Source of the DNA: a virus
DNA: 64,000 nucleotides
Direction: 5' to 3' (one strand)
Virus record (IMG/VR): IMGVR_UViG_3300045996_003284
Location: 10,248 to 74,247 of that record
Of this stretch, positions 1 through 64,000 are shown in pieces. Below the pieces are notes generated by a model. It made no database searches. It saw nothing but the letters and a program-made list of their open reading frames with translations, and was not told where the DNA came from. The position numbers were made by a program, and so were the translations under genes. Positions within the stretch are counted from its first letter, which is position 1. Each line of letters starts with the position of its first letter.

Positions 1-168
1 ACCTGGACGGAGACTGTTTGGGAGTACGGCCAGTCTCGTCCGCCCTACACCATGACGGCGACTTTCACGGCGACGGCGGAGGGGCAGACCAACGAGACCC
101 TGATCAATCTCAACCCCGCCGGCACGAAAATCCATGATTTCGACTGGCGAAGCGATGCGATGCCCTGA
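1..168 (+). CDS. trbF: TrbF/VirB8 family protein, C-terminal fragment (partial)
   Basis: Frame 1 reads TWTETVWEYG...MTATFT...LINLNPAGTKIHDFDWRS*, matching the W-x-E ... NP-x-G ... W end of VirB8/TrbF. It lies directly upstream of trbG. Confidence 0.7.
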   Translation, partial: TWTETVWEYGQSRPPYTMTATFTATAEGQTNETLINLNPAGTKIHDFDWRSDAMP

Positions 169-218
169 CAAGTATCTCGTAATGTGATAGTTTATACTAG
201 AAATAAGCCGAGGATAGT

Positions 219-1214
219 ATGAAAAGACTTGTCGCCATCATCACACCGGCCCTGCTGGCGGCCTGTGCCTCGACGCCACCGGAAGGGCCGACACCGACCA
301 ATCTCGTGTCGGTAGGCCCAGCGCCAGATGTCCAGATCATCGAGAAGAGCGTCCCGGTTCTTCTGGCGCCAGAGCCGGTGGTCAAGGAAAAGCCCAAGAA
401 AGGCGTTGATCCGGTGACCGCAACGCGGGCTGCCAACAAACGCGCCATCGAAATGCCTCGGCCCGAGCGGTTTATCGGCAGCACGCTGATCTATCCGATC
501 GTGCCAGGTGCAACATACAACGTCCTGACCGCTGTCAACGACATTACCAGCATCGAGATGCCACCGGGATGCCGGATGAACGCAAAATCGCCGATGATTG
601 GTGATCCCTCCCACGCGGGTGACGATCAGCGACAAGCAAACACTGCTGAGGACATAGAACCCGCCAATTGGCTGATCGCGAAAACCTTCCACGGGACACC
701 GCGTGATCCCGTTTCCAAGGTCGTCGTACGGCCCCACAAGCCGGATCTCCGGACATCCCTCCAGGTTGACACCGACTGCGGGTCGTTTCGCTACAAGCTC
801 ATCTCGACCCAGGAGTCAGCCAACGTCACCGTCCGGTTTCGGCAGGAGCAGCCCAACCTTGGCCTGCCACTGCCTCCGACCGCCGAAGAGCTGGCCTCCA
901 AGGCGAGGCCCGTCGCGTCCTGCGCTGACACGCCGGTTTCGGAGGTGCGGCGCAGCTATACGATCACGGGTGACCAACCATCTTGGCGTCCGGTGGACAT
1001 GGATGTCTTCCACACTGCGGCGAAGACCTGCATCGGGATGCCGGACGGCTTGGGCAACCTGGAAACCCCGAGCATTTCCAGGCCCTCGCATGATGGTGAT
1101 GAAGCCACCGTGTATTACCGCACGGTCGGTCGCTTCATCGAGGTTGATCAGATCCTGCCAGCCGTGACTCTGAAGCTCGGCCAGGAAACCGTGACCCTGA
1201 CCCTGAACCGCTGA
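219..1214 (+). CDS. trbG: TrbG/VirB9 T4SS outer-membrane core lipoprotein
   Basis: Lipobox LAAC; motifs YPIVPGATYNV..AVNDITSIE, VVVRP..PDLRTSL.VDTD..SFRYKL, Y.ITGD.PSWRP; upstream of virB10. Confidence 0.8.
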   Translation: MKRLVAIITPALLAACASTPPEGPTPTNLVSVGPAPDVQIIEKSVPVLLAPEPVVKEKPKKGVDPVTATRAANKRAIEMPRPERFIGSTLIYPIVPGATYNVLTAVNDITSIEMPPGCRMNAKSPMIGDPSHAGDDQRQANTAEDIEPANWLIAKTFHGTPRDPVSKVVVRPHKPDLRTSLQVDTDCGSFRYKLISTQESANVTVRFRQEQPNLGLPLPPTAEELASKARPVASCADTPVSEVRRSYTITGDQPSWRPVDMDVFHTAAKTCIGMPDGLGNLETPSISRPSHDGDEATVYYRTVGRFIEVDQILPAVTLKLGQETVTLTLNR

Positions 1215-1224
1215 GGAGACACCC

Positions 1225-2433
1225 ATGCAGCCTAAAACCCAGGCTCCCGGAACCCTGCGACCGAAGACGCCAAAGCCGAGAGGAATCAGCCGCAAGGTCA
1301 CCCTTGGCCTAACGGCTACAGCAGCGGCCGGCGTTCTGGCGGCCTTCGTTCTCGATCCAGGCTTCAACCTGCAGAATGCGCCGCCGGCCCAATCGCCGAT
1401 GCTCAGCAATGTGCGTCCGGACCTGTCCGGCCTGCCGTCTGACTACCGCGAGATGCAAACGGCCTCGATGGCCGTTCCGGCGGCACCCCCGGCGCCCAAC
1501 CCAACGGATTTCCCGCTGATCAAGAGGGAGGAGCCGATCCGACAAAGTGGACCGGCCAAGCCAAAGCCGAGGAAGATCCGGGCCGGCATTGCCGTGGGTG
1601 GCGACGACGGTATCGACCAAGCCAATCAGGGAAGCGGCGGCGTTCAGACCGTGGCGGACACACAGCGATATCCTGACAGCGCGGCGTATGACGGCATGAA
1701 CGGAATCGGCGGAGGCGGCACCATGGGGGGCGGAGGCGGTATGGCTGGCATGGGCGGAGGCGGTATGGCCGGCGGTGGCCGACAACCTCGAACGGCAGCC
1801 CAGGGCTTCCGGCAGGACAATGGCGGGGACGGGGAGATGTACCTGCCCCGCAGCATTCAGAACCCTCTCGGTGAGTACGAAATCTGGCCCGGAACCATCA
1901 TCCCGGCTAAGTTGGCCAGCGCCACCAACAGCGAACTTGGCGGCAACGTCGTCGCCCGCGTGTCGGCCGACATTTATGACAACAAGGGGGGCCGCTGCAA
2001 GATGATCCCACGCGACTCGACCGTGTTCGGGAAGCTCTCTGATGAAGTCACCTACGGTCAGCGCCGACAGCAGGCGGTGTGGAGCATGCTGATCCTGCCG
2101 AACGGCCAGAAACTGTCGCTGATGGGCATGGACGCGACGGATGGAGCAGGTCGGAGCGGTATCACGGCCAACGTCAACAATCACTACGGGCGTCTGGCGG
2201 TGGCCGCTATCGCGGCGACTGCACTCGACGTTCTCAGCGATCTGGCTCGCGATGACAACAACGGCACACAGGTGAATATTGGCGGGGCGGCGGCCAACAA
2301 CGTTACATCCATCGGCGACCGCATCATACAGCGCGAACTGAACGTGCCGCCAAACCTGGAGCAGATCATCGGCCACCCGGTAAGCCTCATGGTGGATCGC
2401 ACAATCGTTATGGGTTGCTACAATGATCAATAA
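1225..2433 (+). CDS. trbI: TrbI/VirB10 T4SS protein
   Basis: N-terminal TM, Pro-rich linker, then GTIIPAKL...NSELGG.VVARVS.DIYD, D.AG.SG....VNNHY, ELNVPP. Confidence 0.92.
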   Translation: MQPKTQAPGTLRPKTPKPRGISRKVTLGLTATAAAGVLAAFVLDPGFNLQNAPPAQSPMLSNVRPDLSGLPSDYREMQTASMAVPAAPPAPNPTDFPLIKREEPIRQSGPAKPKPRKIRAGIAVGGDDGIDQANQGSGGVQTVADTQRYPDSAAYDGMNGIGGGGTMGGGGGMAGMGGGGMAGGGRQPRTAAQGFRQDNGGDGEMYLPRSIQNPLGEYEIWPGTIIPAKLASATNSELGGNVVARVSADIYDNKGGRCKMIPRDSTVFGKLSDEVTYGQRRQQAVWSMLILPNGQKLSLMGMDATDGAGRSGITANVNNHYGRLAVAAIAATALDVLSDLARDDNNGTQVNIGGAAANNVTSIGDRIIQRELNVPPNLEQIIGHPVSLMVDRTIVMGCYNDQ

Positions 2434-2845
2434 CGCAATCGATAATGACTCGGCAATTGTCTTAAAATCCGATATAGTATGCTTTTATGACACTAATCGG
2501 ATTGACACTATGGCCGAGCGGGATGGGTTTACGAGCGTTTCCTTCACGTCGGTCCAAGAGCGCGGGTTTGATCAGTTTAAGAAAATTGCGCGTCAACGCG
2601 GTATCTTCCCAAGGGATCTCTTCAGCGCCGCCCTTCGTCAGCTCATCGAGGACCGGAAGGCGGGATTGAAGATCGATTATCCCGCATCACGAAAGGGCGG
2701 TGTACGCCGCTCGATGTGGATTGAAACTGACCTGATCGCCGAAATGAAGGCGGCGGCCAGAGCCGACAAGGTCAGCAAGACGGTCTTCTTCCTGACCGCG
2801 ATGAAACGGTACGTTGATCGGGAGGGAATCGATGTTGAGACCTAA
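2423..2845 (+). CDS. Tandem ribbon-helix-helix transcriptional regulator (start probably ATG 2510)
   Basis: Two strand-helix-helix units (SVSFTSV..FDQFKKIARQRG; RRSMWIE..MKAAARADKVSKTVFF). Confidence 0.6.
   Translation: MINNAIDNDSAIVLKSDIVCFYDTNRIDTMAERDGFTSVSFTSVQERGFDQFKKIARQRGIFPRDLFSAALRQLIEDRKAGLKIDYPASRKGGVRRSMWIETDLIAEMKAAARADKVSKTVFFLTAMKRYVDREGIDVET
2466..2510. promoter_or_regulatory. AT-rich operator-like site: inverted repeat AATCCGAT/ATCGGATT plus direct repeat TGACACTA x2
   Basis: Read directly at 2466-2473/2496-2503 and at 2488-2495/2503-2510, just before the RHH start. Confidence 0.45.
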
Positions 2846-3050
2846 CCTGGCCATCCTGGCCAGCACCGCCGCTATCCTGTCTGCCTGCACCAGTCCACCA
2901 CCGCCGCATTACCCGGTCGTCGGACAATACCCTTATGCTATTCCTCAGCACAAACCGGACCCAATCCGTGAAACCAGCCAACAACTCTCTTTCATTGACC
3001 AGATCATGCGGCAAATCCAGAGTATTCAGGGAACGACCCAGCGGTTCTAA
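2832..3050 (+). CDS. Small lipoprotein (entry-exclusion TrbK-like or VirB7-like)
   Basis: GGAGGG RBS, MLRPNLAILASTAAILSAC lipobox, 72 aa, inside the trb region. Confidence 0.5.
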   Translation: MLRPNLAILASTAAILSACTSPPPPHYPVVGQYPYAIPQHKPDPIRETSQQLSFIDQIMRQIQSIQGTTQRF

Positions 3051-3543
3051 ACGCTGGCTCCCCTTGACGCTGGGCGTCACGGCTTTTGCGATCGCCCTGG
3101 TCGCCCAGGCGCTTGGTCCCGTCGCGACGTGGAACCACACGCCCAGCCTCGCTACAGGCCTCTACGTGCGTTCTGCGACGGCTCCGACTGTTGGTGCCAT
3201 CGTCGCCTTCCCAGCGCCGCCTGCGGCCTTGGATTACGCTCAGCGGCGTGGCTGGGGAGGTGCCCCGGTGCTGTTCCTGAAGCCTCTGGCAGCCGGCCCA
3301 GGTGATCATGTCTGCGTGACTGACGACCACCTGGAGATCAACAGACGGAACATCGCACCGGTCCATATGGTTAGCTCAGACGGAACGCCGTTGCCTCGAT
3401 GGAACGGGTGCCGAGAAATGGCGGATGGCGAGTGGTTCGCGTATGCCCCGAGGACTCCGAACAGCATGGACAGCCGATATTATGGGCCGGTGATGGAGAC
3501 GGACATCGTCGGTGTGTTTCGGCCTGTGTGGACCGGAAGTTAG
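2935..3543 (+). CDS. traF: TraF-like S26 peptidase (conjugative pilin processing); start uncertain
   Basis: WNHTPSLATGLY (catalytic Ser), FLKPLAAGPGDHVC (catalytic Lys), NSMDSRYYGPV. Confidence 0.88.
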   Translation: MLFLSTNRTQSVKPANNSLSLTRSCGKSRVFRERPSGSKRWLPLTLGVTAFAIALVAQALGPVATWNHTPSLATGLYVRSATAPTVGAIVAFPAPPAALDYAQRRGWGGAPVLFLKPLAAGPGDHVCVTDDHLEINRRNIAPVHMVSSDGTPLPRWNGCREMADGEWFAYAPRTPNSMDSRYYGPVMETDIVGVFRPVWTGS

Positions 3544-3606
3544 AGCATCCCATCCGGCGTCTTATTTGTTTGGCAATATCGCCCTAGAACTTAACGGAGT
3601 AGAACC

Positions 3607-4032
3607 ATGTTCAATTTCGACGAAATCGTTGGCAAGAAGAGTAAGAAGCAATTCGTTACCGTCCCTCTGACAGCAACGCTGACAGTCGCGGAACGCGAGA
3701 TCTGGGATGAGATGATCAGGCAAAGCATCGAGATGGATAAGGCTAAAGACGCGGATAAAAACAATGATGCTGATGAAGACATTGATCAAGATGTGGATAG
3801 AATTGCTGATGAAGTTACGGATAAAGACACTGATGACCAGGACTATAATCGCGACGATTATGCGAATTACATAATCAGTCAGTATCTTAGAATCATGGTC
3901 GATGAATGGCAAAAAGAAAGGCAAGCCAAACTCAAAAAGGCAGATCGTGACAAAAAAGGGGATACGGAACCCAGCAATGCTGCGGTAACCCCGATCACCA
4001 CTGGGAGGCGTCGGCGGCGTCAGGCAGCCTGA
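3607..4032 (+). CDS. Hypothetical protein with Asp-rich core and Arg-rich C-terminus
   Basis: GGAG RBS, followed by a strong hairpin. Confidence 0.6.
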   Translation: MFNFDEIVGKKSKKQFVTVPLTATLTVAEREIWDEMIRQSIEMDKAKDADKNNDADEDIDQDVDRIADEVTDKDTDDQDYNRDDYANYIISQYLRIMVDEWQKERQAKLKKADRDKKGDTEPSNAAVTPITTGRRRRRQAA

Positions 4033-4038
4033 ATTAAC

Positions 4039-4076
4039 GTCGGTGTGTGTAGCCTAAAAGGCTCACACACACCGAC
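4039..4076. repeat. Long near-perfect inverted repeat (terminator-like or oriT-associated)
   Basis: GTCGGTGTGTGT-AGCCT-AAA-AGGCT-CACACACACCGAC. Confidence 0.7.
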
Positions 4077-4316
4077 TCAGCGGAATGATTGACTAAAAGT
4101 TGGTTTTCTTTGAGACCAAACTTTGGCATTGTAAACAATTCATCTCATTTGCCCTGTCCCGCCAAAAGACCAGCCCCTATGTCTACCTCACGGACATGAC
4201 GAAAATATCGCCCTCACAAGAGTCATACTCCGCTTGATGTATGTTTGACGCGTGTTTCCATCGTTCTTTCCGCAACAAAAGTGCAGGACTCAGCGAAAAG
4301 GTACAGGTAAATTCCA

Positions 4317-5327
4317 ATGACATCATCTCAACAGCCTGTCAGCGTGTTAGGCATGATGAGGAATCCCAGGACAATGTCCCCGAAGGAAAAAGAAATGCCG
4401 GCTTCTTCGAATTTTTCGTTCAAAAAAACATCAGACGGTGTTACGGATACTTCCCGAGGGACGACAAAAACCGGGTCGATTATGGATGACAGAGCATTTT
4501 CCACAGTTAAGACAGGTGGCGTTCAAAAGGTCTATAATGCCCCCGTCCAAGCCCGACGCGCGGTCGATCCGCATTTCGGGCAGACAGCCCCTCGCCCTCA
4601 ATCCTCACTAGCCCCAGCGGAAATTCTGGAACTTGAGGACCGGATTGCCCGGCTTGCGACACTCTCCGGACGCCAGAACATCGCTCCGCCTGGTTTCCAC
4701 CGAGTTACCCTGGATGATATCGTGGAAGCCGGCATCAAGAGTGTTTTTGATCCCGATCCCCCTCCTGAACTGTTCGACATCGCCAAGCGCTGCGTTGTGA
4801 TTACGGTTCTTCGTAACCAGGGCATCTCTATACCGGACGTTTTCAAAAAGCCGAACAAGCACAATCCTCTCTGGTGGGAGGCACGCCAGAAAAGCCGCAT
4901 CCGGCGCACCGAACCCGAAGCGTCGTCCATCGGTGCGATCGAGAGGATGCTTCGGGAAGCCTTACGGAACCGTGATGCAAAAGCGGAAGAGATCTTCGCC
5001 ACAACACCGAGCGTTCCGGAGTCGGTGGTTCCGCCTCAATTCGAACCAACCGTCACGGATCCGACGCAACCGCCCGCTTCCGAACCCCCAGAACTTGCCG
5101 GCATTTTTGACCTTCCAGCCGAACCGCAGGCCGTCGCCGCCGAAGCGGTTTCGGAACCTCAGCGTCGGGATCCCCACAAGGTTATCGGCCGTGCCGAAGT
5201 CGATCGGGTAAGGCGGAATGTCATCGGAAAGCACTCAACGATGAAGGCTGAGTCCAAACGCCTCGGAGTCAGTCTGAGCGTCATTTCCTCGATTGTTGAT
5301 GGGAAATACAAAGCGCGGGGGGACTAA
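4317..5327 (+). CDS. Hypothetical protein with C-terminal HTH-like motif
   Basis: TMKAESKRLGVSLSVISSIVDGK at the C-terminus; abuts the next gene. Confidence 0.55.
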   Translation: MTSSQQPVSVLGMMRNPRTMSPKEKEMPASSNFSFKKTSDGVTDTSRGTTKTGSIMDDRAFSTVKTGGVQKVYNAPVQARRAVDPHFGQTAPRPQSSLAPAEILELEDRIARLATLSGRQNIAPPGFHRVTLDDIVEAGIKSVFDPDPPPELFDIAKRCVVITVLRNQGISIPDVFKKPNKHNPLWWEARQKSRIRRTEPEASSIGAIERMLREALRNRDAKAEEIFATTPSVPESVVPPQFEPTVTDPTQPPASEPPELAGIFDLPAEPQAVAAEAVSEPQRRDPHKVIGRAEVDRVRRNVIGKHSTMKAESKRLGVSLSVISSIVDGKYKARGD

Positions 5328-5329
5328 TT

Positions 5330-5860
5330 ATGCTGCGCATCGAGGGACCCGTCACTGATGAACAATATGAGGAAATTCGGGAGGCCGCCGGGAAGGCTGG
5401 ACTTAGCATGCGCCGCTATGTCACCAAGGCGACACTGAAGAACGTCCGCGAGACGCCTATCCAGGACCAAATCGAGGTGGTTGTCTCATGCATCGCGCAG
5501 GTGGCGAGCAACATCCAGTCCCTGGCGGCGATGCACCAGAGCATGCTGGTACTCCACGCTGAAATGGCCATGGCGACCCGCAACATCCTGGAGACCCAGG
5601 CCCGCGTCGAGCGAACCTTGCAGGATGTTGATCAGGGATACCGCAAGCTGAGGCAGATGAGCGCCACCATCGAGACGGAATTGCGCGACCACCGCCAAGA
5701 AGCCTTGGTCGGTTTGCAGCGGCTGGAACGCCTTACCGACGACCAGGAGCGTCAGCGTGCTGGACCTCGGGTCTACACGCCCAACACGCTGGATGGAGAA
5801 AACAAGAGAGATGACAATGGCGTCGAAATATCGCCGACGTTCAGCGCGTCGCTCCAGTGA
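5330..5860 (+). CDS. MobC/NikA-like RHH relaxosome accessory protein with coiled coil
   Basis: VTDEQYEEIREAAGKAGLSMRRYV matches the MobC-type RHH pattern. Confidence 0.6.
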   Translation: MLRIEGPVTDEQYEEIREAAGKAGLSMRRYVTKATLKNVRETPIQDQIEVVVSCIAQVASNIQSLAAMHQSMLVLHAEMAMATRNILETQARVERTLQDVDQGYRKLRQMSATIETELRDHRQEALVGLQRLERLTDDQERQRAGPRVYTPNTLDGENKRDDNGVEISPTFSASLQ

Positions 5861-5931
5861 TAGGGAAGCCCTCGCGTTTAACGCGGGGGAGGCATCACGA
5901 TTTCGAAAAACCGGAAACTTGGATTTGGAGT

Positions 5932-6096
5932 CTATTCTTCCAGACTCAGCCATTTTGCGGCATCGCGCCAGGGAAAGCGAATGGTGCCCTTTCCGGCGCT
6001 GATAATGATCCACTCACCCTCGACCGCCAGAACGATGCAGCGGACGCCGGATGGTCCAATGTATGTTTTGCCGACTTCCGGGATCAGCGCAGACAG
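5932..6096 (-). CDS. Small unannotated protein (54 aa, putative CTG start)
   Basis: GAGGA-N6-CTG, then LSALIPEVGKTYIGPSGVRCIVLAVEGEWIIISAGKGTIRFPWRDAAKWLSLEE*; SH3-like beta pattern. Confidence 0.4.
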   Translation of the reverse strand: MSALIPEVGKTYIGPSGVRCIVLAVEGEWIIISAGKGTIRFPWRDAAKWLSLEE

Positions 6097-6124
6097 GTTT
6101 TTTCCTCAGTCAGAAGAAACCTAG

Positions 6125-6194
6125 AGCGACTGGGGAAGGGCTTCGCACAACGCAGGTCGGTCCCCTACATAAGGATCGCCCCTTCCCAGTCGCT
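6125..6194. repeat. 17-bp imperfect inverted repeat with 36-nt spacer
   Basis: AGCGACTGGGGAAGGGC ... GCCCCTTCCCAGTCGCT. Confidence 0.7.
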
Positions 6195-6264
6195 TGGTGC
6201 TCTTGGTTCTCCAACACCTCTGAGGGGTGTCAGATCGCTTTTGTGCCATGATCGGCCGTTTTGG

Positions 6265-6891
6265 TCAAGGCGGTTTCGACGTTTCTTCCGTACCGTCGTT
6301 TCCTACGCTAAGTTCCGCCTCGATCTCACGCAGCCGCGTCAGCAAACGGATGCGTTCCTGGCGCAGACGATCATGACGGCTCAAACCCGTGGAAACCATG
6401 CGCCGCCGGAACGCTTCGATTTCGTTACGCCGAACCTCGGGATGGATCAATCCCTCACGCTGGGCCTGCACGCGGACATCCGCCGGCAGGGTGGCGATCA
6501 GGTAGATGGTGGTATAGTTGGGTGGAAGATCCTGAACCGGCAAAGAGCCGCTATCGATACTTTCGGCCACGGTGCGAAGCTTGCGGGCAACGGCTGGTCC
6601 CATCAGCAGATCATCACGAACCATGGCTTCATACTCGCCATGCGGTAGCGTGGCACGCGCCAGGGCCAGATAGCGACCAATGGTCAGGAAGGTGGTCTCG
6701 GCCTCTTTCCACAGCGCGCCAATCGTCTTGGCATAGGCCAGGCGACTTGGCAGCGGAGTAAGGTCTCCCGATCCGGTTTCCGGCGCGAGAACGACCGGCT
6801 TTGTGACGCGCTTGCGGGGTGGGCTGGCCGTACCGATGGGCATCGGCCAGGTCTTTCCGTTAATCGTCAGTCTGCGTTTCATAAGGTCCAC
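6265..6891 (-). CDS. DUF3102-like protein
   Basis: IGRYLALARATLPHGEYEAMV...ARKLRTVAE fits the IG-x2-L...LPHGE signature. Confidence 0.7.
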   Translation of the reverse strand: MDLMKRRLTINGKTWPMPIGTASPPRKRVTKPVVLAPETGSGDLTPLPSRLAYAKTIGALWKEAETTFLTIGRYLALARATLPHGEYEAMVRDDLLMGPAVARKLRTVAESIDSGSLPVQDLPPNYTTIYLIATLPADVRVQAQREGLIHPEVRRNEIEAFRRRMVSTGLSRHDRLRQERIRLLTRLREIEAELSVGNDGTEETSKPP

Positions 6892-6992
6892 CGACGCTAT
6901 TGACGGGAAAGAACCCTATCTGTGTTATCGGTTGACGACTAGAGACAATGTCCCTGTTGCGCGATCCCGGCAAAGCGTTCTCCGGGGAACGG

Positions 6993-7220
6993 TCAAATTT
7001 CCAGATCATCCGGAAACGGTGACTGAAGCTCGCGCCGCGCGTCCCGGATACGTTCCGTCCAGACCTCCAGTTCGGCCAGCGTTGGACCACGATTTTGCGC
7101 GATCATCCGTTCCAGGTCGTTTCGGGTTTGCTCATAGGCAGCCAGCGCTGATGGGATCTGCTTGAGAGCCAGAGCCGTCAGTTCCATCAGGGCAAGCGCG
7201 GTGGCGGCGGGGATCATCAC
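6993..7220 (-). CDS. Small lysis-cassette-associated protein
   Basis: ATGA overlap with the upstream lipoprotein gene; amphipathic helices. Confidence 0.55.
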   Translation of the reverse strand: MMIPAATALALMELTALALKQIPSALAAYEQTRNDLERMIAQNRGPTLAELEVWTERIRDARRELQSPFPDDLEI

Positions 7221-7720
7221 AACCGTCCTTCCTTTTTCATCTGCTCTGCAAGATGGTTCTGCAGGCGGCGCTTGATCTGGTCCAACGCCTCAATGGCTTC
7301 CTCCAGCATGTCCGCGTCGCCGTCGGCAACGGCCAGGGTGCCGTACTCCTGTATCTCCATGGCTTCGCGGTCAAGCTTTGCCATGGCAAGCACGGCAGCC
7401 CGGCAATCCGTCTGAAGGATACGAGGCTTGGCCAGACATTCCCGGCGGTAGGTTGCGGCGCTTTCAACGACCACCGTGTAGGCCGCCATAGCCGCGTACC
7501 ATGCCTGTCCGGGCGTCTGGGGCCTTGGTGGCGTCGGAGTGGCGCAGCCCGTCAGAAGGACTGCCACAAGGGCAATGAAAAGAATTATACGCCGGTTGGC
7601 AAAACTTGTTCGGATACCTCGACGCAAACACCCTTTGGCAGCAGACCGCCAAGGTCCGCTGCCTAATGTATAGAGTTGAGCGGCAAGACTCTTGACCATA
7701 AGCTTCCATGTGACGTTCAT
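7217..7720 (-). CDS. Lipoprotein, candidate spanin-like lysis component (start uncertain)
   Basis: RRIILFIALVAVLLTGC lipobox, helical body, downstream of the endolysin. Confidence 0.55.
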   Translation of the reverse strand: MNVTWKLMVKSLAAQLYTLGSGPWRSAAKGCLRRGIRTSFANRRIILFIALVAVLLTGCATPTPPRPQTPGQAWYAAMAAYTVVVESAATYRRECLAKPRILQTDCRAAVLAMAKLDREAMEIQEYGTLAVADGDADMLEEAIEALDQIKRRLQNHLAEQMKKEGRL

Positions 7721-7863
7721 CGAGACTTCTCTTGATCCTGATTTTCTAAGAACTCATCCACGATACGCCTCAGATACTCAGCGAGTGAGATGCCGCGCTT
7801 CTTCGCTTGTTCGACCAATTTTTCCGCCTGTGGATCGCTGAGACTGACATTAAACCGTTTCAT
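7717..7863 (-). CDS. CopG/RHH family regulator
   Basis: MKRFNVSLSDPQAEKLVEQAKKRGISLAEYLRRIV. Confidence 0.8.
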   Translation of the reverse strand: MKRFNVSLSDPQAEKLVEQAKKRGISLAEYLRRIVDEFLENQDQEKSR

Positions 7864-7941
7864 GCTGATACCCCTGATCGACCTTGAACAAAGGCGATCG
7901 TCCCGCACGGTTATGGGTATGTCAAGTGCCATTTATTCCCT

Positions 7942-7967
7942 AATGTGGCACATTAATGTGTTGCCAT
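7942..7967. promoter_or_regulatory. Imperfect palindrome in a divergent promoter region (putative RHH operator)
   Basis: AATGTGGCACATT-AATGTGTTGCCAT between divergent genes. Confidence 0.45.
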
Positions 7968-8030
7968 TTCCTCTGGGTGAGGTAAATTGGCAATCAGCAA
8001 CTCGCTAAAACCCGCTATCCAGAGGATGTC

Positions 8031-8348
8031 ATGAGCACCATTACCAAAGCCGAGCAGGTCCGCAGGCAGTACGTCACCGTTGTTCATCTCGCTCGATCGT
8101 TGGCTACGGTCTATGAGCAGTCGGCTTTTATGGCGCACAATGAGACAGACGATGGCCTACTCCAAATCATGGGAAATTTGAGCGCCGAGGCCATGGAAAT
8201 TCTGGGAGACATTCTTAACGGGATGGAAGCTGGCTTTGATTCCGTCTCGGAAGATGATGCCAATTTGGGCAATGCATTCAACGTGAATGATGTGTTCGAC
8301 ATGGCTCACATCATGTTTCCGGTTAAAAGCGCCAGGAGCTTGAGATAA
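8031..8348 (+). CDS. Hypothetical protein (moron, opposite strand)
   Basis: GAGGA RBS; visibly AT-richer than its flanks. Confidence 0.6.
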   Translation: MSTITKAEQVRRQYVTVVHLARSLATVYEQSAFMAHNETDDGLLQIMGNLSAEAMEILGDILNGMEAGFDSVSEDDANLGNAFNVNDVFDMAHIMFPVKSARSLR

Positions 8349-8380
8349 CGCCCGGTTCCAAGCAGGCAACAGGAGATGAA

Positions 8381-8578
8381 ATGAGCGTCTTTAAGATCAT
8401 TCGCGATGCCGTAACCTATTCCGAATTGATCGGTGAATCCGTCGGTCCTAACGTTGGGTTATGGATCATCGAAGATGAGAACGGGGAGATTATCGAAGGC
8501 CCGTTTGACACCAAGCGGGATGCTGAAGAGTATCTAAAAAGCAGAGAGAACTCGCGCCAGTTCTATGCCGAAAAATAA
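8381..8578 (+). CDS. Small acidic hypothetical protein (moron)
   Basis: AGGAG RBS; ends IIEGPFDTKRDAEEYL. Confidence 0.6.
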   Translation: MSVFKIIRDAVTYSELIGESVGPNVGLWIIEDENGEIIEGPFDTKRDAEEYLKSRENSRQFYAEK

Positions 8579-8612
8579 ACCGCCCGGTTCACCCCTGCCA
8601 GGATCAGACCGA

Positions 8613-9383
8613 TCAGGCACACGTTCCCGGTGGCGGCAAAGTGGCGCGGTTGCGGGTAAAATAGGCGAACAGATAAGCGCAGGCGGTCGAGATCATCCCG
8701 GCAAGGCCGATGGCAACCTCTGCTTCCATGGGGGTATCCGGCATCGCTTTGTTCCATAAGGCCTGGAGGACGAAGGCCAGCGGGATGCCAACAAAGACAC
8801 CGCCGACGGGAATGGCGTTGACCTTGCGAGTTGGCAACGCAGTCGGCTGGTCTACCAGCGGCGGGACCGGTTTCTCTCCCGGTGGCGCGGTGGGAACCGG
8901 AACCGGCGACGGAACGCCGGGGGCGGCGGGCAGCGGAGCCACGACCCGCGTTCCGGTGTAAGCGGCGGCCACCGCTGTCGCGATCGTCTCTTCGGTATAG
9001 GGTACGCTCCCGATTTCCTCCGGCATCATCGCGACCACCAGGGCGCTCAGGATAGCCGGATCTTCCAGGTCAAGTTCAGCATCCGCCGCGACGTTGAGAC
9101 GCTGCGCCACTCGGCTGATGTAGCTTCCGGTGTCATTATCATCCTCCGGCGGCGCCCAGCGGCGGACAATGCCCTGGACCGTTCGGAGCTTGTGCTTGCG
9201 GTAATAGGTCAGCAGGTTACGGGCGGCAGCACGGATGCCGTGATGGGCATCCTCGAACGCGACGTAGTCGCTGTCCGGCTGATGGGCCGCCTTGCCATGC
9301 CAGGCAATTTCGGAATGCCGGAGGTTTAACGGGTTGTTTACTCTTAACCCACGTGGCAGACCAGTCTGATAAACGGAAGCCAT
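8613..9383 (-). CDS. Endolysin (lysozyme-like NNPxNL...RWAP family) with Pro-rich linker and two C-terminal TM helices
   Basis: RGLRVNNPLNLR, F...HGIRA, TVQGIVRRWAPPEDDNDT.SY; hydrophobic C-terminal hairpin. Confidence 0.8.
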   Translation of the reverse strand: MASVYQTGLPRGLRVNNPLNLRHSEIAWHGKAAHQPDSDYVAFEDAHHGIRAAARNLLTYYRKHKLRTVQGIVRRWAPPEDDNDTGSYISRVAQRLNVAADAELDLEDPAILSALVVAMMPEEIGSVPYTEETIATAVAAAYTGTRVVAPLPAAPGVPSPVPVPTAPPGEKPVPPLVDQPTALPTRKVNAIPVGGVFVGIPLAFVLQALWNKAMPDTPMEAEVAIGLAGMISTACAYLFAYFTRNRATLPPPGTCA

Positions 9384-9448
9384 GGAAAAACTCGCGCGCA
9401 GGAACCGCGCCGAATACGGGCGGGCGGTTACGGTTTAGGTGAAGCCGC

Positions 9449-9937
9449 CTAGCGTGCCTGGTTGAGCCGGTGCTGCGGCAGGGAAAACGACACGTCAGGG
9501 GGTGCCACGATGATTGGGAAAAACTTCTGCAAGGGGTTGCAGTAGTACTCGATGCGAACGCGGTACGAGGCCGTATGGTCAAGCCAGTCGGGAATCTCGA
9601 AGGTAACGCGCCACGTCAGGGGATCGCCGTCGTCCGGTATGATCGGCCCTTGATACTCAATCTCGCGCGATGACAGTGGAATCACCACGCCGTTGACGAT
9701 CCAGTGGTAAGCTCTTCCGGAACAACTGCGGGTTTGCACACCGCGCCACTCGATATGCCCGATGTTGGGAGAGACCTGATCCCATCCGATGAATTTTCCC
9801 GTCACACCCATCATCGGCGGACGGCGGTCGATCAGCCAGTATCCCAGCAGGCCAACCACGATGACGATGGTGAGCGCAAAGAAATGACCGACATAGAGAA
9901 ATCGGCGTTCCGGGCTTCGGACAACATCGTTGACCAT
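9449..9937 (-). CDS. Single-pass membrane protein of the lysis cassette
   Basis: N-terminal TM (FFALTIVIVVGLLGYWLI), beta-rich domain with a Cys pair. Confidence 0.6.
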   Translation of the reverse strand: MVNDVVRSPERRFLYVGHFFALTIVIVVGLLGYWLIDRRPPMMGVTGKFIGWDQVSPNIGHIEWRGVQTRSCSGRAYHWIVNGVVIPLSSREIEYQGPIIPDDGDPLTWRVTFEIPDWLDHTASYRVRIEYYCNPLQKFFPIIVAPPDVSFSLPQHRLNQAR

Positions 9938-9944
9938 GGAAACC

Positions 9945-10250
9945 TCAAGGGGGGGATGGGGGGCTTTTGAGGACGAGGGTGATCAGGGCACCAACGACGG
10001 AGGTGGCGATCAGACAGAGGACGGCGAGGATGAAGTTCTCGACACGAGAAAAGCGTTTGTCGTTTGCCTCACGGATATCCTTGAGATCGCGGTCTACCTG
10101 TTCGTGAATGTCCTTGACTTCCTTGTCGACGCGCCTTTCAAGCTGAGCCACCCGATAGCGCAGAACTCCGATGTCATTGGACGGGGGCCTTTCCTCGGGA
10201 TCATTATCCATTTTTGCTCGCGAGCTCCGGTAAAAGGCGCGAGAAGGCAT
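9945..10250 (-). CDS. Holin-like coiled-coil plus C-terminal TM protein
   Basis: Coiled coil then FILAVLCLIATSVVGALITLVL; first gene after the fibre genes. Confidence 0.5.
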   Translation of the reverse strand: MPSRAFYRSSRAKMDNDPEERPPSNDIGVLRYRVAQLERRVDKEVKDIHEQVDRDLKDIREANDKRFSRVENFILAVLCLIATSVVGALITLVLKSPPSPP

Positions 10251-10305
10251 CGTCCAACACCAGGATTGACATGCGCTCTCGTGGATTGTCTAGGAGGGGG
10301 AGGGC

Positions 10306-11382
10306 TTAGGGAGGTGCGTTGCTGGAGAGCCAGACGCGCGGCGCGCTGTTGGTGTTGATCGCGGCCAGATTATGGTGGTTCAGCATGTTTCCAGAAATGT
10401 TCAGGTCGCTGGACGTGGCATCCGCTTCAATAGAGTGCTTGTGGCGCAAAGTGTTCCAGGACATGACCTGATTGCCCGTGATATTCCAGTTGGCCGACGC
10501 GATCAGCCGCAGGGCAGAATAGGTTCCGGTCGCGGCCTGACTGTTTGTATGGATAAAATTGCCGTTGAACACGCACCAGTTTGACAAATTGGCGTAAATC
10601 CCTTCCTCCCGGCTTTCCTCGAACCGGTTGCCGATGATTCTGAGCATATCGGAGTTTTCAAGCCTCAGAGCGTACCGGTTATTCCAATGTTCGTTCCCGA
10701 CATACTGCCCCGCGTGTGAATTGTGTAAGTAACATCCGGCCGTGGAATAGGGACCGGTGCCGCCGCCGAAAGCATTGTTGACGATGACAGGGTCGTGTGC
10801 CCAAAACATGTACAATTGTTCCAGACCATTTTCAAGAAATAGGCACCGCGTGACGCGATTGCCGGACTGAGGGATTGCCTCAGTGCCGCTGAATGCCAAG
10901 CCGTGCCCCCCAGCGTTGATCGCGAAAAAGCACCGATCGACATTGTTGGACCCATTTATACCCCAAAAGATGACGCCACTGCCGGTGCCGCTGCCGTGCT
11001 GGAAGGCCAATTCCTCGATTGAGCAAAAGGTGGCATCGTAGAGTTCGAGGACCGCGCCGTTGCCGAAACGCCGGATGGTGGTGTTGGTACCGCCCTCGCC
11101 GATGAGCCGGATATTCGTGGCGTTGGGAATGGACAAAACAGAGGTTGTACGGTAGAGGCCCGCCGGGAAGAAAACTGTCTTCCAAGCGTTTTGGCTGAGT
11201 GCCGCCTGGATAGCCGCGGTATCATCTGCCACACCGTCCCCCACAGCCCCGTACTGCCGCACGGAAACGGCGGACCGGCCTTCTACCGTATCAATAAGAT
11301 TGTAGATATCCTCTCCGGATATCCCGCCAACCGCGTTGAGCGGCATATCCGCCTTAAGACTGGACACAAGCTTGGCAACCAT
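10306..11382 (-). CDS. Pectate-lyase-like beta-helix tailspike/depolymerase with N-terminal LKxxMP module
   Basis: VSVRQYGAVGDGVADDTAAIQAAL, FFPAGLY, repeated I.GN/N.F rungs. Confidence 0.85.
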   Translation of the reverse strand: MVAKLVSSLKADMPLNAVGGISGEDIYNLIDTVEGRSAVSVRQYGAVGDGVADDTAAIQAALSQNAWKTVFFPAGLYRTTSVLSIPNATNIRLIGEGGTNTTIRRFGNGAVLELYDATFCSIEELAFQHGSGTGSGVIFWGINGSNNVDRCFFAINAGGHGLAFSGTEAIPQSGNRVTRCLFLENGLEQLYMFWAHDPVIVNNAFGGGTGPYSTAGCYLHNSHAGQYVGNEHWNNRYALRLENSDMLRIIGNRFEESREEGIYANLSNWCVFNGNFIHTNSQAATGTYSALRLIASANWNITGNQVMSWNTLRHKHSIEADATSSDLNISGNMLNHHNLAAINTNSAPRVWLSSNAPP

Positions 11383-11391
11383 AGCGACTCC

Positions 11392-12078
11392 TCAGCCCGA
11401 CAGAACCGAACCGTAGAAATGATTGGTGAACTGGTTGGTGAAAAGGTTCGCGGGGGCGTTCGGATCGATGATCGTGACAATCCCGAGAGCGTTTCCGAGC
11501 GTGCATCCAGACGCCTGGATCAACTCAACCGCCAAATCCTCGCGCATCTCGGACCGGGTGTCGCCGACCGTTGATAGGACGGCGGACTGTGTGCCGACCC
11601 CGGCTGCGAAGGTCAGAGTCTGCTGGAAGGCTGTGTAGTCCTCTGCGGGCGCGGCACTCAGCGCCACCGTCCGGATGGTGACGGAGCATGGTCCGCCGTT
11701 CGATTTCGTCACCGGAATCGCCAGTGTCTGACCCTCAATAACACTCAGCGCCTGCGGAATGCTGACAACTGGCAGCACCCCGCCACCCGATGTCGGCATA
11801 TAGCCAAGATTGCTGGACACCTGGATAGCGTCGGCCTCGTCGAGCGGAGCACGCCAAGCCCGGATTTCCTGGATCAACAGGCTGGCCGGCTCAAGACCGG
11901 ACGGAACGGTGGCACCGAAGCGCAGCACGGATACCGTGCCCGTGGTCAGGTCATCCCCGGCCGCGGCTGATTGCTCGCTGACTTTCCCCCCGCCGGCGTA
12001 CAGAGCCACCTTCACCCCGGCCTCCACCGTCAAGACGGCGGTCGTGATGATTCCGACCGGATCGTTCTGGAACGCCAC
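11392..12078 (-). CDS. C-terminal fragment of the tail lectin protein (LamG-like end, Calx-beta, FTNQFTNHF motif)
   Basis: Homologous to the second half of repeat 1 in 12241..14946 and in the same frame; GTG start with no RBS. Confidence 0.65.
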   Translation of the reverse strand: MAFQNDPVGIITTAVLTVEAGVKVALYAGGGKVSEQSAAAGDDLTTGTVSVLRFGATVPSGLEPASLLIQEIRAWRAPLDEADAIQVSSNLGYMPTSGGGVLPVVSIPQALSVIEGQTLAIPVTKSNGGPCSVTIRTVALSAAPAEDYTAFQQTLTFAAGVGTQSAVLSTVGDTRSEMREDLAVELIQASGCTLGNALGIVTIIDPNAPANLFTNQFTNHFYGSVLSG

Positions 12079-12240
12079 TGGTCAGGAACCCGCGCGGCGA
12101 ATATCGATCGACGACAGCAGCGTCGGTGCCTGGGCAAAGGACAGTTGGCTGCCGGTATAACTCAGTGATTGCATACTGCCTCCGAAAATGCGGACTTCAA
12201 GGCAAGCCGGCGCCGGTAAGGATGAAGGACCCGAGCGATG

Positions 12241-14946
12241 TCAGGCTGGATCATCGGCGGTCAGGACATCACCGTGTGAGAACACGCCGTTGACACCGCC
12301 TTCCGTATCCTTCGCCATCCAGATTCTCTGGACCGTTGGGGTGTCACGCAGCCGGATGAAGCGGATGCCAAGTGTGTAGTTGGCCTGTTGGTACCAGATC
12401 CCTGACGCCATCAGGATGTCGGCGGCACGGTGCGTCCGAGCAACGGCGCCGGTCACGAGGATGGGCGACGACATGTTGGCGGCCGGCTCAACCTGAAGAT
12501 GGCAGAGATCGAAACCGTTGCTGGGATCGCCGGCCAGCGTTGTGAGCTGCGTGGAGTCGGTGACTGTCACCGTGACCTGGGGGGCAACGTTGGCGGTGAT
12601 ACTCTGCGTGCGGGTAAGAGCGACGCGGTACCAGCCGACCATGATGGGATCGTTCTCCACCGTCGCAGTGACCCCAGAATCGACGGCCAGAACGGTGCCA
12701 GCCCCAACCAGATCGACATGTGTGGCACGGACAATGTTGTCGATGCCCCGGAAGGTCAATCGCAACCAGCGGCGGTTGACGGGGCGGAGAATCACCGAAA
12801 CGGTTACGGTTCCGGTCGGAATATCGCAGTTGGCCGAGGTCAGGGTCACCGAGATGCGGTGTTCGGCAGTCGTTGCGGTCTCTCGGAAGCGGAGATAGCG
12901 AGTTCCGGTTGGCGATGAAGTGTTGGGATCGATGATCGGGAACTCGCCGGTAAACTCACGGCTAAAGTCTTGGCTAAAGCCCTGAGCATCGGCGACATCA
13001 TATTCGAAGTTGTACTCTTCTGTAAACTCGTGCACCGGCTCCGGAGAGACGTATTCGGGACTGTACTCATCGCTGAACTCACGGACAGCGGTTTCCGCCA
13101 CAGCGGAGGACAGTGCGAGGACGCCCGCGGAAGGAATCCAGCCCGGATCGAAGCTGTCGAACAACCTCTGCTCGGCTGCCGATGCTTCCATCAGGAGACC
13201 GGACACGCCGGGAGCCGTGTAGTGCCGACGGAAGCCGTTGGCCGGGATCGCCGTCCACATTCCAAACTCATTGCGCGACCAGGCGGTTGAGGATCGTGAA
13301 AGGCTGAGCCCGTCCGGCAGCGCGGTGGTCAGGACCAGGCGGGTCGAGGTGTCTAAGCTGGCGCTTTCGGTACTGAGCAACAGCACGTTACAGACACCGT
13401 TTCCGATGGTGACGCCCGCGCCAGCCTGGATCTCGATCCGGAAGGTCCGGTCGGAGATGACGCTGCGCGTGAGCAGGCCGACCGTGATGACGGCCGAACT
13501 CTGTCCAACCGCGAAGGTGACCGTTCCCTGAGATCCCACATAATCACGGGAAGCCAGGGCGGTGCCGTCAAGGGTGCGGTAGGTGACCGTGCCTCCGGTC
13601 GGCTTTCCAATCAGGACGACCAGCAGGCTGACGGTTGTCGCGGCGGGCAAAACGGTCAGGTCAGGTTGAACGGTAGCCTCTGGAACGATTGCCGCGACAC
13701 CCGTCTGTGACAAATCCACGGAGTAGGACTGGACCGCCGACAAAGCCAGTGCGGTGTTCCAAAATTTGAGGCGGCGCAACAGCATCGGCATGGCTCGGCT
13801 GCCGTCGCTGCGCGCGCCGATGCGGAACGTGGTGAAAGATGAGGCAGCCGTTCCGGTGCCGTCGCTGCCCAGGATGAAACCGTCCTGTGATAGCAGAAAT
13901 CCGTTGGTAGCGTTGGTGAAGACGACCGTGCGCGCCGTGGTGGGCGGCGGTGCCGGACCGGACAGGTTGGTCGACACGGTGCCGCCGGTCGAGACGCTGT
14001 AGATGATGCTCGAGGCATCGTTGTCGATCTGGATGGAATCCGCGCCGGACAGATGCAGCACAGTAGCGGAACCGGAGGCATACGGAATGTACTCGACTCC
14101 GAATGTCTTGTCGCCGGACGTGACCCAGTCCACTGAAGTGGTCAGGATATCAGCCGGGCGGATGACAGTGGATGTTCCGGTGTTGAGGATCGGCGAGGTA
14201 ACCTCACTGCCAACTTCAGCGCCCGCGTAGGCCAACCAGAAGCCGCTGGTACCATCGCCGCTGAAGGCCCGGTTGCCACCAGGATCGTAGACGTTCATTT
14301 GGAGCGCCGGAGCCGTGGTTCCGGTGCCGTAATCGTTGACCGCCGTTAGAGTGTAGAATCCATCGGTGTCACGCGTGATTGACGCGCCGGCCAGCCCGTT
14401 GCTGCTGATAACGGCGCCGTTGCCTTGAAGAAGAAAGCGGGCACTCGCGATGGCCCCGCTTTTGGCGGTCAGGAACAGGCCGATGCTGCTGTAGGTCCCA
14501 GTCGGCTTAAGAACGGCGGTGACCGCGATGGTAACTGCGTCCGGCAAGACTGCCGCGTGGCTGGCGTTGCCGAAGATGCAGTCCCATCCGTGAAACGCGT
14601 TGGTTGTGTTCGGGGTAATTCGGAGCGCGCCAGAACCAAACGGAGTCTGTACCGTGGAATCCTGCACCAAGGTGGCTTGAACCGACGTGAAGGTCGGCTG
14701 GCGGGTCCGAAAGATCAGTTGGGTGCGCGCCGGTTCGACGATCGTGTAAGGACCGTTGAGCGTGATCGGATGGTACCAGGTCCGCGGCTGGTTGGCGGCG
14801 ACGGCAACCCAGCGTCCGCTGTTGTTGCGGCCCAGAGCCACAGCATCCCGTTGCAGGGTGATGCCAGTCGGGACCGCGCCGCCGAACTCGAAAGTCCGGG
14901 ATGCCGCCGGCAGGATCTCGTTCGTATCTTCTTGGAAGAACCACAT
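12241..14946 (-). CDS. Tail receptor-binding protein: two LamG-like lectin repeats and Calx-beta; second repeat truncated
   Basis: Two T/S.R.....N..G.W....N..R...E...Q repeats; VTYRTLDGTA...DY....GTVTFA.G Calx-beta. Confidence 0.75.
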   Translation of the reverse strand: MWFFQEDTNEILPAASRTFEFGGAVPTGITLQRDAVALGRNNSGRWVAVAANQPRTWYHPITLNGPYTIVEPARTQLIFRTRQPTFTSVQATLVQDSTVQTPFGSGALRITPNTTNAFHGWDCIFGNASHAAVLPDAVTIAVTAVLKPTGTYSSIGLFLTAKSGAIASARFLLQGNGAVISSNGLAGASITRDTDGFYTLTAVNDYGTGTTAPALQMNVYDPGGNRAFSGDGTSGFWLAYAGAEVGSEVTSPILNTGTSTVIRPADILTTSVDWVTSGDKTFGVEYIPYASGSATVLHLSGADSIQIDNDASSIIYSVSTGGTVSTNLSGPAPPPTTARTVVFTNATNGFLLSQDGFILGSDGTGTAASSFTTFRIGARSDGSRAMPMLLRRLKFWNTALALSAVQSYSVDLSQTGVAAIVPEATVQPDLTVLPAATTVSLLVVLIGKPTGGTVTYRTLDGTALASRDYVGSQGTVTFAVGQSSAVITVGLLTRSVISDRTFRIEIQAGAGVTIGNGVCNVLLLSTESASLDTSTRLVLTTALPDGLSLSRSSTAWSRNEFGMWTAIPANGFRRHYTAPGVSGLLMEASAAEQRLFDSFDPGWIPSAGVLALSSAVAETAVREFSDEYSPEYVSPEPVHEFTEEYNFEYDVADAQGFSQDFSREFTGEFPIIDPNTSSPTGTRYLRFRETATTAEHRISVTLTSANCDIPTGTVTVSVILRPVNRRWLRLTFRGIDNIVRATHVDLVGAGTVLAVDSGVTATVENDPIMVGWYRVALTRTQSITANVAPQVTVTVTDSTQLTTLAGDPSNGFDLCHLQVEPAANMSSPILVTGAVARTHRAADILMASGIWYQQANYTLGIRFIRLRDTPTVQRIWMAKDTEGGVNGVFSHGDVLTADDPA

Positions 14947-14948
14947 TG

Positions 14949-16415
14949 CTAGGCGCTGGTGTGAGCGATGGAAAAACTGAAGTCAGCGGCATCCGCGGTG
15001 ATCGGCGTCAGCCGCAGTGTCAGCCGAGAACCAACCTGAACCTGAACAGGGCTGGATGGTGCCACCTCAGCGACACCGAGAGATGTCGCGATGCCAGAGA
15101 TTGGCGTCCCGCCAACCGGTGTGGCTCCGAGAAACAATTCGAAATTGACCGATCCGGAGATGCAAGTTGCCGCCATTGAACTGATGCTAATGGCGTGGTT
15201 GGCGCGCAGAATCAGCGTGTAGGATTTGACCTTGGGCCTTTCGATCATACCGCTAAGAGTGCCGGCAACACCGATAATGCGGCGTCCGGACAACGTGAGG
15301 TCACCGCCCAGACGCGGAGTTGGATCCGCCTGGAGGGTGGCGATACCCGGAGCCGGCGGGGTATAAGGGCGCCACAGGTTGTCACTTTCCAAGCGCAGGC
15401 TCTGACCGACGGTGGCGCTGGCCAGGCTGGTGTCTGGGCTGTCAACCAGTTTCTGAGCGCGGCGTCCGATGGTGTACTGACCGGACGCCTCGCCGGTCAC
15501 CGTGAACTGGTTGGGATCGAACAGCAGCGAGCGTAGCCTCAGCGAAACGCCCGACTTGTCGGAGAAGATGCGGACGACGGTGGCACCAGTCGCGCCGAGG
15601 TTTTCAGCCGTGTTGGCCTCGCCGCCGCCGGGTGTGCTAGTGCCGCTGATGACGATGTCGTTGCCATCGCGCACCACCGAGACGCCGTTAAAACCGCGCA
15701 ACCCGTAGGTGTTGAGTACGGTACCGGTCTTGGGTGCAGCAATTGAGACGGCCTGCCCGGCAGCCAGGCTACCGAGGGTGTTGACCTCGCCCGGCGCCGG
15801 ACTGCTGATCGTGATATCGCTGGCGTTCTCGGTCACCGTAATACCACCGGTGGACCGGAGTCGACGGAAGCTGTGGACGGTGCCGGTGTTGCCGGCGTAG
15901 ACAGCGGCGGCTCCCGTCTCCGAGGTCAGGTTGACGATCGAGATGGCGAACTCGCCGGGAGCGGTGAATCCGTAAGTACCATCGGGTAGCTTGGCCAGAA
16001 GTTGTCCAGGCGTCGCGGTGGTGCTCGCAAGGTCCGTGATGTCACGCATCCGGATCGTGCGATCCCCGCCGTCCACCGATCCCAGGGCTCCGGTCAGGTC
16101 AGCGTCGATCTCGTAGATCGTGCGGCGGAAGACTGAGACCGCGTCGATGTCACCGGGTGCTGGGACAGCGTAGCCTCTCGGCGTGAAGTCGCGGGTGACC
16201 CAATAGTTGGCGTTCGACCGACTGAGGCCTTGGTAGGTGCCCGTTAGGATGATTTCGGTATCGGAAATGACAACGGCAACTGTGTATGTCAGGCCGTCGC
16301 CGTCCGCCATAAACCAATCGCCGGACTCGATGTTGATCAGCCAAGCGGTGCCAGTTCCAAGGACCGTAGGAGATCCGTTAGATACCGTGACTGTGCCGGT
16401 GCGGTACTGCGGCAT
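14949..16415 (-). CDS. Side tail fibre
   Basis: MPQYRTGTVTVSNGSPTVLGTGTAW N-terminus, GE.NT..L repeats, C-terminal beta-sandwich. Confidence 0.8.
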   Translation of the reverse strand: MPQYRTGTVTVSNGSPTVLGTGTAWLINIESGDWFMADGDGLTYTVAVVISDTEIILTGTYQGLSRSNANYWVTRDFTPRGYAVPAPGDIDAVSVFRRTIYEIDADLTGALGSVDGGDRTIRMRDITDLASTTATPGQLLAKLPDGTYGFTAPGEFAISIVNLTSETGAAAVYAGNTGTVHSFRRLRSTGGITVTENASDITISSPAPGEVNTLGSLAAGQAVSIAAPKTGTVLNTYGLRGFNGVSVVRDGNDIVISGTSTPGGGEANTAENLGATGATVVRIFSDKSGVSLRLRSLLFDPNQFTVTGEASGQYTIGRRAQKLVDSPDTSLASATVGQSLRLESDNLWRPYTPPAPGIATLQADPTPRLGGDLTLSGRRIIGVAGTLSGMIERPKVKSYTLILRANHAISISSMAATCISGSVNFELFLGATPVGGTPISGIATSLGVAEVAPSSPVQVQVGSRLTLRLTPITADAADFSFSIAHTSA

Positions 16416-16453
16416 CGGGAACTCCGGAAATGTGGGAAGTCCGCGCGAACGGA

Positions 16454-16918
16454 TTAAAGGCGACCGGGATGCCCGGAAAGGATTGGCTTGGGACGCTCTG
16501 GCGGTTTCTCACCGATAGCGTCCAGAGTCTCAGCCGTTGCGGTGACGATGGCCTGGATGGTGGCGCGGTCGCGGCTGGCGCGGACCTCCGCTTTGGCCGA
16601 CAGAGCGATCTGCTCGATGGCGGCGGCGGCGCCCTTCCAGACCGAGTCCATCCACAGCCACAGTTCGGCTAAGTCAATGGGCGTATCAGCGGTCAGGCCG
16701 GTTTCGGCAGCGAGATAGGGAAAGCCAGACAGGTCCACCGGGTTGCCACTCTGGACCTGATCCAAGTAGCGGATGGCCTCCGCGCGCTTGTCACTGTAGA
16801 TCTGGTGCTTCTGGGGTGCGGCAAAGCGAGCCCGGACGTGTGCTGCCGCAGCATCGATCGCGTCTTCCGCCTCGCGCCGGTCGAGCGCCACGTTCTTGGC
16901 AGCGGTGATCCGAATCAT
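16454..16918 (-). CDS. Tail fibre assembly-like protein
   Basis: IDAAAAHVRARF...QIYSDKRAEA..Y...FPYLAAE; ATGA-coupled to the upstream gene. Confidence 0.65.
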   Translation of the reverse strand: MIRITAAKNVALDRREAEDAIDAAAAHVRARFAAPQKHQIYSDKRAEAIRYLDQVQSGNPVDLSGFPYLAAETGLTADTPIDLAELWLWMDSVWKGAAAAIEQIALSAKAEVRASRDRATIQAIVTATAETLDAIGEKPPERPKPILSGHPGRL

Positions 16919-17370
16919 GTCGCGGTAATCTCCACCTTCCATGGCAGGAACGGGAACCGCCGGACCTCGATCGTGTAGACGCCAGGTGTCGCGGCGGCGA
17001 ATTCGAAGCCGCCGCCGAAGACCTGGGTCGTGGTCGTCTCAACGGTGGGATCGGGATCGTCGATGATGATCTCGCACGGGTTCGGTAGGCCCGTCAGAGT
17101 GGCGAAGTCTTCGCCATCGGCCGTGATGGCCGTCTTGTCAACGGCAACCTGCAGAACGGCCTTGTCGACCACGATTTCGACGCCGTTGAAAACCTGGACG
17201 TACTGAGTATTCGGATCGCTCGCGACTTCCAACAGATCGTGGTTGTCACTGCCCCACGGTGCCAGCGCCGCGCTGATCTGGGCGTCCCGGAATTCCGCGA
17301 TCAGCAGGATACCGCCGCTTGAGACGATTTCGCCGGTGTCGGTGCGGTAGATGGTGACCGGAGATGTCAT
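16915..17370 (-). CDS. Tail tip accessory protein
   Basis: ATGA overlap with the J stop; IY...TGEI N-terminus and Ig-like C-terminus. Confidence 0.6.
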   Translation of the reverse strand: MTSPVTIYRTDTGEIVSSGGILLIAEFRDAQISAALAPWGSDNHDLLEVASDPNTQYVQVFNGVEIVVDKAVLQVAVDKTAITADGEDFATLTGLPNPCEIIIDDPDPTVETTTTQVFGGGFEFAAATPGVYTIEVRRFPFLPWKVEITAT

Positions 17371-20300
17371 CTCTTGTACTCTACCGCAACAATCTGGCAC
17401 CGGGGCTTGGCAGCTCCCATCCAGAAGGGGTCCGTGAAACGGACCCAGCCGGCATTCCCAGCGTTGGACTGGACGTCCCATCTCAGCGTCGTTCCCGGCG
17501 CAACCTGGAAGATATGAGACAGGGTGGCGGAATCGTTGATGCCTTCCATTTGGGCGGCGACGCCGTTCAGAAGCATCCTTACGACCGCTGGGCCAACCAA
17601 AAGCAGATGCGTGGTGACGTGGATGGTGCCTCCGCCCACCGAGGACCAGCCCATGATGTCGGTGTTCTGGAAACTCATGTTGTAAGTGGCGCCGGCCACC
17701 AAGTTTTCCATGCCAGCGACGGCGACGCCGAGGCCATTGGCTGTCAGGATATCCTTTCCGACGAGGTCTCGGACATAAAGGCCATCCAGAACCCGGTTCG
17801 GTGTTGGACCGTTCTGGCCGATCGACACACGTGTAACACCCGCCGAATCAACGAATCGAAGCGCTCGATGATTAGACCGACTTTCAATGTCGATAAACCC
17901 GAGGCCGGGCGTCTGGTCGCCGATGCGGATGTACTGAGCGTTGACGATGCCGCCGCGAAGACGATCAACGTTAAGTTCTTCGACATGGCCGGTGTTGATC
18001 TGGGCTAAGCCGATGTGGGCGCTGTTGATCAGGCCGCTGTCGATCTGAGCCGTGGCGGTGATCAGGCGCTGGGTTGAGAGTTCGGTTGCCGTGATGGACT
18101 GAGCCTGGATACGGTCGGCGTTTATAGTCCGCGCCCGGATGCCGTTGCCGTCGATGATCGTGCGGGCATAGGAGACGAAGAGGCGCTCCGCGCCGGTATA
18201 CGTGCCAAGGACGATTACGGACGGATTGGCGTTGATGGCCTGATCGGTCGTGCCGCTGATGTTTCCCGTTCCGACAGTCCAATAGATAAAGAGGACGCCG
18301 GTGGTCCACTGCAGCGAGCCGCTGGTGATGGCGTAGGTCGTGACGCCATTGCTGTCGGTTGCGGGCATGATGGCCGTACCGGCCGTCCAGGTTACCTGGG
18401 ATGTTTCGCGCACCGGCGTGAAAGCAACGTTGACGAATTCAACGCCGACCCCGACGGTGAGCTTGTCAGCCGTGATGGTCCGGGCGGCGATCGAACCGCC
18501 GTGAATCTTGGTCTGGTCCGGCCCGTACAAGATGTTGGCCAGGGTTGTTCCGCTGCTCAACGTGATTTTGCCGGGCAAGATCGTTGTCGTGCCGCGGTTG
18601 ATGGCGGAGGCGGGGTCGCCACTGGCCAGAACGGTCGCGCCGAGAGTCTGGCCAGTTCCGGACACGATGACCTCGCCGGACAGGACGCTGCCGGCGATGA
18701 TCTTGTTGGCGTTGAGGCTGGCGATCTTGGCGTCGTCGATTGTGCCGTTCGCGATCGCCGCGTTGACGATGCTCAGTTCCTGATAATCCGCCTCCTCAAT
18801 TTTCTTTGTCCGCGCCCCGATACCGCCGGTCAGGCTGGCTGGGAAGAAGCTGGATTTGTTACGCGAGCGATCAACCGCCCGGATCCAGTAATAGAACTGA
18901 GCACCACCGGGCAGGTTCTCACGGGTGAACGTCGTGCCCGGCGCGTTGGCGATGTAGGTTGCCTGGGTGCGGTCGTTGACGGTCGCTTCCCAGATCTCCA
19001 TGTGGGAAAAATCCGGGTCCGGATGCGCCGGCCATTGCACCCAGATCGTCTTAAAGGCCGAACTGGGCGTCAGGCTGGTGGGGACGCTCGGGGCTTCGTC
19101 GTCTCCACCGATGACGATGCTGACTTCCGGACTGGATATCGAGTCGTTGAAGTTGTAATCCGAGGCGCTGAGGCGGACACGATAGAGGGTTCCGGCCTGA
19201 ACCATCCACTCATAGCGCGGTACGTTGGTCGAGAAGAACAGGAAATTCCCAGTTTCCTCCGCGATTTCGACCCCATAACTGCGAAAGTCGTCGTCAGCGT
19301 TGGCGGCCCAGGTCGCGATCAGCCAGAATGTCTTGGTGCCGTCCGGCCCCATCCGGACCTCGTCCGTGAGCGCAAGGCCGGTGGGGACCGCCGGGGGCAC
19401 CGTGTCGGCATCCTCCACACCGACCGTGACCACTTTGAGTTCGGCCGAGACGTTGAGACCCGTCTTGCCGAAACTGTCGTAACCGGCGACGCGCAAGTAG
19501 CGGGTAACCTGGATCGGCGCTTGGAGGAAGATAAAGTTGTTGGGGCCGTCGTAGACAACGGCTTCTGGGAGGGTTGCGAAGCCGGAGGTGTTGCCCATCC
19601 AGACGATGCAGCCTTCGTAGTCGAGATCGGCAGGTTTGTCGAAGCTGAGGAAGATGGAGCCGTAGCCGCCCTCGGCCATCAGGCCGGTGACCTGAGCAGG
19701 GGCGGGGTTGGCAACGTCGATGGCGGCCGGCTTTGAGTAATTACCCCACTTGTCGCGCATCAGGACTTCGAACTTGAAGGCCCGATACGGCCCACCAGGC
19801 GACTGGCTGTTGCGCTCGAAGCTGAAGATGTAGCGCGGCTCGGTGACGTGGTCGACGAAGACCATGGTTCCGTTGAGGGTATAGACTCGGACCTCATAGT
19901 CCCGGAAGATAGGATCGAGATAGCCAGCGCCGGCAGCCGGTTCTGTGCCCATTGGGTAGGCACCGCGCACGGCGGTGCCGCGCCAGACGAAAACCGGGTC
20001 GCGCCCCAGGAACTCGTGGTTATTGCCTTGTCCTTCGATCTCCAGGCCAGTTGGGGTCAGCAGCGTGATCGGGCTGGTGTCAAGAACGTTCGCTTCCAGG
20101 ATAGCGGGGCGGCTGAACACGCCGGCGAAATTGACGGCGTGAATATGGATCAGGAACTGGCCAGCGCTGTCACCATAAATGGTCTGCGTAAGGCCGGTCA
20201 CTTCGTTAAATTCGGTGAAGTTGCCGCTGTTGCGCCGGTAACGAACGACGTAGCCGCGAATAAAAGCGTCCGGACTGGCATCCCAGGAGATCTGGAGGGC

Positions 20301-22256
20301 ATCGGTCCAACCGGTCGGAGTTGAAATGTACTGACGTTCGACGCGCGGGTTGAGAGGCGGCTGAACCACGCCAGGGTCCGGCATCTTGCTCCACGGCCGG
20401 GTGGCAACGTTGATGCCACGTTCGACACGGGCGTAGATAGCGGGGTCGTGAGGCACGGCGGCGACGGAGTATTCCAGGTCGCCCTCATCGTTGACGCCAA
20501 TGATGCGAAACTGACGCAGGGCGAGGTCACTGGCTTCGACCGCCCACATCGATTCCGGCACCGGCACCGAGGGAAATGGCGGCAGCACGGTCACGCGGCT
20601 GACCCGTCCGGGCGTGTTGGTAACCGTACGCTTCTCAACCGTACCGTTGGGCAGCGTGACGTGGAGGGTGTAGGTCTTGCCGCCCTCGATCAGAATGCTG
20701 TCATCTAGGGTCACCGTTGTGGAATCAGCGTTAATCACCCGGCCGCCCATGCGGACCCCAGCGGTATGCTTGTCGGCGACCGCGACGATATCGCCGGGCG
20801 CGGCCTCGATGTGGTCCAGGGAGGTCCGGTAGGACAGAGTGTCACCAAGCTTCTCGGTTTCGATCAACCACTTGCCAAGGCGCTTACTCTGTCCCCTCGA
20901 CCGACAGGCGAAAGCGGTGATCTCGGACGCCTGCCAGCCGTAGCGCTCAATCAGGTCGGCGTCCTGATAGACCTCGACATCCTGATCACCTTCGTCGTTG
21001 ATGAAAGAGACAATGGCGACGGAGTGAATGGCGCGAGCGGCTGGGCCAGAGAATTCCAGACCGCCGGTCGTGTTGGCGGGGCTGACGATGACGTGGGGGT
21101 CGCGCGGCGCGTCCTGGACGACCTGGACCGCGCCGTTGGCCCAATACGCCATCGCGCGGAAGGTGGAGGCCAGGGCGTTGAGCGCCGCGTAGGCTTCCTG
21201 GGCGGTGTTGATGTTGAAGTGGGCGGTGAAGCGCGGCTCCAGGATGTCTGAGCCGTCTGCGTTCTTCAGACCGGAGGGGACCAACTCGTCACAGTAGCGC
21301 GCGGCAGAATAGAGGCTCCAGCGGTCGACCATGCTGTCGGGCAGGTTGGCTCCGGCGGCGTGGGTCAGAAGTTGCAGGAACAGCCAGGCGGGGTTGTCGG
21401 TGTAGGCGATTTTGTAGGTGCCGTCCCAGATGCCGACGTAGTCTCGGCCCTCGGGGGAGTAGTTAGTCGGCACTCGGCAGAACCAACCGCGCCACTTGGC
21501 GGTGACGGTCGGCATCGAGCCACCAAACAGTTCGGCGTCGAACTCCAGCGCCAGCAGGGCGGTGCGCGGGTAGCTCAGTTTGCGGTCGATGATGTCGGTG
21601 ATCGATGACCAGGAGAAGCTGTTCTGGAGACCAGCGCGGTTGCTGTCCGGGGTCATACGGACGACTTGGATGTCCCAGGGACCATCGCCCGGCAAATCGA
21701 CCGACCAGGCCGCTTCATAGGTGCTTGTGGTTTTTCCCTCTATTGCGTATGGATAATCGAATTCCCAGCCGGAGCGGCCCTGACGGCGGACCCGGATCAG
21801 GAAATCGATCCGGGTGCCGGTCATGTCGCCATTCGTCGCGTTCTGATCGAACAAGCTGTTGACAACGATGGTGATGCGCGCCCGGTTGGCGTTGGTGTTG
21901 ACGATCGAGCGGGTGGCCGGTGTGTGGGTGGTAACCTCGACGGGCAAGCCGATGTCGCCGGCGTGGATGGCCTCGACCGCGGGAAAACCCGGTATCCAGG
22001 ACTGGTCCGGATCGCCACGCCGGTAGTCCCACTTGACGCCCTTGAAATTGGAGCTGCCGTCCGCGTTGATGAGCGGCGTCCCGTTCAGGTACAGATTCTT
22101 GCCACCCTCGGCGTAATCTCCGACAATCCCGACCGTCAGACCCTCGCCGATGGCGTAGAGCACCCGGCCGGTGGCCTTGCTCTGGAGCGTGTTGGGGCTT
22201 TCGATCGGGGTCCGGGTCGCCGGTGTTTTCGATTTCTTGGAAGAGAACAAACCCAT
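17367..22256 (-). CDS. Central tail tip / host-specificity protein (lambda J-like) with FN3 domains
   Basis: NTLQSK..IGEG, WDGTYKIAYTDNPAW, EPRFT, GQSKRLGKW, FN3 repeats. Confidence 0.95.
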   Translation of the reverse strand: MGLFSSKKSKTPATRTPIESPNTLQSKATGRVLYAIGEGLTVGIVGDYAEGGKNLYLNGTPLINADGSSNFKGVKWDYRRGDPDQSWIPGFPAVEAIHAGDIGLPVEVTTHTPATRSIVNTNANRARITIVVNSLFDQNATNGDMTGTRIDFLIRVRRQGRSGWEFDYPYAIEGKTTSTYEAAWSVDLPGDGPWDIQVVRMTPDSNRAGLQNSFSWSSITDIIDRKLSYPRTALLALEFDAELFGGSMPTVTAKWRGWFCRVPTNYSPEGRDYVGIWDGTYKIAYTDNPAWLFLQLLTHAAGANLPDSMVDRWSLYSAARYCDELVPSGLKNADGSDILEPRFTAHFNINTAQEAYAALNALASTFRAMAYWANGAVQVVQDAPRDPHVIVSPANTTGGLEFSGPAARAIHSVAIVSFINDEGDQDVEVYQDADLIERYGWQASEITAFACRSRGQSKRLGKWLIETEKLGDTLSYRTSLDHIEAAPGDIVAVADKHTAGVRMGGRVINADSTTVTLDDSILIEGGKTYTLHVTLPNGTVEKRTVTNTPGRVSRVTVLPPFPSVPVPESMWAVEASDLALRQFRIIGVNDEGDLEYSVAAVPHDPAIYARVERGINVATRPWSKMPDPGVVQPPLNPRVERQYISTPTGWTDALQISWDASPDAFIRGYVVRYRRNSGNFTEFNEVTGLTQTIYGDSAGQFLIHIHAVNFAGVFSRPAILEANVLDTSPITLLTPTGLEIEGQGNNHEFLGRDPVFVWRGTAVRGAYPMGTEPAAGAGYLDPIFRDYEVRVYTLNGTMVFVDHVTEPRYIFSFERNSQSPGGPYRAFKFEVLMRDKWGNYSKPAAIDVANPAPAQVTGLMAEGGYGSIFLSFDKPADLDYEGCIVWMGNTSGFATLPEAVVYDGPNNFIFLQAPIQVTRYLRVAGYDSFGKTGLNVSAELKVVTVGVEDADTVPPAVPTGLALTDEVRMGPDGTKTFWLIATWAANADDDFRSYGVEIAEETGNFLFFSTNVPRYEWMVQAGTLYRVRLSASDYNFNDSISSPEVSIVIGGDDEAPSVPTSLTPSSAFKTIWVQWPAHPDPDFSHMEIWEATVNDRTQATYIANAPGTTFTRENLPGGAQFYYWIRAVDRSRNKSSFFPASLTGGIGARTKKIEEADYQELSIVNAAIANGTIDDAKIASLNANKIIAGSVLSGEVIVSGTGQTLGATVLASGDPASAINRGTTTILPGKITLSSGTTLANILYGPDQTKIHGGSIAARTITADKLTVGVGVEFVNVAFTPVRETSQVTWTAGTAIMPATDSNGVTTYAITSGSLQWTTGVLFIYWTVGTGNISGTTDQAINANPSVIVLGTYTGAERLFVSYARTIIDGNGIRARTINADRIQAQSITATELSTQRLITATAQIDSGLINSAHIGLAQINTGHVEELNVDRLRGGIVNAQYIRIGDQTPGLGFIDIESRSNHRALRFVDSAGVTRVSIGQNGPTPNRVLDGLYVRDLVGKDILTANGLGVAVAGMENLVAGATYNMSFQNTDIMGWSSVGGGTIHVTTHLLLVGPAVVRMLLNGVAAQMEGINDSATLSHIFQVAPGTTLRWDVQSNAGNAGWVRFTDPFWMGAAKPRCQIVAVEYKR

Positions 22257-22258
22257 GA

Positions 22259-22846
22259 TTAAGGCATTCTCTCAACGCTGACGCCAGCGGAGATGACGAT
22301 GCCGCCAACGATCATCTCGCCGCCGATGATTGGGATGGGGTATCCCTGTTCGGTCACATTAACGGCACCGCCCAGCAGGAAGGACGGTCGGTCAGCAGGG
22401 CGCTCACTGGCCTGGGGCGTCTTAGGCACCGGGGTGAGCAACTGGGCGATACCCGAAAAAGCGAGCGAAGCGCCTATCAGACCGAGGCTGGTCCACAACT
22501 GGGAGCCGACCGCCAAACCGGCCATGGGAGCGGCAACCGCCACCGCAACCATGGCAATGCCAGCGATGATTTTGCCAACCCCCCCGTTCTTAGCGCCGCG
22601 GATGGCCGGGATGATGTGGATCGACTGCCCTTTCGGCAAGTGGAACGGCAGCATCTGTTCGTCCAGCCGCTCGCCCTTTCGGCGGGAACCGGCGATGACG
22701 CGATAGTGACCCTGGATGATATCGCCGTAGAATTGGGGAAAATTGGCGCACAGCGCACGCACGGCCTCATGGACGGAAGCGACGTCGAGACGGAACTTGG
22801 GGCCGTAGGTGTCACGCAAACGTCCGTGCAACACGATATCTCGCAT
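22259..22846 (-). CDS. Tail assembly protein (lambda I-like)
   Basis: MRDIVLHGRL...EAVRAL, IHIIPAIRGAK, QGYPIPIIGGEM.VG..VISAG. Confidence 0.92.
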   Translation of the reverse strand: MRDIVLHGRLRDTYGPKFRLDVASVHEAVRALCANFPQFYGDIIQGHYRVIAGSRRKGERLDEQMLPFHLPKGQSIHIIPAIRGAKNGGVGKIIAGIAMVAVAVAAPMAGLAVGSQLWTSLGLIGASLAFSGIAQLLTPVPKTPQASERPADRPSFLLGGAVNVTEQGYPIPIIGGEMIVGGIVISAGVSVERMP

Positions 22847-22859
22847 GATCACATCTCTG

Positions 22860-23699
22860 TCAAAAGATCGATTTGTCTTCACGGGGAGGGGGCGGTTTGC
22901 CGTCCCCAAACGCGGTGTGGCGCAGGGCGCGGGTGAAAAAGTTGCCGCGTTGCCAGACTCCGGCCGAGATGCGTTCCGACAGGCGTCCCGGCCGGTGGTG
23001 AAGGATGCGCCCACCGTCCAGAACCAGCGCTGCATGATTAACAACGTGCGCTTCCTCGTCGGCGCGGGCCAGCAGGACGTCACCGGGGGCGTGGTCGTTG
23101 AGGTCATCCAACGGGCGGAAGCCGGCGGCAGCGAAGCCTTCCTCGTAGAGATTTTCACCACGTTTCCACCAGTCCCAGTCACGGGGGTATTCGGGCAGGC
23201 GGATGGCGTACCATTGCCAGTAGGCGGCGCGGATCAACTCATAGCAGTCCGTTACCTGCGGGATAAACCGGCGCTGGATCAGCGGCTCGTTGAGGCGGAA
23301 TTCACCCCAGAAGATCGGTTCCTCCGCGATGCGCTCGATGCACGGGATCAGACCCCAGGGGCATCCCCATTGCAATCTGGCTTCCTGATCGGCTTTGGAC
23401 GGACCGATGAAGGCGGGATCAACCTCTCCCCTGGCGTAACAATGGCTGTGGATGACACAGGCGACATCGTCGGCGTGGTCAGTGAGATCTTCATCCGAAA
23501 TCTCGAAAAAATTGGCGGCGTCCGGGTGGGTGTTGACCAGCGGCACGTATTCACCTTCCCCGGTGATGATGCCGACCGACTCCCGTGGATACTCGGTTTC
23601 GGCATGCGCCATGGCGGCAACGGAAGCCGCCGGGAAGAGATTTGTCATGATGGTGTCCGGAGTGATTGATGGGTGCGGCATCTTGCACGCCGCCAACAT
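22860..23699 (-). CDS. Tail assembly protein (lambda K-like; JAB/MPN plus NlpC/P60); start possibly 23648
   Basis: YPRESVG, HSH...PSKAD, DCYELIR, NHAAL...ILHH. Confidence 0.92.
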   Translation of the reverse strand: MLAACKMPHPSITPDTIMTNLFPAASVAAMAHAETEYPRESVGIITGEGEYVPLVNTHPDAANFFEISDEDLTDHADDVACVIHSHCYARGEVDPAFIGPSKADQEARLQWGCPWGLIPCIERIAEEPIFWGEFRLNEPLIQRRFIPQVTDCYELIRAAYWQWYAIRLPEYPRDWDWWKRGENLYEEGFAAAGFRPLDDLNDHAPGDVLLARADEEAHVVNHAALVLDGGRILHHRPGRLSERISAGVWQRGNFFTRALRHTAFGDGKPPPPREDKSIF

Positions 23700-23746
23700 A
23701 TACTTTTAAAAACCAGATTTTACCGTTATTTTACAAAAGATCACTG

Positions 23747-24442
23747 TTAGGCTCTGTTAATTCCAGGGAATCCCCCAAACGGAAGTGGAGCCTGTCCGAA
23801 CCTTAACTCACAGCCGGATAGGTGATGACTGCACTTGTCCTTGGATGGATCGGATGTTGGGCGATCCTCTTCATCGAACATGTTGACGCCCGCATAGGGG
23901 CAGGTGGCCTTACTGTTATCAAAACGCTGGCCGTTCCAGTAGCGGTACCGCCACATGCAGATGTGCGTCGCGGCCCGCGCCGGGATCTTCTCACCATGCT
24001 TGTCGAGCGGCGTCGATAACTCCCATTCGATGATGCCAGTGTAGGTGTTGTGTCGAACTTTGCGCTGGACCAAGAACATCTGAGGCGCGAGCTTGACCTC
24101 GGGATTGGCCTCGGGTTGATCGTCCAAGTATTTGGTCAAGGTCTGCCAGCGAATCAGTCGAGCCAGTCTCAAATCGTTCATGGCGATCACCGCGGCAACC
24201 ACGATGTCAGTGGCGGGCAAGCTGAGCTTGGGCGTTGGCAGTTCACCACGGCCCGTCTTCTCAAAGCCCTCGACCGAGACCGGGACCGGCTCGTACTGGA
24301 GACCGCGCCAGCGGATCTTGGCGCCGCCCAGCGTACCCGGCGTGAACCGCAGCACGCCGCCACCGATCGGCGTCATGTCCAGGTCGTACAGGTCAATGAG
24401 CGTGCCGGGTTTGAGTTGCTGGAAGGAAGCAGGAGGTGTCAT
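23747..24442 (-). CDS. Minor tail protein (lambda L-like)
   Basis: C.W.YR...C.Y.G...DKCS...GC.LRFG...PFGGFPG. Confidence 0.95.
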   Translation of the reverse strand: MTPPASFQQLKPGTLIDLYDLDMTPIGGGVLRFTPGTLGGAKIRWRGLQYEPVPVSVEGFEKTGRGELPTPKLSLPATDIVVAAVIAMNDLRLARLIRWQTLTKYLDDQPEANPEVKLAPQMFLVQRKVRHNTYTGIIEWELSTPLDKHGEKIPARAATHICMWRYRYWNGQRFDNSKATCPYAGVNMFDEEDRPTSDPSKDKCSHHLSGCELRFGQAPLPFGGFPGINRA

Positions 24443-24795
24443 GCAATGTCCGCCACTTCTTCAAAAACCGCCGTCATGCGGTCATGGAACCGGGAGCCGT
24501 TGACCGGCTCGCGCGTCCACTCCCGACAGACAAAGCGACGGGGTGCGGTTTGCCGGGGCGGCGTCCACCAGAACCACTCGACCCCGCCATGGGCGTCGAA
24601 GAAGTTCTCGATGTTGTTGGCGATAACGATGGAGCAGACATCAAACGGAATGTCCCAAGTCTGAAGGTTGGAGTTGGGACCACGCCGTGAGCGCAGTTCG
24701 TAGTTCATCTCGTCAAAGCGGACCGAGCGCACACTGGGCTGCTTGCGCATCCGGGCGCCGTAGGAAATTTCCGAGACGATGAAGGTTGCCGCCAT
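24439..24795 (-). CDS. Distal tail protein (lambda M-like)
   Basis: VRFD..YELR...GPN, FFDAHGGVEWFWWTPP, TAVFEEV. Confidence 0.92.
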   Translation of the reverse strand: MAATFIVSEISYGARMRKQPSVRSVRFDEMNYELRSRRGPNSNLQTWDIPFDVCSIVIANNIENFFDAHGGVEWFWWTPPRQTAPRRFVCREWTREPVNGSRFHDRMTAVFEEVADIA

Positions 24796-24798
24796 TTG

Positions 24799-27700
24799 CT
24801 AACCCATACCATTAGGGTTAAGCTGACCGCCAGGACGTATCGATCGGCGAATTTCTTCCTGCACCATTCCTTGTAGCTGTCGGGTAATGGCTTTGCCGAA
24901 CCGCTCGCCGTCTTCCTGGGAAGCGCCCTGCGGCATGTTCACATTCACGTTCGGGGAGACCGTGATGCTGGTGTTGCCGCCGGCCGGCCCCAACGCTTTC
25001 ATTTGACCGGGTGTAAAAACCCCTTCATTTTCCTTCAAAATCGCAGGTGTTTCTCCGGGGGCTAGACTTGGCAGTTTCCCACTGTGGAACCGTGGGGCAC
25101 CCTGAAAGACCTCGGGCGCGACAGACTTTGTGGCAAGACGGTCTTGACCGATGATGCCGCCAGTATGCGCCATGGGGAAGCCGCCCCCCATGGCGCCCAT
25201 CGCCCCCATCGCTCCCATTGTTCCCATCGCACCCATGGCCCCCGCGCCTGCCATGCCCCCGAACATGCCGTTCATGGCCATGGCGATCGGAATGGTAATG
25301 GCTTGCCGGATGGCCATGCGCGCCAAGTCAGCGGCGATGCTGCGAGCCATATCGGCGAAGGCTTCCTTGACGCTCTTGGTCCCGGTGATGATGTCGACCA
25401 GCGCATCTTCCATGTTCATCAGACCGCCGTAGCTAATCTCGCGCATCTGCTGGTCGAAGGTCAGACCGCTGTCGGCAAGCTGGCGCAGGGAGTCATTCTG
25501 TTTTGCCAGTCGGTCAGAGACAACGGCCAAGTCGCCGGCGAGCTTGATTTGCTTCTGGCTGTACTCATCGGTCGCGTCACCGTTGGCCTGGAGCAGTTCG
25601 GCTTCCTTCTCCAGTTCAGCCGATCGGCGTACGTAGGCTTCGCCGAGAAGGCTCATGGCAGCGCTCTGCCTGCCCACGGCATCGATCTGGCCTTCCGTGG
25701 ACCGGATGGATTCGTTGGAAGCGTCGATGTATTCCCGGATTGCAACCTCACCAGAACCGCGGACAGCCTCCTCAAAGCGAGGCGTGTTCTTGGAGATGCC
25801 TTGATCGCGAAGTTCCTGTTCCTGCTGAAGTTCCGCAATCCGGCGAATGCGTTCCTGGCCAACTAACTTGAGAGCATTGGCCTCGTCTTCGTAGTCCTTG
25901 ATGGTATCGCGGGTTTCGCGAATTCTCTGGTTGACCATGCCTGCCTGTTCGGCGTTCTGACGTGCCAACATCAGTTCTTCTAGGCTTCGGATGGCCTCCT
26001 TGTCCGTCGAGACCCCGAGCCGTATTGCCTCATCACGGGCCTGTTGCGCAATGGCTTCGCGGTTGGCCGCCTCAGCGCTCCCCAACTGGACCCGCGCCAT
26101 CGCCTCGATCTGGGCAATCTCGTTCCTCAGGTCCATCTTGGCGCCTTCGAATGCCGCCGCTGTCTTGGCGTCGTAGAGGGTGCCGATGAGTTCTTCGAGT
26201 TTGTCCTTTTGTTGTTTTGTCAGTTTTTCACTCAGAGCGTGGACCTGATTCATGATGGACTGAGCGCGGGTCTGCTGCTCAACCGCTTCCGTACCCTTGC
26301 CGTAGGCGACGGCCAGTTCTCGTTCGGCGGCGATGCTTTCCTGGAGTTCACGCAGTTTTTCACCAAAACGATCTACTTTTTCCGCCTTTGCCCGCGGCGT
26401 TTTACTTGCTTGAAATTCCTTTTCGGCAATCTTGCCGCTCTTTTCAATATAAGCTTTTTGTTCCGGCGTTAACTCTTCGCGAGTAATACTGCCCAAGCCA
26501 ACGCCGGTTGGGCCGCGTGTTTGAAGCTCAAGGAAGGCTTTTTCTTCAGCAGCCCGCCGCGCTCCTTCAGCCGTTCGGGATTTTTCGCCAGCGATGATCT
26601 TATCCATCACCCTAAGTTGATGGTCAAGGTTCATGTTCTGCTGTTTTTGGGCTTCGCTCGCCTCAACAGCCGCTGTTTTCCCAGCCTCGAATACAGGCGC
26701 CCAACGATCAGCGTTCTTTTTAAACGGAGACTTGTCGCCAATGTCGAGCCCAAGCTGATCCGCCTCCTGAATCTGAGCAACCCCAGCGACGCGGTCCAAG
26801 CCTGCTCGGTTGAGCAAAACATCCGTGGTCGCCCGAGCAACGGCAGCATTCTGCTGCAATTCTGCGGAACGCTTGGCTGCGTCGGCGGCCCGAGCCGCTT
26901 CCCAATTGGCCTCCGACAGCGTGAAGATGGCTTGTGCTGCCCGGCTGCTAATATTGACACCGGCTTCGACAATCCGATTGCGCGCTTCTTGTGCGACTTT
27001 CTCCTTATCCGCCGCATCACCTCCCTTGCCATGGGCCTCGGCTAGTTTGTGGAGATCCAGGATCGAGGTATTGAGTTCCTGGATGATGGGACCGGCTTTG
27101 ACCCGATCCTTGGCCTCGGAAAGTTGGCCCATCAGGCTCATGATTTCCTTAAGACCTTCGGCGGAGACCTTGTCTCCCCAGTCCATCTTGACCTGAGCCA
27201 GCATCTCCATCTGCGATTTGAGTTCCGCGGCGGCGGCGGCATTCATCTCGAATGCTTGGAACAGTTTGTCCTGCTCTGCGATCTGGCGCTGAATCTGCTC
27301 TGTTGCCTTCGCCAGAATTTCCGCTTGGGCTGTCTCGCGAACCCCCGATGCCGTGGCACTTGTCCCCGCTCCGGCAAATCCGCCCGTAAACCCGGTCTGA
27401 TTGGTCATCAGGGCGCGCTGGGCAGCCTGTGCACGCTGCCGAGCCATCTGCCGTTCACGCTGCTCGCGCGCAATATCAGCGTCACGATTCGGATCTGCCG
27501 GCATCATGCCGCCAAACTCAGCGCCGAGTCCGGTGGTGGACATGGCCTCCTGAATGCGCTGAGCGTCTCGCATTTTCTTGATATTGTCGTCAAGCCGCTT
27601 CTGTTCCTCACGCGCCAAGTCTCGGATGGCGGTGATCTTGGCCCGAATGTCGTTAACCTCATCCTTATCGTTGGCTGACGCTTTAAGTTGAGAACGCAGA

Positions 27701-29835
27701 TCCTTCAGTTCCTTAAGCGCGGCGTTGTGCTCAAGTTGCGCCTTGGCATTTTCCGTAACTCTCCGAGTCATGGCGTAGATGGCTGCCGCTCCTGCCAAAA
27801 CGGCGGTCGCGATCCCCAACAGGGGAGTTGCCATGAGAAACTTTGACAGCAGGAGGAACTGCACACCGAGTTCCATAACGGCAGCCGAAAGACTGGTGAT
27901 CCACGAAATCAACTTGATGCCAATCAGAGTGAGCGCCACACCCTTAACAAGCTCGATGTTGTCAGCCAGCACCTTGAAGGTGGAGATCAGACCCTCGATG
28001 GCACTTTTGAGCAGACCTCCCAAATCGGAGGCCATCTTTTTTCCGACATCGCTGTTCATGAACTTGGCTAAGGCATCGGCTCCTTCGGCGAGAGCCTTGA
28101 GAAATCCACCGCTGGCAATGGTGTTCTTGATCTCGTTAAGCGCATTGTTGAACCGGGCAAACGACGCGCTAGCACTCTGAACCGTTCCCTCGACCGGAAA
28201 CTTGCCCTTAAGCGCTTCGCCGAAGACATCAAAGAACGATCGGGCACTCACCGCGCCGTTTTCCATCGCCCGGCCAAGGTCCTCGGCCGTCATGCCCAAC
28301 GCACGAGCCGTGATGTTGAAGGCGCCAGGAAGTTGCTCGGCCAACTGACCGCGCAGTTCTTCCGCCATGATCTGCCCTTTTGAAGCAAATTGCTCCAAAG
28401 CTTTGAAGGCGAGGGATATTTGCTGCGGACCACGACCCAGCAGTGACATGGCCTGCGCTGTCGCAAAGAAAGCATCCTTGGCTTTCTCAACGTCCACATT
28501 GCCACCTTGGATAGCGGCAACGAAACTGACGTATTCCTTCCCGGTCTGCAGCAGATCAATGCCGAGACGGTTTGTTTCCGTCCGCAGACGTTCCATCTCA
28601 ATGGTTGCCTGACCAGAGGAACCGGTCGCGCTTTGCAAACCTTTCTGCAAACTGTCAAAGGCCATGCCGGTCCGGGCGATGTCGCGCCCAATGACGATCA
28701 TGGCCCCGCCGGCCAGAACGCCGTTCATGCTCATGGCAGCGGACTGAACTCTACCGAGAGCGCTGATCAGGTGCTCTGCCTGTTTAACCGCGCCTGACGT
28801 GTCAAACTTGGCGTTAATCGTTTTTGTTACCCGCTTGGCGGCGTTCGAAAGATACGCCTCAGCATCGTAGCTGAGCGCCTTCTTCTTCTCCATCCGCTCG
28901 GTGGCCTGACGGCGGGTTTCCGGCATCGGGCCGACGAACGCAGGAGAGGATGGCGAAAATGCCCTAGCCTGACGTTCCCGATCGGCCCGTCGCATTTCAG
29001 CGGCTGCTTGTGCCGCTTCGCGCGCAAGACGTTGGTTGTGGCGACGCTGTTCCTGTTCGCTCTGTTGCCAGACGGACAGGCGTTCGGCGGCCTGCTCCTT
29101 GAAGACGCCGGTGGTTTTTTCCTCCGCCGCCCTCAGCGCCGCAATATCCGCCTGGTACTGACGGGGAGATATGGGGCCAACAAAGGCAGGAGAGGATTCC
29201 GGGATCTTGCGCGACTCAGAAAGTCGCTCTGCTTCAGCGGTTCGTGCCTGTGATCGCGTTCTCGGGCCGATAAAATCTTCGGCCGACAGTTTGGATGCCC
29301 GAACCGCGGCTTTGCCCAGCTCATCGAGTTGACGCGTTAACTCGGCAACCCGAACTTGGATCTTCGCGACCGCTGCAGTTCCGCCGTCTGCTAGGCCGGA
29401 CAGATCCTTAGCCCCCAAACGGTCCAATTCAGTGGAGACGGAACGAACCTGACGATTGATTTCGGACGCATCAATCCGCGGCATGGCGATCCGGCCAATT
29501 GCTGCGTTCAGGCTGGCAACTTCACTCCGGAGTTGATTGAACTGCGGCGTAGACGCAACAGTTGCTCGCTTGGCCGCTTCGCGCTGGGTGATCGCCGTCT
29601 TCTCGCGTTCAGCACGCTCGTGTCCTGCGACTTCCGACTGGGGACTGCCGGATGCCCCCGATGCCGCACGCCTTGGTGTTGAGATGCTCTGTTTGCTCAG
29701 CGCCTGCATTGCCTGGAGGGTTTCCTGCGCCTTGAGACGCACACTCTCCAGCGCATCCTTGACCAGATCCGCCCCAGTTTTCGCCCTCGATCCGTCAATC
29801 AGGATCTCAAGATGGGCTGAGTTCTCAATAGCCAT
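24799..29835 (-). CDS. Tail tape measure protein (1678 aa)
   Basis: KG.IMAEELRGQLAE.LPGA tape-measure domain, long helical body, lambda-like C-terminal domain. Confidence 0.95.
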   Translation of the reverse strand: MAIENSAHLEILIDGSRAKTGADLVKDALESVRLKAQETLQAMQALSKQSISTPRRAASGASGSPQSEVAGHERAEREKTAITQREAAKRATVASTPQFNQLRSEVASLNAAIGRIAMPRIDASEINRQVRSVSTELDRLGAKDLSGLADGGTAAVAKIQVRVAELTRQLDELGKAAVRASKLSAEDFIGPRTRSQARTAEAERLSESRKIPESSPAFVGPISPRQYQADIAALRAAEEKTTGVFKEQAAERLSVWQQSEQEQRRHNQRLAREAAQAAAEMRRADRERQARAFSPSSPAFVGPMPETRRQATERMEKKKALSYDAEAYLSNAAKRVTKTINAKFDTSGAVKQAEHLISALGRVQSAAMSMNGVLAGGAMIVIGRDIARTGMAFDSLQKGLQSATGSSGQATIEMERLRTETNRLGIDLLQTGKEYVSFVAAIQGGNVDVEKAKDAFFATAQAMSLLGRGPQQISLAFKALEQFASKGQIMAEELRGQLAEQLPGAFNITARALGMTAEDLGRAMENGAVSARSFFDVFGEALKGKFPVEGTVQSASASFARFNNALNEIKNTIASGGFLKALAEGADALAKFMNSDVGKKMASDLGGLLKSAIEGLISTFKVLADNIELVKGVALTLIGIKLISWITSLSAAVMELGVQFLLLSKFLMATPLLGIATAVLAGAAAIYAMTRRVTENAKAQLEHNAALKELKDLRSQLKASANDKDEVNDIRAKITAIRDLAREEQKRLDDNIKKMRDAQRIQEAMSTTGLGAEFGGMMPADPNRDADIAREQRERQMARQRAQAAQRALMTNQTGFTGGFAGAGTSATASGVRETAQAEILAKATEQIQRQIAEQDKLFQAFEMNAAAAAELKSQMEMLAQVKMDWGDKVSAEGLKEIMSLMGQLSEAKDRVKAGPIIQELNTSILDLHKLAEAHGKGGDAADKEKVAQEARNRIVEAGVNISSRAAQAIFTLSEANWEAARAADAAKRSAELQQNAAVARATTDVLLNRAGLDRVAGVAQIQEADQLGLDIGDKSPFKKNADRWAPVFEAGKTAAVEASEAQKQQNMNLDHQLRVMDKIIAGEKSRTAEGARRAAEEKAFLELQTRGPTGVGLGSITREELTPEQKAYIEKSGKIAEKEFQASKTPRAKAEKVDRFGEKLRELQESIAAERELAVAYGKGTEAVEQQTRAQSIMNQVHALSEKLTKQQKDKLEELIGTLYDAKTAAAFEGAKMDLRNEIAQIEAMARVQLGSAEAANREAIAQQARDEAIRLGVSTDKEAIRSLEELMLARQNAEQAGMVNQRIRETRDTIKDYEDEANALKLVGQERIRRIAELQQEQELRDQGISKNTPRFEEAVRGSGEVAIREYIDASNESIRSTEGQIDAVGRQSAAMSLLGEAYVRRSAELEKEAELLQANGDATDEYSQKQIKLAGDLAVVSDRLAKQNDSLRQLADSGLTFDQQMREISYGGLMNMEDALVDIITGTKSVKEAFADMARSIAADLARMAIRQAITIPIAMAMNGMFGGMAGAGAMGAMGTMGAMGAMGAMGGGFPMAHTGGIIGQDRLATKSVAPEVFQGAPRFHSGKLPSLAPGETPAILKENEGVFTPGQMKALGPAGGNTSITVSPNVNVNMPQGASQEDGERFGKAITRQLQGMVQEEIRRSIRPGGQLNPNGMG
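25189..25243 (-). repeat. 9-bp imperfect tandem repeat encoding (G-A/T-M)n in the TMP
   Basis: GAMGAMGTMGAMGAMGAM. Confidence 0.8.
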
Positions 29836-30597
29836 CTGGCGGGGCTTCCTGTTCGGCGGAAGAAAGGGAAGGGTCTTGAGACGAGACAGCGGCAGCCGCC
29901 GCTTCTTTGGCCTGATCCTTGGTCGCCGCTGGCAGTTGCAGCAGCGCGTTCATCAGATCACGGCCAACTGATTTGGGGTCCGGCCTGGCGTCATCCGATT
30001 TGCCGGCCGGTCTCAACTTAGCCATTAACTCGGACAGTTTTGGAAAGTGCTTGACGTCGACCCGATGGAGGAAAGCGGTATGCCAAGACACCCACAAGTC
30101 TCGCTCACGCTCGGCTATCGACCGGTCGTTGGCCGCTTCGACGCAGAGTTTCAGTTCGTTGGGCGTAAGATCCCAGAAGTCGTTCGGCTTGATGCCGATC
30201 CGGAAGGCGGTCTTCAGAGCCAGCGCTATGCCGCGGTCGCCTTCTTCTTCCGAGGGTTTCCAGTTTCCTCGGACTCGGCCTCCTCCTTCTCCTTACGCTC
30301 CGGCGGTGTCTTCGCACCCCACCAGGAGAAGTTGATCAAATCGGTCACCGCATCAATCGCCCTCTCCAGCGGCGGTGATAGGTCCATGATTACGTCCGGC
30401 GTCATCTCCGGGTGCTTCTCCGCCATGGCGACGGCCATGATCACCGCCAGATGCTCGGGATCGGTGAGATTGTAACCCTCAGGATAGGAGCGACGGACCT
30501 GAGCGATGCCATGCCAACTCAGGCGCATTTGATAAGATTTGCCGTCAATCTCGATAAAGACGGTGCCGCGCGGCGGGTTGTCGGGAAGGGATGCCAT
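29825..30597 (-). CDS. Tail assembly chaperone GT fusion made by -1 frameshift
   Basis: The -1 frame is open from ~30260 and reads ...GIKPNDFWDLTPNEL...WVSWHTA, joining ORF 29825..30097. Confidence 0.85.
30226..30597 (-). CDS. Tail assembly chaperone G
   Basis: NPPRG.V.IEIDGK.Y.MRL; lies between the tube and TMP genes. Confidence 0.85.
   Translation of the reverse strand: MASLPDNPPRGTVFIEIDGKSYQMRLSWHGIAQVRRSYPEGYNLTDPEHLAVIMAVAMAEKHPEMTPDVIMDLSPPLERAIDAVTDLINFSWWGAKTPPERKEKEEAESEETGNPRKKKATAA
30256..30262 (-). other. Putative -1 ribosomal slippery site T GGA AAC
   Basis: Encodes Gly-Asn near the end of G, where the -1 frame continues into T. Confidence 0.7.
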
Positions 30598-30601
30598 GGA
30601 C

Positions 30602-30961
30602 CTATACGTTATTTTTCGCAGTTAACTGCCACGCGGGCAGGATGAAATGGCGATAGTGCTCGGCATCGCCATACTCGGCGGGGTCCGGTTCCGTCAGTAC
30701 GGAGATCATCTCACCGTTAACGCCCGTAACCGTTCCAGCCCGACCCTGAATCGTGACGATCTGACCGACCTCGTACACCGGCAGCGGTTCATCCGGTTCC
30801 AGGTCAGCATCGCCAACGACAAGTTCGGTGCGGAAACCATGCGGAGTCAGTTCGCGCATCAGCACGTGGTAGAGCGGACCGTTGGGGCCGCCGACAACGT
30901 CCGTGATGATGCCGCGCCCGGACCAGAAGATATTGACCGGATCGCCTTTGGCAAAGGGCAT
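30602..30961 (-). CDS. Hypothetical protein with tandem KOW/SH3-like units
   Basis: FAKGDPV...GIITDV and YEVGQIV...GTVTGV. Confidence 0.55.
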   Translation of the reverse strand: MPFAKGDPVNIFWSGRGIITDVVGGPNGPLYHVLMRELTPHGFRTELVVGDADLEPDEPLPVYEVGQIVTIQGRAGTVTGVNGEMISVLTEPDPAEYGDAEHYRHFILPAWQLTAKNNV

Positions 30962-30988
30962 GGTACCTCAGTGGAGATGGGGCAAAGG

Positions 30989-31016
30989 AAAAGGGCGGCT
31001 CATCCGGACCGCCCTT
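30989..31016 (-). terminator. Intrinsic terminator after the tail tube gene
   Basis: AAGGGCGG stem followed by TTTT. Confidence 0.6.
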
Positions 31017-31064
31017 GGTGGGGAATGAGCCTGTGGACGCAAATTGCGAACATCGAAGCTTATG

Positions 31065-31484
31065 CTATGACGGGTTGAAGTCCCAGACGACAGCCCCCGA
31101 AATCTCCAACGTTATTGTTGCCGTTGTCAGGGCATCGACACCACCGGCAACACTGAAGCCCATGACAAAGGCGTCAAAGATTGCTGTAGCATTGTTTTCG
31201 TCGGAAAATGTGATCTTGAACTTCTTTTTCGTGCTCGCCGCGCGATCCGCAAGCAGAGCCTGCTGTCCGGCATCTCCTGGCTCGAAATTGCATTCAAGGC
31301 TCAACTGTCCCTCGTCTTGCAAACCTAAGACTTTTTCTTTGCCCGTGCTCTGAAGGGTTGTTGCGTCAATGACCGCAGACTGACCCCCAGGGCCGGTAAA
31401 GGACCGGATCTCGGCGAGGGTGACATACGCTCCTGGGGTGGCGCTTTCTCTGGCAATAGTCGTGCCTTGGGCGTTAAATGCCAT
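31065..31484 (-). CDS. Major tail tube protein
   Basis: GPGGQ...IDATTL.S..KE...GL.DEG.LS, GGVD...T.T.TLEISG; strong AAGGAG RBS. Confidence 0.92.
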   Translation of the reverse strand: MAFNAQGTTIARESATPGAYVTLAEIRSFTGPGGQSAVIDATTLQSTGKEKVLGLQDEGQLSLECNFEPGDAGQQALLADRAASTKKKFKITFSDENNATAIFDAFVMGFSVAGGVDALTTATITLEISGAVVWDFNPS

Positions 31485-31523
31485 AGCGGTAACTCCTTAG
31501 TATGGCGGCTGGAGGCGGGCAAC

Positions 31524-31547
31524 AAAAAACCCCGCCGAAGCGGGGTT
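31524..31547 (-). terminator. Intrinsic terminator upstream of the tail tube gene
   Basis: AACCCCGC-TTCG-GCGGGG-TTTTTT. Confidence 0.85.
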
Positions 31548-31657
31548 CCTGTTTGGTGATGGAGTCTGTTTAAGGCTGCAAATGTCGCCACCTCGCGCCA
31601 TTCTTTATCCGAGTAATGGCCGTTCGTGCGATGCGTACGGACGACAAAAGCGTCTTC

Positions 31658-31885
31658 TCAGAGTGTCTCGCCCGGCTTCGGCGGCAGCACCACCTCACCG
31701 GCCACCGGTACGGTCAGCCACGTCAGTCCGTTGGAGATGGCAAGGCTGACAACAGTGCCGTCATCAGCCTTGAGAACCACCAAGTGGTTCGCCTTGCCGG
31801 CAGCCAGGGGCAGGTCGGCGACCGTGTAGGACGGCAGCGCGCGGGGGGTGGGTGGCTTGGGCGGCTTGGGCTTGGGCATCGGCAT
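31658..31885 (-). CDS. Small fibre-knob-like protein, paralog of 31916..32140
   Basis: LPSYTVADLP...LAISNG..W. Confidence 0.6.
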   Translation of the reverse strand: MPMPKPKPPKPPTPRALPSYTVADLPLAAGKANHLVVLKADDGTVVSLAISNGLTWLTVPVAGEVVLPPKPGETL

Positions 31886-31915
31886 AGCGGTCTCCTGGAC
31901 GAACGCTCATGAGAA

Positions 31916-32140
31916 CTACGAGGCAGCGACAGCGACGCCTAGCAGGATGCGCAGCCAGCTTGTTCCGTTGGAGTAAGCAAGACAGGGCTGACCGGCGGCG
32001 CCGTTGCTGACATAGATCATGCGACCGGTGTTTTCAGAGGCCGGCGGGGCGTTCGCAACCGTAAAGGTGGAGAGGGGGAGCGCGCGGTTGACGGCGCGGT
32101 TGCCGACTTGTCCGGGTTGGGCGTCATTGGGCAGTGCCAT
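31916..32140 (-). CDS. Small fibre-knob-like virion protein
   Basis: GAGGAG RBS; LSTFTVANAP.A....GRMIYVSNG....LAYSNGTSW. Confidence 0.7.
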   Translation of the reverse strand: MALPNDAQPGQVGNRAVNRALPLSTFTVANAPPASENTGRMIYVSNGAAGQPCLAYSNGTSWLRILLGVAVAAS

Positions 32141-32167
32141 GGGAAACTCCTCATGTAGACAGGCATG

Positions 32168-32192
32168 AAAAAGCCGCCCATGATGAGGCGGC
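32168..32192 (-). terminator. Intrinsic terminator after acb2
   Basis: GCCGCC stem plus TTTTT. Confidence 0.75.
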
Positions 32193-32214
32193 GTAGGGAA
32201 CCGGGGGAGGTCGG

Positions 32215-32433
32215 CTATTCTTCGGGACGAGCCACAGCGCGGACTAAGGCCATAAAGCCTTTCTGAATATCCGTTTTCGCGATAGTGACCCAACGCTGGT
32301 CAGCATCCTCGCTGTCGCGGATTTGGTGGAGGAGTTGAAGCACCGCCCGTTCCGTGGCCTTGATCGCGTTGATGGAGGCGATCTCCCGCTCACTCAGGCG
32401 ACGGTATCCGGCGATCAGCGACGTGTCGGGCAT
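32215..32433 (-). CDS. acb2: Anti-CBASS cyclic-oligonucleotide sponge, Acb2-like
   Basis: IAGYRRLSEREI..IN.IK ... RW..IAKTDIQKGFMALVRAVARP matches the Acb2 consensus as I recall it. Confidence 0.88.
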   Translation of the reverse strand: MPDTSLIAGYRRLSEREIASINAIKATERAVLQLLHQIRDSEDADQRWVTIAKTDIQKGFMALVRAVARPEE

Positions 32434-32739
32434 CTACAAGCCCCGCGGCAACAGCGAACGTGGCTGGATCCATTCGGGGGTGTCGTCAAAAATTCCGAGT
32501 TTTGGGACATCAGGAACCAAGGCGCGCAGGCGCTTGATTTCCTCTTCCAGGTTCTGCATAGCCTTCACCATGAGCGCCATTTCAGCGTGGCAGTCTTTGA
32601 TCTCCTTCTTCATCGCCTGGATTTCGGCAGGCGGGATGAGCAGGAAGGACTGCGGCTTGAAGGAGGACGCCAGCGGCTTATCGGCGGTGATCAGACGGGA
32701 GGTGATTTCGCACGGGGTGGGTCTGCCGGTACTGCTCAT
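32434..32739 (-). CDS. Coiled-coil hypothetical protein abutting acb2
   Basis: Its TAG is immediately followed by the acb2 ATG. Confidence 0.55.
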   Translation of the reverse strand: MSSTGRPTPCEITSRLITADKPLASSFKPQSFLLIPPAEIQAMKKEIKDCHAEMALMVKAMQNLEEEIKRLRALVPDVPKLGIFDDTPEWIQPRSLLPRGL

Positions 32740-32773
32740 GATACCCTCGCACAGGTGTCTGGCCGCCCTAGGA

Positions 32774-33178
32774 TTAACCCGGAACGGCTTCGTCGTAGCG
32801 GAAACTGATGGAAACATTGATCTGGAAGTCGCCGTCGGCCACATTGCCAACCTCTTCGACGTCGGTGGTCAGACAGTCCAGACCGCTGAAGCTCTTGCCT
32901 TCGAAGATGCGCCGGGCGGACTGCGCCAGGGTACGGCCTTGCTTCAACCCCTCGCCAAGCGGGATGTAGATCTGCAAAAAGGCGTAGCCGGCGCGGGTGT
33001 AGGTCTTGGTTAATCCGGTCCAGGAACGCAGCCGCGAAGCGCCATGGCGAACGGTGAAACGCACCCAGACGGTCGGCGGTGAGGGTGGAACGGTGTTGTC
33101 CCAAACAACTGGCGTGGCGTTGGCCCAGTTGAGCTTGAAGGTGCTCTCCAACAGGGTGGCGGCCTCGTCGGGGGTCAT
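32774..33178 (-). CDS. Tail terminator-like protein
   Basis: V.WDN....P...WVRFTV.HG, G...LQIY.P.G.G; synteny. Confidence 0.8.
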   Translation of the reverse strand: MTPDEAATLLESTFKLNWANATPVVWDNTVPPSPPTVWVRFTVRHGASRLRSWTGLTKTYTRAGYAFLQIYIPLGEGLKQGRTLAQSARRIFEGKSFSGLDCLTTDVEEVGNVADGDFQINVSISFRYDEAVPG

Positions 33179-33591
33179 TCTTTCTTGAGGTCCATGTTGA
33201 TGGCCTGAACTGTCAGTTTAAGCATACCGCTGGGAGCTTGGGCACTCCGCGTGCCGGATTCCAATTCTTCAATGTAGGGCACGTTGTTCCGAATGTAGAT
33301 GCTGTCACCGAACCGGTACTGGTTGCGCACCAAGGCCATGGCGCGTTGGGTGGCAGTGAACGCTGATCCAGCGGTAGAGCCTCGGTGTCCCTCAGAGAAC
33401 GGCACCTCGCCGAGAAAGGGTGCGTTGAGGGTCGGCACCCAATTGGTTTGCGCCCGGCTGGTGTCGATCGGCGTAAGCCGGACAACTTCCGTGATCGCGA
33501 CCTGAGCCACCGAGCGGACAGTTTCAGCATGAGCTTCCTTGACAGTATTGACAAAACTGTCAAGCTTGAGGCCAAAGCTTCGCAGGGACAT
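33175..33591 (-). CDS. HK97 gp10-like neck/tail completion protein
   Basis: TPIDTSRAQTNW, YIRNNVPYIEELE.G..S.QAP.GM. Confidence 0.85.
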   Translation of the reverse strand: MSLRSFGLKLDSFVNTVKEAHAETVRSVAQVAITEVVRLTPIDTSRAQTNWVPTLNAPFLGEVPFSEGHRGSTAGSAFTATQRAMALVRNQYRFGDSIYIRNNVPYIEELESGTRSAQAPSGMLKLTVQAINMDLKKE

Positions 33592-33731
33592 GGCGTCTCG
33601 CAGACATGGAAAAGGCACCAAAGGTCATCGGGCGCCGATTTTACAAACAGTTCCGCTGGGTTTGTCAAATAACATGCCTAAAATGACTTGTCACGACCTT
33701 GTACGGTATCAGCGGTCAAAATTGACCGAGC

Positions 33732-34085
33732 CTATTTTCGCAAGGTCAGATGCCAGTAAATACGCCGGTCGCCGCCAACTCTCACGACGGTCCAGGTGTC
33801 GGAGCCGTCGATGATCGTGTCGCCCTGCCGGGGTTCGAAGGACAGATCGCGGGCGCGAAGAATGCACATCTGGTCACCGGCCCGGATATCGGTACCGTTG
33901 ATCAGGTTGACAGCGTATTCGACCAGGGCTGCTTTCAAGGTGGTTTCCGTCACGGTGACGTTTTGGGGGGCCTCCGGATTGTAAGCGGCGCGCTCCATGC
34001 GGCGGTAGGTAACCGGACGGATCAGGTCACCGAGTAATATCCAGGCTTTGTCCAGACCGTTTTTAACAACCGTGAGCAAACTCAT
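33732..34085 (-). CDS. Head-closure (stopper) protein
   Basis: NGT.IRAGD...EPRQGDTI.DG..W.VV; follows the adaptor. Confidence 0.8.
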   Translation of the reverse strand: MSLLTVVKNGLDKAWILLGDLIRPVTYRRMERAAYNPEAPQNVTVTETTLKAALVEYAVNLINGTDIRAGDQMCILRARDLSFEPRQGDTIIDGSDTWTVVRVGGDRRIYWHLTLRK

Positions 34086-34636
34086 CGGACAAGTCTCCCG
34101 GAGCCGTAGCCGTAGCGCGGCATGCCAAGACCGCGCAGTTTCATATAGACGGAGCGCGGCATCAGCAGCGGTGCCGTGGTGACCGATGAGGACGACCCGG
34201 ACGACGACGAGGACCCGGCCATGGTAACGGCGATGGGACCAATCTCAACCTTGGACACATCACCGTCCGATGCTGAAACGACTTCGGTAACGCCGCTATC
34301 CCGCTGGCGGCGCAGGAACAGAGCCAGTTCTGCCGTCGCTTGGCGAGCGGCCATGGGGATTTCGTTGCTCCGGATCATGCTTCGTCCGGAGCGGTCCGGC
34401 ATGCCATAGCGTGGCAACTGGAGCGCCTGGGTGTAGCGCAGAACGACACCGTTGAATTCCCAGAAGTCATCGATGATCGACGTCGCCTGGATCAGGGCGG
34501 CCTGCTTATCTTCCAGGTCGAGGGAATCCCAGTCATCACGATCCATGCTGGACGCAAAGTAGGAATCGGCCCAGGTGACCGAGACATAAGAGTTCGCCTC
34601 GGATAGACCCGAGCCGTCTTCCACGATAAAAGCCAC
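34082..34636 (-). CDS. Head-tail adaptor (DnaT-like family)
   Basis: IVEDGSG...ANSYVS...AD.YF, K.AALI.AT..ID, QAL..PR. Confidence 0.88.
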   Translation of the reverse strand: MAFIVEDGSGLSEANSYVSVTWADSYFASSMDRDDWDSLDLEDKQAALIQATSIIDDFWEFNGVVLRYTQALQLPRYGMPDRSGRSMIRSNEIPMAARQATAELALFLRRQRDSGVTEVVSASDGDVSKVEIGPIAVTMAGSSSSSGSSSSVTTAPLLMPRSVYMKLRGLGMPRYGYGSGRLVR

Positions 34637-34695
34637 GGTCCACCTGCCGGAATGAGGTTGCGGAGAGAGTTGGGTGCGGAACCCGGTTGGCGCGA

Positions 34696-37600
34696 TCAGG
34701 TCGGGAAGGCGGTGATGCGCTTTCCATACACCCGGACGCGTCGGTAGTGACCGGAGGCGACGGCACTGTCGGCGGCGGACCGAGCGGCGAGATTGATCCG
34801 GTTCAGGCCGGTTGGTACGGTGACGGAGGTGTCTGTGCCGATGATCGCGCCGTTGACCGACGCCATTGCGTCGTTGACCTTCCAGGCCGCGGTCAGGCGG
34901 ACGTCGGTATTCTGGGGGATTGAACTGCCGGAGATGGACATTTGGGAAGCGCCGGCCGTTACGATGCTGGTCTGGAACGCCCCGCTTGCGGTCCGGGAAA
35001 TCTCGACGCGGTCCGAGGTGGCGGCGCTGGCATCACCGTCATCGATCGATACGATGGTCGCGGCGGATGAATCAACTGGCTGGATCAGGGCAATGTCGGC
35101 GATGACGGTTCCCTCGGCATCGGCGAAAGCAAGGTCCGGAACCTCGGTGCTGGTGATGTACAACGTGTCGGCGGCACGGGTGACCGGCTCCGTCGTTGTC
35201 AGGACCAGGGATGTCGCATGATCCTTGGCCTCAACCTGGGCGCCGGCCAGCAACACCGTCGCTCCAACAGTCCCCCAAAAACCCTGGTCACTGACGTCAC
35301 CGGCAATTCGCAGATAAGAGTCGGTGATGCCGGTGGTGGCGACGGTGAAGACACACTTGTAGATGCCCCCGCCCATGGAGGTCATCGATGTGGCAACCGA
35401 CACGATGTTGGTGCCGCCCGCAATCATCGTTCCCGTGGTTCCGGTCGCCAAATTGAACCAGGCGTAGCGGTCGCCCATATTGAGATAGACCCAATCGTCC
35501 AGCGTGCCTTTCTTTAAGTAGACGCTTGCTGTCAGGAAGGAATTCACCGGGAAGGTTTCCAGTTCCTGGGTAACCGTCCCTTGTTCCGATGTCTTGGTCA
35601 GAACCGACAGGGTATTGGCCCCATCCAGACCGATCCCGCCGCCGGACGATGCCGTGGTGTTGTTCTTGACCCAGGCGGCGCTGGTCAAATCGCTGCTGTT
35701 CGCCAGCAGGTTGGTGGTAGCGTCCTCCAGCAGCAGTCCAAGCGGCTCTTGTGTCGCGGGATTGAAGTTGAACCTTGGCTGATTCCCGTTTGCCTCAACG
35801 AGCCGTCCACGGTTGTTGAAGTAGGTGGCACCGGAGGGTCGGCTGAACGTTTCCACCCCGTACAGGGCGACGTGCGTCTGATAGTTCAGGTCAAGGAACG
35901 GCGCGTCGGCCCAAGAGGACCAGAAGCGCGGCAGTGTTTCGGTGGTAGCGGCGGACTCGGTATACCCATAGGTTCCCATCCGGGACCATTCCAGGTCGAC
36001 GATGCCCTTGGCAAAGGCCGGGGACGTTCCCTGGAGAACGAAACTATCCGCCCCGAAGTCCGCAAATAGCGGGTCGGCGATCTGCGAGTCGGCGTCATAG
36101 CCGCTGAGCAGAGGAAGATTGAAGTAGATGTTGTTGTTGATGACGTTGTCGGCGCCAAGCCCGTCCACGTTCCACAGGGTTCCGGTGCGCGCGGTGGTTG
36201 AGTAGTAGATGTTCTTCTGGAAGCTGTTGCGTTCCGGGTTGACGTTGCCGGTCAGGTCCCCGTTGTCGTGCAGGGTCGAAACGTACAGATCCTGCGGCTG
36301 AATGATGTGAAAGTTGTTCTCGATCACGTTATCGTCGCCACCGTGGATAAAGACCTGTCCCCAGGTGGCGCCGCGCAGGAAATTCTTGGTGACCGTGACA
36401 TCGGAAGAGAGATCGTCGAGATAGATGCAGGATGCCCGGTACGGGTCCAGCAAGGTGCCCGAGGCATTGATGCCGAAGCCGCCGGCGTCCGAGATGTAGT
36501 TGCCGGAGACGGTGGCGTTCAGGTCAACGTCGTCGGGATTGAGGAATTCAATAGCACCGGTGTCATAAGCCCGGCGGTTGGTGCGAGTGATAAAGTTGTT
36601 GGAACAGGTGAAGGCTGTATGGCCCGTGCCCGCCCCCTTGAAACTGAAGGCGTACTGACCGGCGCCATAAACGTCGTTGTAGACCACCTTCGTGTTGCTG
36701 GTGTCCTGGCAGTATAGCGCCGAGCCGGAGCCGAATTCACCCACGTCGCGGAAGGTGTTGGCGTAGATTGTCGTTCCGGACACGTTCGTGCCAATATAGA
36801 GCGCGTCTCCCGCCGTGCCTTCGAAAGTATTGCCGGCAATAAGCGTGTTGTTCCCCGACGAAATGTGGATACCAGTGCCGAGGTTGAGGAAACGACACCC
36901 ACCAAATCGCACACCCACGGCGCCGGATAGGTAGACAGCCGCGCCATCCCAGCGCACGTCGGCGAACGTGAGGTTGGAGAAGGTGACGTTGTCGGCTCCG
37001 GCGTCCATCTGGAACAGGGACTGGACGCGCGGCACCATGACTCCAAGGGACTGGAAGTTGTAGGATTCCGGCTTAACAACCAGTTTGCCATCGGACGCCC
37101 GCCAACCGAATTCGCGGGTGTTCCGGATCAGGCTCGCGTGGTTGAGCAACCGGTAGACCGATCCGGTCTTGACCGTTTCGGCTCCGGTGTCGGCCGCTGT
37201 TAGGGTGATGGTCTTGCTGGTATAGTCGATCGCCGAAACCGGCTTGAGGGTGGTTACATTGATGACGTTGGTGTCGATCGGGGACATGCCGGGGAGTTGC
37301 GCCATCAGACCCGCCTGGACCAGTCCGGCGGGAACGTCGGTGTCGCGGAAGCGGAACTGGGTCGTGCTGGGCGTAGCCACCGCGTCCGCCAGCAGAAATC
37401 CGGTGTGGTAGGGATCGGCCGGATCGAGAACGCCGGTCTGAGCCACCCGCTGGCGCTTGTTGCCGATGGCGAGATCGAGTGAGGTTATGGTCGTGCTGAC
37501 CGAGTAGAGACCGCTGCCTTCCGAAGCGAATCCAGTCAGCCGCTCACCGCCGCTGATGACAGCCGTCTCACCGGGATAACCGGCGATGGTGAGATCGGCG

Positions 37601-37863
37601 GATGATGCGGCCATGTCGATGTGCGTGGTGAAGCGGTGGGTACCACCGCGCACGTAGATCGTCTTGCGGCTGGGGTCAGCCGAAGCCATCTCAACGGCTT
37701 TGGATACCGTCAGGAAGGGTGCCCCCTGGGTGCCTGCGGCGCCGTCGCTGCCGTTGGTCGCAACGTACCAAGCGGTGACGTCGAGTGGGGTTTCCGGCTC
37801 AACCGGTGGCTCCACGGAGGTCCGACGGCGCGACCCCGTCGCGGTATGCATCATCATGCTCAT
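34696..37863 (-). CDS. Beta-helix glycan-active protein fused to a C-terminal LamG-like spike domain
   Basis: YVATNGSD...GT...PF.T, AGYPGETAVISGG, D.GAI, IYLDD.SS; TFSR.S.ATYF...PRF...GLLLE..TTNLL. Confidence 0.8.
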   Translation of the reverse strand: MSMMMHTATGSRRRTSVEPPVEPETPLDVTAWYVATNGSDGAAGTQGAPFLTVSKAVEMASADPSRKTIYVRGGTHRFTTHIDMAASSADLTIAGYPGETAVISGGERLTGFASEGSGLYSVSTTITSLDLAIGNKRQRVAQTGVLDPADPYHTGFLLADAVATPSTTQFRFRDTDVPAGLVQAGLMAQLPGMSPIDTNVINVTTLKPVSAIDYTSKTITLTAADTGAETVKTGSVYRLLNHASLIRNTREFGWRASDGKLVVKPESYNFQSLGVMVPRVQSLFQMDAGADNVTFSNLTFADVRWDGAAVYLSGAVGVRFGGCRFLNLGTGIHISSGNNTLIAGNTFEGTAGDALYIGTNVSGTTIYANTFRDVGEFGSGSALYCQDTSNTKVVYNDVYGAGQYAFSFKGAGTGHTAFTCSNNFITRTNRRAYDTGAIEFLNPDDVDLNATVSGNYISDAGGFGINASGTLLDPYRASCIYLDDLSSDVTVTKNFLRGATWGQVFIHGGDDNVIENNFHIIQPQDLYVSTLHDNGDLTGNVNPERNSFQKNIYYSTTARTGTLWNVDGLGADNVINNNIYFNLPLLSGYDADSQIADPLFADFGADSFVLQGTSPAFAKGIVDLEWSRMGTYGYTESAATTETLPRFWSSWADAPFLDLNYQTHVALYGVETFSRPSGATYFNNRGRLVEANGNQPRFNFNPATQEPLGLLLEDATTNLLANSSDLTSAAWVKNNTTASSGGGIGLDGANTLSVLTKTSEQGTVTQELETFPVNSFLTASVYLKKGTLDDWVYLNMGDRYAWFNLATGTTGTMIAGGTNIVSVATSMTSMGGGIYKCVFTVATTGITDSYLRIAGDVSDQGFWGTVGATVLLAGAQVEAKDHATSLVLTTTEPVTRAADTLYITSTEVPDLAFADAEGTVIADIALIQPVDSSAATIVSIDDGDASAATSDRVEISRTASGAFQTSIVTAGASQMSISGSSIPQNTDVRLTAAWKVNDAMASVNGAIIGTDTSVTVPTGLNRINLAARSAADSAVASGHYRRVRVYGKRITAFPT

Positions 37864-38282
37864 GCTGCGGTGTCACCGCCGAGCACGACCTGAGCGGCGG
37901 TGCCGCTGGCATTGGAAGCGACGAAAACATAAGCCTGGGCATATTGTCCGGCCGTCTTGCTGTGCCCACCGCGCGACAGCAGGGCACCGCTGGCGGCGAC
38001 CGCGACCGTAACCTGTCCAGCCCCCATCTGGACGATTCCGCATTCCCATCCGTCCGGGAGGGAATTGGGAAGTGTCAGGGTGACGGCACCGGACGAGTTA
38101 AAGACGATCCGGCGCCGGTTGTCAGCGGCGGTGGCGGTGTAACTGGCGGTCTTGGTCAGGTTGGCCTGGATGGTCCGGTCTTCCAGGGTGTCGATCAGGT
38201 CGTGCAGGTCCTGCGCCGTGATCGCTCCGGACACGCCAATCGGCATGTTGGTCTTGAGGGTGGCGATCGTCTGGATGGTCAT
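37860..38282 (-). CDS. Fibre adaptor paralog 1 (LKTNMP N-module plus beta-sandwich)
   Basis: Close paralog of 58346..58762 and 58918..59334; ATGA-coupled to 34696..37863. Confidence 0.8.
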   Translation of the reverse strand: MTIQTIATLKTNMPIGVSGAITAQDLHDLIDTLEDRTIQANLTKTASYTATAADNRRRIVFNSSGAVTLTLPNSLPDGWECGIVQMGAGQVTVAVAASGALLSRGGHSKTAGQYAQAYVFVASNASGTAAQVVLGGDTAA

Positions 38283-38299
38283 GCGAAAGCTCCAGGCAT

Positions 38300-38321
38300 A
38301 AAAAACCTCCCAAAAGGCGGT
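38300..38321 (-). terminator. Intrinsic terminator directly before the adaptor RBS
   Basis: ACCGCC-TTTTG-GGAGG-TTTTTT. Confidence 0.6.
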
Positions 38322-38362
38322 CTCAGGTGGCGAGAACCGAACAAGCGGAAGGATGGACGCTC

Positions 38363-38551
38363 TTAGTCGACTCGGATATTGCCGAGATGCGTGATGCCCA
38401 AGACGCTGAACAGGAGCCACAGGACGACAAGAACGACCACGGCGATGTTCAGAATTCGTTTGATCTTGGCGTCCATCGGCACGTAGGCATTGATGAGCCA
38501 GAGGACGACCCCCACCACGACAAGCGTGACAATGAGGCTGATAAGGTCCAT
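38363..38551 (-). CDS. Small two-TM membrane protein (Thivi_2564-like family)
   Basis: LISLIVTLVVVGVVLWLIN.YVPMD.KIK.ILN. Confidence 0.75.
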   Translation of the reverse strand: MDLISLIVTLVVVGVVLWLINAYVPMDAKIKRILNIAVVVLVVLWLLFSVLGITHLGNIRVD

Positions 38552-38597
38552 CGGGTTTCTCCATCACATAGGGGGCAGAAGGGGAAAGCACGTATTC

Positions 38598-38951
38598 TCA
38601 GGCCGGCGGGCGAATCAAGGCTTTCTTGACTGTGAAGGTGCCGGTATAGGCGGTTGCGACATCACCGGTCGCGTCGGTGATTTCAAGTTCATGATAGAAA
38701 TTGCCCGACAGGTTGAGAGTATCCTCGGGGTCTAGCACGACCGTGACCGCGCCCCCGATCGCATCCGTGATTTCAAGACCCGCCTCTTCCGTCTTGGTCA
38801 AGAGCGGGGTACTCGAAAAACCAACAGTCTTGGCACGAGAGGCTTGCCACCGCGCTGTCGCGCCGGTGATATCAAAAACATCCCCGGTTGTTGCGTCGGT
38901 GATCGTGAAATTCAGCCTTTTCGTATCGCCCTGGTACATCTCGAAACTCAT
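38598..38951 (-). CDS. BppU N-terminal-like Ig anchor protein
   Basis: YQGDT..L.FTITD....DITGA, G.V.V.L.PEDT..L.G.FY.ELEITD. Confidence 0.7.
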   Translation of the reverse strand: MSFEMYQGDTKRLNFTITDATTGDVFDITGATARWQASRAKTVGFSSTPLLTKTEEAGLEITDAIGGAVTVVLDPEDTLNLSGNFYHELEITDATGDVATAYTGTFTVKKALIRPPA

Positions 38952-41368
38952 GCAACCTCCACGCGAGCCGTCAGGCTGGTTGTTGGGGTGACCTCGCCTG
39001 TTAGGTCGACCTGGTATCGGACTGATCCAATCAGCGAGACCTGCTGCACAATGTCGGTCGCGCCATACACGATGTAGTTGCCCACGGCTGCCGTTGTGAG
39101 CATCGGCAGCATGATGACAACCGTAGCCTCACCGTCCGGAATCGTCCGGACCCCGGAGGCATCATGGTCGACAAGCCTGAGATGCGCAGCCGAAACCCCG
39201 GAGCGGATAGGGAGACTGCGGGATCCTTCTGCGTTGTGATTGGCCGCGCGCAAAAGGATTGCACTGGTGCCAAACAAATTAGGGGGGAGAGAAAGACCTG
39301 TCCCCATCCCAATAAGAGGCGCCATCGTAACGGCGACGGTCGCATCGATCGGCGGAACGCTCCGCGTGGCGGTGGCCACCGACTGGGCTTTCGGGAGTGC
39401 TGCGGCCGATTGCCCAAGCCGATCCGGGACCGTCCGTGATCCCGACGCCGCGGTTTGGCAAAGCGGGAGACGGGCCGACGCAGTACCGTTGATTCCGGGC
39501 GCGAAAACCTGCCCAGCGGAAGCGGTCGTCAGATGCGGGATTGCCGCAGCGCCGCTTCCTGTCCGTTGAGGAATCGTTCGGTCACCGGTCGCCGTTTCGA
39601 CCATCTTTGGCAAGACACCGGCGACGACGCCCAACCGGTCGGGAATTTCCCGAACACCCGTGGCTGACGCTTGTAGGGCGGCCAAACGCCCCTCAACGAG
39701 TCCATCCAGCCCGCCGATTCCACGCGCGCCGGTGGCGCTGTGACTGAGCGTGGGGGTCTGGGATTGGATCGTGCCGACAATATCCGGAAGCGTACGCGAC
39801 CCGGCTGCAACGGTGCCAAGAGCTGACAGCCGCGCAGTCGACAAACCGCTGATGCTGGGCAGAAATACCTGTCCCGCAGCAAGACTTGCCGGGAGCGAAA
39901 GCTCGGCTGCACCGGTTCCCATCCGATCCGGGATGGTCCGAGTGCCAGTTGCCGTCGTTGTCCCGATTTTTAGAGTGCTTGCAGCGGTACCCAGACGGTC
40001 TGGGATTGTCCGGCTGGCGGTTGCAACGGTTGTTAAATTGGAAAGACTCGCTGCTGACAGACCTGTCCGGTCCGGAATTGTGCGCGCGCCCGCAGCAACA
40101 CTTGCCAAAAATGAAAGCTCGGCCGAACCGGTTCCCGTCCGTTCCGGAATCGTCCGGGCACCGGTTGCCACCGTCGTCCCAATTTGCAGAATGCTTGCGG
40201 CAGTCCCAAGGCGATCTGGGATTGTCCGGCTGGCGGCTGCTGCGGTGGCAAGCTTCGCAAGACTCGCCGCTGACAGACCTGTCCGGTCCGGAATCGTACG
40301 CGTGCCCTCAGCAACCGACGTTGTTTGGGCAAGGGACGCTGCCGACGAACCCGTTCGCTCGGGGAGGGTTCGAGTTCCGGCCGCAACCGACGTTGTTTGA
40401 GAGAGGGCTGTCGCCGATGAACCCGTTCGCTCTGGAAGGATCCGGGTGCCAGCCGCCGTCGACCGGATCGTCCCAAGAGTAGCACTGGAACTTCCGGTAT
40501 AGCTTGGCGCTTCATATGCCCCAACAGCGGCGGTCGTGGCTTTGGGTAGGGTTCCGGCCGATGTGCCGGTAATCTCTGTGGTGGACGTATGAAGAGAATA
40601 AAGTTTGCGTTGCAGCGGTCTCAGAAATTGATACGGGGCTTTGTTGAGAGAGATCTGCTCTTCGGCTGTAAGCGCACGGTTCCAGATCGCTGCGTAGTAA
40701 CACGTTCCGTTTGTCCCATCCCCGTAAGCCACCACATTGCGATTCATCAAGATGACGGTTTTGTCCGCACCAAAGAGAATCGGAGCGCTGTCAAACGTGT
40801 TCGATGTCGTTGATTTTGAGACACCGTTCAGACGGAGAGTCGCCGACGTATCCGACCGGGTTGCGATAAGATGCTGGGAACTCGCCGTGGGAAATGAGCC
40901 ATTTTCAAAAATCGCGGCTCTCGGATTGTTCGCCACGCCATAAGCATATTGCAGAGAAATTCGGGTGGTCGAACTATCCCGAGTCAGTGAGATAGGCTGA
41001 TAGGGGATCGCATGTTCGGTACTGTAATAGGGAAGATGAACAAGACGGCCGTTGCTCGCTGACGACCGGATATCGACGAGGGTAGAAACCGTAAACGCGG
41101 TCGTAATGGTACCAACGGTTTGAGCGCTGTAACCATAAGCGACGCCGACCGAAATCGTGGAAATGGAGTTGAATCCAACTCCACTGGGGCCGGCGGCTAT
41201 CTGAGCGGCGTTGATATAAGTTGGCAGGGAACGATTGACGAGTTCTGGGGCTCCTCTCTGTCCGGGGAGGGCATAGAACACCAACCCGCGCGTCAGCGGA
41301 TGAGACCAGTCGATCTCGACCGGGCCGGTTGGCTGCTGAAGCCAGCGGGTTGGAAAGATCAGGGCCAT
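38948..41368 (-). CDS. LamG-tipped protein with ~21 x 24-aa repeats (putative long filament core/ruler)
   Basis: HPL.RGLVF...IWNRAL LamG domain followed by A.G.RT.P.R.G repeats. Confidence 0.75.
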   Translation of the reverse strand: MALIFPTRWLQQPTGPVEIDWSHPLTRGLVFYALPGQRGAPELVNRSLPTYINAAQIAAGPSGVGFNSISTISVGVAYGYSAQTVGTITTAFTVSTLVDIRSSASNGRLVHLPYYSTEHAIPYQPISLTRDSSTTRISLQYAYGVANNPRAAIFENGSFPTASSQHLIATRSDTSATLRLNGVSKSTTSNTFDSAPILFGADKTVILMNRNVVAYGDGTNGTCYYAAIWNRALTAEEQISLNKAPYQFLRPLQRKLYSLHTSTTEITGTSAGTLPKATTAAVGAYEAPSYTGSSSATLGTIRSTAAGTRILPERTGSSATALSQTTSVAAGTRTLPERTGSSAASLAQTTSVAEGTRTIPDRTGLSAASLAKLATAAAASRTIPDRLGTAASILQIGTTVATGARTIPERTGTGSAELSFLASVAAGARTIPDRTGLSAASLSNLTTVATASRTIPDRLGTAASTLKIGTTTATGTRTIPDRMGTGAAELSLPASLAAGQVFLPSISGLSTARLSALGTVAAGSRTLPDIVGTIQSQTPTLSHSATGARGIGGLDGLVEGRLAALQASATGVREIPDRLGVVAGVLPKMVETATGDRTIPQRTGSGAAAIPHLTTASAGQVFAPGINGTASARLPLCQTAASGSRTVPDRLGQSAAALPKAQSVATATRSVPPIDATVAVTMAPLIGMGTGLSLPPNLFGTSAILLRAANHNAEGSRSLPIRSGVSAAHLRLVDHDASGVRTIPDGEATVVIMLPMLTTAAVGNYIVYGATDIVQQVSLIGSVRYQVDLTGEVTPTTSLTARVEVA
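39075..40575 (-). repeat. 72-bp-period coding repeat, ~21 units, including a 216-bp higher-order duplication
   Basis: e.g. AAGTRTLPERTGSSAASLAQTTSV / AEGTRTIPDRTGLSAASLAKLATA. Confidence 0.85.
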
Positions 41369-41375
41369 CGGTGTG

Positions 41376-41810
41376 TCAGACCGTCTGGGCGGTCAAGCCC
41401 TGCCATCCAACCGTCGTCGCGGTTGCTGCGTCGAGCGCTGCTCCCGTCATATTGCGGATTCGCAGTTGCCAGTAGTTCGGCATGGAGCCGTTAAACCCCG
41501 CGGCCAGACTGACAACGCGTTTGCGCGTTTGCACGCCCGCCGCCGCGAGAGAAATCGTGCCCACCCATTTATCGTTGACATCATCATCAAAATCGGTGTT
41601 ATCGACACTGCCCTTCAGCCAGATCTCGACATAGCCCGTCGCCGTCGCGCCAGACAGCGTCGTCACCTGGATTTCCGCCAGAACATCAAGGTAGTTGGTT
41701 GTCGCGTTGCTCACGGTCGGCGATGTTGCGGAGGAGGAATTGGCCAGCGACGTCAGGCCCGTAATTGTCAGGGTTTGGACCGAGCCATACAGGGTTTTGA
41801 TTTCAGCCAT
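41376..41810 (-). CDS. Beta-sandwich virion protein, paralog of 44904..45332
   Basis: LT..GL..LAN.SSATS..V.N...YLDVL, NDKW.GT, P..W..R.RN.TGAA, AQTV. Confidence 0.75.
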   Translation of the reverse strand: MAEIKTLYGSVQTLTITGLTSLANSSSATSPTVSNATTNYLDVLAEIQVTTLSGATATGYVEIWLKGSVDNTDFDDDVNDKWVGTISLAAAGVQTRKRVVSLAAGFNGSMPNYWQLRIRNMTGAALDAATATTVGWQGLTAQTV

Positions 41811-41897
41811 TGCTTACGTTCCAGCCTCTTCGCGCGCAGGACAGCGGACCTGACGTCACCCTGACATCAGGGTCGTCGATGGACAGATCAGAACCGA

Positions 41898-42311
41898 CTA
41901 GGCCGTCGGCATGGTAATGGTGACCGAGGAGATCGAGACGACACCGCCGGTGACAATGTTGGTTGCGGACAGGTTGAGCTGTTGGCCACTGGTTCCGACC
42001 GTTCCTTGATAAACAACAGTGGTCCCGTCCGACTGCAGTGCCCGAAAGAACGTTGCCGTTCCATCCGCGTCGGCACCACTGTCCTGGGTGATGGCGTTGG
42101 CTGTGATGATCCGGTCGGCACCACTGGCCGATGCCGACCCAAACGCCGTCGCACCGAAGCGCAGTTCGGCCAGCAGGGTGTTGCCGCTCAGGGCAGCGTT
42201 GGCCGTCGCGGGCTCGGTTCCCGAATAGATTCGGATGTAGCCGGTGTTGAGGGACGTGGCGATGGTGCTGAGCATCGCATCAGCGGTGGCGTTCGTGATC
42301 TTCATGGCCAT
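41898..42311 (-). CDS. ~14 kDa putative filament subunit, paralog B
   Basis: RIYSG.EP......LSGNTLLAEL, ADGTATFFRAL.SDGTT. Confidence 0.75.
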   Translation of the reverse strand: MAMKITNATADAMLSTIATSLNTGYIRIYSGTEPATANAALSGNTLLAELRFGATAFGSASASGADRIITANAITQDSGADADGTATFFRALQSDGTTVVYQGTVGTSGQQLNLSATNIVTGGVVSISSVTITMPTA

Positions 42312-42328
42312 GGCGGATCTCCAGACAT

Positions 42329-42353
42329 AAAAAAAGCCACCGGAAAGGGCGGC
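42329..42353 (-). terminator. Intrinsic terminator before subunit B
   Basis: GC stem plus TTTTTT, then ATGTCTGGAG. Confidence 0.7.
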
Positions 42354-42391
42354 TGACGGAAGAGAGCGGAGCAGGGAAGGCAGTCGACCGC

Positions 42392-42814
42392 TTAGACCGG
42401 CATCGCGACGGTCAAAGACTGGATGTCGACCGGACCGCCGAGATAGACTTGATAGGGGTTAACGCCCGGTCCGGTCATGACCAGTTCGGCGCTGTCACCG
42501 GCCGCGCCCTGCAGGATGATGGTGGTCCCGTCTGACTTCAGCGCCCGGAAGAAGGTGGCGATACCCTCAGCATTGGCGCTGGTGTCGGAGGCAATCAGGT
42601 TGGCGGTGATCACCCGGTTGGAACCGCTCGTCGAAGGTGTGCCGAAGGCGGTGGCGCTGAAGGTCAATTCCGCCAACAGGGTATTGCCCGATAGGGCGGT
42701 CGTGGCGGTTTCCGGCTCGCTCCCGGAGTAGATCCGCAGGATGCCGCTGTTCAGCGCAGTGCTCAGTCCGGACAGCAGGGTATCAGCCCCGGACGGGGAC
42801 AGTTTGGTGGCCAT
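42392..42814 (-). CDS. ~14 kDa putative filament subunit, paralog A
   Basis: Clear paralog of 41898..42311. Confidence 0.75.
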   Translation of the reverse strand: MATKLSPSGADTLLSGLSTALNSGILRIYSGSEPETATTALSGNTLLAELTFSATAFGTPSTSGSNRVITANLIASDTSANAEGIATFFRALKSDGTTIILQGAAGDSAELVMTGPGVNPYQVYLGGPVDIQSLTVAMPV

Positions 42815-42827
42815 TGTGACTCCAATG

Positions 42828-42849
42828 AAAAAGCCGCCCGAAAGGCGGC
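42828..42849 (-). terminator. Intrinsic terminator before subunit A
   Basis: GCCGCC-TTTCG-GGCGGC-TTTTT. Confidence 0.8.
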
Positions 42850-42890
42850 CTGGCGAATCGGATAGTGCAGGCCGGAAGGCCCAATACGGG

Positions 42891-43184
42891 TTAAACGGCG
42901 GCGCAGATCAGACGACGGTAGCGCCCCTTCATGTCGGGATTGCCGGCCTTCGGGTCGGTCACAGCGATGACCCGGTAGGTCGCGCCGTCGAAGTCGATCC
43001 GCGTGCCGGCTTTGACCGTGACGTCGCCCCGGACATAGATTTCATGGGTTGCCCGGTAGCGGGCGGCATCGTCGGCGCTGAGCGGGCCTAGGGCGGCGCT
43101 CACCGCCCGATCGCCGATCATGATGGTTCGGCGTCCGCTGTCTGCGGTGCCGGCGCGGTCCAGCCGGGGCACATGAAAAACCAT
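42891..43184 (-). CDS. Second head-closure-like (SPP1 gp16-like) protein
   Basis: ATHEIYVR....VKAG.RI.FDG.TY.V.AV.DP......LIC. Confidence 0.5.
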   Translation of the reverse strand: MVFHVPRLDRAGTADSGRRTIMIGDRAVSAALGPLSADDAARYRATHEIYVRGDVTVKAGTRIDFDGATYRVIAVTDPKAGNPDMKGRYRRLICAAV

Positions 43185-43196
43185 CCGCGCTCTCCT

Positions 43197-44897
43197 TTAG
43201 CTTGTTGGGTAGCCGAGTTTCCTGACCGTCACGCCGATCTCGCGCTCGAAGACCTGTCCGCGGTTGGTCGTGATGGTGCAGATCACGGTGTGCAGTTCGC
43301 CCGGTGGGTTCCAGTTGCTCTTGTCTTGGTCATCAGGATCGATGTAGAGCCAGACCGTGACATTGCGGTCATCGTTGGTGCGGGCATAGAAGCGCAGACC
43401 GACCAGGGTTGCCAGGGCAGACGGCAGCAGTTTGATCGAACTGATGCTGGCGCCGACACCCGTCAGTTCCATGTCGCAGTTGATGGTGTAGGCTTTCAGT
43501 TCGCGCGGCCCCAGCGGCGCGGCCCAGTTGACGGTCTGTGCACCAGTACCGAAATCGACCGTTCGCCAACTTGGCGCCAGGATGTGGGGCAGGCTGGGAA
43601 TGTTCAGCGGATCGGCTGGAACGCCGATGGCACGCACCGTCAGGTCGGGCAACCGGATGGCTGCGGCCCCCGGCATCAACTGTGGTTTTGGCGTGGAGAC
43701 GACGGCGACAGTTGCCGAGGGAAGAGCGATCTGCACGTCGCTGCTGCGAAGGGGCGGGAACGGTTGGGCTTCGGTCGCAAAAATTGGGGACGGCAGAAGA
43801 ATCGAAACCGCAAGGTTCTGTAGGGGGAGACCGGTATCCGCGGTTACGCTGATGGTGGGGCTTCCCAGCGTAGCCTGGATGTCCCCGTTGTTGCCAATGG
43901 GGCGGGCAATTGCTTGAACGGCAACGCGGGGTTGGACGACAAGACTGACGTCTGCCGTAACCGTCGGCGCGATGTCAAATTCTGTACTAAACTCGTAGCT
44001 GAATTCCATGCCGAATTCAGACTCATCCGGTTGGGCCGAATTTGCCTGAACGGTTGGAACGGGAAGAGCAAGGCCGATGGTGCCTATAGGGTGGGGGGGA
44101 ACACTCAGAAGCGGCAGATAGTAGGTTGACGGGGGGAGCGGCGTTTCGAGAAAATCATAGGGAGCGTCAGTGATCAGGCGTTGTTCTGCGTCCGATAACG
44201 CCCGATTCCAGATGTAGCAGTACAGGATGCCGCCGCCGGTGCCGCTGCCGGTGATGGTGTCCGACCGGTTCATATAGACGACCGACGTCGCGGTACCGTA
44301 TCCGACCACACTCGACGCGGTGAAGTAGTTGGTTCCGATGATGTCGAGCTGGACGTTGTTGCGGCGCAGGGTGGCGGTGGCTCCCTTGCGGGTGGCGACG
44401 TAGGACGAGGTGGTGCCAGAGAACACCGCCGACTCAAACGAGCAGTTTTCCGGGCTCCCCGTGGCTGTGCCGATCTCCAGCATGGCGAGGGTCTGGTTCG
44501 TGACCCGCCGCAAGGCCATGACAACCGCCGGCGCGGTGAAAGATGAGTTGTTCTTCGGCACCGAGATGATGCGGGACGAATCGCCGAGCGTTTCCGCGAC
44601 GAATTCGCAGGCGATTGTAAACTCGTTGCCGATGGTCCGGAAGGTGTCTGTGTTATAGGGCGTCCACCAACCGTTTCCAGTCGTTGACGGTGACCAGAAT
44701 CCGACGCCGTTGGTAAAGGTCTTCATCTCGGACGTGCCGAGCGGATGCGAGCGCAGTCCGCCGATCAGGTCCGGATTGCCGTGCGCACCGCCCACCGTGC
44801 CGAACACCAGACCGCGCGCCAGCGGGTGGTTCTGATTCAGGATGGTCGGACCGGACGGCTGACGGCGCCAGCGTCCAGGAATGAGCAGGAACGCCAT
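43197..44897 (-). CDS. LamG-tipped protein with ~6 x 24-aa repeats, FxxxF motif and fused C-terminal anchor domain
   Basis: N-terminus paralogous to 38948..41368; C-terminus paralogous to 45836..46309. Confidence 0.75.
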   Translation of the reverse strand: MAFLLIPGRWRRQPSGPTILNQNHPLARGLVFGTVGGAHGNPDLIGGLRSHPLGTSEMKTFTNGVGFWSPSTTGNGWWTPYNTDTFRTIGNEFTIACEFVAETLGDSSRIISVPKNNSSFTAPAVVMALRRVTNQTLAMLEIGTATGSPENCSFESAVFSGTTSSYVATRKGATATLRRNNVQLDIIGTNYFTASSVVGYGTATSVVYMNRSDTITGSGTGGGILYCYIWNRALSDAEQRLITDAPYDFLETPLPPSTYYLPLLSVPPHPIGTIGLALPVPTVQANSAQPDESEFGMEFSYEFSTEFDIAPTVTADVSLVVQPRVAVQAIARPIGNNGDIQATLGSPTISVTADTGLPLQNLAVSILLPSPIFATEAQPFPPLRSSDVQIALPSATVAVVSTPKPQLMPGAAAIRLPDLTVRAIGVPADPLNIPSLPHILAPSWRTVDFGTGAQTVNWAAPLGPRELKAYTINCDMELTGVGASISSIKLLPSALATLVGLRFYARTNDDRNVTVWLYIDPDDQDKSNWNPPGELHTVICTITTNRGQVFEREIGVTVRKLGYPTS

Positions 44898-44903
44898 TGC
44901 CGC

Positions 44904-45332
44904 CTAGACCGTCTGCGCCGAAACGCCCCGGTAACTGGCAGAGCAGCCCGTCCCGTTGAAGGCCGCCCCGGTGCTGTTGCGAAAGCGAATCCGCCAGAAC
45001 GGCGGCAGGGTGCCGCCGAAACTGGAAGCAATCGACATGACCCGGTTGACGACCTGGGTGCCGGCGGAGACCAGGGGCATGGTACCGATCCACTTGTCGT
45101 TGCCGACAGTGTCGAAATAGACACCGTCGGCCGACCCCGCAGCGTAGACCTCGATGACCCCAGTGGCCAGCGCCCCAGAGCCTGTCGTGATCTGGGCGAA
45201 GATCAGCACGTCGAGGTAGGCAGTGTTGGTAACGTTCGCAGAGGTGGCGGAGGAACCGTTGGCAAGTCCGAGAAGGCCGGAAACCGTGAGGGTGGTGGCG
45301 GTGGCGGCATAGACTGGCTGAATGTTAGCCAT
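44904..45332 (-). CDS. Beta-sandwich virion protein, paralog of 41376..41810
   Basis: Shared motifs and the same AQTV end. Confidence 0.75.
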   Translation of the reverse strand: MANIQPVYAATATTLTVSGLLGLANGSSATSANVTNTAYLDVLIFAQITTGSGALATGVIEVYAAGSADGVYFDTVGNDKWIGTMPLVSAGTQVVNRVMSIASSFGGTLPPFWRIRFRNSTGAAFNGTGCSASYRGVSAQTV

Positions 45333-45804
45333 TGTCAGGGGCCACGTTCAGAGCGCGGGCCGCGGCGACATCGAGATGATGGACCCGCGTTAGACCGATT
45401 TCCTCGGCCCGGCTGATCTGGGTATCCCCCAGCGCGACCATGTCATCACGCTGTTGTTCGGTCATGGCGCCGGCGACAACCATGGTCGAGAGCAAATTGA
45501 ACACGGCGGTGGCGATCTCCGGATCGTTCATTCGGATGGTGTCGAACGAATTGGGCGCCAGGGTTTGCAGAATGGTGATGGCCGATCCCCGGAGGATCGG
45601 GTCCTCCGAGGCGGTGACGGCCTGGATGCGCGGCCACAGGCCCTTGAGCAACACGTGGCTGCGAACTTCCGAGGCCGACACTGCCCTCTTGCCGGGGCGG
45701 GTTGGGGCGTTGAGGGTATCAGCCACGGCGCTGTCGGCCATCTCGGCATAGCCGAGGTTAAGCGGATCGGAGTCTATCTCCGCCGCGAGGGTTTCCAGAT
45801 CCAC
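45325..45804 (-). CDS. Helical phage protein of the filament cassette (GTG start)
   Basis: AAAGGA RBS; L.AEI.SDP...GY......VA..LN ... SRAEEIGL. Confidence 0.65.
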   Translation of the reverse strand: MDLETLAAEIDSDPLNLGYAEMADSAVADTLNAPTRPGKRAVSASEVRSHVLLKGLWPRIQAVTASEDPILRGSAITILQTLAPNSFDTIRMNDPEIATAVFNLLSTMVVAGAMTEQQRDDMVALGDTQISRAEEIGLTRVHHLDVAAARALNVAPDNG

Positions 45805-45835
45805 GGGAACGGTTCCTTTCGATGCTCGGGATGTA

Positions 45836-46309
45836 TCAGAGGGATTGGCCCAGTCGGCGGATGGGCAAGCCGATGGTGCGCTCGAAGATTTGGCCGTCCA
45901 TGGCGTTGACCGTGCAGAGCAGGGTGTGGATTTCGCCAGGGGGCTCCCATCCCGGATGGTTGCGTTCATCTTCGTCGATCTGGAACCAGACCGTGATGTT
46001 GGTCATGTCGTTGGTGATGCCGTAGATCCGCAAACCGGCAGCGACGGCGAGCGGCAACAGGACGAGGCTGACCGAGGCGATCCGGTTGGAGATCCCGTCC
46101 ATTTCGACGGAGCAGTCAATGGTGTAGTTCTTCAATTCGTTGGGGTCGAGCGGGTTGGTCCAGGTCACTGTGCCGGTGCCGTTGCCGAAGTTGACGGTCC
46201 GCCAACTTGGCGCCAAGGCATGGCTGATGGCTCCTATATCACCATCGAGCAGCAGTTTGCCGTTTCCCACCAGCAACAGGTAACTGCCGTTTGCAAGAAC
46301 TAAGGCCAC
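45836..46309 (-). CDS. Fibre anchor/adaptor protein with N-terminal LLxxxG repeats
   Basis: LVLANGSYLLLVGNGKLLLDG, then LDP.ELK.YTIDC...FERTI. Confidence 0.7.
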   Translation of the reverse strand: MALVLANGSYLLLVGNGKLLLDGDIGAISHALAPSWRTVNFGNGTGTVTWTNPLDPNELKNYTIDCSVEMDGISNRIASVSLVLLPLAVAAGLRIYGITNDMTNITVWFQIDEDERNHPGWEPPGEIHTLLCTVNAMDGQIFERTIGLPIRRLGQSL

Positions 46310-46394
46310 GGCGAATCCCCCGTGTCGAACAAAAAGTGTAAACGGCAACCGTTAGAAGATCGGTGAACGCTCCTCAGTCTGATTTAGGGTGCGA

Positions 46395-48971
46395 TCAAGA
46401 ACTAGTCGGCGGGTCGGAGGAAACCGGCCCCGTCTCGACGAGGTCAATACCGGGCACGTAGGTCAACCCAACCTTTGCCGCTGGCACGAAATCACCATCG
46501 GGGGGCGAACCCTCGCAGACAAAGCCTTCCCAGTCGCGCGCGGGGTCATTCAACAAAGGCCAGCCGGCGGTGGGCTGGTCGCTGTTGAAAGGGTCGGGCG
46601 CGCGGACAGCGGCGAACACAGGGCCGAAATCCGGGTTGGTGCCGGCGCGACTGTTGGGCCAGACTCCATGGGCTTCGATCTTCTGCGTTGAACTGACGCT
46701 ACCCCACACGTTATCGAGATCAATGGGATACCCATTGGCCTCAAAATCAGCGGCCTTGTTCAGGAAGTGATAGAAAGCGAACGCGCTGCCGGGGTCAGTT
46801 CGAACAACATTGATGTTGCGCAGCAGAAGCCCTGTCATGCCACCGTTGATTTCGGCCGGAACGTAGAAGCCCCGCGTGCCGATACCAACGCTACCGGTCA
46901 AATTGTGAATCCGCACTGACCCGGCACGTCCCGTGCCGGCGGTGCCGGTTGAGAAGATGGTTCCCCGGATACCTTTGTCCGATCCCGTCACGTTGACCAA
47001 GCGGCAGTTCTGCAGGGTGATATCAGTTTTGGCCGAACCCGCGTGGACGAGAACGGCATGACCCTGGGAAATCGACGCGTTGTCAACCAGAACCCCTTCG
47101 AGATAGACCGCGCCGCAGTCTCGAAAATAGAGACTGGCATCGCCGGAAGACGCCACCGCCGACGGTTTGAAAGCGCCGCCGATCACCGTAACCGACGCGG
47201 CTCCATCGAAGAATAGACCCGCGTCCGTATCGACACTGGCCTTTGGGATGACGCGAATGTGTTTGCCAACGACATCGTCACCGGCAAAGGTTCGACGCGA
47301 GTCCTTGTCGAGATGGACTGTCCAGTCGAATGCTGTTCGCGCAGGCCAGGGGAGCGAAACCGGGTTATCGGGAACTTTAACGGTTGAGTCAACAATCGTA
47401 ACAACACAGGTCTCGTTCGAAAGCGTGCAGTTGGTGGGGGATGACAGAACCAAACGGACGGTTTCGTTTTTTTCGACCAAAGAGTCAGCCGTGGTCTGAA
47501 GGGTGACGGTTTGAGTTTCCTGATCTTTCGCGAACTTCAGCACCGTGGGCGGGATCGCGGTAAAATCCCCTGGGGTAGCGGTGCCGGGGGACGTCGCGAC
47601 CGTAACCGAGCAGGCGCCAGTTCCCGATTTGGTCACTGTTATGGTTGTCGAATCGCCTTCGGTTACTGTGACGCTATCCGGCAGATAGACCAGGGGGTCT
47701 GCTTCAGACTGAACGCCATCCGCCGTCCATGTGGTGTTGCACCCAACGCGCTGGGCGGCAATGGTGCGGTTTGCCGCCCCACCCAAGGCTTTGTTGCCAG
47801 GATAATCCGAAACGGGTAAATTCCCACTGTTGGCATCAGGACCACTGGTTGGCGCAACTAAGCCAACGGGGGGCTTTGACCAAGAAACCGCCCCTGCGGC
47901 GCAATGGTAGAACTTGTTTCTCTTGGCTGTTACACCGCGAACAGCGGACCCACCAAGCGTTTCAAGACCCCACCGTTTGGATTCAAAAACCTGATTGTCG
48001 ATAACTTGAATGCTCTTCGAAAGTTGATTTGCGTGGGTGCCAGTATTGCCAACAATAAGAATTGCCGCATGCCTTGTGGTTTTATCATGTTCTTCTTTCA
48101 ACACCTGAGTCAACTGGCCGCTACCGCCGGCCCGATAAACCGTATTGTTCTTAACAAGAGTATCCTGATTGCCGGCTGACCACCAATTGGGCTCAGACGC
48201 GACCAAAATACCGGCGCGTTCGTTTCCGCCACCCTCGACGAAGTTGCCAAGAACGGTGAGGCCCTTCGTTCCAATCCCAGTAATACCGCGCCCACCCCGG
48301 TTGCCACCAACATAGTTGTACCGGCTGACGCAGTCCTGGATAAAGTTGTAACCGTAGCCAACAAAGGCAGTGCAATCGTCCCCGCTTTGCCAAATATAGT
48401 TATACTCGACAATAGTATTGCGCGACGGGTAGGTTGAGCGGGATGTCGTGGTATGAATCGAATCGGCGACCGTGTACATGATCGTATTTCGGGCAATATA
48501 CCCATTGGTAGAGCCCTGAACAAAGATGCCACCGATGTTCTTTAAGCTATTCTTCTTGTTGTCGCCCTCAATCCAGATGTGCGTGATCCGAAAATTGCGT
48601 GTTCCGTAGCGAACGCGCACGCCCGACTTTTCTGGAGGGGCTCCACCATCGATTTGCCGGGTCTGGGGCCAACTGTGCACGCGCATTTTCGTGAGTTCCG
48701 GACCAACGCCTTTCAATTCGATCGAGCGAGCGCGGCGGTCCGTCGCGTACAGCATCGTCACCGGGCCATCCCCCGGCTTGCCATTGACTCCGGAAACCTT
48801 GATGCTGTCGATCGTGAGAACGGAGCTATGGTTATAGGTCCCGGCCGGAATCAGGACGCTATGCCCACCCGCCTTGGCCGCGTTGAAGCAGGCTTGCAGG
48901 GCCTTCTGGTCGTCAGCCTTTCCGTCCCCCTTCGCATTCCAGGGAGCGTTTTTGGGATTCAGGACAGCCAT
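46395..48971 (-). CDS. Beta-helix + Calx-beta + second beta-helix glycan-active protein
   Basis: NAKGDGKADDQKALQA, IPAGTY, Calx-beta VTEG...TAT..DF....L.FA; AGGAG RBS. Confidence 0.8.
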   Translation of the reverse strand: MAVLNPKNAPWNAKGDGKADDQKALQACFNAAKAGGHSVLIPAGTYNHSSVLTIDSIKVSGVNGKPGDGPVTMLYATDRRARSIELKGVGPELTKMRVHSWPQTRQIDGGAPPEKSGVRVRYGTRNFRITHIWIEGDNKKNSLKNIGGIFVQGSTNGYIARNTIMYTVADSIHTTTSRSTYPSRNTIVEYNYIWQSGDDCTAFVGYGYNFIQDCVSRYNYVGGNRGGRGITGIGTKGLTVLGNFVEGGGNERAGILVASEPNWWSAGNQDTLVKNNTVYRAGGSGQLTQVLKEEHDKTTRHAAILIVGNTGTHANQLSKSIQVIDNQVFESKRWGLETLGGSAVRGVTAKRNKFYHCAAGAVSWSKPPVGLVAPTSGPDANSGNLPVSDYPGNKALGGAANRTIAAQRVGCNTTWTADGVQSEADPLVYLPDSVTVTEGDSTTITVTKSGTGACSVTVATSPGTATPGDFTAIPPTVLKFAKDQETQTVTLQTTADSLVEKNETVRLVLSSPTNCTLSNETCVVTIVDSTVKVPDNPVSLPWPARTAFDWTVHLDKDSRRTFAGDDVVGKHIRVIPKASVDTDAGLFFDGAASVTVIGGAFKPSAVASSGDASLYFRDCGAVYLEGVLVDNASISQGHAVLVHAGSAKTDITLQNCRLVNVTGSDKGIRGTIFSTGTAGTGRAGSVRIHNLTGSVGIGTRGFYVPAEINGGMTGLLLRNINVVRTDPGSAFAFYHFLNKAADFEANGYPIDLDNVWGSVSSTQKIEAHGVWPNSRAGTNPDFGPVFAAVRAPDPFNSDQPTAGWPLLNDPARDWEGFVCEGSPPDGDFVPAAKVGLTYVPGIDLVETGPVSSDPPTSS

Positions 48972-49008
48972 CTGCAAACTCCTATGAGTTGGCTTAAAGC
49001 GTGATCTC

Positions 49009-49042
49009 AAAAAAAAGACCGCCCAGGCAACTGAGCGGTCTT
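49009..49042 (-). terminator. Intrinsic terminator after the RTX gene
   Basis: AAGACCGC stem plus T8. Confidence 0.85.
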
Positions 49043-49069
49043 CAACGGCGATGCTTTGTCGCTAGAAAG

Positions 49070-50083
49070 TTAAACAACCCACCAGTCGCCCAGTCCAACC
49101 GCATTGACGTCCAGGATATGGAGCACATGACCATCGTTGTCGGTGCTGGTATAGGTCGTGATGCCGTCATGCTCGACGGCTGTCGTCGTCATCTGTCCTT
49201 CGCCGCCCCGGAACGACAGAGTGTCGATACCGTCCCCTGGGCCGTCGGTGATGGAATCGAAGTCCGTGATGACGTCGTGACCCATCGGCAATTCGTTTGG
49301 ATGATTCGGGTCGAACGCGAGGAAGTCGAAGACGAAGTCGTTGCCCCCACCCGAGTCACCGCCACCGGTGAAGGTCTCACTGCCCTTCCCGGCGATAAAC
49401 ATATCATCCGGCGAGCTGCCGATCACGGTGTTATCGCTGTCGCCGCCGTGATAGATGAGAGAAACCGGTTCGCTGCTGCCCTCAGTCGTGATCACGTTGG
49501 TGCCGGTGAAGACGAGCCTGACCTCGGACTCCCCCGTATCAAAATTCTGGGTGGTGAGATGCCCCTTGCTTTCCCCGGTGATCCAGACCTCAGGGTTTCT
49601 GCCAATGTCAAAGGCCAGGGTGTCCCGGCCGGCATTGCCGTCGAACCGGCTGGTACCATAGTACACCTCGTCATGGATTCCGCCGATGAAGAAGGTGTCA
49701 TCCCCAGTACCGCCGCGCGCGGTGTCCTTACCACCGTTGCCGAATAGGGAATCGTTTCCGGCTCCGCCGTTGAGAAAATCGTCGCCGCCGCTCCCGAGCA
49801 GGAAATCCTGGCCGGCATCGCCGTACAGCTTCAAGGGGCCGCCACTGTAAAGACCCCAGAGCGTGTCGTCGCCGCGTCCGCCCCAGGCACTGTCACGCCC
49901 GCCCTCGGCGAGGTCGATGAAATCGTCACCGTCCTGCCCGTAGATCTTGTTGTTGCCGTCACTACCCTCAATGTGGTCGTCGCCGGCACCGCCATAGGCG
50001 TTTGACTTCCCCGACAAGTAGATATTATCGTCGGATTTGGTGCCGTGTACGGTAGCGTTTTTCTTGCCGTGGATGGTCGCCAT
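49070..50083 (-). CDS. RTX (hemolysin-type) Ca2+-binding repeat protein, moron
   Basis: About 10 GGxGxDxLx nonapeptides, G.D.ITDF; AT-rich upstream region and its own terminator. Confidence 0.9.
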   Translation of the reverse strand: MATIHGKKNATVHGTKSDDNIYLSGKSNAYGGAGDDHIEGSDGNNKIYGQDGDDFIDLAEGGRDSAWGGRGDDTLWGLYSGGPLKLYGDAGQDFLLGSGGDDFLNGGAGNDSLFGNGGKDTARGGTGDDTFFIGGIHDEVYYGTSRFDGNAGRDTLAFDIGRNPEVWITGESKGHLTTQNFDTGESEVRLVFTGTNVITTEGSSEPVSLIYHGGDSDNTVIGSSPDDMFIAGKGSETFTGGGDSGGGNDFVFDFLAFDPNHPNELPMGHDVITDFDSITDGPGDGIDTLSFRGGEGQMTTTAVEHDGITTYTSTDNDGHVLHILDVNAVGLGDWWVV

Positions 50084-50212
50084 GGAGTCCCCCAAAAATC
50101 TTTATTGATTGGTGACAAGGGCGTTCATCTTACCGGATTGCGTCTAAAAAAGAATTATACTGAACGGTGTTTATACGAAAGATAACATGACTTGTGTTGT
50201 TTCTGCACAGGT

Positions 50213-53206
50213 TTAACGCGGCACGATGGTCTTGCCGCGGACGTCATAGCCGCTGCCGGGGAAAGCATCCTTGCGGGACAGAAGATTGTTGCGGGCAAGT
50301 CGAATGCGGGCATCGTCGGGCGCCACGAACCATTGGTGAAAGTCTAGGGCTGAAATCACATGGACAAAGTAGCTGTTGGCGTCGGGCTGAAATTGGCTCG
50401 CCGACCGGAACGTGTGGCCTGGAACCCCAAACAGGGAGTTCACGATGCAATTGCCATTGATATTGACACCCCCCGTGTTGAAGGTCACGGGAGGCCCGCC
50501 GGGTGAAAGCGCAAGTTTTATTGTGTTAGAGGATGCCTGAACCGAATAGTAAAGGTTGCCGATCGTTAACCCGGCCGGAATTTTAGTCCGGTCTATGAAC
50601 CTAAGATAGTTGTTTGGATCCGTAATGCCCGTCGGTGTGATCACCCAACCATTTTGTGCCGCGGTCGTATCCCACCCAGGACTCGTGAGGGCGATGGTTT
50701 GATTGTCTGTCCTGTAGGTACAGGCTAGGTTGATATTACTCCATTGTCCCGGCGTCCAAGGACGGCGGTCTTGCAAAGTGGCGCCCCCACCTTCGCTGCT
50801 GATCAGAACATCGATCACGGTTGCTTTGTAAGGGTCGCATTTTAGACTATAGTACTTCGGGTCGGTATCATTGTGAAACCCCCCGGCCAGGACCATCGGA
50901 ACATAACTCCACCACTCCGCCTGCTGCTTGATGTCCGGGTCCTCACAGAGGCCGTAAGCAACCGAAAGCGCATCAACACCAAAATTATGCATCCAGGTTG
51001 CGTAACCGCCATGAGCCGTTCCGTTCTCTTTTAGGTGGGTGTCCAGATAGCGCCGGCCGTCGAGGACGTTGTTGCCATTCTGGCCGCCGGCGATGCGCCA
51101 GAATCCGGACTGGTAAGGTTGGATTCGATCGATCTCAACCCAATGCTCTTTATACGCTTTAACCAGTTTGTAGTTTGCGTCCGCTGGGTTTCCCATCGCG
51201 AAAGCATGCAGGATGCAACGCGCGTTGTGCGAGACGGCGCGGACCTGACCCAACGCATTCATGCCACCGCACGGCGTGCTCAGCCAGTCAATGGTCATGC
51301 AGCGGCCGTGATTGGGTTCTGTGAAGACCCCCGGCAGGGTTGCCTCCATGTACAGGGCGTCCAGGAAGTGCTGGTCGCCCTCGCTCAGGTAGGTCCAGAG
51401 ATTGATCTGCGGGAAGTGCGCGGCGTCCAGATTGGTGATGCCGGTTTCCTGCACGACCCCGTTGATGACCCCCGGATTCATCTCAATGCCATTGGCTTTT
51501 TGCACGATGGCTGGAGGATCAGCGGTGGTCCAGATGCTCGGTCCGAACAGCGCGGAATCCGGATTGCGGGTGGGCGGCAGGTAGCAAAGGATCTTGCGGG
51601 TCGTCCGGTTGTAGCCCTGACCGTGCATAGCGCCCATACCCCAGGCCGTTACCCGCATGGCCTGCTCGTGGTTGGCGAGTTGGGCCGCGGTGGCGCGGGC
51701 ATGAGCGGCGATGCACCGGGCGTGCGGCTTGCTGGTGCCCCACGTGATCATCTCAGCATCGCCGACATCGGACTGGTTGTGGCGCAAGAGACCGCGCCGC
51801 ATCGGGGCGTAGCCGGGAGGCGTGGTGATCAGCGTGCTGAATGCCGGATTGTTGACATCCAAAGGCGCGAACATCCGGCTTTCGATGCCATACGGAACGT
51901 TGTGGCGGTACACCAGTTTCGGCGGGTTATGAACTTGGTTGGCTTGAAGATCGAACCAGTCCATTTTTCCTTCAGAACCGACCGAGGCGATGAAGCACCC
52001 CTTGGATGACCTGACGTTCGTCCAGGCTCCGTTTCCATTGGTGACGCCGCGCAGGGTTGTGGCGTTGACTCGGACATCGGCGCTGAACTGGATGCCCTGC
52101 TGATCGGCCTCGACGTTGGTCTGCCACCCATAGATCGTCTTGAACAGAAACTGAATGCGCTTGGGGTTGTCGGGGGTGCCGCCCCAGGCGCGCAGGTAGA
52201 GCCAGCAGCCGAAATGGGGGTCCTTAGTCGTGGTGGTGCCCAGCGTGGCCATATCGGAGATGCGCCACTCGGTGCAGACGGGACCGGACATGACCGGTTC
52301 GAACCATGCGCTGTTCGAGGCGGCGACCATGTTGGCCAGTTTGAAGGTCTTCAGTCCTTTCTCGGCGGTCAGCACATTCGTATGGGTCCGACCCTTCCAC
52401 GACGTGAAAGCGAACTCAATGGCGACTTTGGAGGCGAGCGGGGTCGGAGAGGTATGGATGCCGGTGTCCTGGGCCGTCCAGGTGCCGGCTTGGCGCTGCC
52501 AGATGATATCCTTACCGGTTCCCGCCGCGATCACGGGCATCAGCCACCGGGCCTGTGCGTGCTTCAGCGAGCCATCGGGCCAATAAGTCCGGTTGCTGAG
52601 CTGGCAGGGTATCCGATTGCCATCAACGGCCGCGTGGACGATGGTGCCGGTCGGCACGTGTCCTTTCTTGAAGACGACGCCAGCGTGCATTTCCTGACTG
52701 GCCAGACTGGGCACCGTGTCGTAGTTCTCAACGCGCGCGGTATAAAGGTTCTCGATCGTGGGGCTGCTGACGGCGGTAACGCGCAGCGTGATGGTGAAGA
52801 CCTGATCGAAGTTGCCGACCTGCAAAGTCACGGTGTGGGTGGCCGTACCCCCCAGCGCGGTCAAGCCGACGACCAGCCGGTACCCGGTCGGCCATGAACC
52901 CTGGAGCGCCACCCTTCCACCCGCATCCGAGGTCAGGACCACGTCGTAGCCGGTGAATTCCGGTACCGGCGGCCCCCATTCGTCCGTGAAGTCGTCGGTG
53001 AATTCGGTTCCGGGAACCGGAGCCGCGATGGGGAACCCGACAAAGACTAGATCGGCAAGCTTGGTTCCGGCTGTCAAGTTGCCGAGCACATCAATCGCTA
53101 GGGGTTCGACCCGGCGTTCGGGCACAACGATGACGCCCGGACGGCGCAGCAGACCGCCGCCGGGGCCGAGAACCAGGCCACCGTCGGGAGAGCGCAGGAG
53201 ACCCAT
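50213..53206 (-). CDS. Large virion-associated protein resembling beta-supersandwich/alpha-barrel polysaccharide lyases
   Basis: GVVFKKG.VP...P.Q....YWPDGSLKHA, SGPVCTEWR, D.AH.P....YL..GD..FLD.L. Confidence 0.6.
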   Translation of the reverse strand: MGLLRSPDGGLVLGPGGGLLRRPGVIVVPERRVEPLAIDVLGNLTAGTKLADLVFVGFPIAAPVPGTEFTDDFTDEWGPPVPEFTGYDVVLTSDAGGRVALQGSWPTGYRLVVGLTALGGTATHTVTLQVGNFDQVFTITLRVTAVSSPTIENLYTARVENYDTVPSLASQEMHAGVVFKKGHVPTGTIVHAAVDGNRIPCQLSNRTYWPDGSLKHAQARWLMPVIAAGTGKDIIWQRQAGTWTAQDTGIHTSPTPLASKVAIEFAFTSWKGRTHTNVLTAEKGLKTFKLANMVAASNSAWFEPVMSGPVCTEWRISDMATLGTTTTKDPHFGCWLYLRAWGGTPDNPKRIQFLFKTIYGWQTNVEADQQGIQFSADVRVNATTLRGVTNGNGAWTNVRSSKGCFIASVGSEGKMDWFDLQANQVHNPPKLVYRHNVPYGIESRMFAPLDVNNPAFSTLITTPPGYAPMRRGLLRHNQSDVGDAEMITWGTSKPHARCIAAHARATAAQLANHEQAMRVTAWGMGAMHGQGYNRTTRKILCYLPPTRNPDSALFGPSIWTTADPPAIVQKANGIEMNPGVINGVVQETGITNLDAAHFPQINLWTYLSEGDQHFLDALYMEATLPGVFTEPNHGRCMTIDWLSTPCGGMNALGQVRAVSHNARCILHAFAMGNPADANYKLVKAYKEHWVEIDRIQPYQSGFWRIAGGQNGNNVLDGRRYLDTHLKENGTAHGGYATWMHNFGVDALSVAYGLCEDPDIKQQAEWWSYVPMVLAGGFHNDTDPKYYSLKCDPYKATVIDVLISSEGGGATLQDRRPWTPGQWSNINLACTYRTDNQTIALTSPGWDTTAAQNGWVITPTGITDPNNYLRFIDRTKIPAGLTIGNLYYSVQASSNTIKLALSPGGPPVTFNTGGVNINGNCIVNSLFGVPGHTFRSASQFQPDANSYFVHVISALDFHQWFVAPDDARIRLARNNLLSRKDAFPGSGYDVRGKTIVPR

Positions 53207-53210
53207 GGTG

Positions 53211-56201
53211 TCAGACCTCGCTACCGATCAGGGTGACTTGGAGTCCCTTGGCGCTCGCTCCGGCAACATCGACGTCGAAAGTCACGATACCTCCCTTGGT
53301 CAGCGTCCCGGTCACGAAGGCGGTGCTGGACGCAACGGCGCCGGCGGCGGCGATCGTGACCGGAGCGCTCAGGACGGTTGACCCGTTGAGGTTGACATCG
53401 ACAGTCGTGACCGTGGTACCGGAAGCCGGCAGGTACATCTCGACGGCGGCCAGTTTGAGGGCGATTGGCATGCGCAGGGCGCGCACCCCGACGCCGACCG
53501 TGACAGTGGTCGTCTCAGCGAACAGCGGCACGACGATGGCGCGGGTGTTCTTGACCAGGACCGCGTCGCCCGAGGCGTTAAATCCCACCACCTGCCCCTC
53601 GGTGCCGGTGATCTCGTTGGTGCTGGCGTAGGTGTCAATGGCGTCACGGGTGCGAACCGGACTCATGTAGGTCGTGGAACTGACCCCGGCTTGGGCTTCC
53701 GCCTGGGTGGCAAAGGTGCCGCCGCCACCGCCACCGCCCCCCTGAGCTGACATCAGGGTCCAGGCACCGTTCCCGAACACGAAGTCAGCGCTGACGCCGG
53801 CCGCCAGCGTGGTCAGACCCGTGCCGGTGTGACTGTTGACCGTGACCAGAAAGGGACCGGTGGCGGATTCGGCGCGCTCGATCCGGACGACCGCCCCCCG
53901 GTAGACGCGCGGCGCGTTAAGGGCCGCGTTGGCATAAGGCTCGTCGATGTACTGGCTGAGCGTGAGCGAGATGTTGCCGGTCAGCGGCGATGAGATCCGG
54001 ATGTGCCGTCCGTGGACCGACGGATAGTAGATCGACAGGTCGGGGGTGTAGGTGGTGAAACCGCCGGTCGCACCGCCGACCGAGTTGTTGAAGGCGAGCA
54101 GTGGACCGTCCAGGCTCTCGCTGGTCGGATCGACGGTGGCGTAGCACAGGTCGTCGATCCGGTGCGGAGTCTCCGGCCGGGTGTCGAGGCGAACCTGCTG
54201 GAAGGTGCCGGTCAGATTGAGGGCAGCGGCGGAACTGCTGTTGCCGAGCAGGGCAAAACGGACGGAACCGGTCTTGACCGTCCCAGTAACAAACAGGTTG
54301 GTGGCAATCACCGAGAAGCCTTGATCACCGAGGTAGATCGCGGCGTCGGTAACGCCCTGACCGTTGCTGAGGGCGGTCTTGGAGATGAGGCTGCCAGCGA
54401 ACTGGGCGCTGGTGCCCCCCAAGCCATGGATCAGGCCGGCATAGCCGTTGGTGGTGGTCGGCGTCAGGTTCGCGAAGACGGTTCCGGAGAACGAGCAGGT
54501 CGGGCAGGACGACATTGCCAGCGGACGCTGACAGATCAGGTCTTCGACGGTAAGCTGGGTGAAGTGGGTCTGTTCCAGGCCGGCGAGCCAGACGCCGCCA
54601 CCGACCGTGGCCAACGTGCCGTTGCCGGTAATCCGGCAGTTGACGAAGGCGCTGCCGGTGCCGGTCTTGTGGACCAGCCCGTAGCCGAGGCCGTTCACCA
54701 TGTTGATCTTGACGTGCATGAACGTGTTGTTGAACGACCCGCTCGACCCGGAGACACCGATCCCAACCCAAGCCCCGGTCGTCTCGATATCCTCGAAGTG
54801 GCTGTCGTTGACGCTGCTCAGGCGAAGCGCCGCCACGTAGTTCTCGGACGCGGTGGGGTTGGTGCCGGCGGCCTGGTCAGCGTCATAGCTAAGGCTGACA
54901 CCTTGCAGGGTGATCCGGCTGACCGATGCGGCGGCAATGACGTTGACGCCCGTCTGGAACTGCCGGATGACGCAGCGGGCACCCTCGATGACGAAGCCGC
55001 TGCCGGCAATCGCCAGCGGGCCATGGATCTCGAAGACCCCGCCGCCCATGTCAACGCGCCCCTTGGCCCCCGCCGCGTCGCTCCAGCACTGATTGATGGC
55101 CGTGCTGTTGGTCTGGCGCTGAGCCTGACTGAGACCAACGCCGCGGATGGCACCATACGTCTCAGGACGATAGGCCCCGTCGGCAATGACGCCGCCACCG
55201 CCACCAACATCGCCGACGACGTTGAGGGTGCCGTCCAGCTCCACGGTCAGGCCGGTCCCCGGCCTGACGATGCCGGCCGTGCCGGCGGTAGCAAGCTGCG
55301 GAATGTAAGGGGTCGGGTTGGGATTGGACAGAACGCCGGTGCCGCTGACCGTCAAGCCGGTGCCCACGGTGATGCCACCGCGTGTCGTCGTCGTGGCAGC
55401 GGGCAAGGTATAGGAAGCCGTGGACGAAACGATGCCGGTCGCCGGGTCGATCGTCAGGCCGGGTCCGATGCGGATGACCCCGAGCGTGGAGGGGCTGGCG
55501 ATCTGGGGCAAGGCAGATGCCCCGCCCAGCAGTTCCAGGCGGACCTTGCGAAGCGAGTTCGTGCTGGTGTCGTGAGTCAGCAGATAGTCGTTGGCGAGAT
55601 CGGGCTGGGTATCCTCGGACTGCGAGGCAATCGAGATGGCAAGGATTCGGTCAGCGGTCAGAGTGCCGCCGCCGGACAGGCCAGGGCCGGCTGAGATCGA
55701 TCGGGTCGCCGGCACGACGTTGGTCGCGGCAAAGGTGATGGTGTCGGTCGCGGCATCCGCCGAGACGCTGATGTTTGATCCGCCCGCCAGGGTCAGGGTA
55801 TCGGAGGTGCTGTCGGCAATCACGGTCGTCGTGCCGACGGCAATATTGGCGAAGGAATTGCTCGACGATCCGCCGCTGGTGCCACCCGGCAGGCGGTCCA
55901 GGCGGACGCGCTTGGGCAGACCCTCAGAGACGTCGTAGGTAATCACGTAATCGGCCGAGACGTTGGGGCTGAGGTCTTCCGACAGACCAGCCGGGTCAAG
56001 CTGGAGGCTGAGGTCGGCGCCCAGCGTGCCGCCGCCTCGGACACCGCGGCTGGTATCGACCCGGCGAGTGGCCGGAACGCGACCCTGGACGATCGCGGCG
56101 CGCTTCATCTTATGGTCGGCGCCGTCGCGCCGGACGTAAAGAAGGTCGGAGTCCGTCGCCTCCAGGGCTTCGGGAAGCTGGTCAAGGGTTTGATCAGCCA
56201 T
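53211..56201 (-). CDS. Trimeric fibre/spike: DQLP-type N-module, shaft repeats, beta-helix, C-terminal adaptor domain
   Basis: MADQTLDQLP; VPATR..GGGTL x2; YTLPAAT....GG-type repeats x3; PETYGA. Confidence 0.8.
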   Translation of the reverse strand: MADQTLDQLPEALEATDSDLLYVRRDGADHKMKRAAIVQGRVPATRRVDTSRGVRGGGTLGADLSLQLDPAGLSEDLSPNVSADYVITYDVSEGLPKRVRLDRLPGGTSGGSSSNSFANIAVGTTTVIADSTSDTLTLAGGSNISVSADAATDTITFAATNVVPATRSISAGPGLSGGGTLTADRILAISIASQSEDTQPDLANDYLLTHDTSTNSLRKVRLELLGGASALPQIASPSTLGVIRIGPGLTIDPATGIVSSTASYTLPAATTTTRGGITVGTGLTVSGTGVLSNPNPTPYIPQLATAGTAGIVRPGTGLTVELDGTLNVVGDVGGGGGVIADGAYRPETYGAIRGVGLSQAQRQTNSTAINQCWSDAAGAKGRVDMGGGVFEIHGPLAIAGSGFVIEGARCVIRQFQTGVNVIAAASVSRITLQGVSLSYDADQAAGTNPTASENYVAALRLSSVNDSHFEDIETTGAWVGIGVSGSSGSFNNTFMHVKINMVNGLGYGLVHKTGTGSAFVNCRITGNGTLATVGGGVWLAGLEQTHFTQLTVEDLICQRPLAMSSCPTCSFSGTVFANLTPTTTNGYAGLIHGLGGTSAQFAGSLISKTALSNGQGVTDAAIYLGDQGFSVIATNLFVTGTVKTGSVRFALLGNSSSAAALNLTGTFQQVRLDTRPETPHRIDDLCYATVDPTSESLDGPLLAFNNSVGGATGGFTTYTPDLSIYYPSVHGRHIRISSPLTGNISLTLSQYIDEPYANAALNAPRVYRGAVVRIERAESATGPFLVTVNSHTGTGLTTLAAGVSADFVFGNGAWTLMSAQGGGGGGGGTFATQAEAQAGVSSTTYMSPVRTRDAIDTYASTNEITGTEGQVVGFNASGDAVLVKNTRAIVVPLFAETTTVTVGVGVRALRMPIALKLAAVEMYLPASGTTVTTVDVNLNGSTVLSAPVTIAAAGAVASSTAFVTGTLTKGGIVTFDVDVAGASAKGLQVTLIGSEV

Positions 56202-56240
56202 CAGTCGGCTCCATGGGGGTGCGGGCGGGCAGGGCGCTCA

Positions 56241-58349
56241 TTAAAAGGTCGGCCCGGCGGCCAATGAAACGGTGCCGGTCAGGCTGGCGGGGGCGGAACC
56301 GCCGGTTCCACTGTTGGGGATGGGCACGCTTAGGGTGTTCAGCCGGGTATAGATCAACGGCGTCCGGCCGAGGTCGGAAACGATGTCCTGGCCAGACGCG
56401 ATGGCCTGGGTCTCGGCGGCGGACAGCGTGCCGTTCATCTTGAAGAAGCTGGCCAGACTGCCGTCGAGCCAGCGGGCGCTGCCAGAGATGGGCGGTGCGC
56501 GGGTGGCGAGGACCGGCTCCTCGGTCGGCTGAATGGCGCCGAGACCGGCGACTGAGCGGCTGAAGTAAAGCGTGCGGGAGCCCTTGAGGGGCGTCTGGTA
56601 GATGTTGAGGGTTTCGGTGGCCTTGATCCGCTCAACCGTCCAGAGCCGCCAGGCAGCCGTGGTCAGGCTGGCGTCGGTCAGGCCAATCGCCTGATAGGCG
56701 GAGACCCCGGCGCCACGCACGTTGGCTTCGATGGCGTGGGGGACCGCGGCAGCGGACTCGTGGATGAGGAAATTGACGCTGTGGCTGGTGGTGTAGCCGC
56801 CGACCGAGATGACGTATTGCGCCGCGGTGCCGGTGTTGTCAGCGACCGAAACCCAAACGCCCAGAGTCCAGTCGGCATCCGGGAAGTCCCACAGGGCGCT
56901 GTCAGCGTAGGTGATGCAACCGGTCAGGCCGTCGAAACGCAGCGCCGAGGTCTGGATACCGGGAATGACCGGATCGACCGGCGGGGTCGTCGTGGCCGGC
57001 GCGTTGACCGGGTCCATCAGGGGCAGCATAGCATTGCCGGTCGTGCGGCCCAGAGCGGTGACGTTGTCAAGGATGGCGGAGGTTCCGTCGAACCGGCCGT
57101 ACTGGTAATAGACATCAACGTCCGTGCCAGGATCCGCCGCAAGATGGATCGTAATGGTGCTAGCGCCGATGGCCATGCTGGAAATCGCGAGACTGCCCGC
57201 GTCGCTGTAGGCGGTGTTTTTGGTAAACACCTTGAAGTCGCTCGGTTGGGTGCCGCTGCTGAGCGCCAATGCCGTACCGGCGCGATGCTGGACCGACAGG
57301 GTCAGCGTGTGGCCGGAGCGGCTGACACCGGCGATCGCCGGCCCGAGGTTGGGGCGCAGCTCGGTCCCGATAGCATAAAGCAGAGCATGGGCGTAAGCGT
57401 TGGCGATGGTTTCCGAGCCGGCGGGCGTCTGGTTCGACGCGTCGGCGAGCGCTACGGTGGGTGTCCAGCCAAGGTTGAGAGTGCCGGGGTTCTCGGCGAT
57501 GTACTCGAAGTGGGCGCGGCGCAGATCGTGGACCGCGTCGGTCGGGTCGGCGTTCCGGCGCATCAGAGGGAACACGGCAAAGCGCTGGATGGTCGCGATG
57601 CTTTCCAGGCGGGTGCGAAGGTCGGCCAAACGGGTCTTGTACTGCGCGCGGGTGAGCAGGCCGATGTCGCCGCTACCCTGGTGCCACAGGATGGCACCGA
57701 CCCGGCCAAGACTGGCAAGCGCGGACGCAGCGGCGGTATAGGCAGAATCGGCGGCTTCCCAATCAGCGATCGAGACGCTGTCAGTGGCAGTCTGGAGCAC
57801 AGCCTGGGGCACGCCGGTGGCGGTAGCCATCAGGTTGAGGAAACGGATGATGCCGTTGCCGCTGGAGTTGGGGAGCACACCGGGCAGTTCCCAGGCCGCG
57901 CCGTCGAACACGACGGTGCGGTCATCCGGCGTCGGTGGGGCATCGACCGCGGTGCTCATCCGGCGCTGCTGAGACGCCCCGGCGAAAACCCAAACATCGC
58001 CGACGCCCCACTGGGTGGTTCCGGTGACGATCTGGACGGTGTTGAGGAAGCGGACTTGGATCTTGTACCAACCACCCTGGGGCACGGAAATCGACCCGCT
58101 CCAGGTGCCGCCGGAAGGGGATGGCGCCGCCACCAACCAGTCCTGAATTACGGCAAAGGTCATGCTGTCGATGACGCGCGCCTCAACGGCGGCCGGAATT
58201 CCGGTGTAGCTGCCGGACAGCGGCACCGGCGAGGCAGCGCCAATCCGCTGGTAGACACGCCGCGGCGCCACCTGGGACAGGGCGATCGTGCCGGTTGCGA
58301 CGGTAACGTTCCGGCGGCGCGCAGCGGCCGAGGCGGCGGCGATGGTCAA
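56241..58349 (-). CDS. SGNH/sialate O-acetylesterase-like domain plus LamG domain
   Basis: VPQGGWY...WGVGDVWVFAGASQ, GAILWHQG; C-terminal ALRFDG...DWTLGVW. Confidence 0.8.
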   Translation of the reverse strand: MTIAAASAAARRRNVTVATGTIALSQVAPRRVYQRIGAASPVPLSGSYTGIPAAVEARVIDSMTFAVIQDWLVAAPSPSGGTWSGSISVPQGGWYKIQVRFLNTVQIVTGTTQWGVGDVWVFAGASQQRRMSTAVDAPPTPDDRTVVFDGAAWELPGVLPNSSGNGIIRFLNLMATATGVPQAVLQTATDSVSIADWEAADSAYTAAASALASLGRVGAILWHQGSGDIGLLTRAQYKTRLADLRTRLESIATIQRFAVFPLMRRNADPTDAVHDLRRAHFEYIAENPGTLNLGWTPTVALADASNQTPAGSETIANAYAHALLYAIGTELRPNLGPAIAGVSRSGHTLTLSVQHRAGTALALSSGTQPSDFKVFTKNTAYSDAGSLAISSMAIGASTITIHLAADPGTDVDVYYQYGRFDGTSAILDNVTALGRTTGNAMLPLMDPVNAPATTTPPVDPVIPGIQTSALRFDGLTGCITYADSALWDFPDADWTLGVWVSVADNTGTAAQYVISVGGYTTSHSVNFLIHESAAAVPHAIEANVRGAGVSAYQAIGLTDASLTTAAWRLWTVERIKATETLNIYQTPLKGSRTLYFSRSVAGLGAIQPTEEPVLATRAPPISGSARWLDGSLASFFKMNGTLSAAETQAIASGQDIVSDLGRTPLIYTRLNTLSVPIPNSGTGGSAPASLTGTVSLAAGPTF

Positions 58350-58762
58350 ACGGAGGTATCCCCAGTCAGCAGAACCTGCGGAGCACCGCCAACGTTGCTG
58401 TAACAGACCAGATAAGCGGCAGCGTATTGGCCGGCAGTGCGGACGTGGTTTTCACGGGACCGGACGTTGCCACCGAGGACCACGAAGGTGGCCGAGCCCA
58501 GGCCGACCTGGGCTACCATGATCTGGAAGCCGACCGGCATGGTGCTGGGCAGGGTTATCGTCACCGCCGTTGGCGAATTGACGATGATCGTCCGCCGGTT
58601 GTCGGCCTCGGTGACGACGTAGCTGGCGGTCTTGGTCAGGACGTCCTGGGTGGTGCGATCCTCGACCGTGTCGATGAAGTCATGGAGATCCTGGATCGAG
58701 GTGCCCCGGATCTGCCCGATGGGCATCTTGGCTTTCAGCCCGGAAATCGTATCGACGGCCAC
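58346..58762 (-). CDS. Fibre adaptor paralog 2 (GTG start)
   Basis: GGAG RBS; TISGLKAKMPIG...QDLHDFIDTVEDRT; TTGA overlap with 56241..58349. Confidence 0.8.
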   Translation of the reverse strand: MAVDTISGLKAKMPIGQIRGTSIQDLHDFIDTVEDRTTQDVLTKTASYVVTEADNRRTIIVNSPTAVTITLPSTMPVGFQIMVAQVGLGSATFVVLGGNVRSRENHVRTAGQYAAAYLVCYSNVGGAPQVLLTGDTSV

Positions 58763-58917
58763 GTCGCTACTCCGATTGTTGGTCGCGGTTGGGGATGCGG
58801 GCCTGCGGGGGAAGCCGGACTTAAACGGTGATCTCAAACACGACGGAATGGGGCCAACAGCGGCGCGAACGGTCTTGGCAAAAGTACCGCAATCGCCTTC
58901 CTTTGGGAGGGGAGTGT

Positions 58918-59334
58918 TTACACCGCCGTATCACCGAAGAAGGCTACCTGGGGAGCGGTCCCGGCGTTGGCATAGCAGAACAGGTGGGCCATGCTGCCGG
59001 TGCCGGCCAGTTTGGTGTGGCTGCTGCGGTGCAGGAGCGTGCCATCGGTCACGGCGACGGTGACCTGTCCAGCGCCGATCTGGAGGATGATGACTTCCCA
59101 GCCAACCGGGACGCTGTTTGGGATCGTGAAGGTGACGCCGGAGGCGGCGTTGAAAACCAGACGCCGACGGTTATCGGTAAGAACAGCCGTATAGTTGGCC
59201 GTCTTGGTGATGACCTCCTGGGAGGTCCGGTCTTCCAGCGTGTCGACGATGTCGTGGATGTCCGAGACGGTCGTGCCGCCAGCCACGCCGATCGGCATGT
59301 TGGTCTTGAGCGTAGCGATTGTCTGAACGGTCAT
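58918..59334 (-). CDS. Fibre adaptor paralog 3
   Basis: TIATLKTNMPIG...DIHDIVDTLEDRT ... GDTAV. Confidence 0.8.
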   Translation of the reverse strand: MTVQTIATLKTNMPIGVAGGTTVSDIHDIVDTLEDRTSQEVITKTANYTAVLTDNRRRLVFNAASGVTFTIPNSVPVGWEVIILQIGAGQVTVAVTDGTLLHRSSHTKLAGTGSMAHLFCYANAGTAPQVAFFGDTAV

Positions 59335-59402
59335 TGAGGATCGGACTCCTGGCGGGCGCGTAAGCCGAGCGCGGCCATCATGCGGGAACGCTGACCTGCC
59401 AT
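59331..59402 (-). CDS. 23-aa peptide MAGQRSRMMAALGLRARQESDPQ
   Basis: GGAGA RBS and ATGA overlap with adaptor 3. Confidence 0.4.
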   Translation of the reverse strand: MAGQRSRMMAALGLRARQESDPQ

Positions 59403-59479
59403 AAGGATCTCCGGAAAGGAATGGGGGCGGCGGCGCGGGGTGTCGAGCCGCCGCCGTTCGGTCGGGACCGAAGCCGTGC

Positions 59480-59962
59480 CTATTGGGCCGAGCCGTCAGG
59501 ATTGGGCGCAGCCGGCGGATCTTCGGGGACAGGAGCCGGCGAGGGTGTGGCGGGAGGATTTTCCGGCGCTGGATTCTCCGGAGTGGGTTCCGGAGCGCCA
59601 TCGGTCGGCTGCTGGAGCGGCGGGGTGTCGTCAGTGGGCACGTCGTCTTCCTCCGGACCGATGGTCAGAGCCATCACGTTGGCTTCGCCGCTGATAGAGT
59701 CGATGAGGGCAACACCGACCAGTTCGCGGATGCCGTCGCCCAGGTCGGCGTCGACTGTGACGGTGATCTGAGCGGTGCCAATCGGACCAAGGGCGCGGAC
59801 CACAGCGCTGCGGCCATCCGCCGCCGGCTCGACCGCGAGGGCCGGGGGGTTGCTCGAAGCCCAGGCGGGCACACCGTCGATCGTAGCGTCGTTGCCGAAC
59901 TTGTCCCGGATGACGAAACTCACGGGCGCGCGTTTGCCGGCACGCAGGATATGGTTTGGCAT
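59480..59962 (-). CDS. Ig-like (Big_2-like) capsid decoration candidate with Pro-rich tail
   Basis: D..GN...IDG.P.W.SSNP, G.AQITVT.D. Confidence 0.65.
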   Translation of the reverse strand: MPNHILRAGKRAPVSFVIRDKFGNDATIDGVPAWASSNPPALAVEPAADGRSAVVRALGPIGTAQITVTVDADLGDGIRELVGVALIDSISGEANVMALTIGPEEDDVPTDDTPPLQQPTDGAPEPTPENPAPENPPATPSPAPVPEDPPAAPNPDGSAQ

Positions 59963-59963
59963 G

Positions 59964-60122
59964 TCATTCCTCGTTAAGGGGAGGACCGATAATCATGGTG
60001 ATCGTCGGGACGGGGTCGGTTGGCGGTGGCGCGGGCTTCGGTTTCAGGACGACCTCAAACCGGACCTCTTCGACGAGGCCGGCGCTCAGCAGGGCCGCCA
60101 ACGACTCCGCGAGGTCGGCCAT
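59964..60122 (-). CDS. Small hypothetical protein
   Basis: Tightly packed in the operon; ends 1 nt before the Ig gene. Confidence 0.5.
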   Translation of the reverse strand: MADLAESLAALLSAGLVEEVRFEVVLKPKPAPPPTDPVPTITMIIGPPLNEE

Positions 60123-60129
60123 GGCCGGA

Positions 60130-60291
60130 TCAGCTCTTGGCGTCCGGGTCGTCCGGCCGATGGTTGCCAACGTGCTTCAACTGGCCGGACTCGACGGCCG
60201 GGTGCTTCTCCAGTTCCTTCTCAAGATCAGCCGTGGGGTCTGATTTGGAAGACTTGTTGGCGGTCTTGTTCGCGGTCTTCTTTTCGGTCAT
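60130..60291 (-). CDS. Small charged hypothetical protein
   Basis: AGGAG RBS. Confidence 0.5.
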   Translation of the reverse strand: MTEKKTANKTANKSSKSDPTADLEKELEKHPAVESGQLKHVGNHRPDDPDAKS

Positions 60292-60319
60292 CGCGGCAAC
60301 TCCTGGGGGGAGAGGGAGA

Positions 60320-61120
60320 TCACTCGGATTTCGGCGGACGCCCGACCTTCTTGGCAGCTTCCTTGACCACAGCCTTGCGGTCTTCCGCTTCCTTGAGTTC
60401 GGCGTTGTTCTCGACACGGCGCAGTTCGGCTTCCGCTTCGGCTTGAGCAATCTTTTGCTCGGTCTCCTGAGCGACGGCCTTTTCCTTGTCCTTGGCGAAC
60501 GTCTCCGAAACCTCGCGCGCATCTCGGGTTCCGATCAGCGTGGCGCCCTTGGTGGGATCGTCCGGGATGTCGAGGATGGGGATTTCGGCTTCCTTTTCGA
60601 TCCGCTCCTGAGCCTTGGCCTCGGACTCCTTCTGGATCTGCTTGACGGTGGCGGGACCGCCGTCGGGACCGAACTGAAGGGTTTCGGTGAGAGATACCTC
60701 GACCGGATGACGTGTCTTGCGCTTACCCTGGCCAGCACGCGCCTCATCTTCCTTGTCGGGGTTGGGGACCGACTTAACAACCTCGGGCAACAGATGGGCG
60801 TTGCTCAGCGCTTCGCGTTCTTCATCGGACGGGAAGTGCTGACGGTTCTGGACGGCAACCTCAAACGCCTCGACCTCGCGCTGCCGCATCTCGTTCGGGG
60901 TCATCTCGGTCGGCGACGGCGGCTTGGTCTTCTCGTCCAGCAGATGGGCGTTCTGGATGAACTCACGCTCCTCATCGGAGAGCGGTTCCGTGCGATTTTT
61001 CATCGCCTGTTCGTGGGCGGCTTTTTCACGCTTCTCGAAGTCGGCGGAATCGATAGCGTCGGGGGCACCCGTCAGATCCGCTCTCATGCGGCGGGCGCGG
61101 GCGAAGGCGGTCGCGCTCAT
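60320..61120 (-). CDS. Highly charged protein directly after the capsid gene
   Basis: AAAGGA RBS; MSATAFARARR start; SDEERE...NAHLL x2; KKVGRPPK end. Confidence 0.7.
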   Translation of the reverse strand: MSATAFARARRMRADLTGAPDAIDSADFEKREKAAHEQAMKNRTEPLSDEEREFIQNAHLLDEKTKPPSPTEMTPNEMRQREVEAFEVAVQNRQHFPSDEEREALSNAHLLPEVVKSVPNPDKEDEARAGQGKRKTRHPVEVSLTETLQFGPDGGPATVKQIQKESEAKAQERIEKEAEIPILDIPDDPTKGATLIGTRDAREVSETFAKDKEKAVAQETEQKIAQAEAEAELRRVENNAELKEAEDRKAVVKEAAKKVGRPPKSE

Positions 61121-61184
61121 GGTGGCGATCCTTTCCAAGAGTCGGGAACGGGCGGGAGCGCCGTGAAGCGCTCCCCCGTCAGCT

Positions 61185-62177
61185 TTAGGACGCAGCGTTG
61201 TAGAGACGATGGCGGAACAGCACGATCCGGATATTCTTCGGGTCGTAGACGCGAGTCCACGAATCACCGTCAGCCAGAACGGTGTTATCCGGACCGCCGC
61301 CAGTTGCTACTCCGACGTAACGCACGCCTCTGGGGTGCAGGATAAAGTGCCTACGATTAATGAGATAGTCTTCGCCAGCAAGCGAATCCCGATCGACCTC
61401 GGTTTCAGTAACCCTACTGTTTACGCCATTGGCATACCCAATAGCACCCGCTCCGAAGAGATAGGTATCGTATACAGCCGTGGTGCCGCTCCCCGTTACC
61501 GTGGCGCCATCATCGATGATCACGCGTTTGCCCATCAAGAAGGGGACGCGCGGCTCGGCATCGGACAGGCGGACGAACTCGATCAGGTTGATCTTGGCCA
61601 GCGCGGTTTCGGTAGCCGAGTGCATCATGATCGCGGCGACGTTATCCTTGGCGTCGCCGAGCTTCTGGAGCGCGTCGAGAAAAGCCACGCCGGTGATCGC
61701 TTGACCGTTGGCAACCGCCGAAATGTCGTGGATGTTGGCGGACATTGTCGCCGAGTCAAAGATCCCGGTGAGCATCGCCTTGAGGGTGCGCTGCATGTCG
61801 CGCGCCCACCAGTTGGCAACCAGATCGCCGATCACCTGCATGGGGTCGGTGCCACCGGCGATGGCGGCGGCCAATTCGTTGACGCCCCAGGCTTTGCCAC
61901 GGGCGAGGACGACGGCCTGGTCCTGGGCGGCGGTGATCGGGTTAACGCTGAGCGGCACGCCGGTGGCGCTCAGGACTTCCGACTGACCGGAAAGATCCTG
62001 CCAGAACGGCATGTTAATCGTGTTGCCGCCGGCGGAGACGAAGTTCGCCAGTTCGGGGATGGCGCCGACGATCCCGGAATTCCACAGGTTGCTGAGTTCA
62101 GTGGTCCGCTGAACGACATACGGGTTCCAGATTTCCGGAACGATGATATTAGCGAGACGAGTCGGCGTAATGGCCAT
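61185..62177 (-). CDS. Major capsid protein (HK97 fold inferred)
   Basis: TRLANIIVPEIW.PYV, G.TINMPFW.DL.G, DA.QKLGD, MHSA, E.DRD.LAG...L..R....HP.G. Confidence 0.93.
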   Translation of the reverse strand: MAITPTRLANIIVPEIWNPYVVQRTTELSNLWNSGIVGAIPELANFVSAGGNTINMPFWQDLSGQSEVLSATGVPLSVNPITAAQDQAVVLARGKAWGVNELAAAIAGGTDPMQVIGDLVANWWARDMQRTLKAMLTGIFDSATMSANIHDISAVANGQAITGVAFLDALQKLGDAKDNVAAIMMHSATETALAKINLIEFVRLSDAEPRVPFLMGKRVIIDDGATVTGSGTTAVYDTYLFGAGAIGYANGVNSRVTETEVDRDSLAGEDYLINRRHFILHPRGVRYVGVATGGGPDNTVLADGDSWTRVYDPKNIRIVLFRHRLYNAAS

Positions 62178-62228
62178 GGCTTAGCTCCACGGTGGGATGC
62201 GAGGCGGGTGAAGGGAGGAGGCGTGCGC

Positions 62229-62267
62229 AGCCCACCGGGCTTTCGACCGATGCCACCGGCGCGGTCG
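62229..62267 (-). promoter_or_regulatory. Two C-GGU-G triloop hairpins in the capsid 5' UTR
   Basis: CGACCGCGCC-GGT-GGCATCGGTCG and AGCCC-GGT-GGGCT. Confidence 0.6.
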
Positions 62268-62273
62268 GGCAAC

Positions 62274-62302
62274 AAAAAAGGCGCCCCCGTTTGGGACGCC
62301 TT
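62274..62302 (-). terminator. Intrinsic terminator between scaffold and capsid genes
   Basis: AAGGCGTCCC stem plus TTTTTT. Confidence 0.8.
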
Positions 62303-62328
62303 TCCTCTGCTACAGGGTTGTCCGGGTT

Positions 62329-63180
62329 TTACGCCGGGGGGCGAGTGGCTCCAAGGTGGGAGCCGGCGGCCTTGGCCATCTGTTCGGCTTTGACAAGGCC
62401 ATTGTTGGGCTCGCGAGCGATCCGGCCCTGCTCGGACAGGTTCCAGTGCTCCTTGGTCCACGGGTTCTTGACCGTCCCTGTCAAGTTCGATCCCAGCGCG
62501 CCACCACCGGCAGAACGCTCGAAGAAGTACGGTGCCTGATCCCGAAGATGACGCGTTGCCCATTCCTTTGGTGTCAGCGGGTCGATCCCGTTCTCGCCGA
62601 ACACGATCTCGCCGTTGCGGATCAGAATGACCTCGCGGTGATCGTTAACTGTCCAACCCTCGCGCTCAGCGCGCGACAGGATGTCGGGGATGGCAGTCGG
62701 CAGAGCGCCAGACGTCAGGGAAGCGTCGGTGATTGAGCGATGGATCATGATCCGGCGATTTTCCGCCCGCGCTTCGTCGCGCTCGTTCTCGGTGCGCTTG
62801 AGCACGTCCGAGAGGGCGCGGATCTGGCCGTCGGCGGCGGCCTTCATTTCAGAGACCCGCTGTTCGACGGCTTTTTCAAAACCGCCTTTGTCGATCAGAT
62901 CACGGTCGTCGATTTTCTGACGCAGACCGCGCAAAACATTCAGTTCGTCTCCGAGTTTGTGCGGATCGTCACCCAACGCTCGGTAGGCAGCAACCTGGGA
63001 TTCAAGACTGGCCTTTTCCTTGGCAAGCGAGATGTTGTTGTCGCGGAATTCTTCGAGTTTGGATTTCTCGACAACGTTTTCAACTTCAAGCCGAAAGCGA
63101 CCATCTTCCTGAGGTGCGTAATGCTCCTGAAGATGCTCCGGAACGCTATCAAGGGTATCGACGATAAAGGGGATTTTCAA
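62329..63180 (-). CDS. Capsid scaffolding protein (TTG start)
   Basis: LDSVPE.L...Y....G.F.L.VE, EFRDNN, coiled coil, APYFF..S.GGG...KNPW.KEHWNL.EQG. Confidence 0.88.
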   Translation of the reverse strand: MKIPFIVDTLDSVPEHLQEHYAPQEDGRFRLEVENVVEKSKLEEFRDNNISLAKEKASLESQVAAYRALGDDPHKLGDELNVLRGLRQKIDDRDLIDKGGFEKAVEQRVSEMKAAADGQIRALSDVLKRTENERDEARAENRRIMIHRSITDASLTSGALPTAIPDILSRAEREGWTVNDHREVILIRNGEIVFGENGIDPLTPKEWATRHLRDQAPYFFERSAGGGALGSNLTGTVKNPWTKEHWNLSEQGRIAREPNNGLVKAEQMAKAAGSHLGATRPPA

Positions 63181-63222
63181 GACGACCTCCGGTCATCGCA
63201 AAGCGCAGCACCGCCGCGCTTT
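63181..63222 (-). promoter_or_regulatory. Two C-GGW-G triloop hairpins in the scaffold 5' UTR, one containing the SD
   Basis: AAAGCGCGGC-GGT-GCTGCGCTTT and GATGACC-GGA-GGTCGTC directly before TTG. Confidence 0.65.
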
Positions 63223-63270
63223 TCAAAAGTTCAGTGAGGATTGGGGAAGCCCACGTGGAAACGAGCAAAG

Positions 63271-63301
63271 AAAAACCCGCCGCAGTCAATGCCGGGGCGG
63301 G
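63271..63301 (-). terminator. Intrinsic terminator upstream of the scaffold gene
   Basis: CCCGCC stem plus TTTTT. Confidence 0.65.
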
Positions 63302-63496
63302 AAGTTTACCATGCTCGAAAGACACACCACAGCGCATGCGCCCGGAGCCTGGGCTAGGAGCAGCGGACGCACTCGTGCGAGAACAGTCAATACGCGACGA
63401 CCGGGATTATTCAACTGGTTTTTGGGGATCAAGTCGAAGAATCCCATGAAAAGATCAACACAACGAGAACATGAGGCTTAACGGGCCGGCAAGATT

Positions 63497-63808
63497 GTGG
63501 CTTGGCGGCTGGGGTGGAATAGTGTACGCTTGACGCGGACGAATGTTTTGCAGCAACAGCCTCTGGAGGCCGGAGCGGAGATGACCCAAGAGACCGTTGA
63601 GATTTTTGTCCAAGAGCGCCAACCTCGGCGGGCGCAAAGCGCCGATGACTTGATTCAAGAGAACACACGGCTGCGCCTTGAGGCTCGACGACTGCGCATC
63701 GAGAACAAAGCCCTTGCTCTTGAGAATGAGAGGATTACTCTCAGGCTTGAAGAAATTGACGACAAATTCCAGAATTCAGAAGAATATTGGACGATGATTC
63801 TCCGATGA
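63497..63808 (+). CDS. Small coiled-coil protein (start probably 63581)
   Basis: LIQENTRLRLE..RLRIENKAL.LENE heptads. Confidence 0.55.
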   Translation: MAWRLGWNSVRLTRTNVLQQQPLEAGAEMTQETVEIFVQERQPRRAQSADDLIQENTRLRLEARRLRIENKALALENERITLRLEEIDDKFQNSEEYWTMILR

Positions 63809-64000
63809 AATCCTCAGTTGTGACGGCAGAGAAAACGCAAGATCGCTCCAAGATAGAACGCCAGAAACCAACACTGGCGCCACCCACGGAGCCTTGTCAA
63901 GAACTCAAATGCAAAAAGCGTGTCACGATCCTGCTACACGGCCGACGGCTGTGCAGCGAACACGCCCTGGATGCCTTGCGAAAGTATGTAAACTATAGGG
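63805..64000 (+). CDS. Small zinc-finger-like protein (runs off the window)
   Basis: ATGA overlap; CQELKC-x13-CSEH. Confidence 0.5.
   Translation, partial: MKSSVVTAEKTQDRSKIERQKPTLAPPTEPCQELKCKKRVTILLHGRRLCSEHALDALRKYVNYR

Follow-up and report, generated by a model that had tools for sequence, protein, structure and literature searches.

Tags and modules in the window

We found that a short periodic aromatic peptide (the tag) and a conserved N-terminal module of spike proteins probably clip together, because the tag ends the gene that precedes a module gene in many unrelated phages. According to this docking reading, to which we give a probability of about 0.58, the aromatic tag would be a linear docking peptide and the N-terminal module the adaptor by which incoming spikes and knobs bind it. 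The stretch analyzed, hereafter the window, covers 64,000 nucleotides of a virus (IMG/VR record IMGVR_UViG_3300045996_003284, positions 10,248 to 74,247). A preliminary description of this DNA had cast the tags as pegs and the modules as sockets; both motif classes proved real, portable and linked by gene order, while the assignment of peg and socket is arbitrary. We infer physical contact, stoichiometry and the assignment of modules to tags.

The six F/Y-x3-F/Y-x3-F/Y/W motifs reported earlier were all recovered in place, in linkers, loops or termini of four proteins (228, 901, 566 and 997 aa), and every tag and module of the window lies on the minus strand. The tags and the first of their genes are as follows:

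11392..12078, minus strand, 228-aa tag-bearing protein with a Calx-beta match
11416..11442, minus strand, tag FTNQFTNHF, ending seven residues from the C-terminus of this protein
13051-13077, minus strand, tag FSDEYSPEY in the 901-aa gene 12241-14946
13000-13026, minus strand, tag FTEEYNFEY in the same gene
12940-12978, minus strand, tag FSQDFSREFTGEF in the same gene
12940..13077, minus strand, the resulting three-tag cluster, within a loop insertion of the 901-aa protein in its second lectin-like half
43977..44015, minus strand, tag FGMEFSYEFSTEF in a linker within the LamG-type fibre protein of 566 aa, gene 43197-44897
52976..53002, minus strand, tag FTDDFTDEW close to the N-terminal end of the PcRGLX-like 997-aa protein, gene 50213-53206

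As had also been described, a spacer of 9 nt (11383-11391) separates the 228-aa gene from the module-bearing tailspike gene downstream, and three tags sit inside a lectin domain, where they lie in an insertion of ~59 residues seen when this half of the 901-aa protein is compared with its paralogous first lectin-like half. This protein has Laminin_G_3 and Calx-beta matches and a PHROG match to phrog_5939 (tail protein). FGMEFSYEFSTEF contains four Phe, with E-F just before it, and homologues of the 566-aa protein on two other contigs carry the tags GDEFTSEFTSEFG (L118) and NEFSYEFSSEF (G004).

A strict pattern drawn up after the motifs were seen, [FY][STGN]x[DEQH][FYW][STGN]x[DEQH][FYW], gave 8 overlapping matches in the 42 proteins of the window (16,202 aa), against a chance level of 0.011 (mean of 2000 residue shuffles); six-frame ORFs of 74 control loci (847,279 aa) yielded 2. 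A loose pattern (any aromatic, period 4) was not enriched in the window (12 vs 6.9 +/- 2.8). In relatives, the strict pattern is present again at homologous sites and also at new ones. The FTDDFTDEW site of the 997-aa protein reads FT[FYS]EFTNEF in four relatives. In one relative (G001), the gene after gpJ ends in FSTDFSYEFGH*, its window homologue having no tag; judging from this case, tags move between hosts. Selection on the tag is at the protein level, since its codons are free to vary and the tag site of the 997-aa family is retained amid indels in the flanks.

The four proteins said to begin with a common module were likewise confirmed, with starts at 11382, 38282, 58762 (GTG) and 59334, and are listed here with two further ORFs:

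10306..11382, minus strand, 358-aa tailspike: module (about 11272-11382), then a pectate-lyase-like beta-helix
37860..38282, minus strand, 140-aa mini-spike: module and knob domain
58346..58762, minus strand, 138-aa mini-spike with GTG start: module and knob domain
58918..59334, minus strand, 138-aa mini-spike: module (helices 6-12 and 23-37) and beta-sandwich knob
59331..59402, minus strand, 23-codon ORF without a tag in the window, its stop overlapping the mini-spike gene start
59480..59962, minus strand, 160-aa Ig-like protein whose tail is rich in Pro, encoded between capsid and mini-spike genes

The module spans ~37 residues in two helices (a short helix, a loop and an acidic helix), with the consensus ..TIAxLKxxMP..G..(S/T)xxD(I/L)HD(L/I)(I/V)DT.E.R; M1, L9, K10, M13, P14, D25, D31 and T32 are invariant among 11 aligned sequences. 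The tailspike passes the profile cut-off for a pectate-lyase-like beta-helix (Pfam PF12708 / PF13229; PF12708 54.2 bits against a curated cut-off of 27, E 2.2e-14; NosD 48.6; Beta_helix 33.3) and matches tail spike PHROGs, and no homologues of it were found in IMG/VR. In the AF2 model of the 58918-59334 mini-spike (mean pLDDT 85), the knob follows directly after the module, and the small proteins with the module resemble minimal spikes. No mini-spike match was found by tblastn in the cultured phage genomes of INPHARED, nor any module in GTDB genome contigs by pattern and tblastn. The 23-codon ORF is possibly a remnant of the tag miniprotein found in relatives (see below), to which its similarity is weak.

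The motifs had been attributed to head and tail loci. This holds for gene positions, with one block located between the genes for the major capsid and head-tail adaptor proteins and the second after gpJ, but such positions do not place proteins on the particle. About 25 kb of glycan-active spike genes lie between the capsid and neck genes of this phage.

Portability of the module

Among 1.84 billion proteins, a profile built on the first 45 residues retrieved 49 protein clusters with E-values down to 5e-20, and the module occupies residues 1-45 in about 45 of them (at least 40). The module precedes unrelated cargo (beta-helix enzymes, GH16/ConA-like domains or a small knob), amounting to at least 10 cargo families without detectable mutual similarity. 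Two proteins (P0042 and P0047) carry module and knob at the C-terminal end of enzymes; therefore, the module can act as an internal neck too. Two others have the module at the N-terminus and a tag at the C-terminus, FSSDFSNDF in P0015 (156 aa) and FSTEFSSEF in P0021 (963 aa), where about 0.04 strict tags would be expected in the 49 module proteins at the background rate of the chance analysis above. In an AF2 monomer of P0015, uninformative as a monomer on a trimeric joint, the tag is coil (pLDDT ~58) and gives no hint of folding back. PDB sequence searches with module profiles (socket clade and broad module) returned nothing meaningful.

Gene order in close relatives and in unrelated phages

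In close relatives, a miniprotein of 45-95 aa ending in a tag (FSSEFSTEFI*, FGPDFSTEFN*, FSTDFTPDFA* or FSSDFSPEFA*) is encoded directly upstream of the module gene, and in 3 of 4 of them its stop overlaps the module gene start (TGATG). These miniproteins have no recognized fold and a basic stretch at the N-terminus. One locus (L012) is an exception, the tag miniprotein being followed by a fibre with a different N-terminus. For another (L003), a -1 frameshift fusing the Ig-like gene to the tag ORF was considered and rejected; a separate miniprotein is the simpler reading, since the tag ORF begins with a conserved start of its own (MxARR..). Among MCP-related phages, tag and module are restricted to one clade, and hence their co-occurrence there is confounded by descent. 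A complex prediction combining three mini-spikes (L010 13288-13704) with three tag C-termini (the last 35 residues of the cognate miniprotein) scored 0.00 in two runs without controls and bears neither way.

The preliminary description had proposed co-occurrence of the two motifs across phages as a check. They turned out to be coupled by gene order well outside the window phage, besides sharing P0015 and P0021. IMG/VR was scanned with motifs only (the tag alone, tag-stop-ATG and, in reverse, I[ST]AQDLRD alone), and on unrelated contigs we found a C-terminal tag followed directly by a gene starting MxDTxRT.A.L...G...ISAQDLRD..S, a start that aligns collinearly with the window module. Contigs with this order are L129, L139, L167, L168, L178/L252/L254 and L231, and L169 and L242 show it with a looser fit. 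Among the 8290 ORFs of those loci, nine have the N-terminal core, all nine directly after a tag (eight by pattern; L231, FEGDFSTEFY*, by eye), compared with 0/6327 control ORFs, the core pattern behind these counts having been written post hoc with the data already seen. The reverse scan recovered an upstream gene with an aromatic period-4 tail in 6 of 7 module lineages (FSSAFSSAFNR*, FDTGYSSAFSQ*, FNVQFGGEF.., AFDRAFATAFDVYFGGAF.., EFSSDFDVLSF.. and FTTEFTSEFD*); the remaining lineage (L262/L269) has the module and no upstream tag. Conversely, on three contigs (L255, L125 and L132) the tag precedes a gene with another N-terminus, and many of the IMG/VR DNA-pattern matches are tandem 12-nt repeats.

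Module and upstream tag gene occur together in myo-, sipho- and podo-type phage contexts. The tag- and module-bearing proteins of these unrelated phages matched no named families in Pfam or PHROGs; the L178 tag protein, encoded directly upstream of the tail sheath gene, resembles tail terminator / Mu Gp37 families in the ESM Atlas, which we take as a lead only. Applied to the tag-scan loci, the socket-clade profile reached L168 with just E 1.1, being too narrow for the broader module, and it identified a new socket-bearing tailspike on L118, a contig first caught by the tag alone. An apparent covariation of tag and module (Ala-rich tags going with 'ADN.TG' modules and acidic ones with others) was dropped, because the acidic set came from an acidic search pattern and the lineages were too few. 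A literature search on the motif strings found nothing relevant.

A docking model and its alternatives

In the mechanism that we propose, the tag would be a short linear docking peptide of F-[ST]-x-[DE] repeats, with three or four aromatics spaced at period 4 in the window, on show at the C-terminus, linker or surface loop of particle proteins, and the ~37-residue module would serve incoming spikes and knobs as the adaptor that fits it. By clipping onto the tag, the module would hold its cargo on the virion noncovalently. In the window phage, the 228-, 901-, 566- and 997-aa proteins would be the platforms, and one beta-helix depolymerase-like tailspike and three mini-spikes of 138-140 aa the cargo. 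The earlier suggestion that three aromatics fill three sites of a trimer found no support, since tags carry 3 to 7 aromatics, which speaks against one aromatic per trimer subunit. Nor was support found for the proposal that any socket-bearing spike could plug into any peg. The tag and the second helix of the module are both acidic; direct contact would therefore need aromatic/hydrophobic faces, the conserved K10/R36 (or R6), or bridging cations.

In known branched spike systems the docking element is a conserved N-terminal piece of the incoming spike, and in the podophages KP32, K11 and KP34 of Klebsiella a branching domain of RBP1 pairs with a conserved N-terminal docking peptide of RBP2 (PMC6872550; PMC13352976). 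A conserved N-terminal piece is likewise present in the four window proteins and the 49 database clusters. The likeness extends to several spikes per virion held through a short N-terminal piece conserved on otherwise unrelated spikes, to an anchor kept while the cargo is exchanged, and to the adjoining genes of the partners. However, the Klebsiella platform is a folded T4 gp10-like domain and that of the window a candidate linear aromatic peptide of 9-13 residues in termini, linkers or loops. For a T4 gp10-like branching domain in the window the signs are mixed: Pfam and PHROG matched none in the tag-bearing proteins, and the mini-spike knob resembles T4 gp9 and CBA120 TSP4 (Z about 9), though less than it does a distal knob (Z 13.9). 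The window module has no detectable sequence relation to solved structures and occurs in siphovirus- and myovirus-type gene contexts, unlike those podophage systems, in which binding was shown experimentally; here it is predicted. The proposed pairing of tag and module would be a novel form of modular spike docking.

In adenovirus, too, a trimeric fibre is anchored on a capsid platform by a short aromatic linear peptide, the fibre tail motif FNPVYPY, which binds the penton base. In this eukaryotic virus, however, the motif is on the fibre's own N-terminal tail and not on the platform, and there is no sequence relation.

It is unlikely that the module instead attaches directly to capsid or tail, with tags that serve otherwise (holding trimers together or binding another common partner) and merely travel with fibre genes. 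The model for this would be the trimeric capsid spike gp52 of Pseudomonas phage Pa223 (PDB 9ny6), which has a ~40-residue N-terminal attachment piece and a distal knob and is held at the capsid three-fold axis solely by residues 2-41 (bioRxiv 10.1101/2025.06.11.659172). The knob of the 58918-59334 mini-spike matches the C-terminal TNF-like knob of gp52 (Foldseek E 2.9e-5; residues 195-294, Z 13.9, rmsd 2.4, 96 aligned, 14% identity), the mini-spike genes come straight after the capsid and Ig-like genes, and the acidity of both tag and module also fits direct attachment. Weaker likenesses of the knob, to T4 gp9 (Z 9.4), CBA120 TSP4 residues 79-180 (9.1) and a T4 baseplate chain (7.8), lead to T4 gp9/gp10 and the N-terminal (XD-type) domains of TSP4, hubs that mount other fibres, with Z values near 9 being common among beta-sandwiches. 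Yet the triple beta-helix shaft of gp52 (residues 42-200) is missing in the mini-spikes (138 aa vs 295), and gp52 binds the capsid lattice directly with no tag-like partner described. Direct attachment leaves unexplained why a tag gene so regularly precedes the module gene in myo-, sipho- and podo-type contexts unrelated to one another, often with its stop overlapping the module gene start, and why two proteins have both motifs at opposite ends; the same module is, besides, on a tailspike whose gene lies at the distal end of the tail block.

Gene adjacency as such could also mean co-assembly or a chaperone role and not a lasting joint. Phage fibre genes often have a dedicated chaperone gene next upstream or downstream. 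We consider it quite improbable, though, that the tag is a transient assembly signal and the upstream protein, above all the miniprotein, a chaperone or nucleation factor for trimerization of the downstream spike, absent from the finished joint. Tight coupling through stop/start overlap is what 1:1 synthesis would predict, and small basic-ended miniproteins without recognized fold would suit the role. But the same tag occurs within large structural proteins (LamG fibre, lyase-like protein and lectin-domain loop) and on the terminator-like protein (by ESM Atlas) encoded before a tail sheath gene, hosts that are unlikely chaperones, and known fibre chaperones mostly act on C-terminal tips.

That both motifs are chance or low complexity without a function of their own is hardly credible: the unenriched loose pattern and the tandem 12-nt repeats would fit, but the strict count (8 vs 0.011), tags retained at homologous sites whatever the codons used and placed at the extreme C-terminus of many independent proteins, and the module E-values (5e-20 among 1.84 billion proteins) contradict it.

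Implications for phage host range

Beyond the docking reading itself, tag and module may, more tentatively and at somewhat less than even odds, represent a widespread and so far undescribed docking code readable from sequence, in which an aromatic period-4 peptide pairs with a two-helix module to mount at least 10 unrelated cargo families in phages of sipho-, myo- and podo-type. Its elements would be F-x3-F-x3-F, mostly in the form F[ST]x[DE], carried by a virion platform protein in a loop or at the C-terminus, and ..L..(M/F)(P/A)..G..I(S/T)xxD(L/I)(H/R)D.. at the N-terminus of an incoming spike or knob. With a module that belongs to no Pfam family and lacks a relative of solved structure, the tag-module pair is a target for structure determination.

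The host range of a phage depends on the receptor-binding proteins that it carries and on how they are mounted, which is unreadable today from the sequence of uncultured phages. If the docking reading is true, spike architecture would become predictable from genomes through gene order and termini, and the presence of many glycan-active spikes on one particle would be explained. Cargo could then be replugged by swapping ~40 residues, a compact handle for laboratory phages.

Late operon and its setting

The window (bases 10248-74247) belongs to a single 74.2-kb virus record that lacks a terminal repeat. Between ~63 kb and 10.3 kb of the window, a single late operon, that of a lambda-like siphovirus, occupies the minus strand.

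Late operon genes in transcription order (window coordinates, strand, feature)
62329-63180, minus, scaffold, first together with the major capsid protein
61185-62177, minus, major capsid protein (phrog_247, E 4e-101)
59480-59962, minus, Ig-like protein
34.7-59.3 kb, minus, genes for fibres, lectins and glycan-active proteins (~25 kb)
After this block, minus, head-tail adaptor Ad1, head closure, neck, tail terminator and major tail protein genes
After the major tail protein, minus, tape measure and gpM/L/K/I-like genes, then gpJ (17367-22256)
Distal block, minus, fibre (14949-16415), 901-aa lectin protein, 228-aa protein and 358-aa beta-helix tailspike

The "head" and "tail" loci of the preliminary description hold as two gene blocks (34.7-59.3 kb and the distal block), defined by gene position only. 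Most siphoviruses have a few small genes between the major capsid and head-tail adaptor genes; here this interval spans ~25 kb (34696-59334) and encodes three beta-helix proteins, a PcRGLX-like protein, a SASA esterase-LamG protein, LamG proteins with 24-aa repeats and, within the structural block, a 341-aa protein (49070-50095) whose nonapeptide repeats are of the RTX calcium-binding type (PF00353, E 8e-18). Small genes are duplicated at 41376-42814 and 44904-45332: the 137-aa/140-aa paralogues belong to phrog_3758 (virion structural protein), and the 144-aa/142-aa paralogues each directly precede a gene for a LamG fibre (806 aa and 566 aa). Of the two fibres, the 566-aa one alone carries an aromatic tag. 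Its C-terminal domain (APSWRTV.FG.G...V.W..PL.P.ELK.YTI.C...) is also found in a 170-aa ORF (45836-46348) that overlaps ORF 45325-45969. The same 74-kb record contains Trb/Tra-type conjugation genes (window 1-6000 plus the 10.2 kb upstream of the window), with TrbB-, TrbE- and TrbL-like ORFs, assigned by reading their sequences, converging on the end of the phage late operon.

Aromatic tags

The six aromatic motifs (tags) and the four shared N-termini (modules) were all located where they had initially been described. The tag pattern is stricter than first proposed: [FY]-[STGN]-x-[DEQH], repeated, with a final F/Y/W. It gave 8 overlapping matches in 42 window proteins versus 0.011 in residue shuffles, and 2 matches in 74 control loci (847,279 residues, six-frame ORFs). 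A looser pattern, any aromatic at period 4, showed no enrichment. Comparison of the two paralogous lectin-like halves of the 901-aa protein defined a ~59-residue insertion that contains its three tags, in agreement with the reported insertion in a lectin domain. The tag site of the 997-aa protein is kept as FT[FYS]EFTNEF in four related phages with indels in the flanks. Codons inside tags vary freely, which shows that selection acts at the peptide level. The number of aromatics per tag ranges from 3 to 7 (four in FGMEFSYEFSTEF, seven in contig L268), which does not match the proposal of one aromatic per trimer subunit; these counts agree better with an amphipathic peptide of variable length that lies in a groove. 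A tag-like motif, PGYV[DE]FS[IV]DFSSEFRD, is also found internally in a conserved ~270-340-aa family (L111, L141, L165, L172, L177 and L180), non-terminal and with no adjoining module gene.

N-terminal module and mini-spikes

The first ~37 residues of the four module proteins align without gaps (invariant M1, L9, K10, M13, P14, D25, D31 and T32). A profile search of 1.84 billion proteins retrieved 49 clusters (E down to 5e-20), with the module at residues 1-45 in ~45 of them, and Pfam and PDB sequence searches returned no family and no solved structural relative. Behind it comes unrelated cargo (pectate-lyase-type beta-helices, GH16/ConA-like domains, coiled segments or a ~100-residue small domain), which makes it a portable N-terminal adaptor. 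In two database proteins from different clusters, P0042 and P0047, module and knob instead form the C-terminal end, fused in one case to a beta-helix enzyme and in the other to a different large N-terminal part; the unit can thus also serve as an internal neck plus tip.

The AF2 model of a 138-aa module protein of the window (mean pLDDT 85) has a helix at 6-12, a loop, a helix at 23-37 and a confident beta-sandwich. The best superposition of the sandwich was with the knob at the C-terminus of the capsid spike of Pseudomonas phage Pa223 (Z 13.9, rmsd 2.4, 96 residues; Foldseek E 2.9e-5), matches to T4 gp9 and CBA120 TSP4 domains being weaker (Z about 9). The model and this match suggest that the three small module proteins are minimal spikes, anchor plus distal knob without a shaft.

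Association of tag and module

The 228-aa protein has a C-terminal tag, and its gene stops 9 nt ahead of the gene for the module-bearing tailspike, as previously noted. Mini-spike genes were found in nine contigs from IMG/VR and two from metagenomes. In four lineages (L003/L009, L005/L010, L007 and L093) a 45-95-aa miniprotein, with a basic N-terminal stretch and a C-terminal tag (FSSEFSTEFI, FGPDFSTEFN, FSTDFTPDFA or FSSDFSPEFA), directly precedes the mini-spike gene, its stop overlapping the ATG in three of the four. At this position the window has only a 23-codon ORF (59331-59402) whose stop overlaps the mini-spike start, possibly a decayed copy. Two database proteins carry both motifs on one chain, starting with the module and ending in FSSDFSNDF (P0015, 156 aa) or FSTEFSSEF (P0021, 963 aa). 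Tags also move: the gene that follows gpJ in the relative G001 has FSTDFSYEFGH at its end, and its window homologue has no tag. Of 80 loci surrounding related capsid genes, the five closest contain both tag and module, against 0/73 others, a distribution confounded by descent.

Beyond the clade, IMG/VR was scanned with DNA patterns for the tag alone and for the tag plus one codon and a stop overlapping ATG, patterns blind to the downstream protein except for the ATG in the second; tandem-repeat artefacts and matches outside ORFs were excluded. After C-terminal tags in unrelated contigs (L129, L139, L167, L168, L178/L252/L254 and L231; more loosely, the tailspikes of L169 and L242), the next gene opens MxDTxRT.A.L.....G...I(S/T)AQDLRD..(S/T), collinear with the window module: short helix, Gly-containing loop, helix (S/T)xxD(L/I)(H/R)D(L/I)(I/V). 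The module core occurred in 9 of 8290 ORFs from the tag-scan loci, all nine directly after a tag (eight by pattern, L231 by eye), and in 0 of 6327 control ORFs. The reverse scan, with I[ST]AQDLRD alone, recovered seven module lineages. In six of them the upstream gene has an aromatic period-4 tail at its end, and some of these tails lack acids (FSSAFSSAFNR, FDTGYSSAFSQ, AFDRAFATAFDVYFGGAF..). The cargo comprises at least 10 families with undetectable mutual similarity, that of L264 carrying the knob domain of the window. The tag-bearing gene of L178 and L231 is flanked by head-tail connector genes on one side and by the tail sheath gene on the other, and its product appears similar to tail terminators (Atlas look-up), so a candidate joint there would sit at the neck.

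The proposed co-occurrence across phage genomes holds as gene-order coupling in unrelated contigs, with exceptions in both directions (L012, L255, L125, L132 and L262/L269). In L012 (12790-14460), a 95-aa tag miniprotein with extra F-x3-F stretches precedes a 443-aa fibre that lacks the module and has a different, widespread N-terminus (..GDPVRTAGQKINANFEELY). This coupling beyond the clade is the strongest evidence for a link between tag and module.

Proposed docking and spike attachment

The best supported, if unproven, reading, to which we assign a probability of roughly 0.58, is that the module of an incoming spike clips onto the tag of a platform protein. Against it, tag and second module helix share an acidic character. 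The main rival is that the module attaches to the capsid or tail itself, by analogy with the Pa223 spike, which grips the capsid via its own N-terminal 40 residues (bioRxiv 10.1101/2025.06.11.659172).

CBA120 and G7C-type phages are established cases in which several spikes are mounted by way of a docking piece conserved at their N-termini. The same is established for Klebsiella podophages (PMC6872550, PMC13352976). The platform in known systems is a folded gp10-like domain, whereas the candidate platform element here is a short linear aromatic peptide, and, judging from gene contexts, tag and module are paired across several tail morphotypes. A literature search found no paper mentioning the motif strings. 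The tag-module pair would be a variant, not seen before, of modular spike attachment, the mounting principle itself being already established.

Follow-up and report, generated by a model that had tools for sequence, protein, structure and literature searches.

The viral DNA analysed here is a single stretch of 64,000 nucleotides (the window), to which all coordinates refer. In this window, about 26 kb of tightly spaced, same-strand genes split the major capsid gene from the gene of the head-tail adaptor Ad1, as an earlier reading made without database searches (the sequence-only reading) had recognized. The upstream edge of this slot is a major capsid gene of the SPP1 gp13 type (61185-62177; phrog_247, E 4e-101; Pfam Gp13-like, E 1e-9; 47.5% identity to SPP1 gp13), preceded by the scaffold gene (62329-63180; phrog_206, E 3e-28), and the downstream edge is Ad1 (34082-34636; phrog_477, E 4e-30). 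Past Ad1 come, in order, Hc1, Neck1, the tail terminator, the tail tube, the tape measure and a J-like protein, which forms with four downstream fibre genes a full lambda-type tip. The scaffold, capsid and Ad1 genes, and all those described between them, are on the minus strand. The slot holds about 23 co-oriented genes, where about 25 had been counted, with gaps from -8 to 357 nt and several overlaps of 4 nt. Position 60291, previously taken as the end of the block, is an internal ATG within ORF 60130-60522.

On the capsid side, the gene at 60320-61126 (start uncertain) encodes a Glu/Lys-rich protein with no match in Pfam or PHROG and with weak homologues at the equivalent spot in contigs L005 and L007. 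The gene at 59480-59962 encodes a possibly Ig-like protein of 160 aa with a Pro-rich C-terminal tail; it matched phrog_14417 only (E 9e-4) and nothing in Pfam, and the gene is conserved beside the capsid gene, with homologues in six of six close relatives.

The block recurs in seven or more contigs from related, uncultured phages; L002-L007, L099 and L103 carry it as a syntenic block 3' of the capsid gene. The gene order is shuffled among these relatives, which lends partial support to the modular organization proposed earlier. In relative G002, about 24 kb lie between the capsid gene and Ad1; in capsid relatives at 53-54% identity, Ad1 comes immediately after the capsid gene. The synteny check suggested with the sequence-only reading thus found the block in independent related contigs, and an assembly artefact was ruled out because these contigs repeat the arrangement. 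The clade is made up of soil siphophages, all uncultured, that combine an SPP1-type capsid with a tail tip of the lambda type. The block is almost certainly virion-structural, since it is part of a late operon, relatives have kept it, and several of its products match proteins of solved virions.

Genes for beads, collar domains and ropes

Two paralogous genes encode whisker or fibre beads of 137 aa (41898-42311; phrog_3758, E 2.6e-34) and 140 aa (42392-42814; phrog_3758, E 2.5e-23). The profile of alignment A5, of which the 140-aa bead is a member, matched the A1002 fibre I protein gp40 (PDB 44nx_B, 147 aa; E 7e-14, residues 1-135) and a tail-fibre entry of phage 7-7-1 (9rkv_A; E 7e-11). Bead homology alone cannot fix a location at the neck, because the A1002 rope belongs to the nozzle and the related small protein of phage 7-7-1 is at the baseplate.

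A stand-alone Gp77-like collar (fibre-tail adaptor) protein of 170 aa is encoded at 45836-46348. Pfam PF23148 (Gp77) was found in five of five homologues tested (best E 5.8e-6), and the window's own copy scored E 0.0069 and 17.3 bits, under the Pfam cutoff of 27 bits. By hhalign, the protein aligned with GP4 gp77 at E 0.073 over 81 columns, and nothing significant was obtained against GP4 gp80. The last 131 aa of a 566-aa rope/collar fusion (43197-44897) are 50% identical to this collar protein and form a C-terminal Gp77-like domain with a Gp77 Pfam match. The fusion has a LamG-like N-terminus and a strand-like, Pro-punctuated middle region with about six units of 24 residues, in which the 24-residue lag is weak; it shares 29% identity across 415 aa with the 806-aa rope encoded at 38948-41368.

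The 806-aa rope has a clear N-terminal LamG domain (Laminin_G_3, E 2e-8), as the sequence-only reading had described for a LamG-tipped repeat protein, and its repeats are genuine: 21 units of 24 residues follow in exact register (aa 263-766), with self-identities of 0.38, 0.35 and 0.41 at lags of 24, 48 and 72. The gene has DNA periods of 72 and 216 nt, and the protein is rich in Ala/Ser/Thr/Gly/Pro (0.59) and poor in Phe/Trp/Tyr/Met (0.027). The rope of G002 has about 34 such units. Sequence comparison of the ropes with solved chains gave no match; alternatively, they may be three-chain fibre shafts with 24-residue repeats.

Several small genes accompany this core. A second head-completion-type protein of 97 aa lies inside the block (42891-43184; Pfam Phage_HCP, E 1.2e-5, found in three of three homologues tested) and has no similarity to the phage's own Hc1. 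A BppU_N-type Ig-like protein of 117 aa (38598-38951; Pfam BppU_N, E 1e-5, matched by two of three homologues; phrog_1084, E 5e-17) is a candidate rope anchor: its gene overlaps the end of the rope gene by 4 nt and is also 3' of rope genes in G002 and L103. Of two Ig-type anchors proposed earlier, this one is backed by a domain match, and the 160-aa protein has the weak PHROG match only. Two jelly-roll proteins, 49% identical, are encoded upstream of ropes, one of 142 aa directly upstream of a rope gene (44904-45332) and one of 144 aa upstream of the long rope gene (41376-41810). The model of the latter (pLDDT 91.8) is a generic jelly roll, resembling XepA (Z 11.0), the Bd2133 fibre tip (Z 9.8) and the KHP40 cement protein (Z 8.5), and the Pfam Bbp16 family occurs in 23-35% of the members of the Atlas clusters neighbouring it. 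The helical protein at 45325-45801, whose long ORF (45325-45969) overlaps the preceding gene, gave nothing significant in family searches.

Large glycan-active and fibre proteins

A 702-aa protein (56241-58349) is a SASA-type carbohydrate esterase (Pfam SASA, E 4e-6). It had been read as SGNH plus LamG, and the second part was not established, the C-terminus being LamG-like at a sub-threshold level (Laminin_G_3, E 0.048). Homologues in relatives are 46-52% identical, with two copies in L099. A virion-borne precedent is phi24B gp84, a NanS-p type SASA esterase that decorates the capsid (10.64898/2026.04.10.717836). Like gp84, the esterase is a phage-encoded SASA-family enzyme and is probably virion-borne; unlike gp84, it lacks the DUF1737 capsid-binding domain in Pfam searches and differs in domain order and gene neighbourhood.

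The 997-aa protein (50213-53206), previously called lyase-like, is PcRGLX-like (rhamnogalacturonan-lyase-like) in one domain, the N-terminal RIFT-barrel (Pfam PcRGLX_1st, E 3e-5); it has an acidic aromatic motif at aa 69-77 and 45% identical homologues in G001 and G002. Among three large proteins described as beta-helices, Pfam supported two. The first, of 1055 aa (34696-37863), is a right-handed beta-helix protein (Beta_helix, E 9e-12) with a C-terminal phrog_5939 'tail protein' domain (E 3.5e-57), which also heads the tail-fibre-block gene 12241-14946; its homologue in L003 is at a different position. The second, of 871 aa (46395-49010), combines a pectate-lyase-like beta-helix (Pect-lyase_RHGA_epim, E 3e-6) with Calx-beta (E 7e-8). 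The third, a 996-aa fibre protein (53211-56201), was not confirmed as a beta-helix; it matched phrog_677 'baseplate wedge tail fiber connector' (E 6e-7, aa 108-198) and nothing in Pfam, PDB or isolate-phage searches, and is kept in relatives (homologues at 45-50%).

The 871-aa gene is found in this genome only, has a lower GC (0.567), and its product is 33% identical over 317 aa to that of a beta-helix gene in the adjacent Trb (conjugation) operon. The gene at 49070-50095 encodes an RTX calcium-binding repeat protein of 341 aa (HemolysinCabind, E 8e-18), has its own strong terminator (49043-49014) and a lower GC, and is missing from the equivalent place in G002; L003 carries a 27%-identical RTX gene at a different locus on the opposite strand. 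It is probably a moron and not a fibre component. These two genes are what could be expected if most of the block were non-virion cargo, such as morons and secreted or lysogen-expressed polysaccharide enzymes. For the block at large this is very improbable, since the remaining genes are co-oriented, tightly packed and partly overlapping within the late operon, are conserved in relatives, and include several families that are known solely from virions.

Knob proteins and the site of the fibres

Three genes encode small knob proteins: A1 (138 aa, 58918-59334), A2 (58346-58762; 46-52% identity to A1 and A3) and A3 (37860-38282; 62% identity to A1). Described earlier as near-identical adaptors, they are in fact paralogues at 46-62% identity. 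Each is just 5' of another gene, A2 and A3 with 4-nt overlaps onto the start of the esterase gene and of the next gene, respectively; the order knob then esterase is repeated in G002, L003, L004 and L099. The A1 model (pLDDT 93.5) consists of two N-terminal helices and a C-terminal knob. The best structural match of the knob, by a wide margin, is residues 198-293 of the Pa223 capsid spike gp52 (VIA Z 15.1 with an rmsd of 1.7 A across 95 residues; Foldseek E 8e-7). The distal knob of that spike has the same fold, and roughly 40 residues at its N-terminus anchor the spike to the capsid (10.1101/2025.06.11.659172). The knob proteins share with gp52 the arrangement of a knob behind an N-terminal anchor of this length; unlike gp52, they lack the triple beta-helix shaft (gp52 residues 42-200) and occur as three paralogues. 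They look more like miniature spikes, with an anchor and a distal knob, than like proven docking platforms.

This likeness, the genes' place immediately 3' of the capsid gene and the esterase on the phi24B capsid all suit the view that the enzyme fibres, like the knob proteins, decorate the capsid as spikes at its symmetry axes, and that the neck holds the whisker core at most. We regard this as possible but unlikely. The esterase is without DUF1737, and the 40-residue N-terminus of the knob proteins recurs on a 358-aa beta-helix protein outside the slot, in the tail-fibre block (10306-11382, minus strand; Pfam Pect-lyase_RHGA_epim, E 2e-14; BLASTP E 1e-5 to 2e-8, aa 1-41 and beyond). Together with the Gp77-like domain found free and fused, the latter bears out the earlier suggestion of modules shared across unrelated proteins. 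Moreover, the knob fold is also present in baseplate and tailspike proteins, including KP1 baseplate proteins (Z 9-10) and CBA120 TSP4 residues 80-180 (Z 9.2), and in longer fibre-like ORFs elsewhere the knob simply forms the C-terminal tip.

The same matches raise the question of whether the block encodes displaced tail-tip (baseplate) fibres and tailspikes, which gp10-like domains would join into a branched complex of the CBA120 or G7C kind. The phrog_5939 domain and the N-terminal anchor shared with canonical tail-fibre-block genes, the phrog_677 match of the 996-aa protein and the location of the phage 7-7-1 bead homologue in a tail-fibre region point in this direction. CBA120 (TSP1-4) and G7C (gp63.1/gp66) likewise carry several glycan-active spikes, with a gp10-like fold that resembles the knob (Z ~9). 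However, their docking domains are inside tailspike N-termini, on the baseplate or podovirus tail, whereas the knob here is a stand-alone 138-aa protein; in addition, a complete lambda-type tip is already encoded elsewhere in the phage, and the Gp77-type collar and head-completion-type genes indicate the neck. A tail-tip origin therefore seems quite improbable.

Proposed organization and comparison with known fibre systems

The block is probably a capsid-to-adaptor slot that has grown hugely and houses accessory fibres of the virion, with a collar-rope-whisker fibre as its core. We infer attachment at the neck: the Gp77-type domains (the free 170-aa protein and the 566-aa C-terminus) would seat at the junction of neck adaptor and head-completion proteins, with long single-chain ropes projecting outward, each tipped by a lectin-like LamG domain. 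The 137- and 140-aa beads would thread as dimers onto the 24-residue repeats, and the second head-completion-type and BppU_N-type Ig proteins probably provide further docking sites or modify existing ones. Genes around this core would contribute glycan-active fibres (the SASA esterase, beta-helix proteins, the PcRGLX-like protein and the 996-aa fibre), joined by the three mini-spikes. Before the lambda-like tip makes contact with the cell, such fibres could keep the virion attached to surface polysaccharide and cleave or de-acetylate that polysaccharide; capsule, biofilm or plant polysaccharides as targets are speculation. Cohesin- or dockerin-type domains were not found in the block, and a branched, cellulosome-like assembly, as imagined earlier, is an analogy. 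A general parallel lies in the neck passage structure of lactococcal siphophages and in carbohydrate-binding modules on virions: siphophages can bear sugar-binding modules on the neck and on other parts of the particle. The scale is much smaller in those phages, and no sequence or domain link to the block was found.

Bead-on-rope architecture with neck seating is seen in solved phages (PMC12609058, PMC13730344). The Ralstonia podophage GP4 has the fibre-tail adaptor gp77, a separate rope and dimers of gp80 (Fiber I); the E. coli myophages Bas63/Sf14 have a collar with an N-terminal rope and whisker gp5 dimers; and the Pseudomonas podophage A1002 has a nozzle-rope, gp39, bearing 11 dimers of gp40/gp41. 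The block shares with A1002 the homologous beads of about 140 aa, as two paralogues; with GP4, the Gp77-type domain and a separately encoded rope; with Bas63 (PMC12609058), a long N-terminal repeat chain before a C-terminal collar domain; and with all these systems, a position adjoining neck genes. The proposed neck appendage is supported in part, by the portion of the block that matches this fibre system, which is anchored at the neck in solved phages. The sequence-only reading knew of no described system, which does not apply to the core (GP4 2023; Bas63/Sf14 2025; A1002 2026) but holds for the scale: the block is a new, very large version of neck whiskers together with sugar-cutting and sugar-binding proteins. 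Several features set the block apart from the collar-rope-whisker phages. It belongs to a siphophage whose capsid is of the SPP1 type, and its ropes are tipped with LamG. The collar genes number two and are joined by a BppU_N-type gene and a further head-completion-type gene, and the system lies within a region of about 26 kb that encodes five or more large glycan-active proteins. The ropes are also far longer, with about 21 units (about 34 in a relative), compared with 2, 5 and 11 dimers in the solved phages.

A conserved gene block between the capsid and neck genes

The IMG/VR virus record is a linear sequence of 74,247 bases, of which the window covers bases 10248-74247, and no terminal repeat was seen in the contig. 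The minus strand holds all phage late genes. These include a scaffold gene (62329-63180; phrog_206, E 3e-28) and the major capsid protein gene (61185-62177; phrog_247, E 4e-101), whose product has 47.5% identity to SPP1 gp13, while the portal and terminase genes would lie beyond the right end of the contig. On the neck and tail side are the genes for the head-tail adaptor Ad1 (34082-34636), the head-completion protein Hc1 (33732-34085), the neck protein Neck1 (33175-33621), the tail terminator (32774-33178), the tail tube (31065-31484), the tape measure (24799-29835) and a J-like tip protein (17367-22256), with four more fibre genes from the J-like gene down to 10306. The interval from the capsid gene to Ad1 spans about 26 kb and holds about 23 genes in one orientation, spaced from -8 to 357 nt and with several 4-nt overlaps. 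A large co-oriented block of this kind between the capsid and neck genes had been proposed by the sequence-only reading and was indeed found; Pfam and PHROGs bore out most of the content listed for it.

The block is conserved within a clade. In six IMG/VR contigs whose capsid proteins are 70-74% identical to that of the window, block genes come directly after the capsid gene, and an Ig-like protein, the knob proteins, the esterase, the 996-aa fibre and the 997-aa protein are common to all six. Two related contigs, L099 and L103, carry block genes in rearranged order. In the related contig G002 (47,993 bases), the capsid gene (35752-36738) and Ad1 (10905-11471) are about 24 kb apart, and homologues of the block proteins, with 37-79% identity, occur in nearly identical order. 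In two loci with capsids 53-54% identical (L009 and L016), Ad1 lies about 100 nt past the capsid gene. Four genes present here, namely the RTX gene, the 871-aa beta-helix gene, a 214-aa ORF and the third knob gene, are absent from G002 and from the G001 fragment. The 1055-aa gene sits between the esterase and 996-aa genes in L003, and L099 bears two esterase copies.

Outside this clade, neither megablast with 20 kb of the block nor tblastn with the knob and 996-aa proteins gave a match in 50,697 isolate-phage records, and the bead protein matched only Mycobacterium phages and one Vibrio phage among isolate phages. No close capsid relative was found in GTDB genomes (best identity 53%). The 142/144-aa jelly-roll proteins had no match within the related loci compared. 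Their homologues occur in metagenomes, where some share contigs of 50,574, 118,488 and 138,435 bp with knob homologues.

Bead proteins and putative rope and collar proteins

Cryo-EM first revealed chain-like "beads-on-a-rope" fibres in 2023, and the structures solved so far, all from podophages and myophages, have 2-11 bead dimers. The papers on A1002 and Bas63 describe small proteins whose dimers sit like beads on an extended "rope" (PMC13730344, PMC12609058). In GP4 a distinct protein forms the rope and is tied to the Ig-like fibre-tail adaptor gp77 (PMC13730344, PMC12609058). The rope of Bas63/Sf14 is an N-terminal extension of the collar protein at the neck adaptor/head-completion junction (PMC12609058), and that of A1002 belongs to the nozzle (PMC13730344).

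A small (~140 aa) bead protein of the dimer-forming gp80/gp40/gp5 family is present in the block, as indicated by a profile match to A1002 gp40. The paralogous 137-aa and 140-aa proteins both belong to phrog_3758 ("virion structural protein"), and a bead profile of five sequences (A5) matched PDB 44nx_B (147 aa) with an E value of 7e-14, residues 1-135 aligning to 1-145, and 9rkv_A (141 aa) with an E value of 7e-11. Entry 44NX is the tail of the Pseudomonas podophage A1002, its 147-aa chain being the fibre I protein gp40 (PMC13730344), and 9RKV is a tail-fibre entry of Agrobacterium phage 7-7-1 (PMC12796354). Against the single GP4 gp80 sequence, the hhalign match of the bead profile was not significant, and the beads gave no match to Pfam Gp80 at E <= 1. 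The 137-aa bead gene and the knob gene A3 are preceded by similar stretches of 22 nt (42312-42333 and 38283-38304, respectively), reading TTTTTATG(T/C)CTGGAG, which may represent a common translation signal or a recombination seam.

A putative collar domain of about 130 residues stands alone in the 170-aa protein (45836-46348) and recurs at the C-terminus of the 566-aa protein. All five homologues tested match PF23148, the GP4 gp77 family (best E 5.8e-6), and the window's own 170-aa copy scores below the cutoff of 27 (17.3 bits, E 0.0069). With hhalign, the match of the collar to GP4 gp77 was weak (E 0.073 over 81 of 93 residues), and neither the Gp77-like profile (A3) nor the jelly-roll profile (A4) found anything in the PDB by sequence.

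The 806-aa protein, a putative single-chain rope with tandem sites for bead dimers, opens with a LamG domain, after which 21 units of 24 residues are repeated in exact register, without indels, with a consensus of roughly G-x-S-A-x-x-L ... G-x-R-T-I-P-D-R. Its repeat region consists of 59% Ala/Ser/Thr/Gly/Pro and 2.7% Phe/Trp/Tyr/Met, and its homologue in G002 has about 34 units. Within the rope gene, the DNA at 39873-40456 has a 216-nt period (72 aa, three units; 80% matches, 2.1 copies) in addition to a 72-nt period, which points to recent duplication of units. The 566-aa protein starts as the 806-aa protein does, continues with a Pro-punctuated, strand-like middle and ends with the putative collar domain; as in the Bas63 collar protein, the rope-like part is N-terminal and the collar-like part C-terminal. 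The ropes showed no sequence match to the solved chains, and GP4 gp79, the suspected rope of that phage, was not found in the PDB by sequence.

A collar ring would be seated at the adaptor/head-completion junction, with beads threaded on the rope; to this seating the sequence contributes only the adjacency of the genes to Ad1 and Hc1 and an extra gene, inside the block, for a 97-aa Phage_HCP protein, a family matched by all three homologues tested. A recent duplication of the phage's own Hc1 was rejected as the origin of this gene, the two sequences being unrelated. The 117-aa BppU_N gene has a 4-nt overlap with the end of the long rope gene, and in two relatives, too, its homologue comes after the rope gene. 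Each rope gene is preceded by a 142/144-aa jelly-roll gene. The 144-aa protein has a generic jelly-roll fold (XepA Z 11.0, Bdellovibrio fibre tip Z 9.8, phage cement Z 8.5); a Bbp16-type capsid cement was a partial lead from the Atlas, and the fold search gave no specific partner.

Taken together, we favour the reading that the core of the block is a collar-rope-whisker fibre, in a slot that also gathers glycan-active fibres. The system most like the block is the chain-like fibre of GP4, Bas63 and A1002. Unlike these, the block belongs to a siphophage, its predicted ropes are much longer, LamG-tipped and variable in unit number, it has two predicted collar genes and extra neck-type genes, and its fibre genes sit in a slot with several glycan-active fibres. 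The clade would show that chain-like fibre systems extend to siphophages, that ropes can be lengthened by 24-residue units (about 21 here and about 34 in a relative), and that phages use the capsid-adaptor slot as a hot spot for gathering and shuffling modules of lectins, esterases and lyases.

Predicted enzymes and lectins of the block

Conserved domains were recognised in several block proteins. By Pfam, the 1055-aa protein has Beta_helix (E 9e-12), the 871-aa protein Pect-lyase_RHGA_epim and Calx-beta, the 997-aa protein an N-terminal PcRGLX domain, the 806-aa protein Laminin_G_3, the 117-aa protein BppU_N and a 341-aa protein RTX repeats (HemolysinCabind). The 702-aa protein had been read as SGNH plus LamG. 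An esterase domain was confirmed in it, as SASA (PF03629, E 4.3e-6, 26.9 bits against a cutoff of 24.8), and its LamG match is weaker than that reading had it, being below threshold (E 0.048). A beta-helix suggested for the 996-aa protein was not confirmed by Pfam on its middle part. The 996-aa, 997-aa, 806-aa and 566-aa proteins gave no PDB match by sequence.

A precedent for a virion-borne SASA esterase is phi24B gp84 (10.64898/2026.04.10.717836). The 702-aa protein shares the SASA catalytic domain with phi24B gp84 and NanS-p but lacks their N-terminal DUF1737, which is capsid-binding in gp84; no Pfam match to this domain was found at E <= 0.01. The enzymes may be attached to the neck, the capsid or the tail tip.

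Just after the RTX gene (region 49014-50095) comes a strong intrinsic terminator (13-bp stem and T run, 49043-49014). The gene, probably a moron, has a lower GC content, and its position varies: it is missing at the corresponding place in G002, and in L003 a gene with 27% identity is on the opposite strand, upstream of the scaffold gene.

Knob proteins and candidate anchors

Three 138-aa proteins (A1, A2 and A3) had been described as near-identical adaptors, and they proved to share only 46-62% identity. An AlphaFold model built on 32 homologues (pLDDT 93.5) begins with two helices (residues 6-12 and 23-37), after which residues 39-138 form a beta knob. The knob resembles the C-terminal knob of the Pa223 capsid spike gp52 (VIA Z 15.1, rmsd 1.7 A over 95 residues, Foldseek E 8e-7), the structural alignments taking in the knob only, and clearly more weakly some baseplate and tailspike domains (CBA120 TSP4 residues 80-180, Z 9.2; KP1 baseplate protein, Z 10.3). 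These weaker matches are what the knob shows of the T4 gp10-like docking domain of branched tailspike complexes. Pa223 gp52 is a trimer held at the capsid three-fold axes by its N-terminal 40 residues (10.1101/2025.06.11.659172). The 138-aa proteins share its C-terminal knob fold and, unlike it, have no triple beta-helix shaft between anchor and knob. They also differ from CBA120 TSP2/TSP4 and G7C gp66 in that the knob stands alone rather than inside the N-terminus of a large tailspike. Of 401 alphaproteobacterial genomes searched, 8 contain the knob domain, in every case as the C-terminal part of an ORF of 287-882 aa, and PHROG matches likewise placed it at C-termini. The stand-alone form seems special to the phage clade. 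On these findings, the 138-aa proteins are best described as putative anchor-plus-knob mini-spikes.

A docking role for the knob proteins is possible, given that two of their genes run 4 nt into the large enzyme gene that follows, that the order knob then esterase recurs in four relatives, and that enzymes encoded after a knob gene have a basic "ARRR" start. This start, A(A/S)RRR, is present in five of six esterase homologues and in the 1055-aa protein here (58320-58349 and 37830-37863). The L003 copy of the 1055-aa protein has no knob gene ahead of it and no ARRR peptide. The 40-residue N-terminus of the knobs is also found at the head of a 358-aa beta-helix protein of the tail-fibre block (10306-11382), which suggests that one anchor module serves different heads. 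In addition, three fibre proteins together contain seven copies of an acidic aromatic motif, (F/Y/W)xxx(F/Y/W)xxx(F/Y/W) including two or more Asp/Glu, compared with 0.74 +/- 0.9 (maximum 5) in shuffled sequences. It lies in the 997-aa protein (aa 69-77, region of 53000-53002), the 566-aa protein (aa 295-307) and the product of 12241-14946 (aa 624-669). Matching places in G002, the N-terminus of the 997-aa homologue and rope-2, carry it too. It is a possible docking peptide.

The branched multi-enzyme assembly put forward by the sequence-only reading is a proposal we regard as doubtful. In a fuller form, a siphophage neck would carry at least 12 lectin-tipped ropes, each with about 10 or more bead dimers, and the same neck or head scaffold would dock several different polysaccharide esterases and lyases through short shared anchors, for which the 40-residue module at the N-terminus of the knobs, the ARRR peptide and the acidic EFxxEFxxEF motif are candidates; we hold this, too, to be rather unlikely. 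If true, it would be a plug-in multi-enzyme virion appendage taking up a third of the genome, far past any solved chain-like fibre. Enzymes docked on one scaffold would offer a natural template for the modular display of several glycan-active heads per particle, and a case in which to test how soil phages get through thick layers of exopolysaccharide. No cohesin or dockerin family was among the Pfam matches of any block protein, the RTX repeats being HemolysinCabind, unlike dockerin, and a cellulosome-type cohesin-dockerin system was rejected for want of such domains.

Conjugation genes, host and habitat

At its left end, the phage contig also carries a Trb-type conjugation operon (contig positions 1-10400, window 1-2845), with genes for TrbB, TrbE, a 637-aa beta-helix protein, TrbL, TrbG and TrbI. 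TrbE shows 72% identity with that of the Skermanella rosea plasmid pSR-1, in which the gene order is alike, with a hypothetical gene (641 aa) likewise placed between trbE and trbL. The phage may reside on a plasmid or ICE, or may be a phage-plasmid. Small shares of the window, parts of the block among them, are contained in three soil metagenome runs; none of the sequencing runs listed as containing the window was an RNA run. The likeness to pSR-1 and the soil metagenome runs together point weakly to a host among soil Azospirillaceae. The 871-aa beta-helix protein of the block (46395-49010), whose gene has a GC content of 0.567, below that of its neighbours, has 33% identity over 317 aa with the beta-helix protein of the Trb operon (contig positions 5566-7479).

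Follow-up and report, generated by a model that had tools for sequence, protein, structure and literature searches.

Two paralogous gene sets for probable beads-on-a-string accessory fibers with a long and a short rope in a siphophage

What kind of appendage is encoded by two paralogous gene sets, each of which combines a LamG-tipped protein of 24-aa repeats with a small subunit-like protein? The question is raised by the viral record IMGVR_UViG_3300045996_003284, of which positions 10,248-74,247 (64,000 nt, here called the window) were analyzed. The genome belongs to a 74-kb siphophage that combines an SPP1-like head with a lambda-like tail. The cassette occupies window positions 38598-46348, and its genes lie on the minus strand throughout, where an earlier note on this DNA had placed them (Table 1). 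The three pairs of paralogues described there are genuine by sequence comparison, as the LamG N-terminal domains of the two repeat proteins are 33% identical (over 262 aa, E 8e-30), the two beta proteins of about 143 aa 49% (E 5e-45), and the two 14-kDa proteins 53% (E 6e-50). The note had further proposed that the repeat protein is a ruler-like core on which the small subunit polymerizes, so that two filaments with lectin tips, one longer than the other, would result. As a whole, the locus is best explained as encoding two paralogous beads-on-a-string, or chain-like, accessory fibers, a reading that is probably correct and in which the repeat proteins would be the ropes and the 14-kDa proteins the beads.

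Table 1. Features of the cassette and the tape measure gene, in window positions.
Feature	Position	Strand	Remarks
Tape measure protein	24799-29835		phrog_2335 E 2.5e-54
BppU_N-like Ig protein, 117 aa	38598..38951	-	start overlaps long-rope stop
Long rope, 806 aa	38948..41368	-	LamG cap 1-255; 21 x 24-aa units 262-765; tail 766-806
21 x 24-aa repeat array	39074..40585	-	all units found by repeat HMM
216-bp tandem duplication	39873..40304	.	two copies, 80% identical, each 3 x 72 nt
Jelly-roll protein copy 1, 144 aa, TNF/C1q-like fold	41376..41810	-	AF2 pLDDT 91.8
Bead protein 1, 137 aa, conserved orthologue	41898..42311	-	PDB 44NX, 9RKV and phrog_3758 matches
GC hairpin and T-run, then GGAG, 5' of bead gene 1	42335..42354	-	
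Bead protein 2, 140 aa, diverged paralogue	42392..42814	-	phrog_3758 E 2.5e-23
GC hairpin and T-run, then GGAG, 5' of bead gene 2	42831..42851	-	
97-aa protein like C-terminal half of head-completion proteins	42891..43184	-	Pfam Phage_HCP
Short rope, 566 aa	43197..44897	-	LamG cap 1-260; ~6 degenerate 24-aa units ~270-440; fused Gp77-like Ig domain 441-566
Jelly-roll protein copy 2, 142 aa	44904..45332	-	49% identical to copy 1
Helical protein, 159 aa	45325..45804	-	likely GTG start at 45804
Free-standing Gp77-like Ig adaptor, 170 aa	45836..46348	-	~40-aa N-terminal extension; partly outside the coordinates of the earlier note's finding

The repeat-ruler design is an architecture that is already known, which the earlier note did not name. 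This fiber type was first shown by cryo-EM in 2023 for phage GP4 (PMC13730344, PMC12609058, PMC11445570), and further cases were added with Bas63 in 2025 (PMC12609058) and A1002 in 2026 (PMC13730344). The bead proteins of all three phages are dimers threaded on an extended rope (PMC13730344, PMC12609058), and all solved ropes bear gp8/gp80-type beads (PMC13730344, PMC12609058, PMC10811340). The Milano garland and A511 gp105 follow the same beads-on-a-string principle (PMC10811340, PMC12796354).

The bead proteins tie the locus to these structures. In phmmer searches of the PDB, bead 1 matches A1002 gp40 over its full length (PDB 44NX, E 2.8e-12) and the 7-7-1 garland protein gp014 (PDB 9RKV, E 8.7e-8); it is 35% identical to 7-7-1 gp012 and is matched by phrog_3758 with an E-value of 2.6e-34. 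Bead 1 gave no BLASTP alignment with GP4 gp80, so that its link to this protein runs only via A1002 gp40 and published structural comparisons. By sequence, the beads are homologous to the garland proteins of the Agrobacterium phages Milano (gp125, gp127) and 7-7-1 (gp014, gp012), with the T4 gp8/A511 gp105 fold (PMC10811340, PMC12796354). These phages likewise carry two paralogues each, which flank or precede a candidate string gene; however, their garlands are located on the baseplate around the fiber tips, and their string is still missing from the literature.

Bead 1 is 70-75% identical to its orthologues in two distant viral contigs (L006 and L007), bead 2 only 53-54%. Module synteny is kept in both contigs, where the module lies directly ahead of the Ad1 adaptor gene, and the numbers of bead and rope genes co-vary, with one of each in either contig and two of each here. 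The BppU_N-like gene is found directly 3' of the rope gene there as well, and the gene for the 97-aa protein (Phage_HCP, E 1.2e-5, 26.3 bits against a cutoff of 25) is kept beside the Gp77-like gene. Each bead gene in the window is preceded by a GC-rich hairpin, a T-run and GGAG, in keeping with the terminator and strong RBS that the note had reported ahead of both 14-kDa genes. Across the region, terminator-like sites show no excess (8 vs. 7.6 by chance), but hairpin, U-run and RBS recur in this order ahead of the orthologue at two distant loci.

Among the solved systems, A1002 (a Pseudomonas podophage with the rope gp39 and the beads gp40/gp41; PMC13730344) is the source of the closest bead by sequence, gp40. 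As here, where bead 2, bead 1, jelly roll and rope follow each other, a tandem pair of bead genes precedes the rope gene; the order in phiR18 is gp41-like, gp40-like, then gp39-like. The A1002 rope also resembles the ropes of the window in having an N-terminal globular cap and a C-terminal anchor, and its docking unit of ~20-24 aa per dimer would correspond to their 24-aa repeat. In the phiR18 homologue of gp39, h-P-R/M motifs recur every 19-23 aa in the dock region, and A1002 docks 11 dimers in the corresponding region of gp39 (PMC13730344). In contrast to the present locus, the A1002 rope forms one protein with part of the nozzle, has an Ig-like cap, and offers its 11 sites to both bead types, whereas here two ropes, with 21 and about 6 putative sites, bear LamG caps and would be anchored by Gp77-like or BppU_N-like Ig domains.

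GP4 Fiber I consists of gp80 dimers, a separate rope and the Ig-like fiber-tail adaptor gp77 (PDB 8JOU; Zheng et al., 2023, J Mol Biol 435:168258; PMC13730344, PMC12609058, PMC11445570). It shares with the window a rope encoded separately beside the bead gene (gp80, then gp79), a Gp77-family Ig adaptor and, probably, an accessory fiber at the head-tail adaptor. The assignment of gp79 as the GP4 rope is ours, not that of the GP4 paper, and we infer it from gene position and periodicity (period 20, z 6, by autocorrelation). This candidate and the ropes described here are both periodic at about 20-24 aa, but gp79 has neither a LamG cap nor detectable sequence similarity to them, and GP4 is a Ralstonia podophage with five dimers per rope. 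Sequence searches with the rope repeats likewise detected no homology to any PDB chain. The collar-whisker complex of the Escherichia phage Bas63 (PMC12609058) shares the layout of the short rope, namely a rope N-terminal to an Ig-like collar domain, and the likely neck site, where adaptor and head-completion proteins meet. It differs in belonging to a myophage, in carrying two dimers per rope and in having no distal lectin cap.

The long rope, for which about 21 repeats had been counted, contains exactly 21 gap-free 24-aa units, all of them found by a repeat HMM (consensus R-T-I-P-D-R-T-G-T-S-A-A-x-L-P/S-x-L-T-T-V-A-T-G-x), and autocorrelation gives a period of 24 (z 21.9). The estimate of ~6 repeats in the short copy also holds, with about 6 (5-6) degenerate units and a period of 24 (z 4.5), none of which is matched by the HMM of the long copy. 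The reported 216-bp duplication is present as a doubled three-repeat unit in the long array, and rope homologues contain 3 to 21 HMM-detected units. The LamG domain of the long rope is N-terminal (PF13385, 34.8 bits against a curated cutoff of 27.6, E 2.2e-8); that of the short rope is assigned solely through its paralogy to this domain. Relatives carry extra LamG domains along the rope. The short rope further contains an acidic-aromatic peptide at residues 294-307, and the C-terminal tail of the long rope is conserved.

Repeats that fold autonomously and bind no subunit would, by the earlier note, contradict its proposal; AF2 arrived at no confident fold for them. The LamG domain of the long rope reached a pLDDT of 70-90, and residues 254-806 only 25-38, a low confidence that is weak evidence because the alignment held just 9 sequences. 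This result speaks against the view that the 24-aa repeats fold by themselves, as a monomeric beta-solenoid or a homotrimeric beta shaft, and make up a conventional LamG fiber, while the 14-kDa proteins are garland-type decoration bound elsewhere, for example by cross-linking fiber tips as in Milano and 7-7-1. The strict 24-residue period without an indel across 21 units would suit such a fold, since 24 residues is a coil length typical of right-handed beta-helices and beta-solenoids, and so would the two short strands that AF2 drew in each unit. It would also fit that a garland string has not been identified in Milano and 7-7-1 (PMC10811340, PMC12796354). However, solenoids usually receive confident models, the composition of the units is biased toward Ala, Thr, Ser and Gly with large hydrophobic residues scarce, the array is bounded by an N-terminal globular cap and a C-terminal Ig anchor as in the solved ropes, and in the relative P0042 it is broken by whole LamG domains. 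We therefore regard self-folding repeats as unlikely.

The ropes share their polarity, from a globular N-terminal cap through the rope to a C-terminal anchor, with A1002 gp39 and the Bas63 collar. The earlier note had assigned an Ig-type anchor to each set. The separate BppU_N-like protein is confirmed as such (PF10651, 25.6 bits, above the curated cutoff of 23.1, E 1.1e-5; phrog_1084, E 4.8e-17); the domain fused to the short rope is instead Gp77-like and has no sequence similarity to the BppU_N-like protein, so the two anchors are not equivalent. All five of the five members of this domain family match Pfam Gp77 (PF23148, best E 1.1e-8), although the window's own two copies fall below the Pfam cutoff, with E-values of 0.0069 for the free-standing and 0.015 for the fused copy, and hhalign aligns the domain to GP4 gp77 over 77 columns with an E-value of 0.069. 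The free-standing Gp77-like gene at 45836-46348 was missed by the coordinates of the earlier note.

The proposal that the repeat protein serves as core and ruler for the small subunit is supported by the homology of the beads to those of solved fibers, by shared polarity and gene order, and by repeats without a confident fold; docking, stoichiometry, the match between a given bead and a given rope, and the site on the virion we infer. In the proposed beads-on-a-string fibers, each rope would be a single extended chain with the LamG lectin-type cap at its free end, followed by 24-aa docking units and the C-terminal anchor. Dimers of the 14-kDa bead would clamp onto successive units by beta-strand augmentation, at about one dimer per unit, and the number of units would set fiber length. 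Scaled from the ~27 A per dimer of A1002, the long fiber would measure roughly 55-60 nm and the short one about 16 nm. The short rope would be anchored through its own fused Gp77-like Ig domain, while the C-terminal strands of the long rope may lock into a separate Ig protein, either the downstream BppU_N-like or the free Gp77-like one. The Ig domains are likely to assemble into a collar at the head-tail adaptor, so that the fibers would emanate from the neck, and the LamG tips, perhaps also the beads, would bind host surface glycans.

The ~143-aa beta proteins are a paralogous pair, as had been noted, and are in addition complete TNF/C1q-like jelly rolls, not beads, which the earlier note had missed. 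Copy 1 has about 30 metagenomic homologues, and its structural neighbors (VIA) include XepA (Z 11.0), the Bd2133 fiber tip (Z 9.8), Ena pilus subunits (Z 8.7) and the trimeric capsid cement protein KHP40 (Z 8.5). The jelly-roll gene is the constant immediate upstream neighbor of the rope gene and is present 1:1 with it, a constancy of position that the bead genes do not share. Together with the resemblance to Ena subunits, which polymerize by strand donation, this could mean that the jelly rolls assemble on the repeats in place of the phrog_3758 proteins. That the eight strands of the model make up a complete jelly roll with no evident open edge, and that every solved rope bears gp8/gp80-type beads, homologues of which are present here and likewise 1:1 with the ropes, makes this very unlikely. 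The helical 159-aa protein, like the jelly roll, is a conserved companion of the proposed fibers, with tip adhesin or assembly factor as candidate roles for the two. In both L006 and L007 its gene immediately precedes that of the jelly roll, and the protein finds only unnamed viral clusters in the ESM Atlas. Its true start is likely the GTG at 45804 and not that of a longer 214-aa ORF, because the counterparts in L006 and L007 are similar to the latter only from residue ~57 onward.

Within the late operon, the cassette falls in the head-to-neck section, with the gene of the major head protein on one side and that of the Ad1 adaptor on the other, and its adjoining the head-tail adaptor gene suggests neck fibers. 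The same position between head and adaptor genes is compatible with capsid filaments that catch flagella, of the kind carried by the flagellotropic phages phiCbK and 7-7-1, in line with the analogy to head filaments of flagellotropic phages drawn in the earlier note. GP4 fibers dock onto the capsid and the up-whiskers of Bas63 touch it (PMC12609058), and the likeness of the jelly roll to KHP40 points the same way. However, the anchor domain is of the Gp77 type, a family that in GP4 rings the head-tail adaptor (PMC13730344, PMC12609058, PMC11445570), and the module is without any link to flagella. The analogy itself is unsupported, as the only 7-7-1 homologues here are garland proteins of the baseplate and no protein has yet been assigned to the 7-7-1 capsid fibers. 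Head filaments are a very unlikely reading. As family membership, the term "tape-measure-like" does not apply either: Pfam and PHROG profile searches gave no tape-measure match for the ropes, and the true tape measure protein is encoded elsewhere in the window (Table 1). The likeness is only functional: the number of repeats would determine length.

Beads-on-a-string fibers are so far represented by a handful of cryo-EM structures since 2023, with 2 to 11 docking sites. The locus would extend this design to a siphophage whose head is SPP1-like and whose tail is lambda-like, with long and short versions in one virion, a bead paralogue available for each and ropes that bear lectin-type caps. The recent duplication of three units illustrates how length can be altered. 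It is a tentative possibility that the ropes are fast-evolving rulers whose length is heritably tuned by such duplications, that each has co-evolved with its own bead paralogue, and that the LamG cap and the TNF/C1q-like jelly roll form a composite lectin tip, features that would jointly mark out a separate, modular "lectin-on-a-rope" subfamily of adhesins on siphophage necks. With its paired long and short ropes, a bead paralogue at hand for each, the lectin caps and the duplication, the cassette is a compact natural test of repeat number against fiber length and of the specificity of bead-rope pairs. The bead family comprises 3,087 cluster representatives at E <= 0.001, so that many unannotated "virion structural proteins" are probably part of such fibers, and the cassette may help to find the string that is still sought for the garlands of Milano and 7-7-1.

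The window is a portion of one 74,247-bp contig and carries a long late operon on the minus strand, in which head genes are followed by an appendage block and then by neck and tail genes. The appendage block comprises about 26 kb of fibre- and depolymerase-like genes, located after the major head protein and ahead of the head-tail adaptor Ad1; genes for head closure, tail completion, tail terminator and major tail protein follow Ad1, and the tape measure protein and lambda-like distal tail genes end the order. The cassette under study belongs to this block and precedes Ad1 by a few kb. The stretch upstream of the cassette encodes five large proteins that carry pectate-lyase/Calx-beta, RTX, PcRGLX-like and SASA esterase domains. 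All five genes fall after the major head protein gene and before those of the neck, where depolymerase-like genes are unusual for a siphophage. A C-terminal domain of ~140 aa (52-61% identity; phrog_21978/phrog_21510-like) recurs in three small proteins, and a weak copy of it was also found. Two of the three proteins are encoded directly upstream of large enzyme-like proteins (a 1055-aa beta-helix protein and a 702-aa SASA esterase), apparently as a second kind of repeated cassette in the block that combines an anchor with an enzyme.

Features of the cassette and its surroundings (window coordinates)
Feature	Coordinates	Strand	Remark
Scaffold protein	62329-63180	-	late operon
SPP1-like major head protein	61185-62177	-	late operon
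Small protein, shared domain	58918-59601	-	
Small protein, shared domain	58346-58837	-	
Five large depolymerase-like proteins	46395-58349	-	
Free-standing Gp77-like protein	45836-46348		170 aa
Jelly roll, copy 2	44904-45332	-	
Short rope	43197-44897	-	566 aa
Acidic-aromatic peptide	43977-44018		short rope
HCP-like protein	42891-43184	-	97 aa
Bead 2	42392-42814	-	
Bead 1	41898-42311	-	
Jelly roll, copy 1	41376-41810	-	
Long rope	38948-41368	-	806 aa
216-bp tandem duplication	39873-40304		long rope
Small protein, shared domain	37860-38591	-	
Head-tail adaptor Ad1	34082-34636	-	late operon
Full Hc1 gene	33732-34085		
Tape measure protein	24799-29835	-	late operon
Weak copy of shared domain	11047-11382		

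The earlier note had described two paralogous gene sets, each with a small subunit, a beta protein and a LamG-tipped repeat protein, and had proposed that the repeat protein acts as a ruler on which the subunits polymerize. All of its gene coordinates were borne out, as were the three paralogue pairs, with 33% identity between the LamG N-terminal domains of the two repeat proteins or "ropes" (E 8e-30), 49% between the ~143-aa proteins (E 5e-45) and 53% between the 14-kDa "beads" (E 6e-50). Ahead of both bead genes, where the note placed a terminator and a strong ribosome-binding site, a GC hairpin with a T-run is followed by GGAG. This combination recurs before the orthologous gene in L006 and L007, two distant viral contigs with a related cassette, where the hairpins were overlooked by a strict terminator scan and detected by RNA folding.

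The description of the repeats also held. Downstream of its N-terminal LamG domain (PF13385, E 2.2e-8), the long rope contains exactly 21 units of 24 aa without indel (residues 262-765; period-24 autocorrelation z 21.9), and the short rope contains five to six degenerate units of the same period (z 4.5). The tandem duplication in the long rope corresponds to a three-unit block with 80% identity. In an AF2 model built from a nine-sequence alignment, the LamG domain is folded (pLDDT 70-90) and residues 254-806 have a pLDDT of 25-38, a low confidence that is compatible with a rope that depends on a partner but does not settle the matter. An acidic-aromatic peptide connects the LamG cap to the repeats in three ropes, namely EFGMEFSYEFSTEF in the short rope (residues 294-307), GDEFTSEFTSEFG in the L007 rope (P0042) and GAFSNGFSSGFSAG in the L006 rope (P0043). 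The long rope lacks this peptide, which could serve to dock some other partner.

The beads belong to phrog_3758, a family with 3,087 cluster representatives at E <= 0.001. They match A1002 gp40 over their full length (PDB 44NX, E 2.8e-12) and a 141-aa chain of 9RKV (E 8.7e-8), which models the tail fibre of phage 7-7-1; the size and description of this chain identify it as the gp014 garland protein, and the neighboring gp012 is a bead homologue as well (35% identity). In A1002, GP4, VP1 and Bas63, bead-type proteins are dimers on an extended "rope," which completes their incomplete beta-sandwiches. The Milano paper linked the fold to T4 gp8 and A511 gp105, with the same beads-on-a-string principle (garlands of Milano and 7-7-1: PMC10811340, PMC12796354). 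Bead homologues in mycobacteriophages Papyrus (L001, gp34) and Fowlmouth (L002, gp28) are annotated only as "virion structural protein," and in many mycobacteriophages the homologue is the final gene of the minor-tail cluster, immediately ahead of the lysis genes and without a named rope. Some family members (P0058, P0059, P0061) carry two or three tandem copies in one polypeptide of 269 aa or, with the copies C-terminal, 694-738 aa; such proteins may be covalent dimers or fusions of rope and bead.

With a LamG cap, repeats and a C-terminal anchor, both ropes share the layout of solved ropes. In A1002 gp39, an Ig-like cap at the N-terminus is followed by a dock region for 11 dimers and an anchor at the C-terminus (PMC13730344); in the Bas63 collar protein, the rope is N-terminal and the Ig collar domain C-terminal (PMC12609058). 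The phiR18 homologue of gp39 exhibits h-P-R/M motifs at 19-23-aa intervals in its dock region, and GP4 gp79, encoded after the bead gene gp80 and with a 20-aa period (z 6), is a candidate for the rope of GP4. The ropes described here show no detectable sequence homology to these known ropes and have the period alone in common with them. An HMM of the long rope repeats matched neither the short rope nor GP4 gp79 significantly, neither the two ropes nor the jelly roll had a relevant match in sequence searches of the PDB, and tblastn with the long rope and jelly roll against 50,697 phage records gave no match.

At the anchor end, the final ~125 aa of the short rope and the free-standing 170-aa protein share 52% identity, and all five members of this domain family match Pfam Gp77, the GP4 fibre-tail adaptor (best E 1.1e-8); in GP4, 15 copies of this Ig-like protein make up a ring around the head-tail adaptor. 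A BppU_N-like Ig protein comes after the long rope, with its start overlapping the rope's stop. It bears no sequence relation to the Gp77-like domain, and the earlier pairing of the two as counterparts was rejected. The first ~40 residues of the free Gp77-like protein form an extension with two short h-L-L-L strands, which is kept in L006 and L007 and, by analogy with the Bas63 collar protein, might be a miniature rope. The 97-aa protein matches head-completion proteins in their C-terminal half only (Pfam Phage_HCP, 26.3 bits), and a full Hc1 gene exists elsewhere in the window. As the short protein is conserved beside the Gp77-like gene in both contigs, it could help to dock the collar at the neck.

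The ~143-aa proteins gave a confident model (pLDDT 91.8) of a complete eight-strand TNF/C1q-type jelly roll, with XepA (Z 11.0) and the Bd2133 fibre tip (Z 9.8) as top structural neighbors. A role as a second, gp41-like bead was rejected, as the fold is not gp8/gp80-like; tip adhesin or assembly partner are the likeliest options. A single-sequence scan of viral contigs with this family found no related loci, and searches of genome and metagenome contigs yielded none and only a 1.4-kb contig, respectively.

L006 and L007 were found by a profile scan of viral contigs. Their gene order is Gp77-like, 97-aa HCP-like, bead, (extra gene), helical 159-aa, jelly roll, LamG-rope and BppU_N-like, and in L006 the Ad1 gene follows shortly; the helical protein matched only unnamed viral clusters in the ESM Atlas. 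The L006 rope has 642 aa and 13 units, the 1325-aa L007 rope intersperses three LamG domains with runs of repeats, and other rope homologues have 3-21 units detected by HMM. Each contig carries a single bead gene and a single rope gene; in the window both are present twice. The conserved orthologue is bead 1 (70-75% identity with L006/L007), and bead 2 has diverged (53%).

Homology supports the ruler-plus-subunit proposal, but the architecture was already known, and there is no support for the suggested analogy to the head filaments of flagellotropic phages. Docking and its stoichiometry, the specificity of beads for ropes and the location on the virion are predictions. What is new here is the pairing of a long and a short rope with two bead genes for two ropes, together with the LamG caps, the jelly-roll partner and the siphophage setting.
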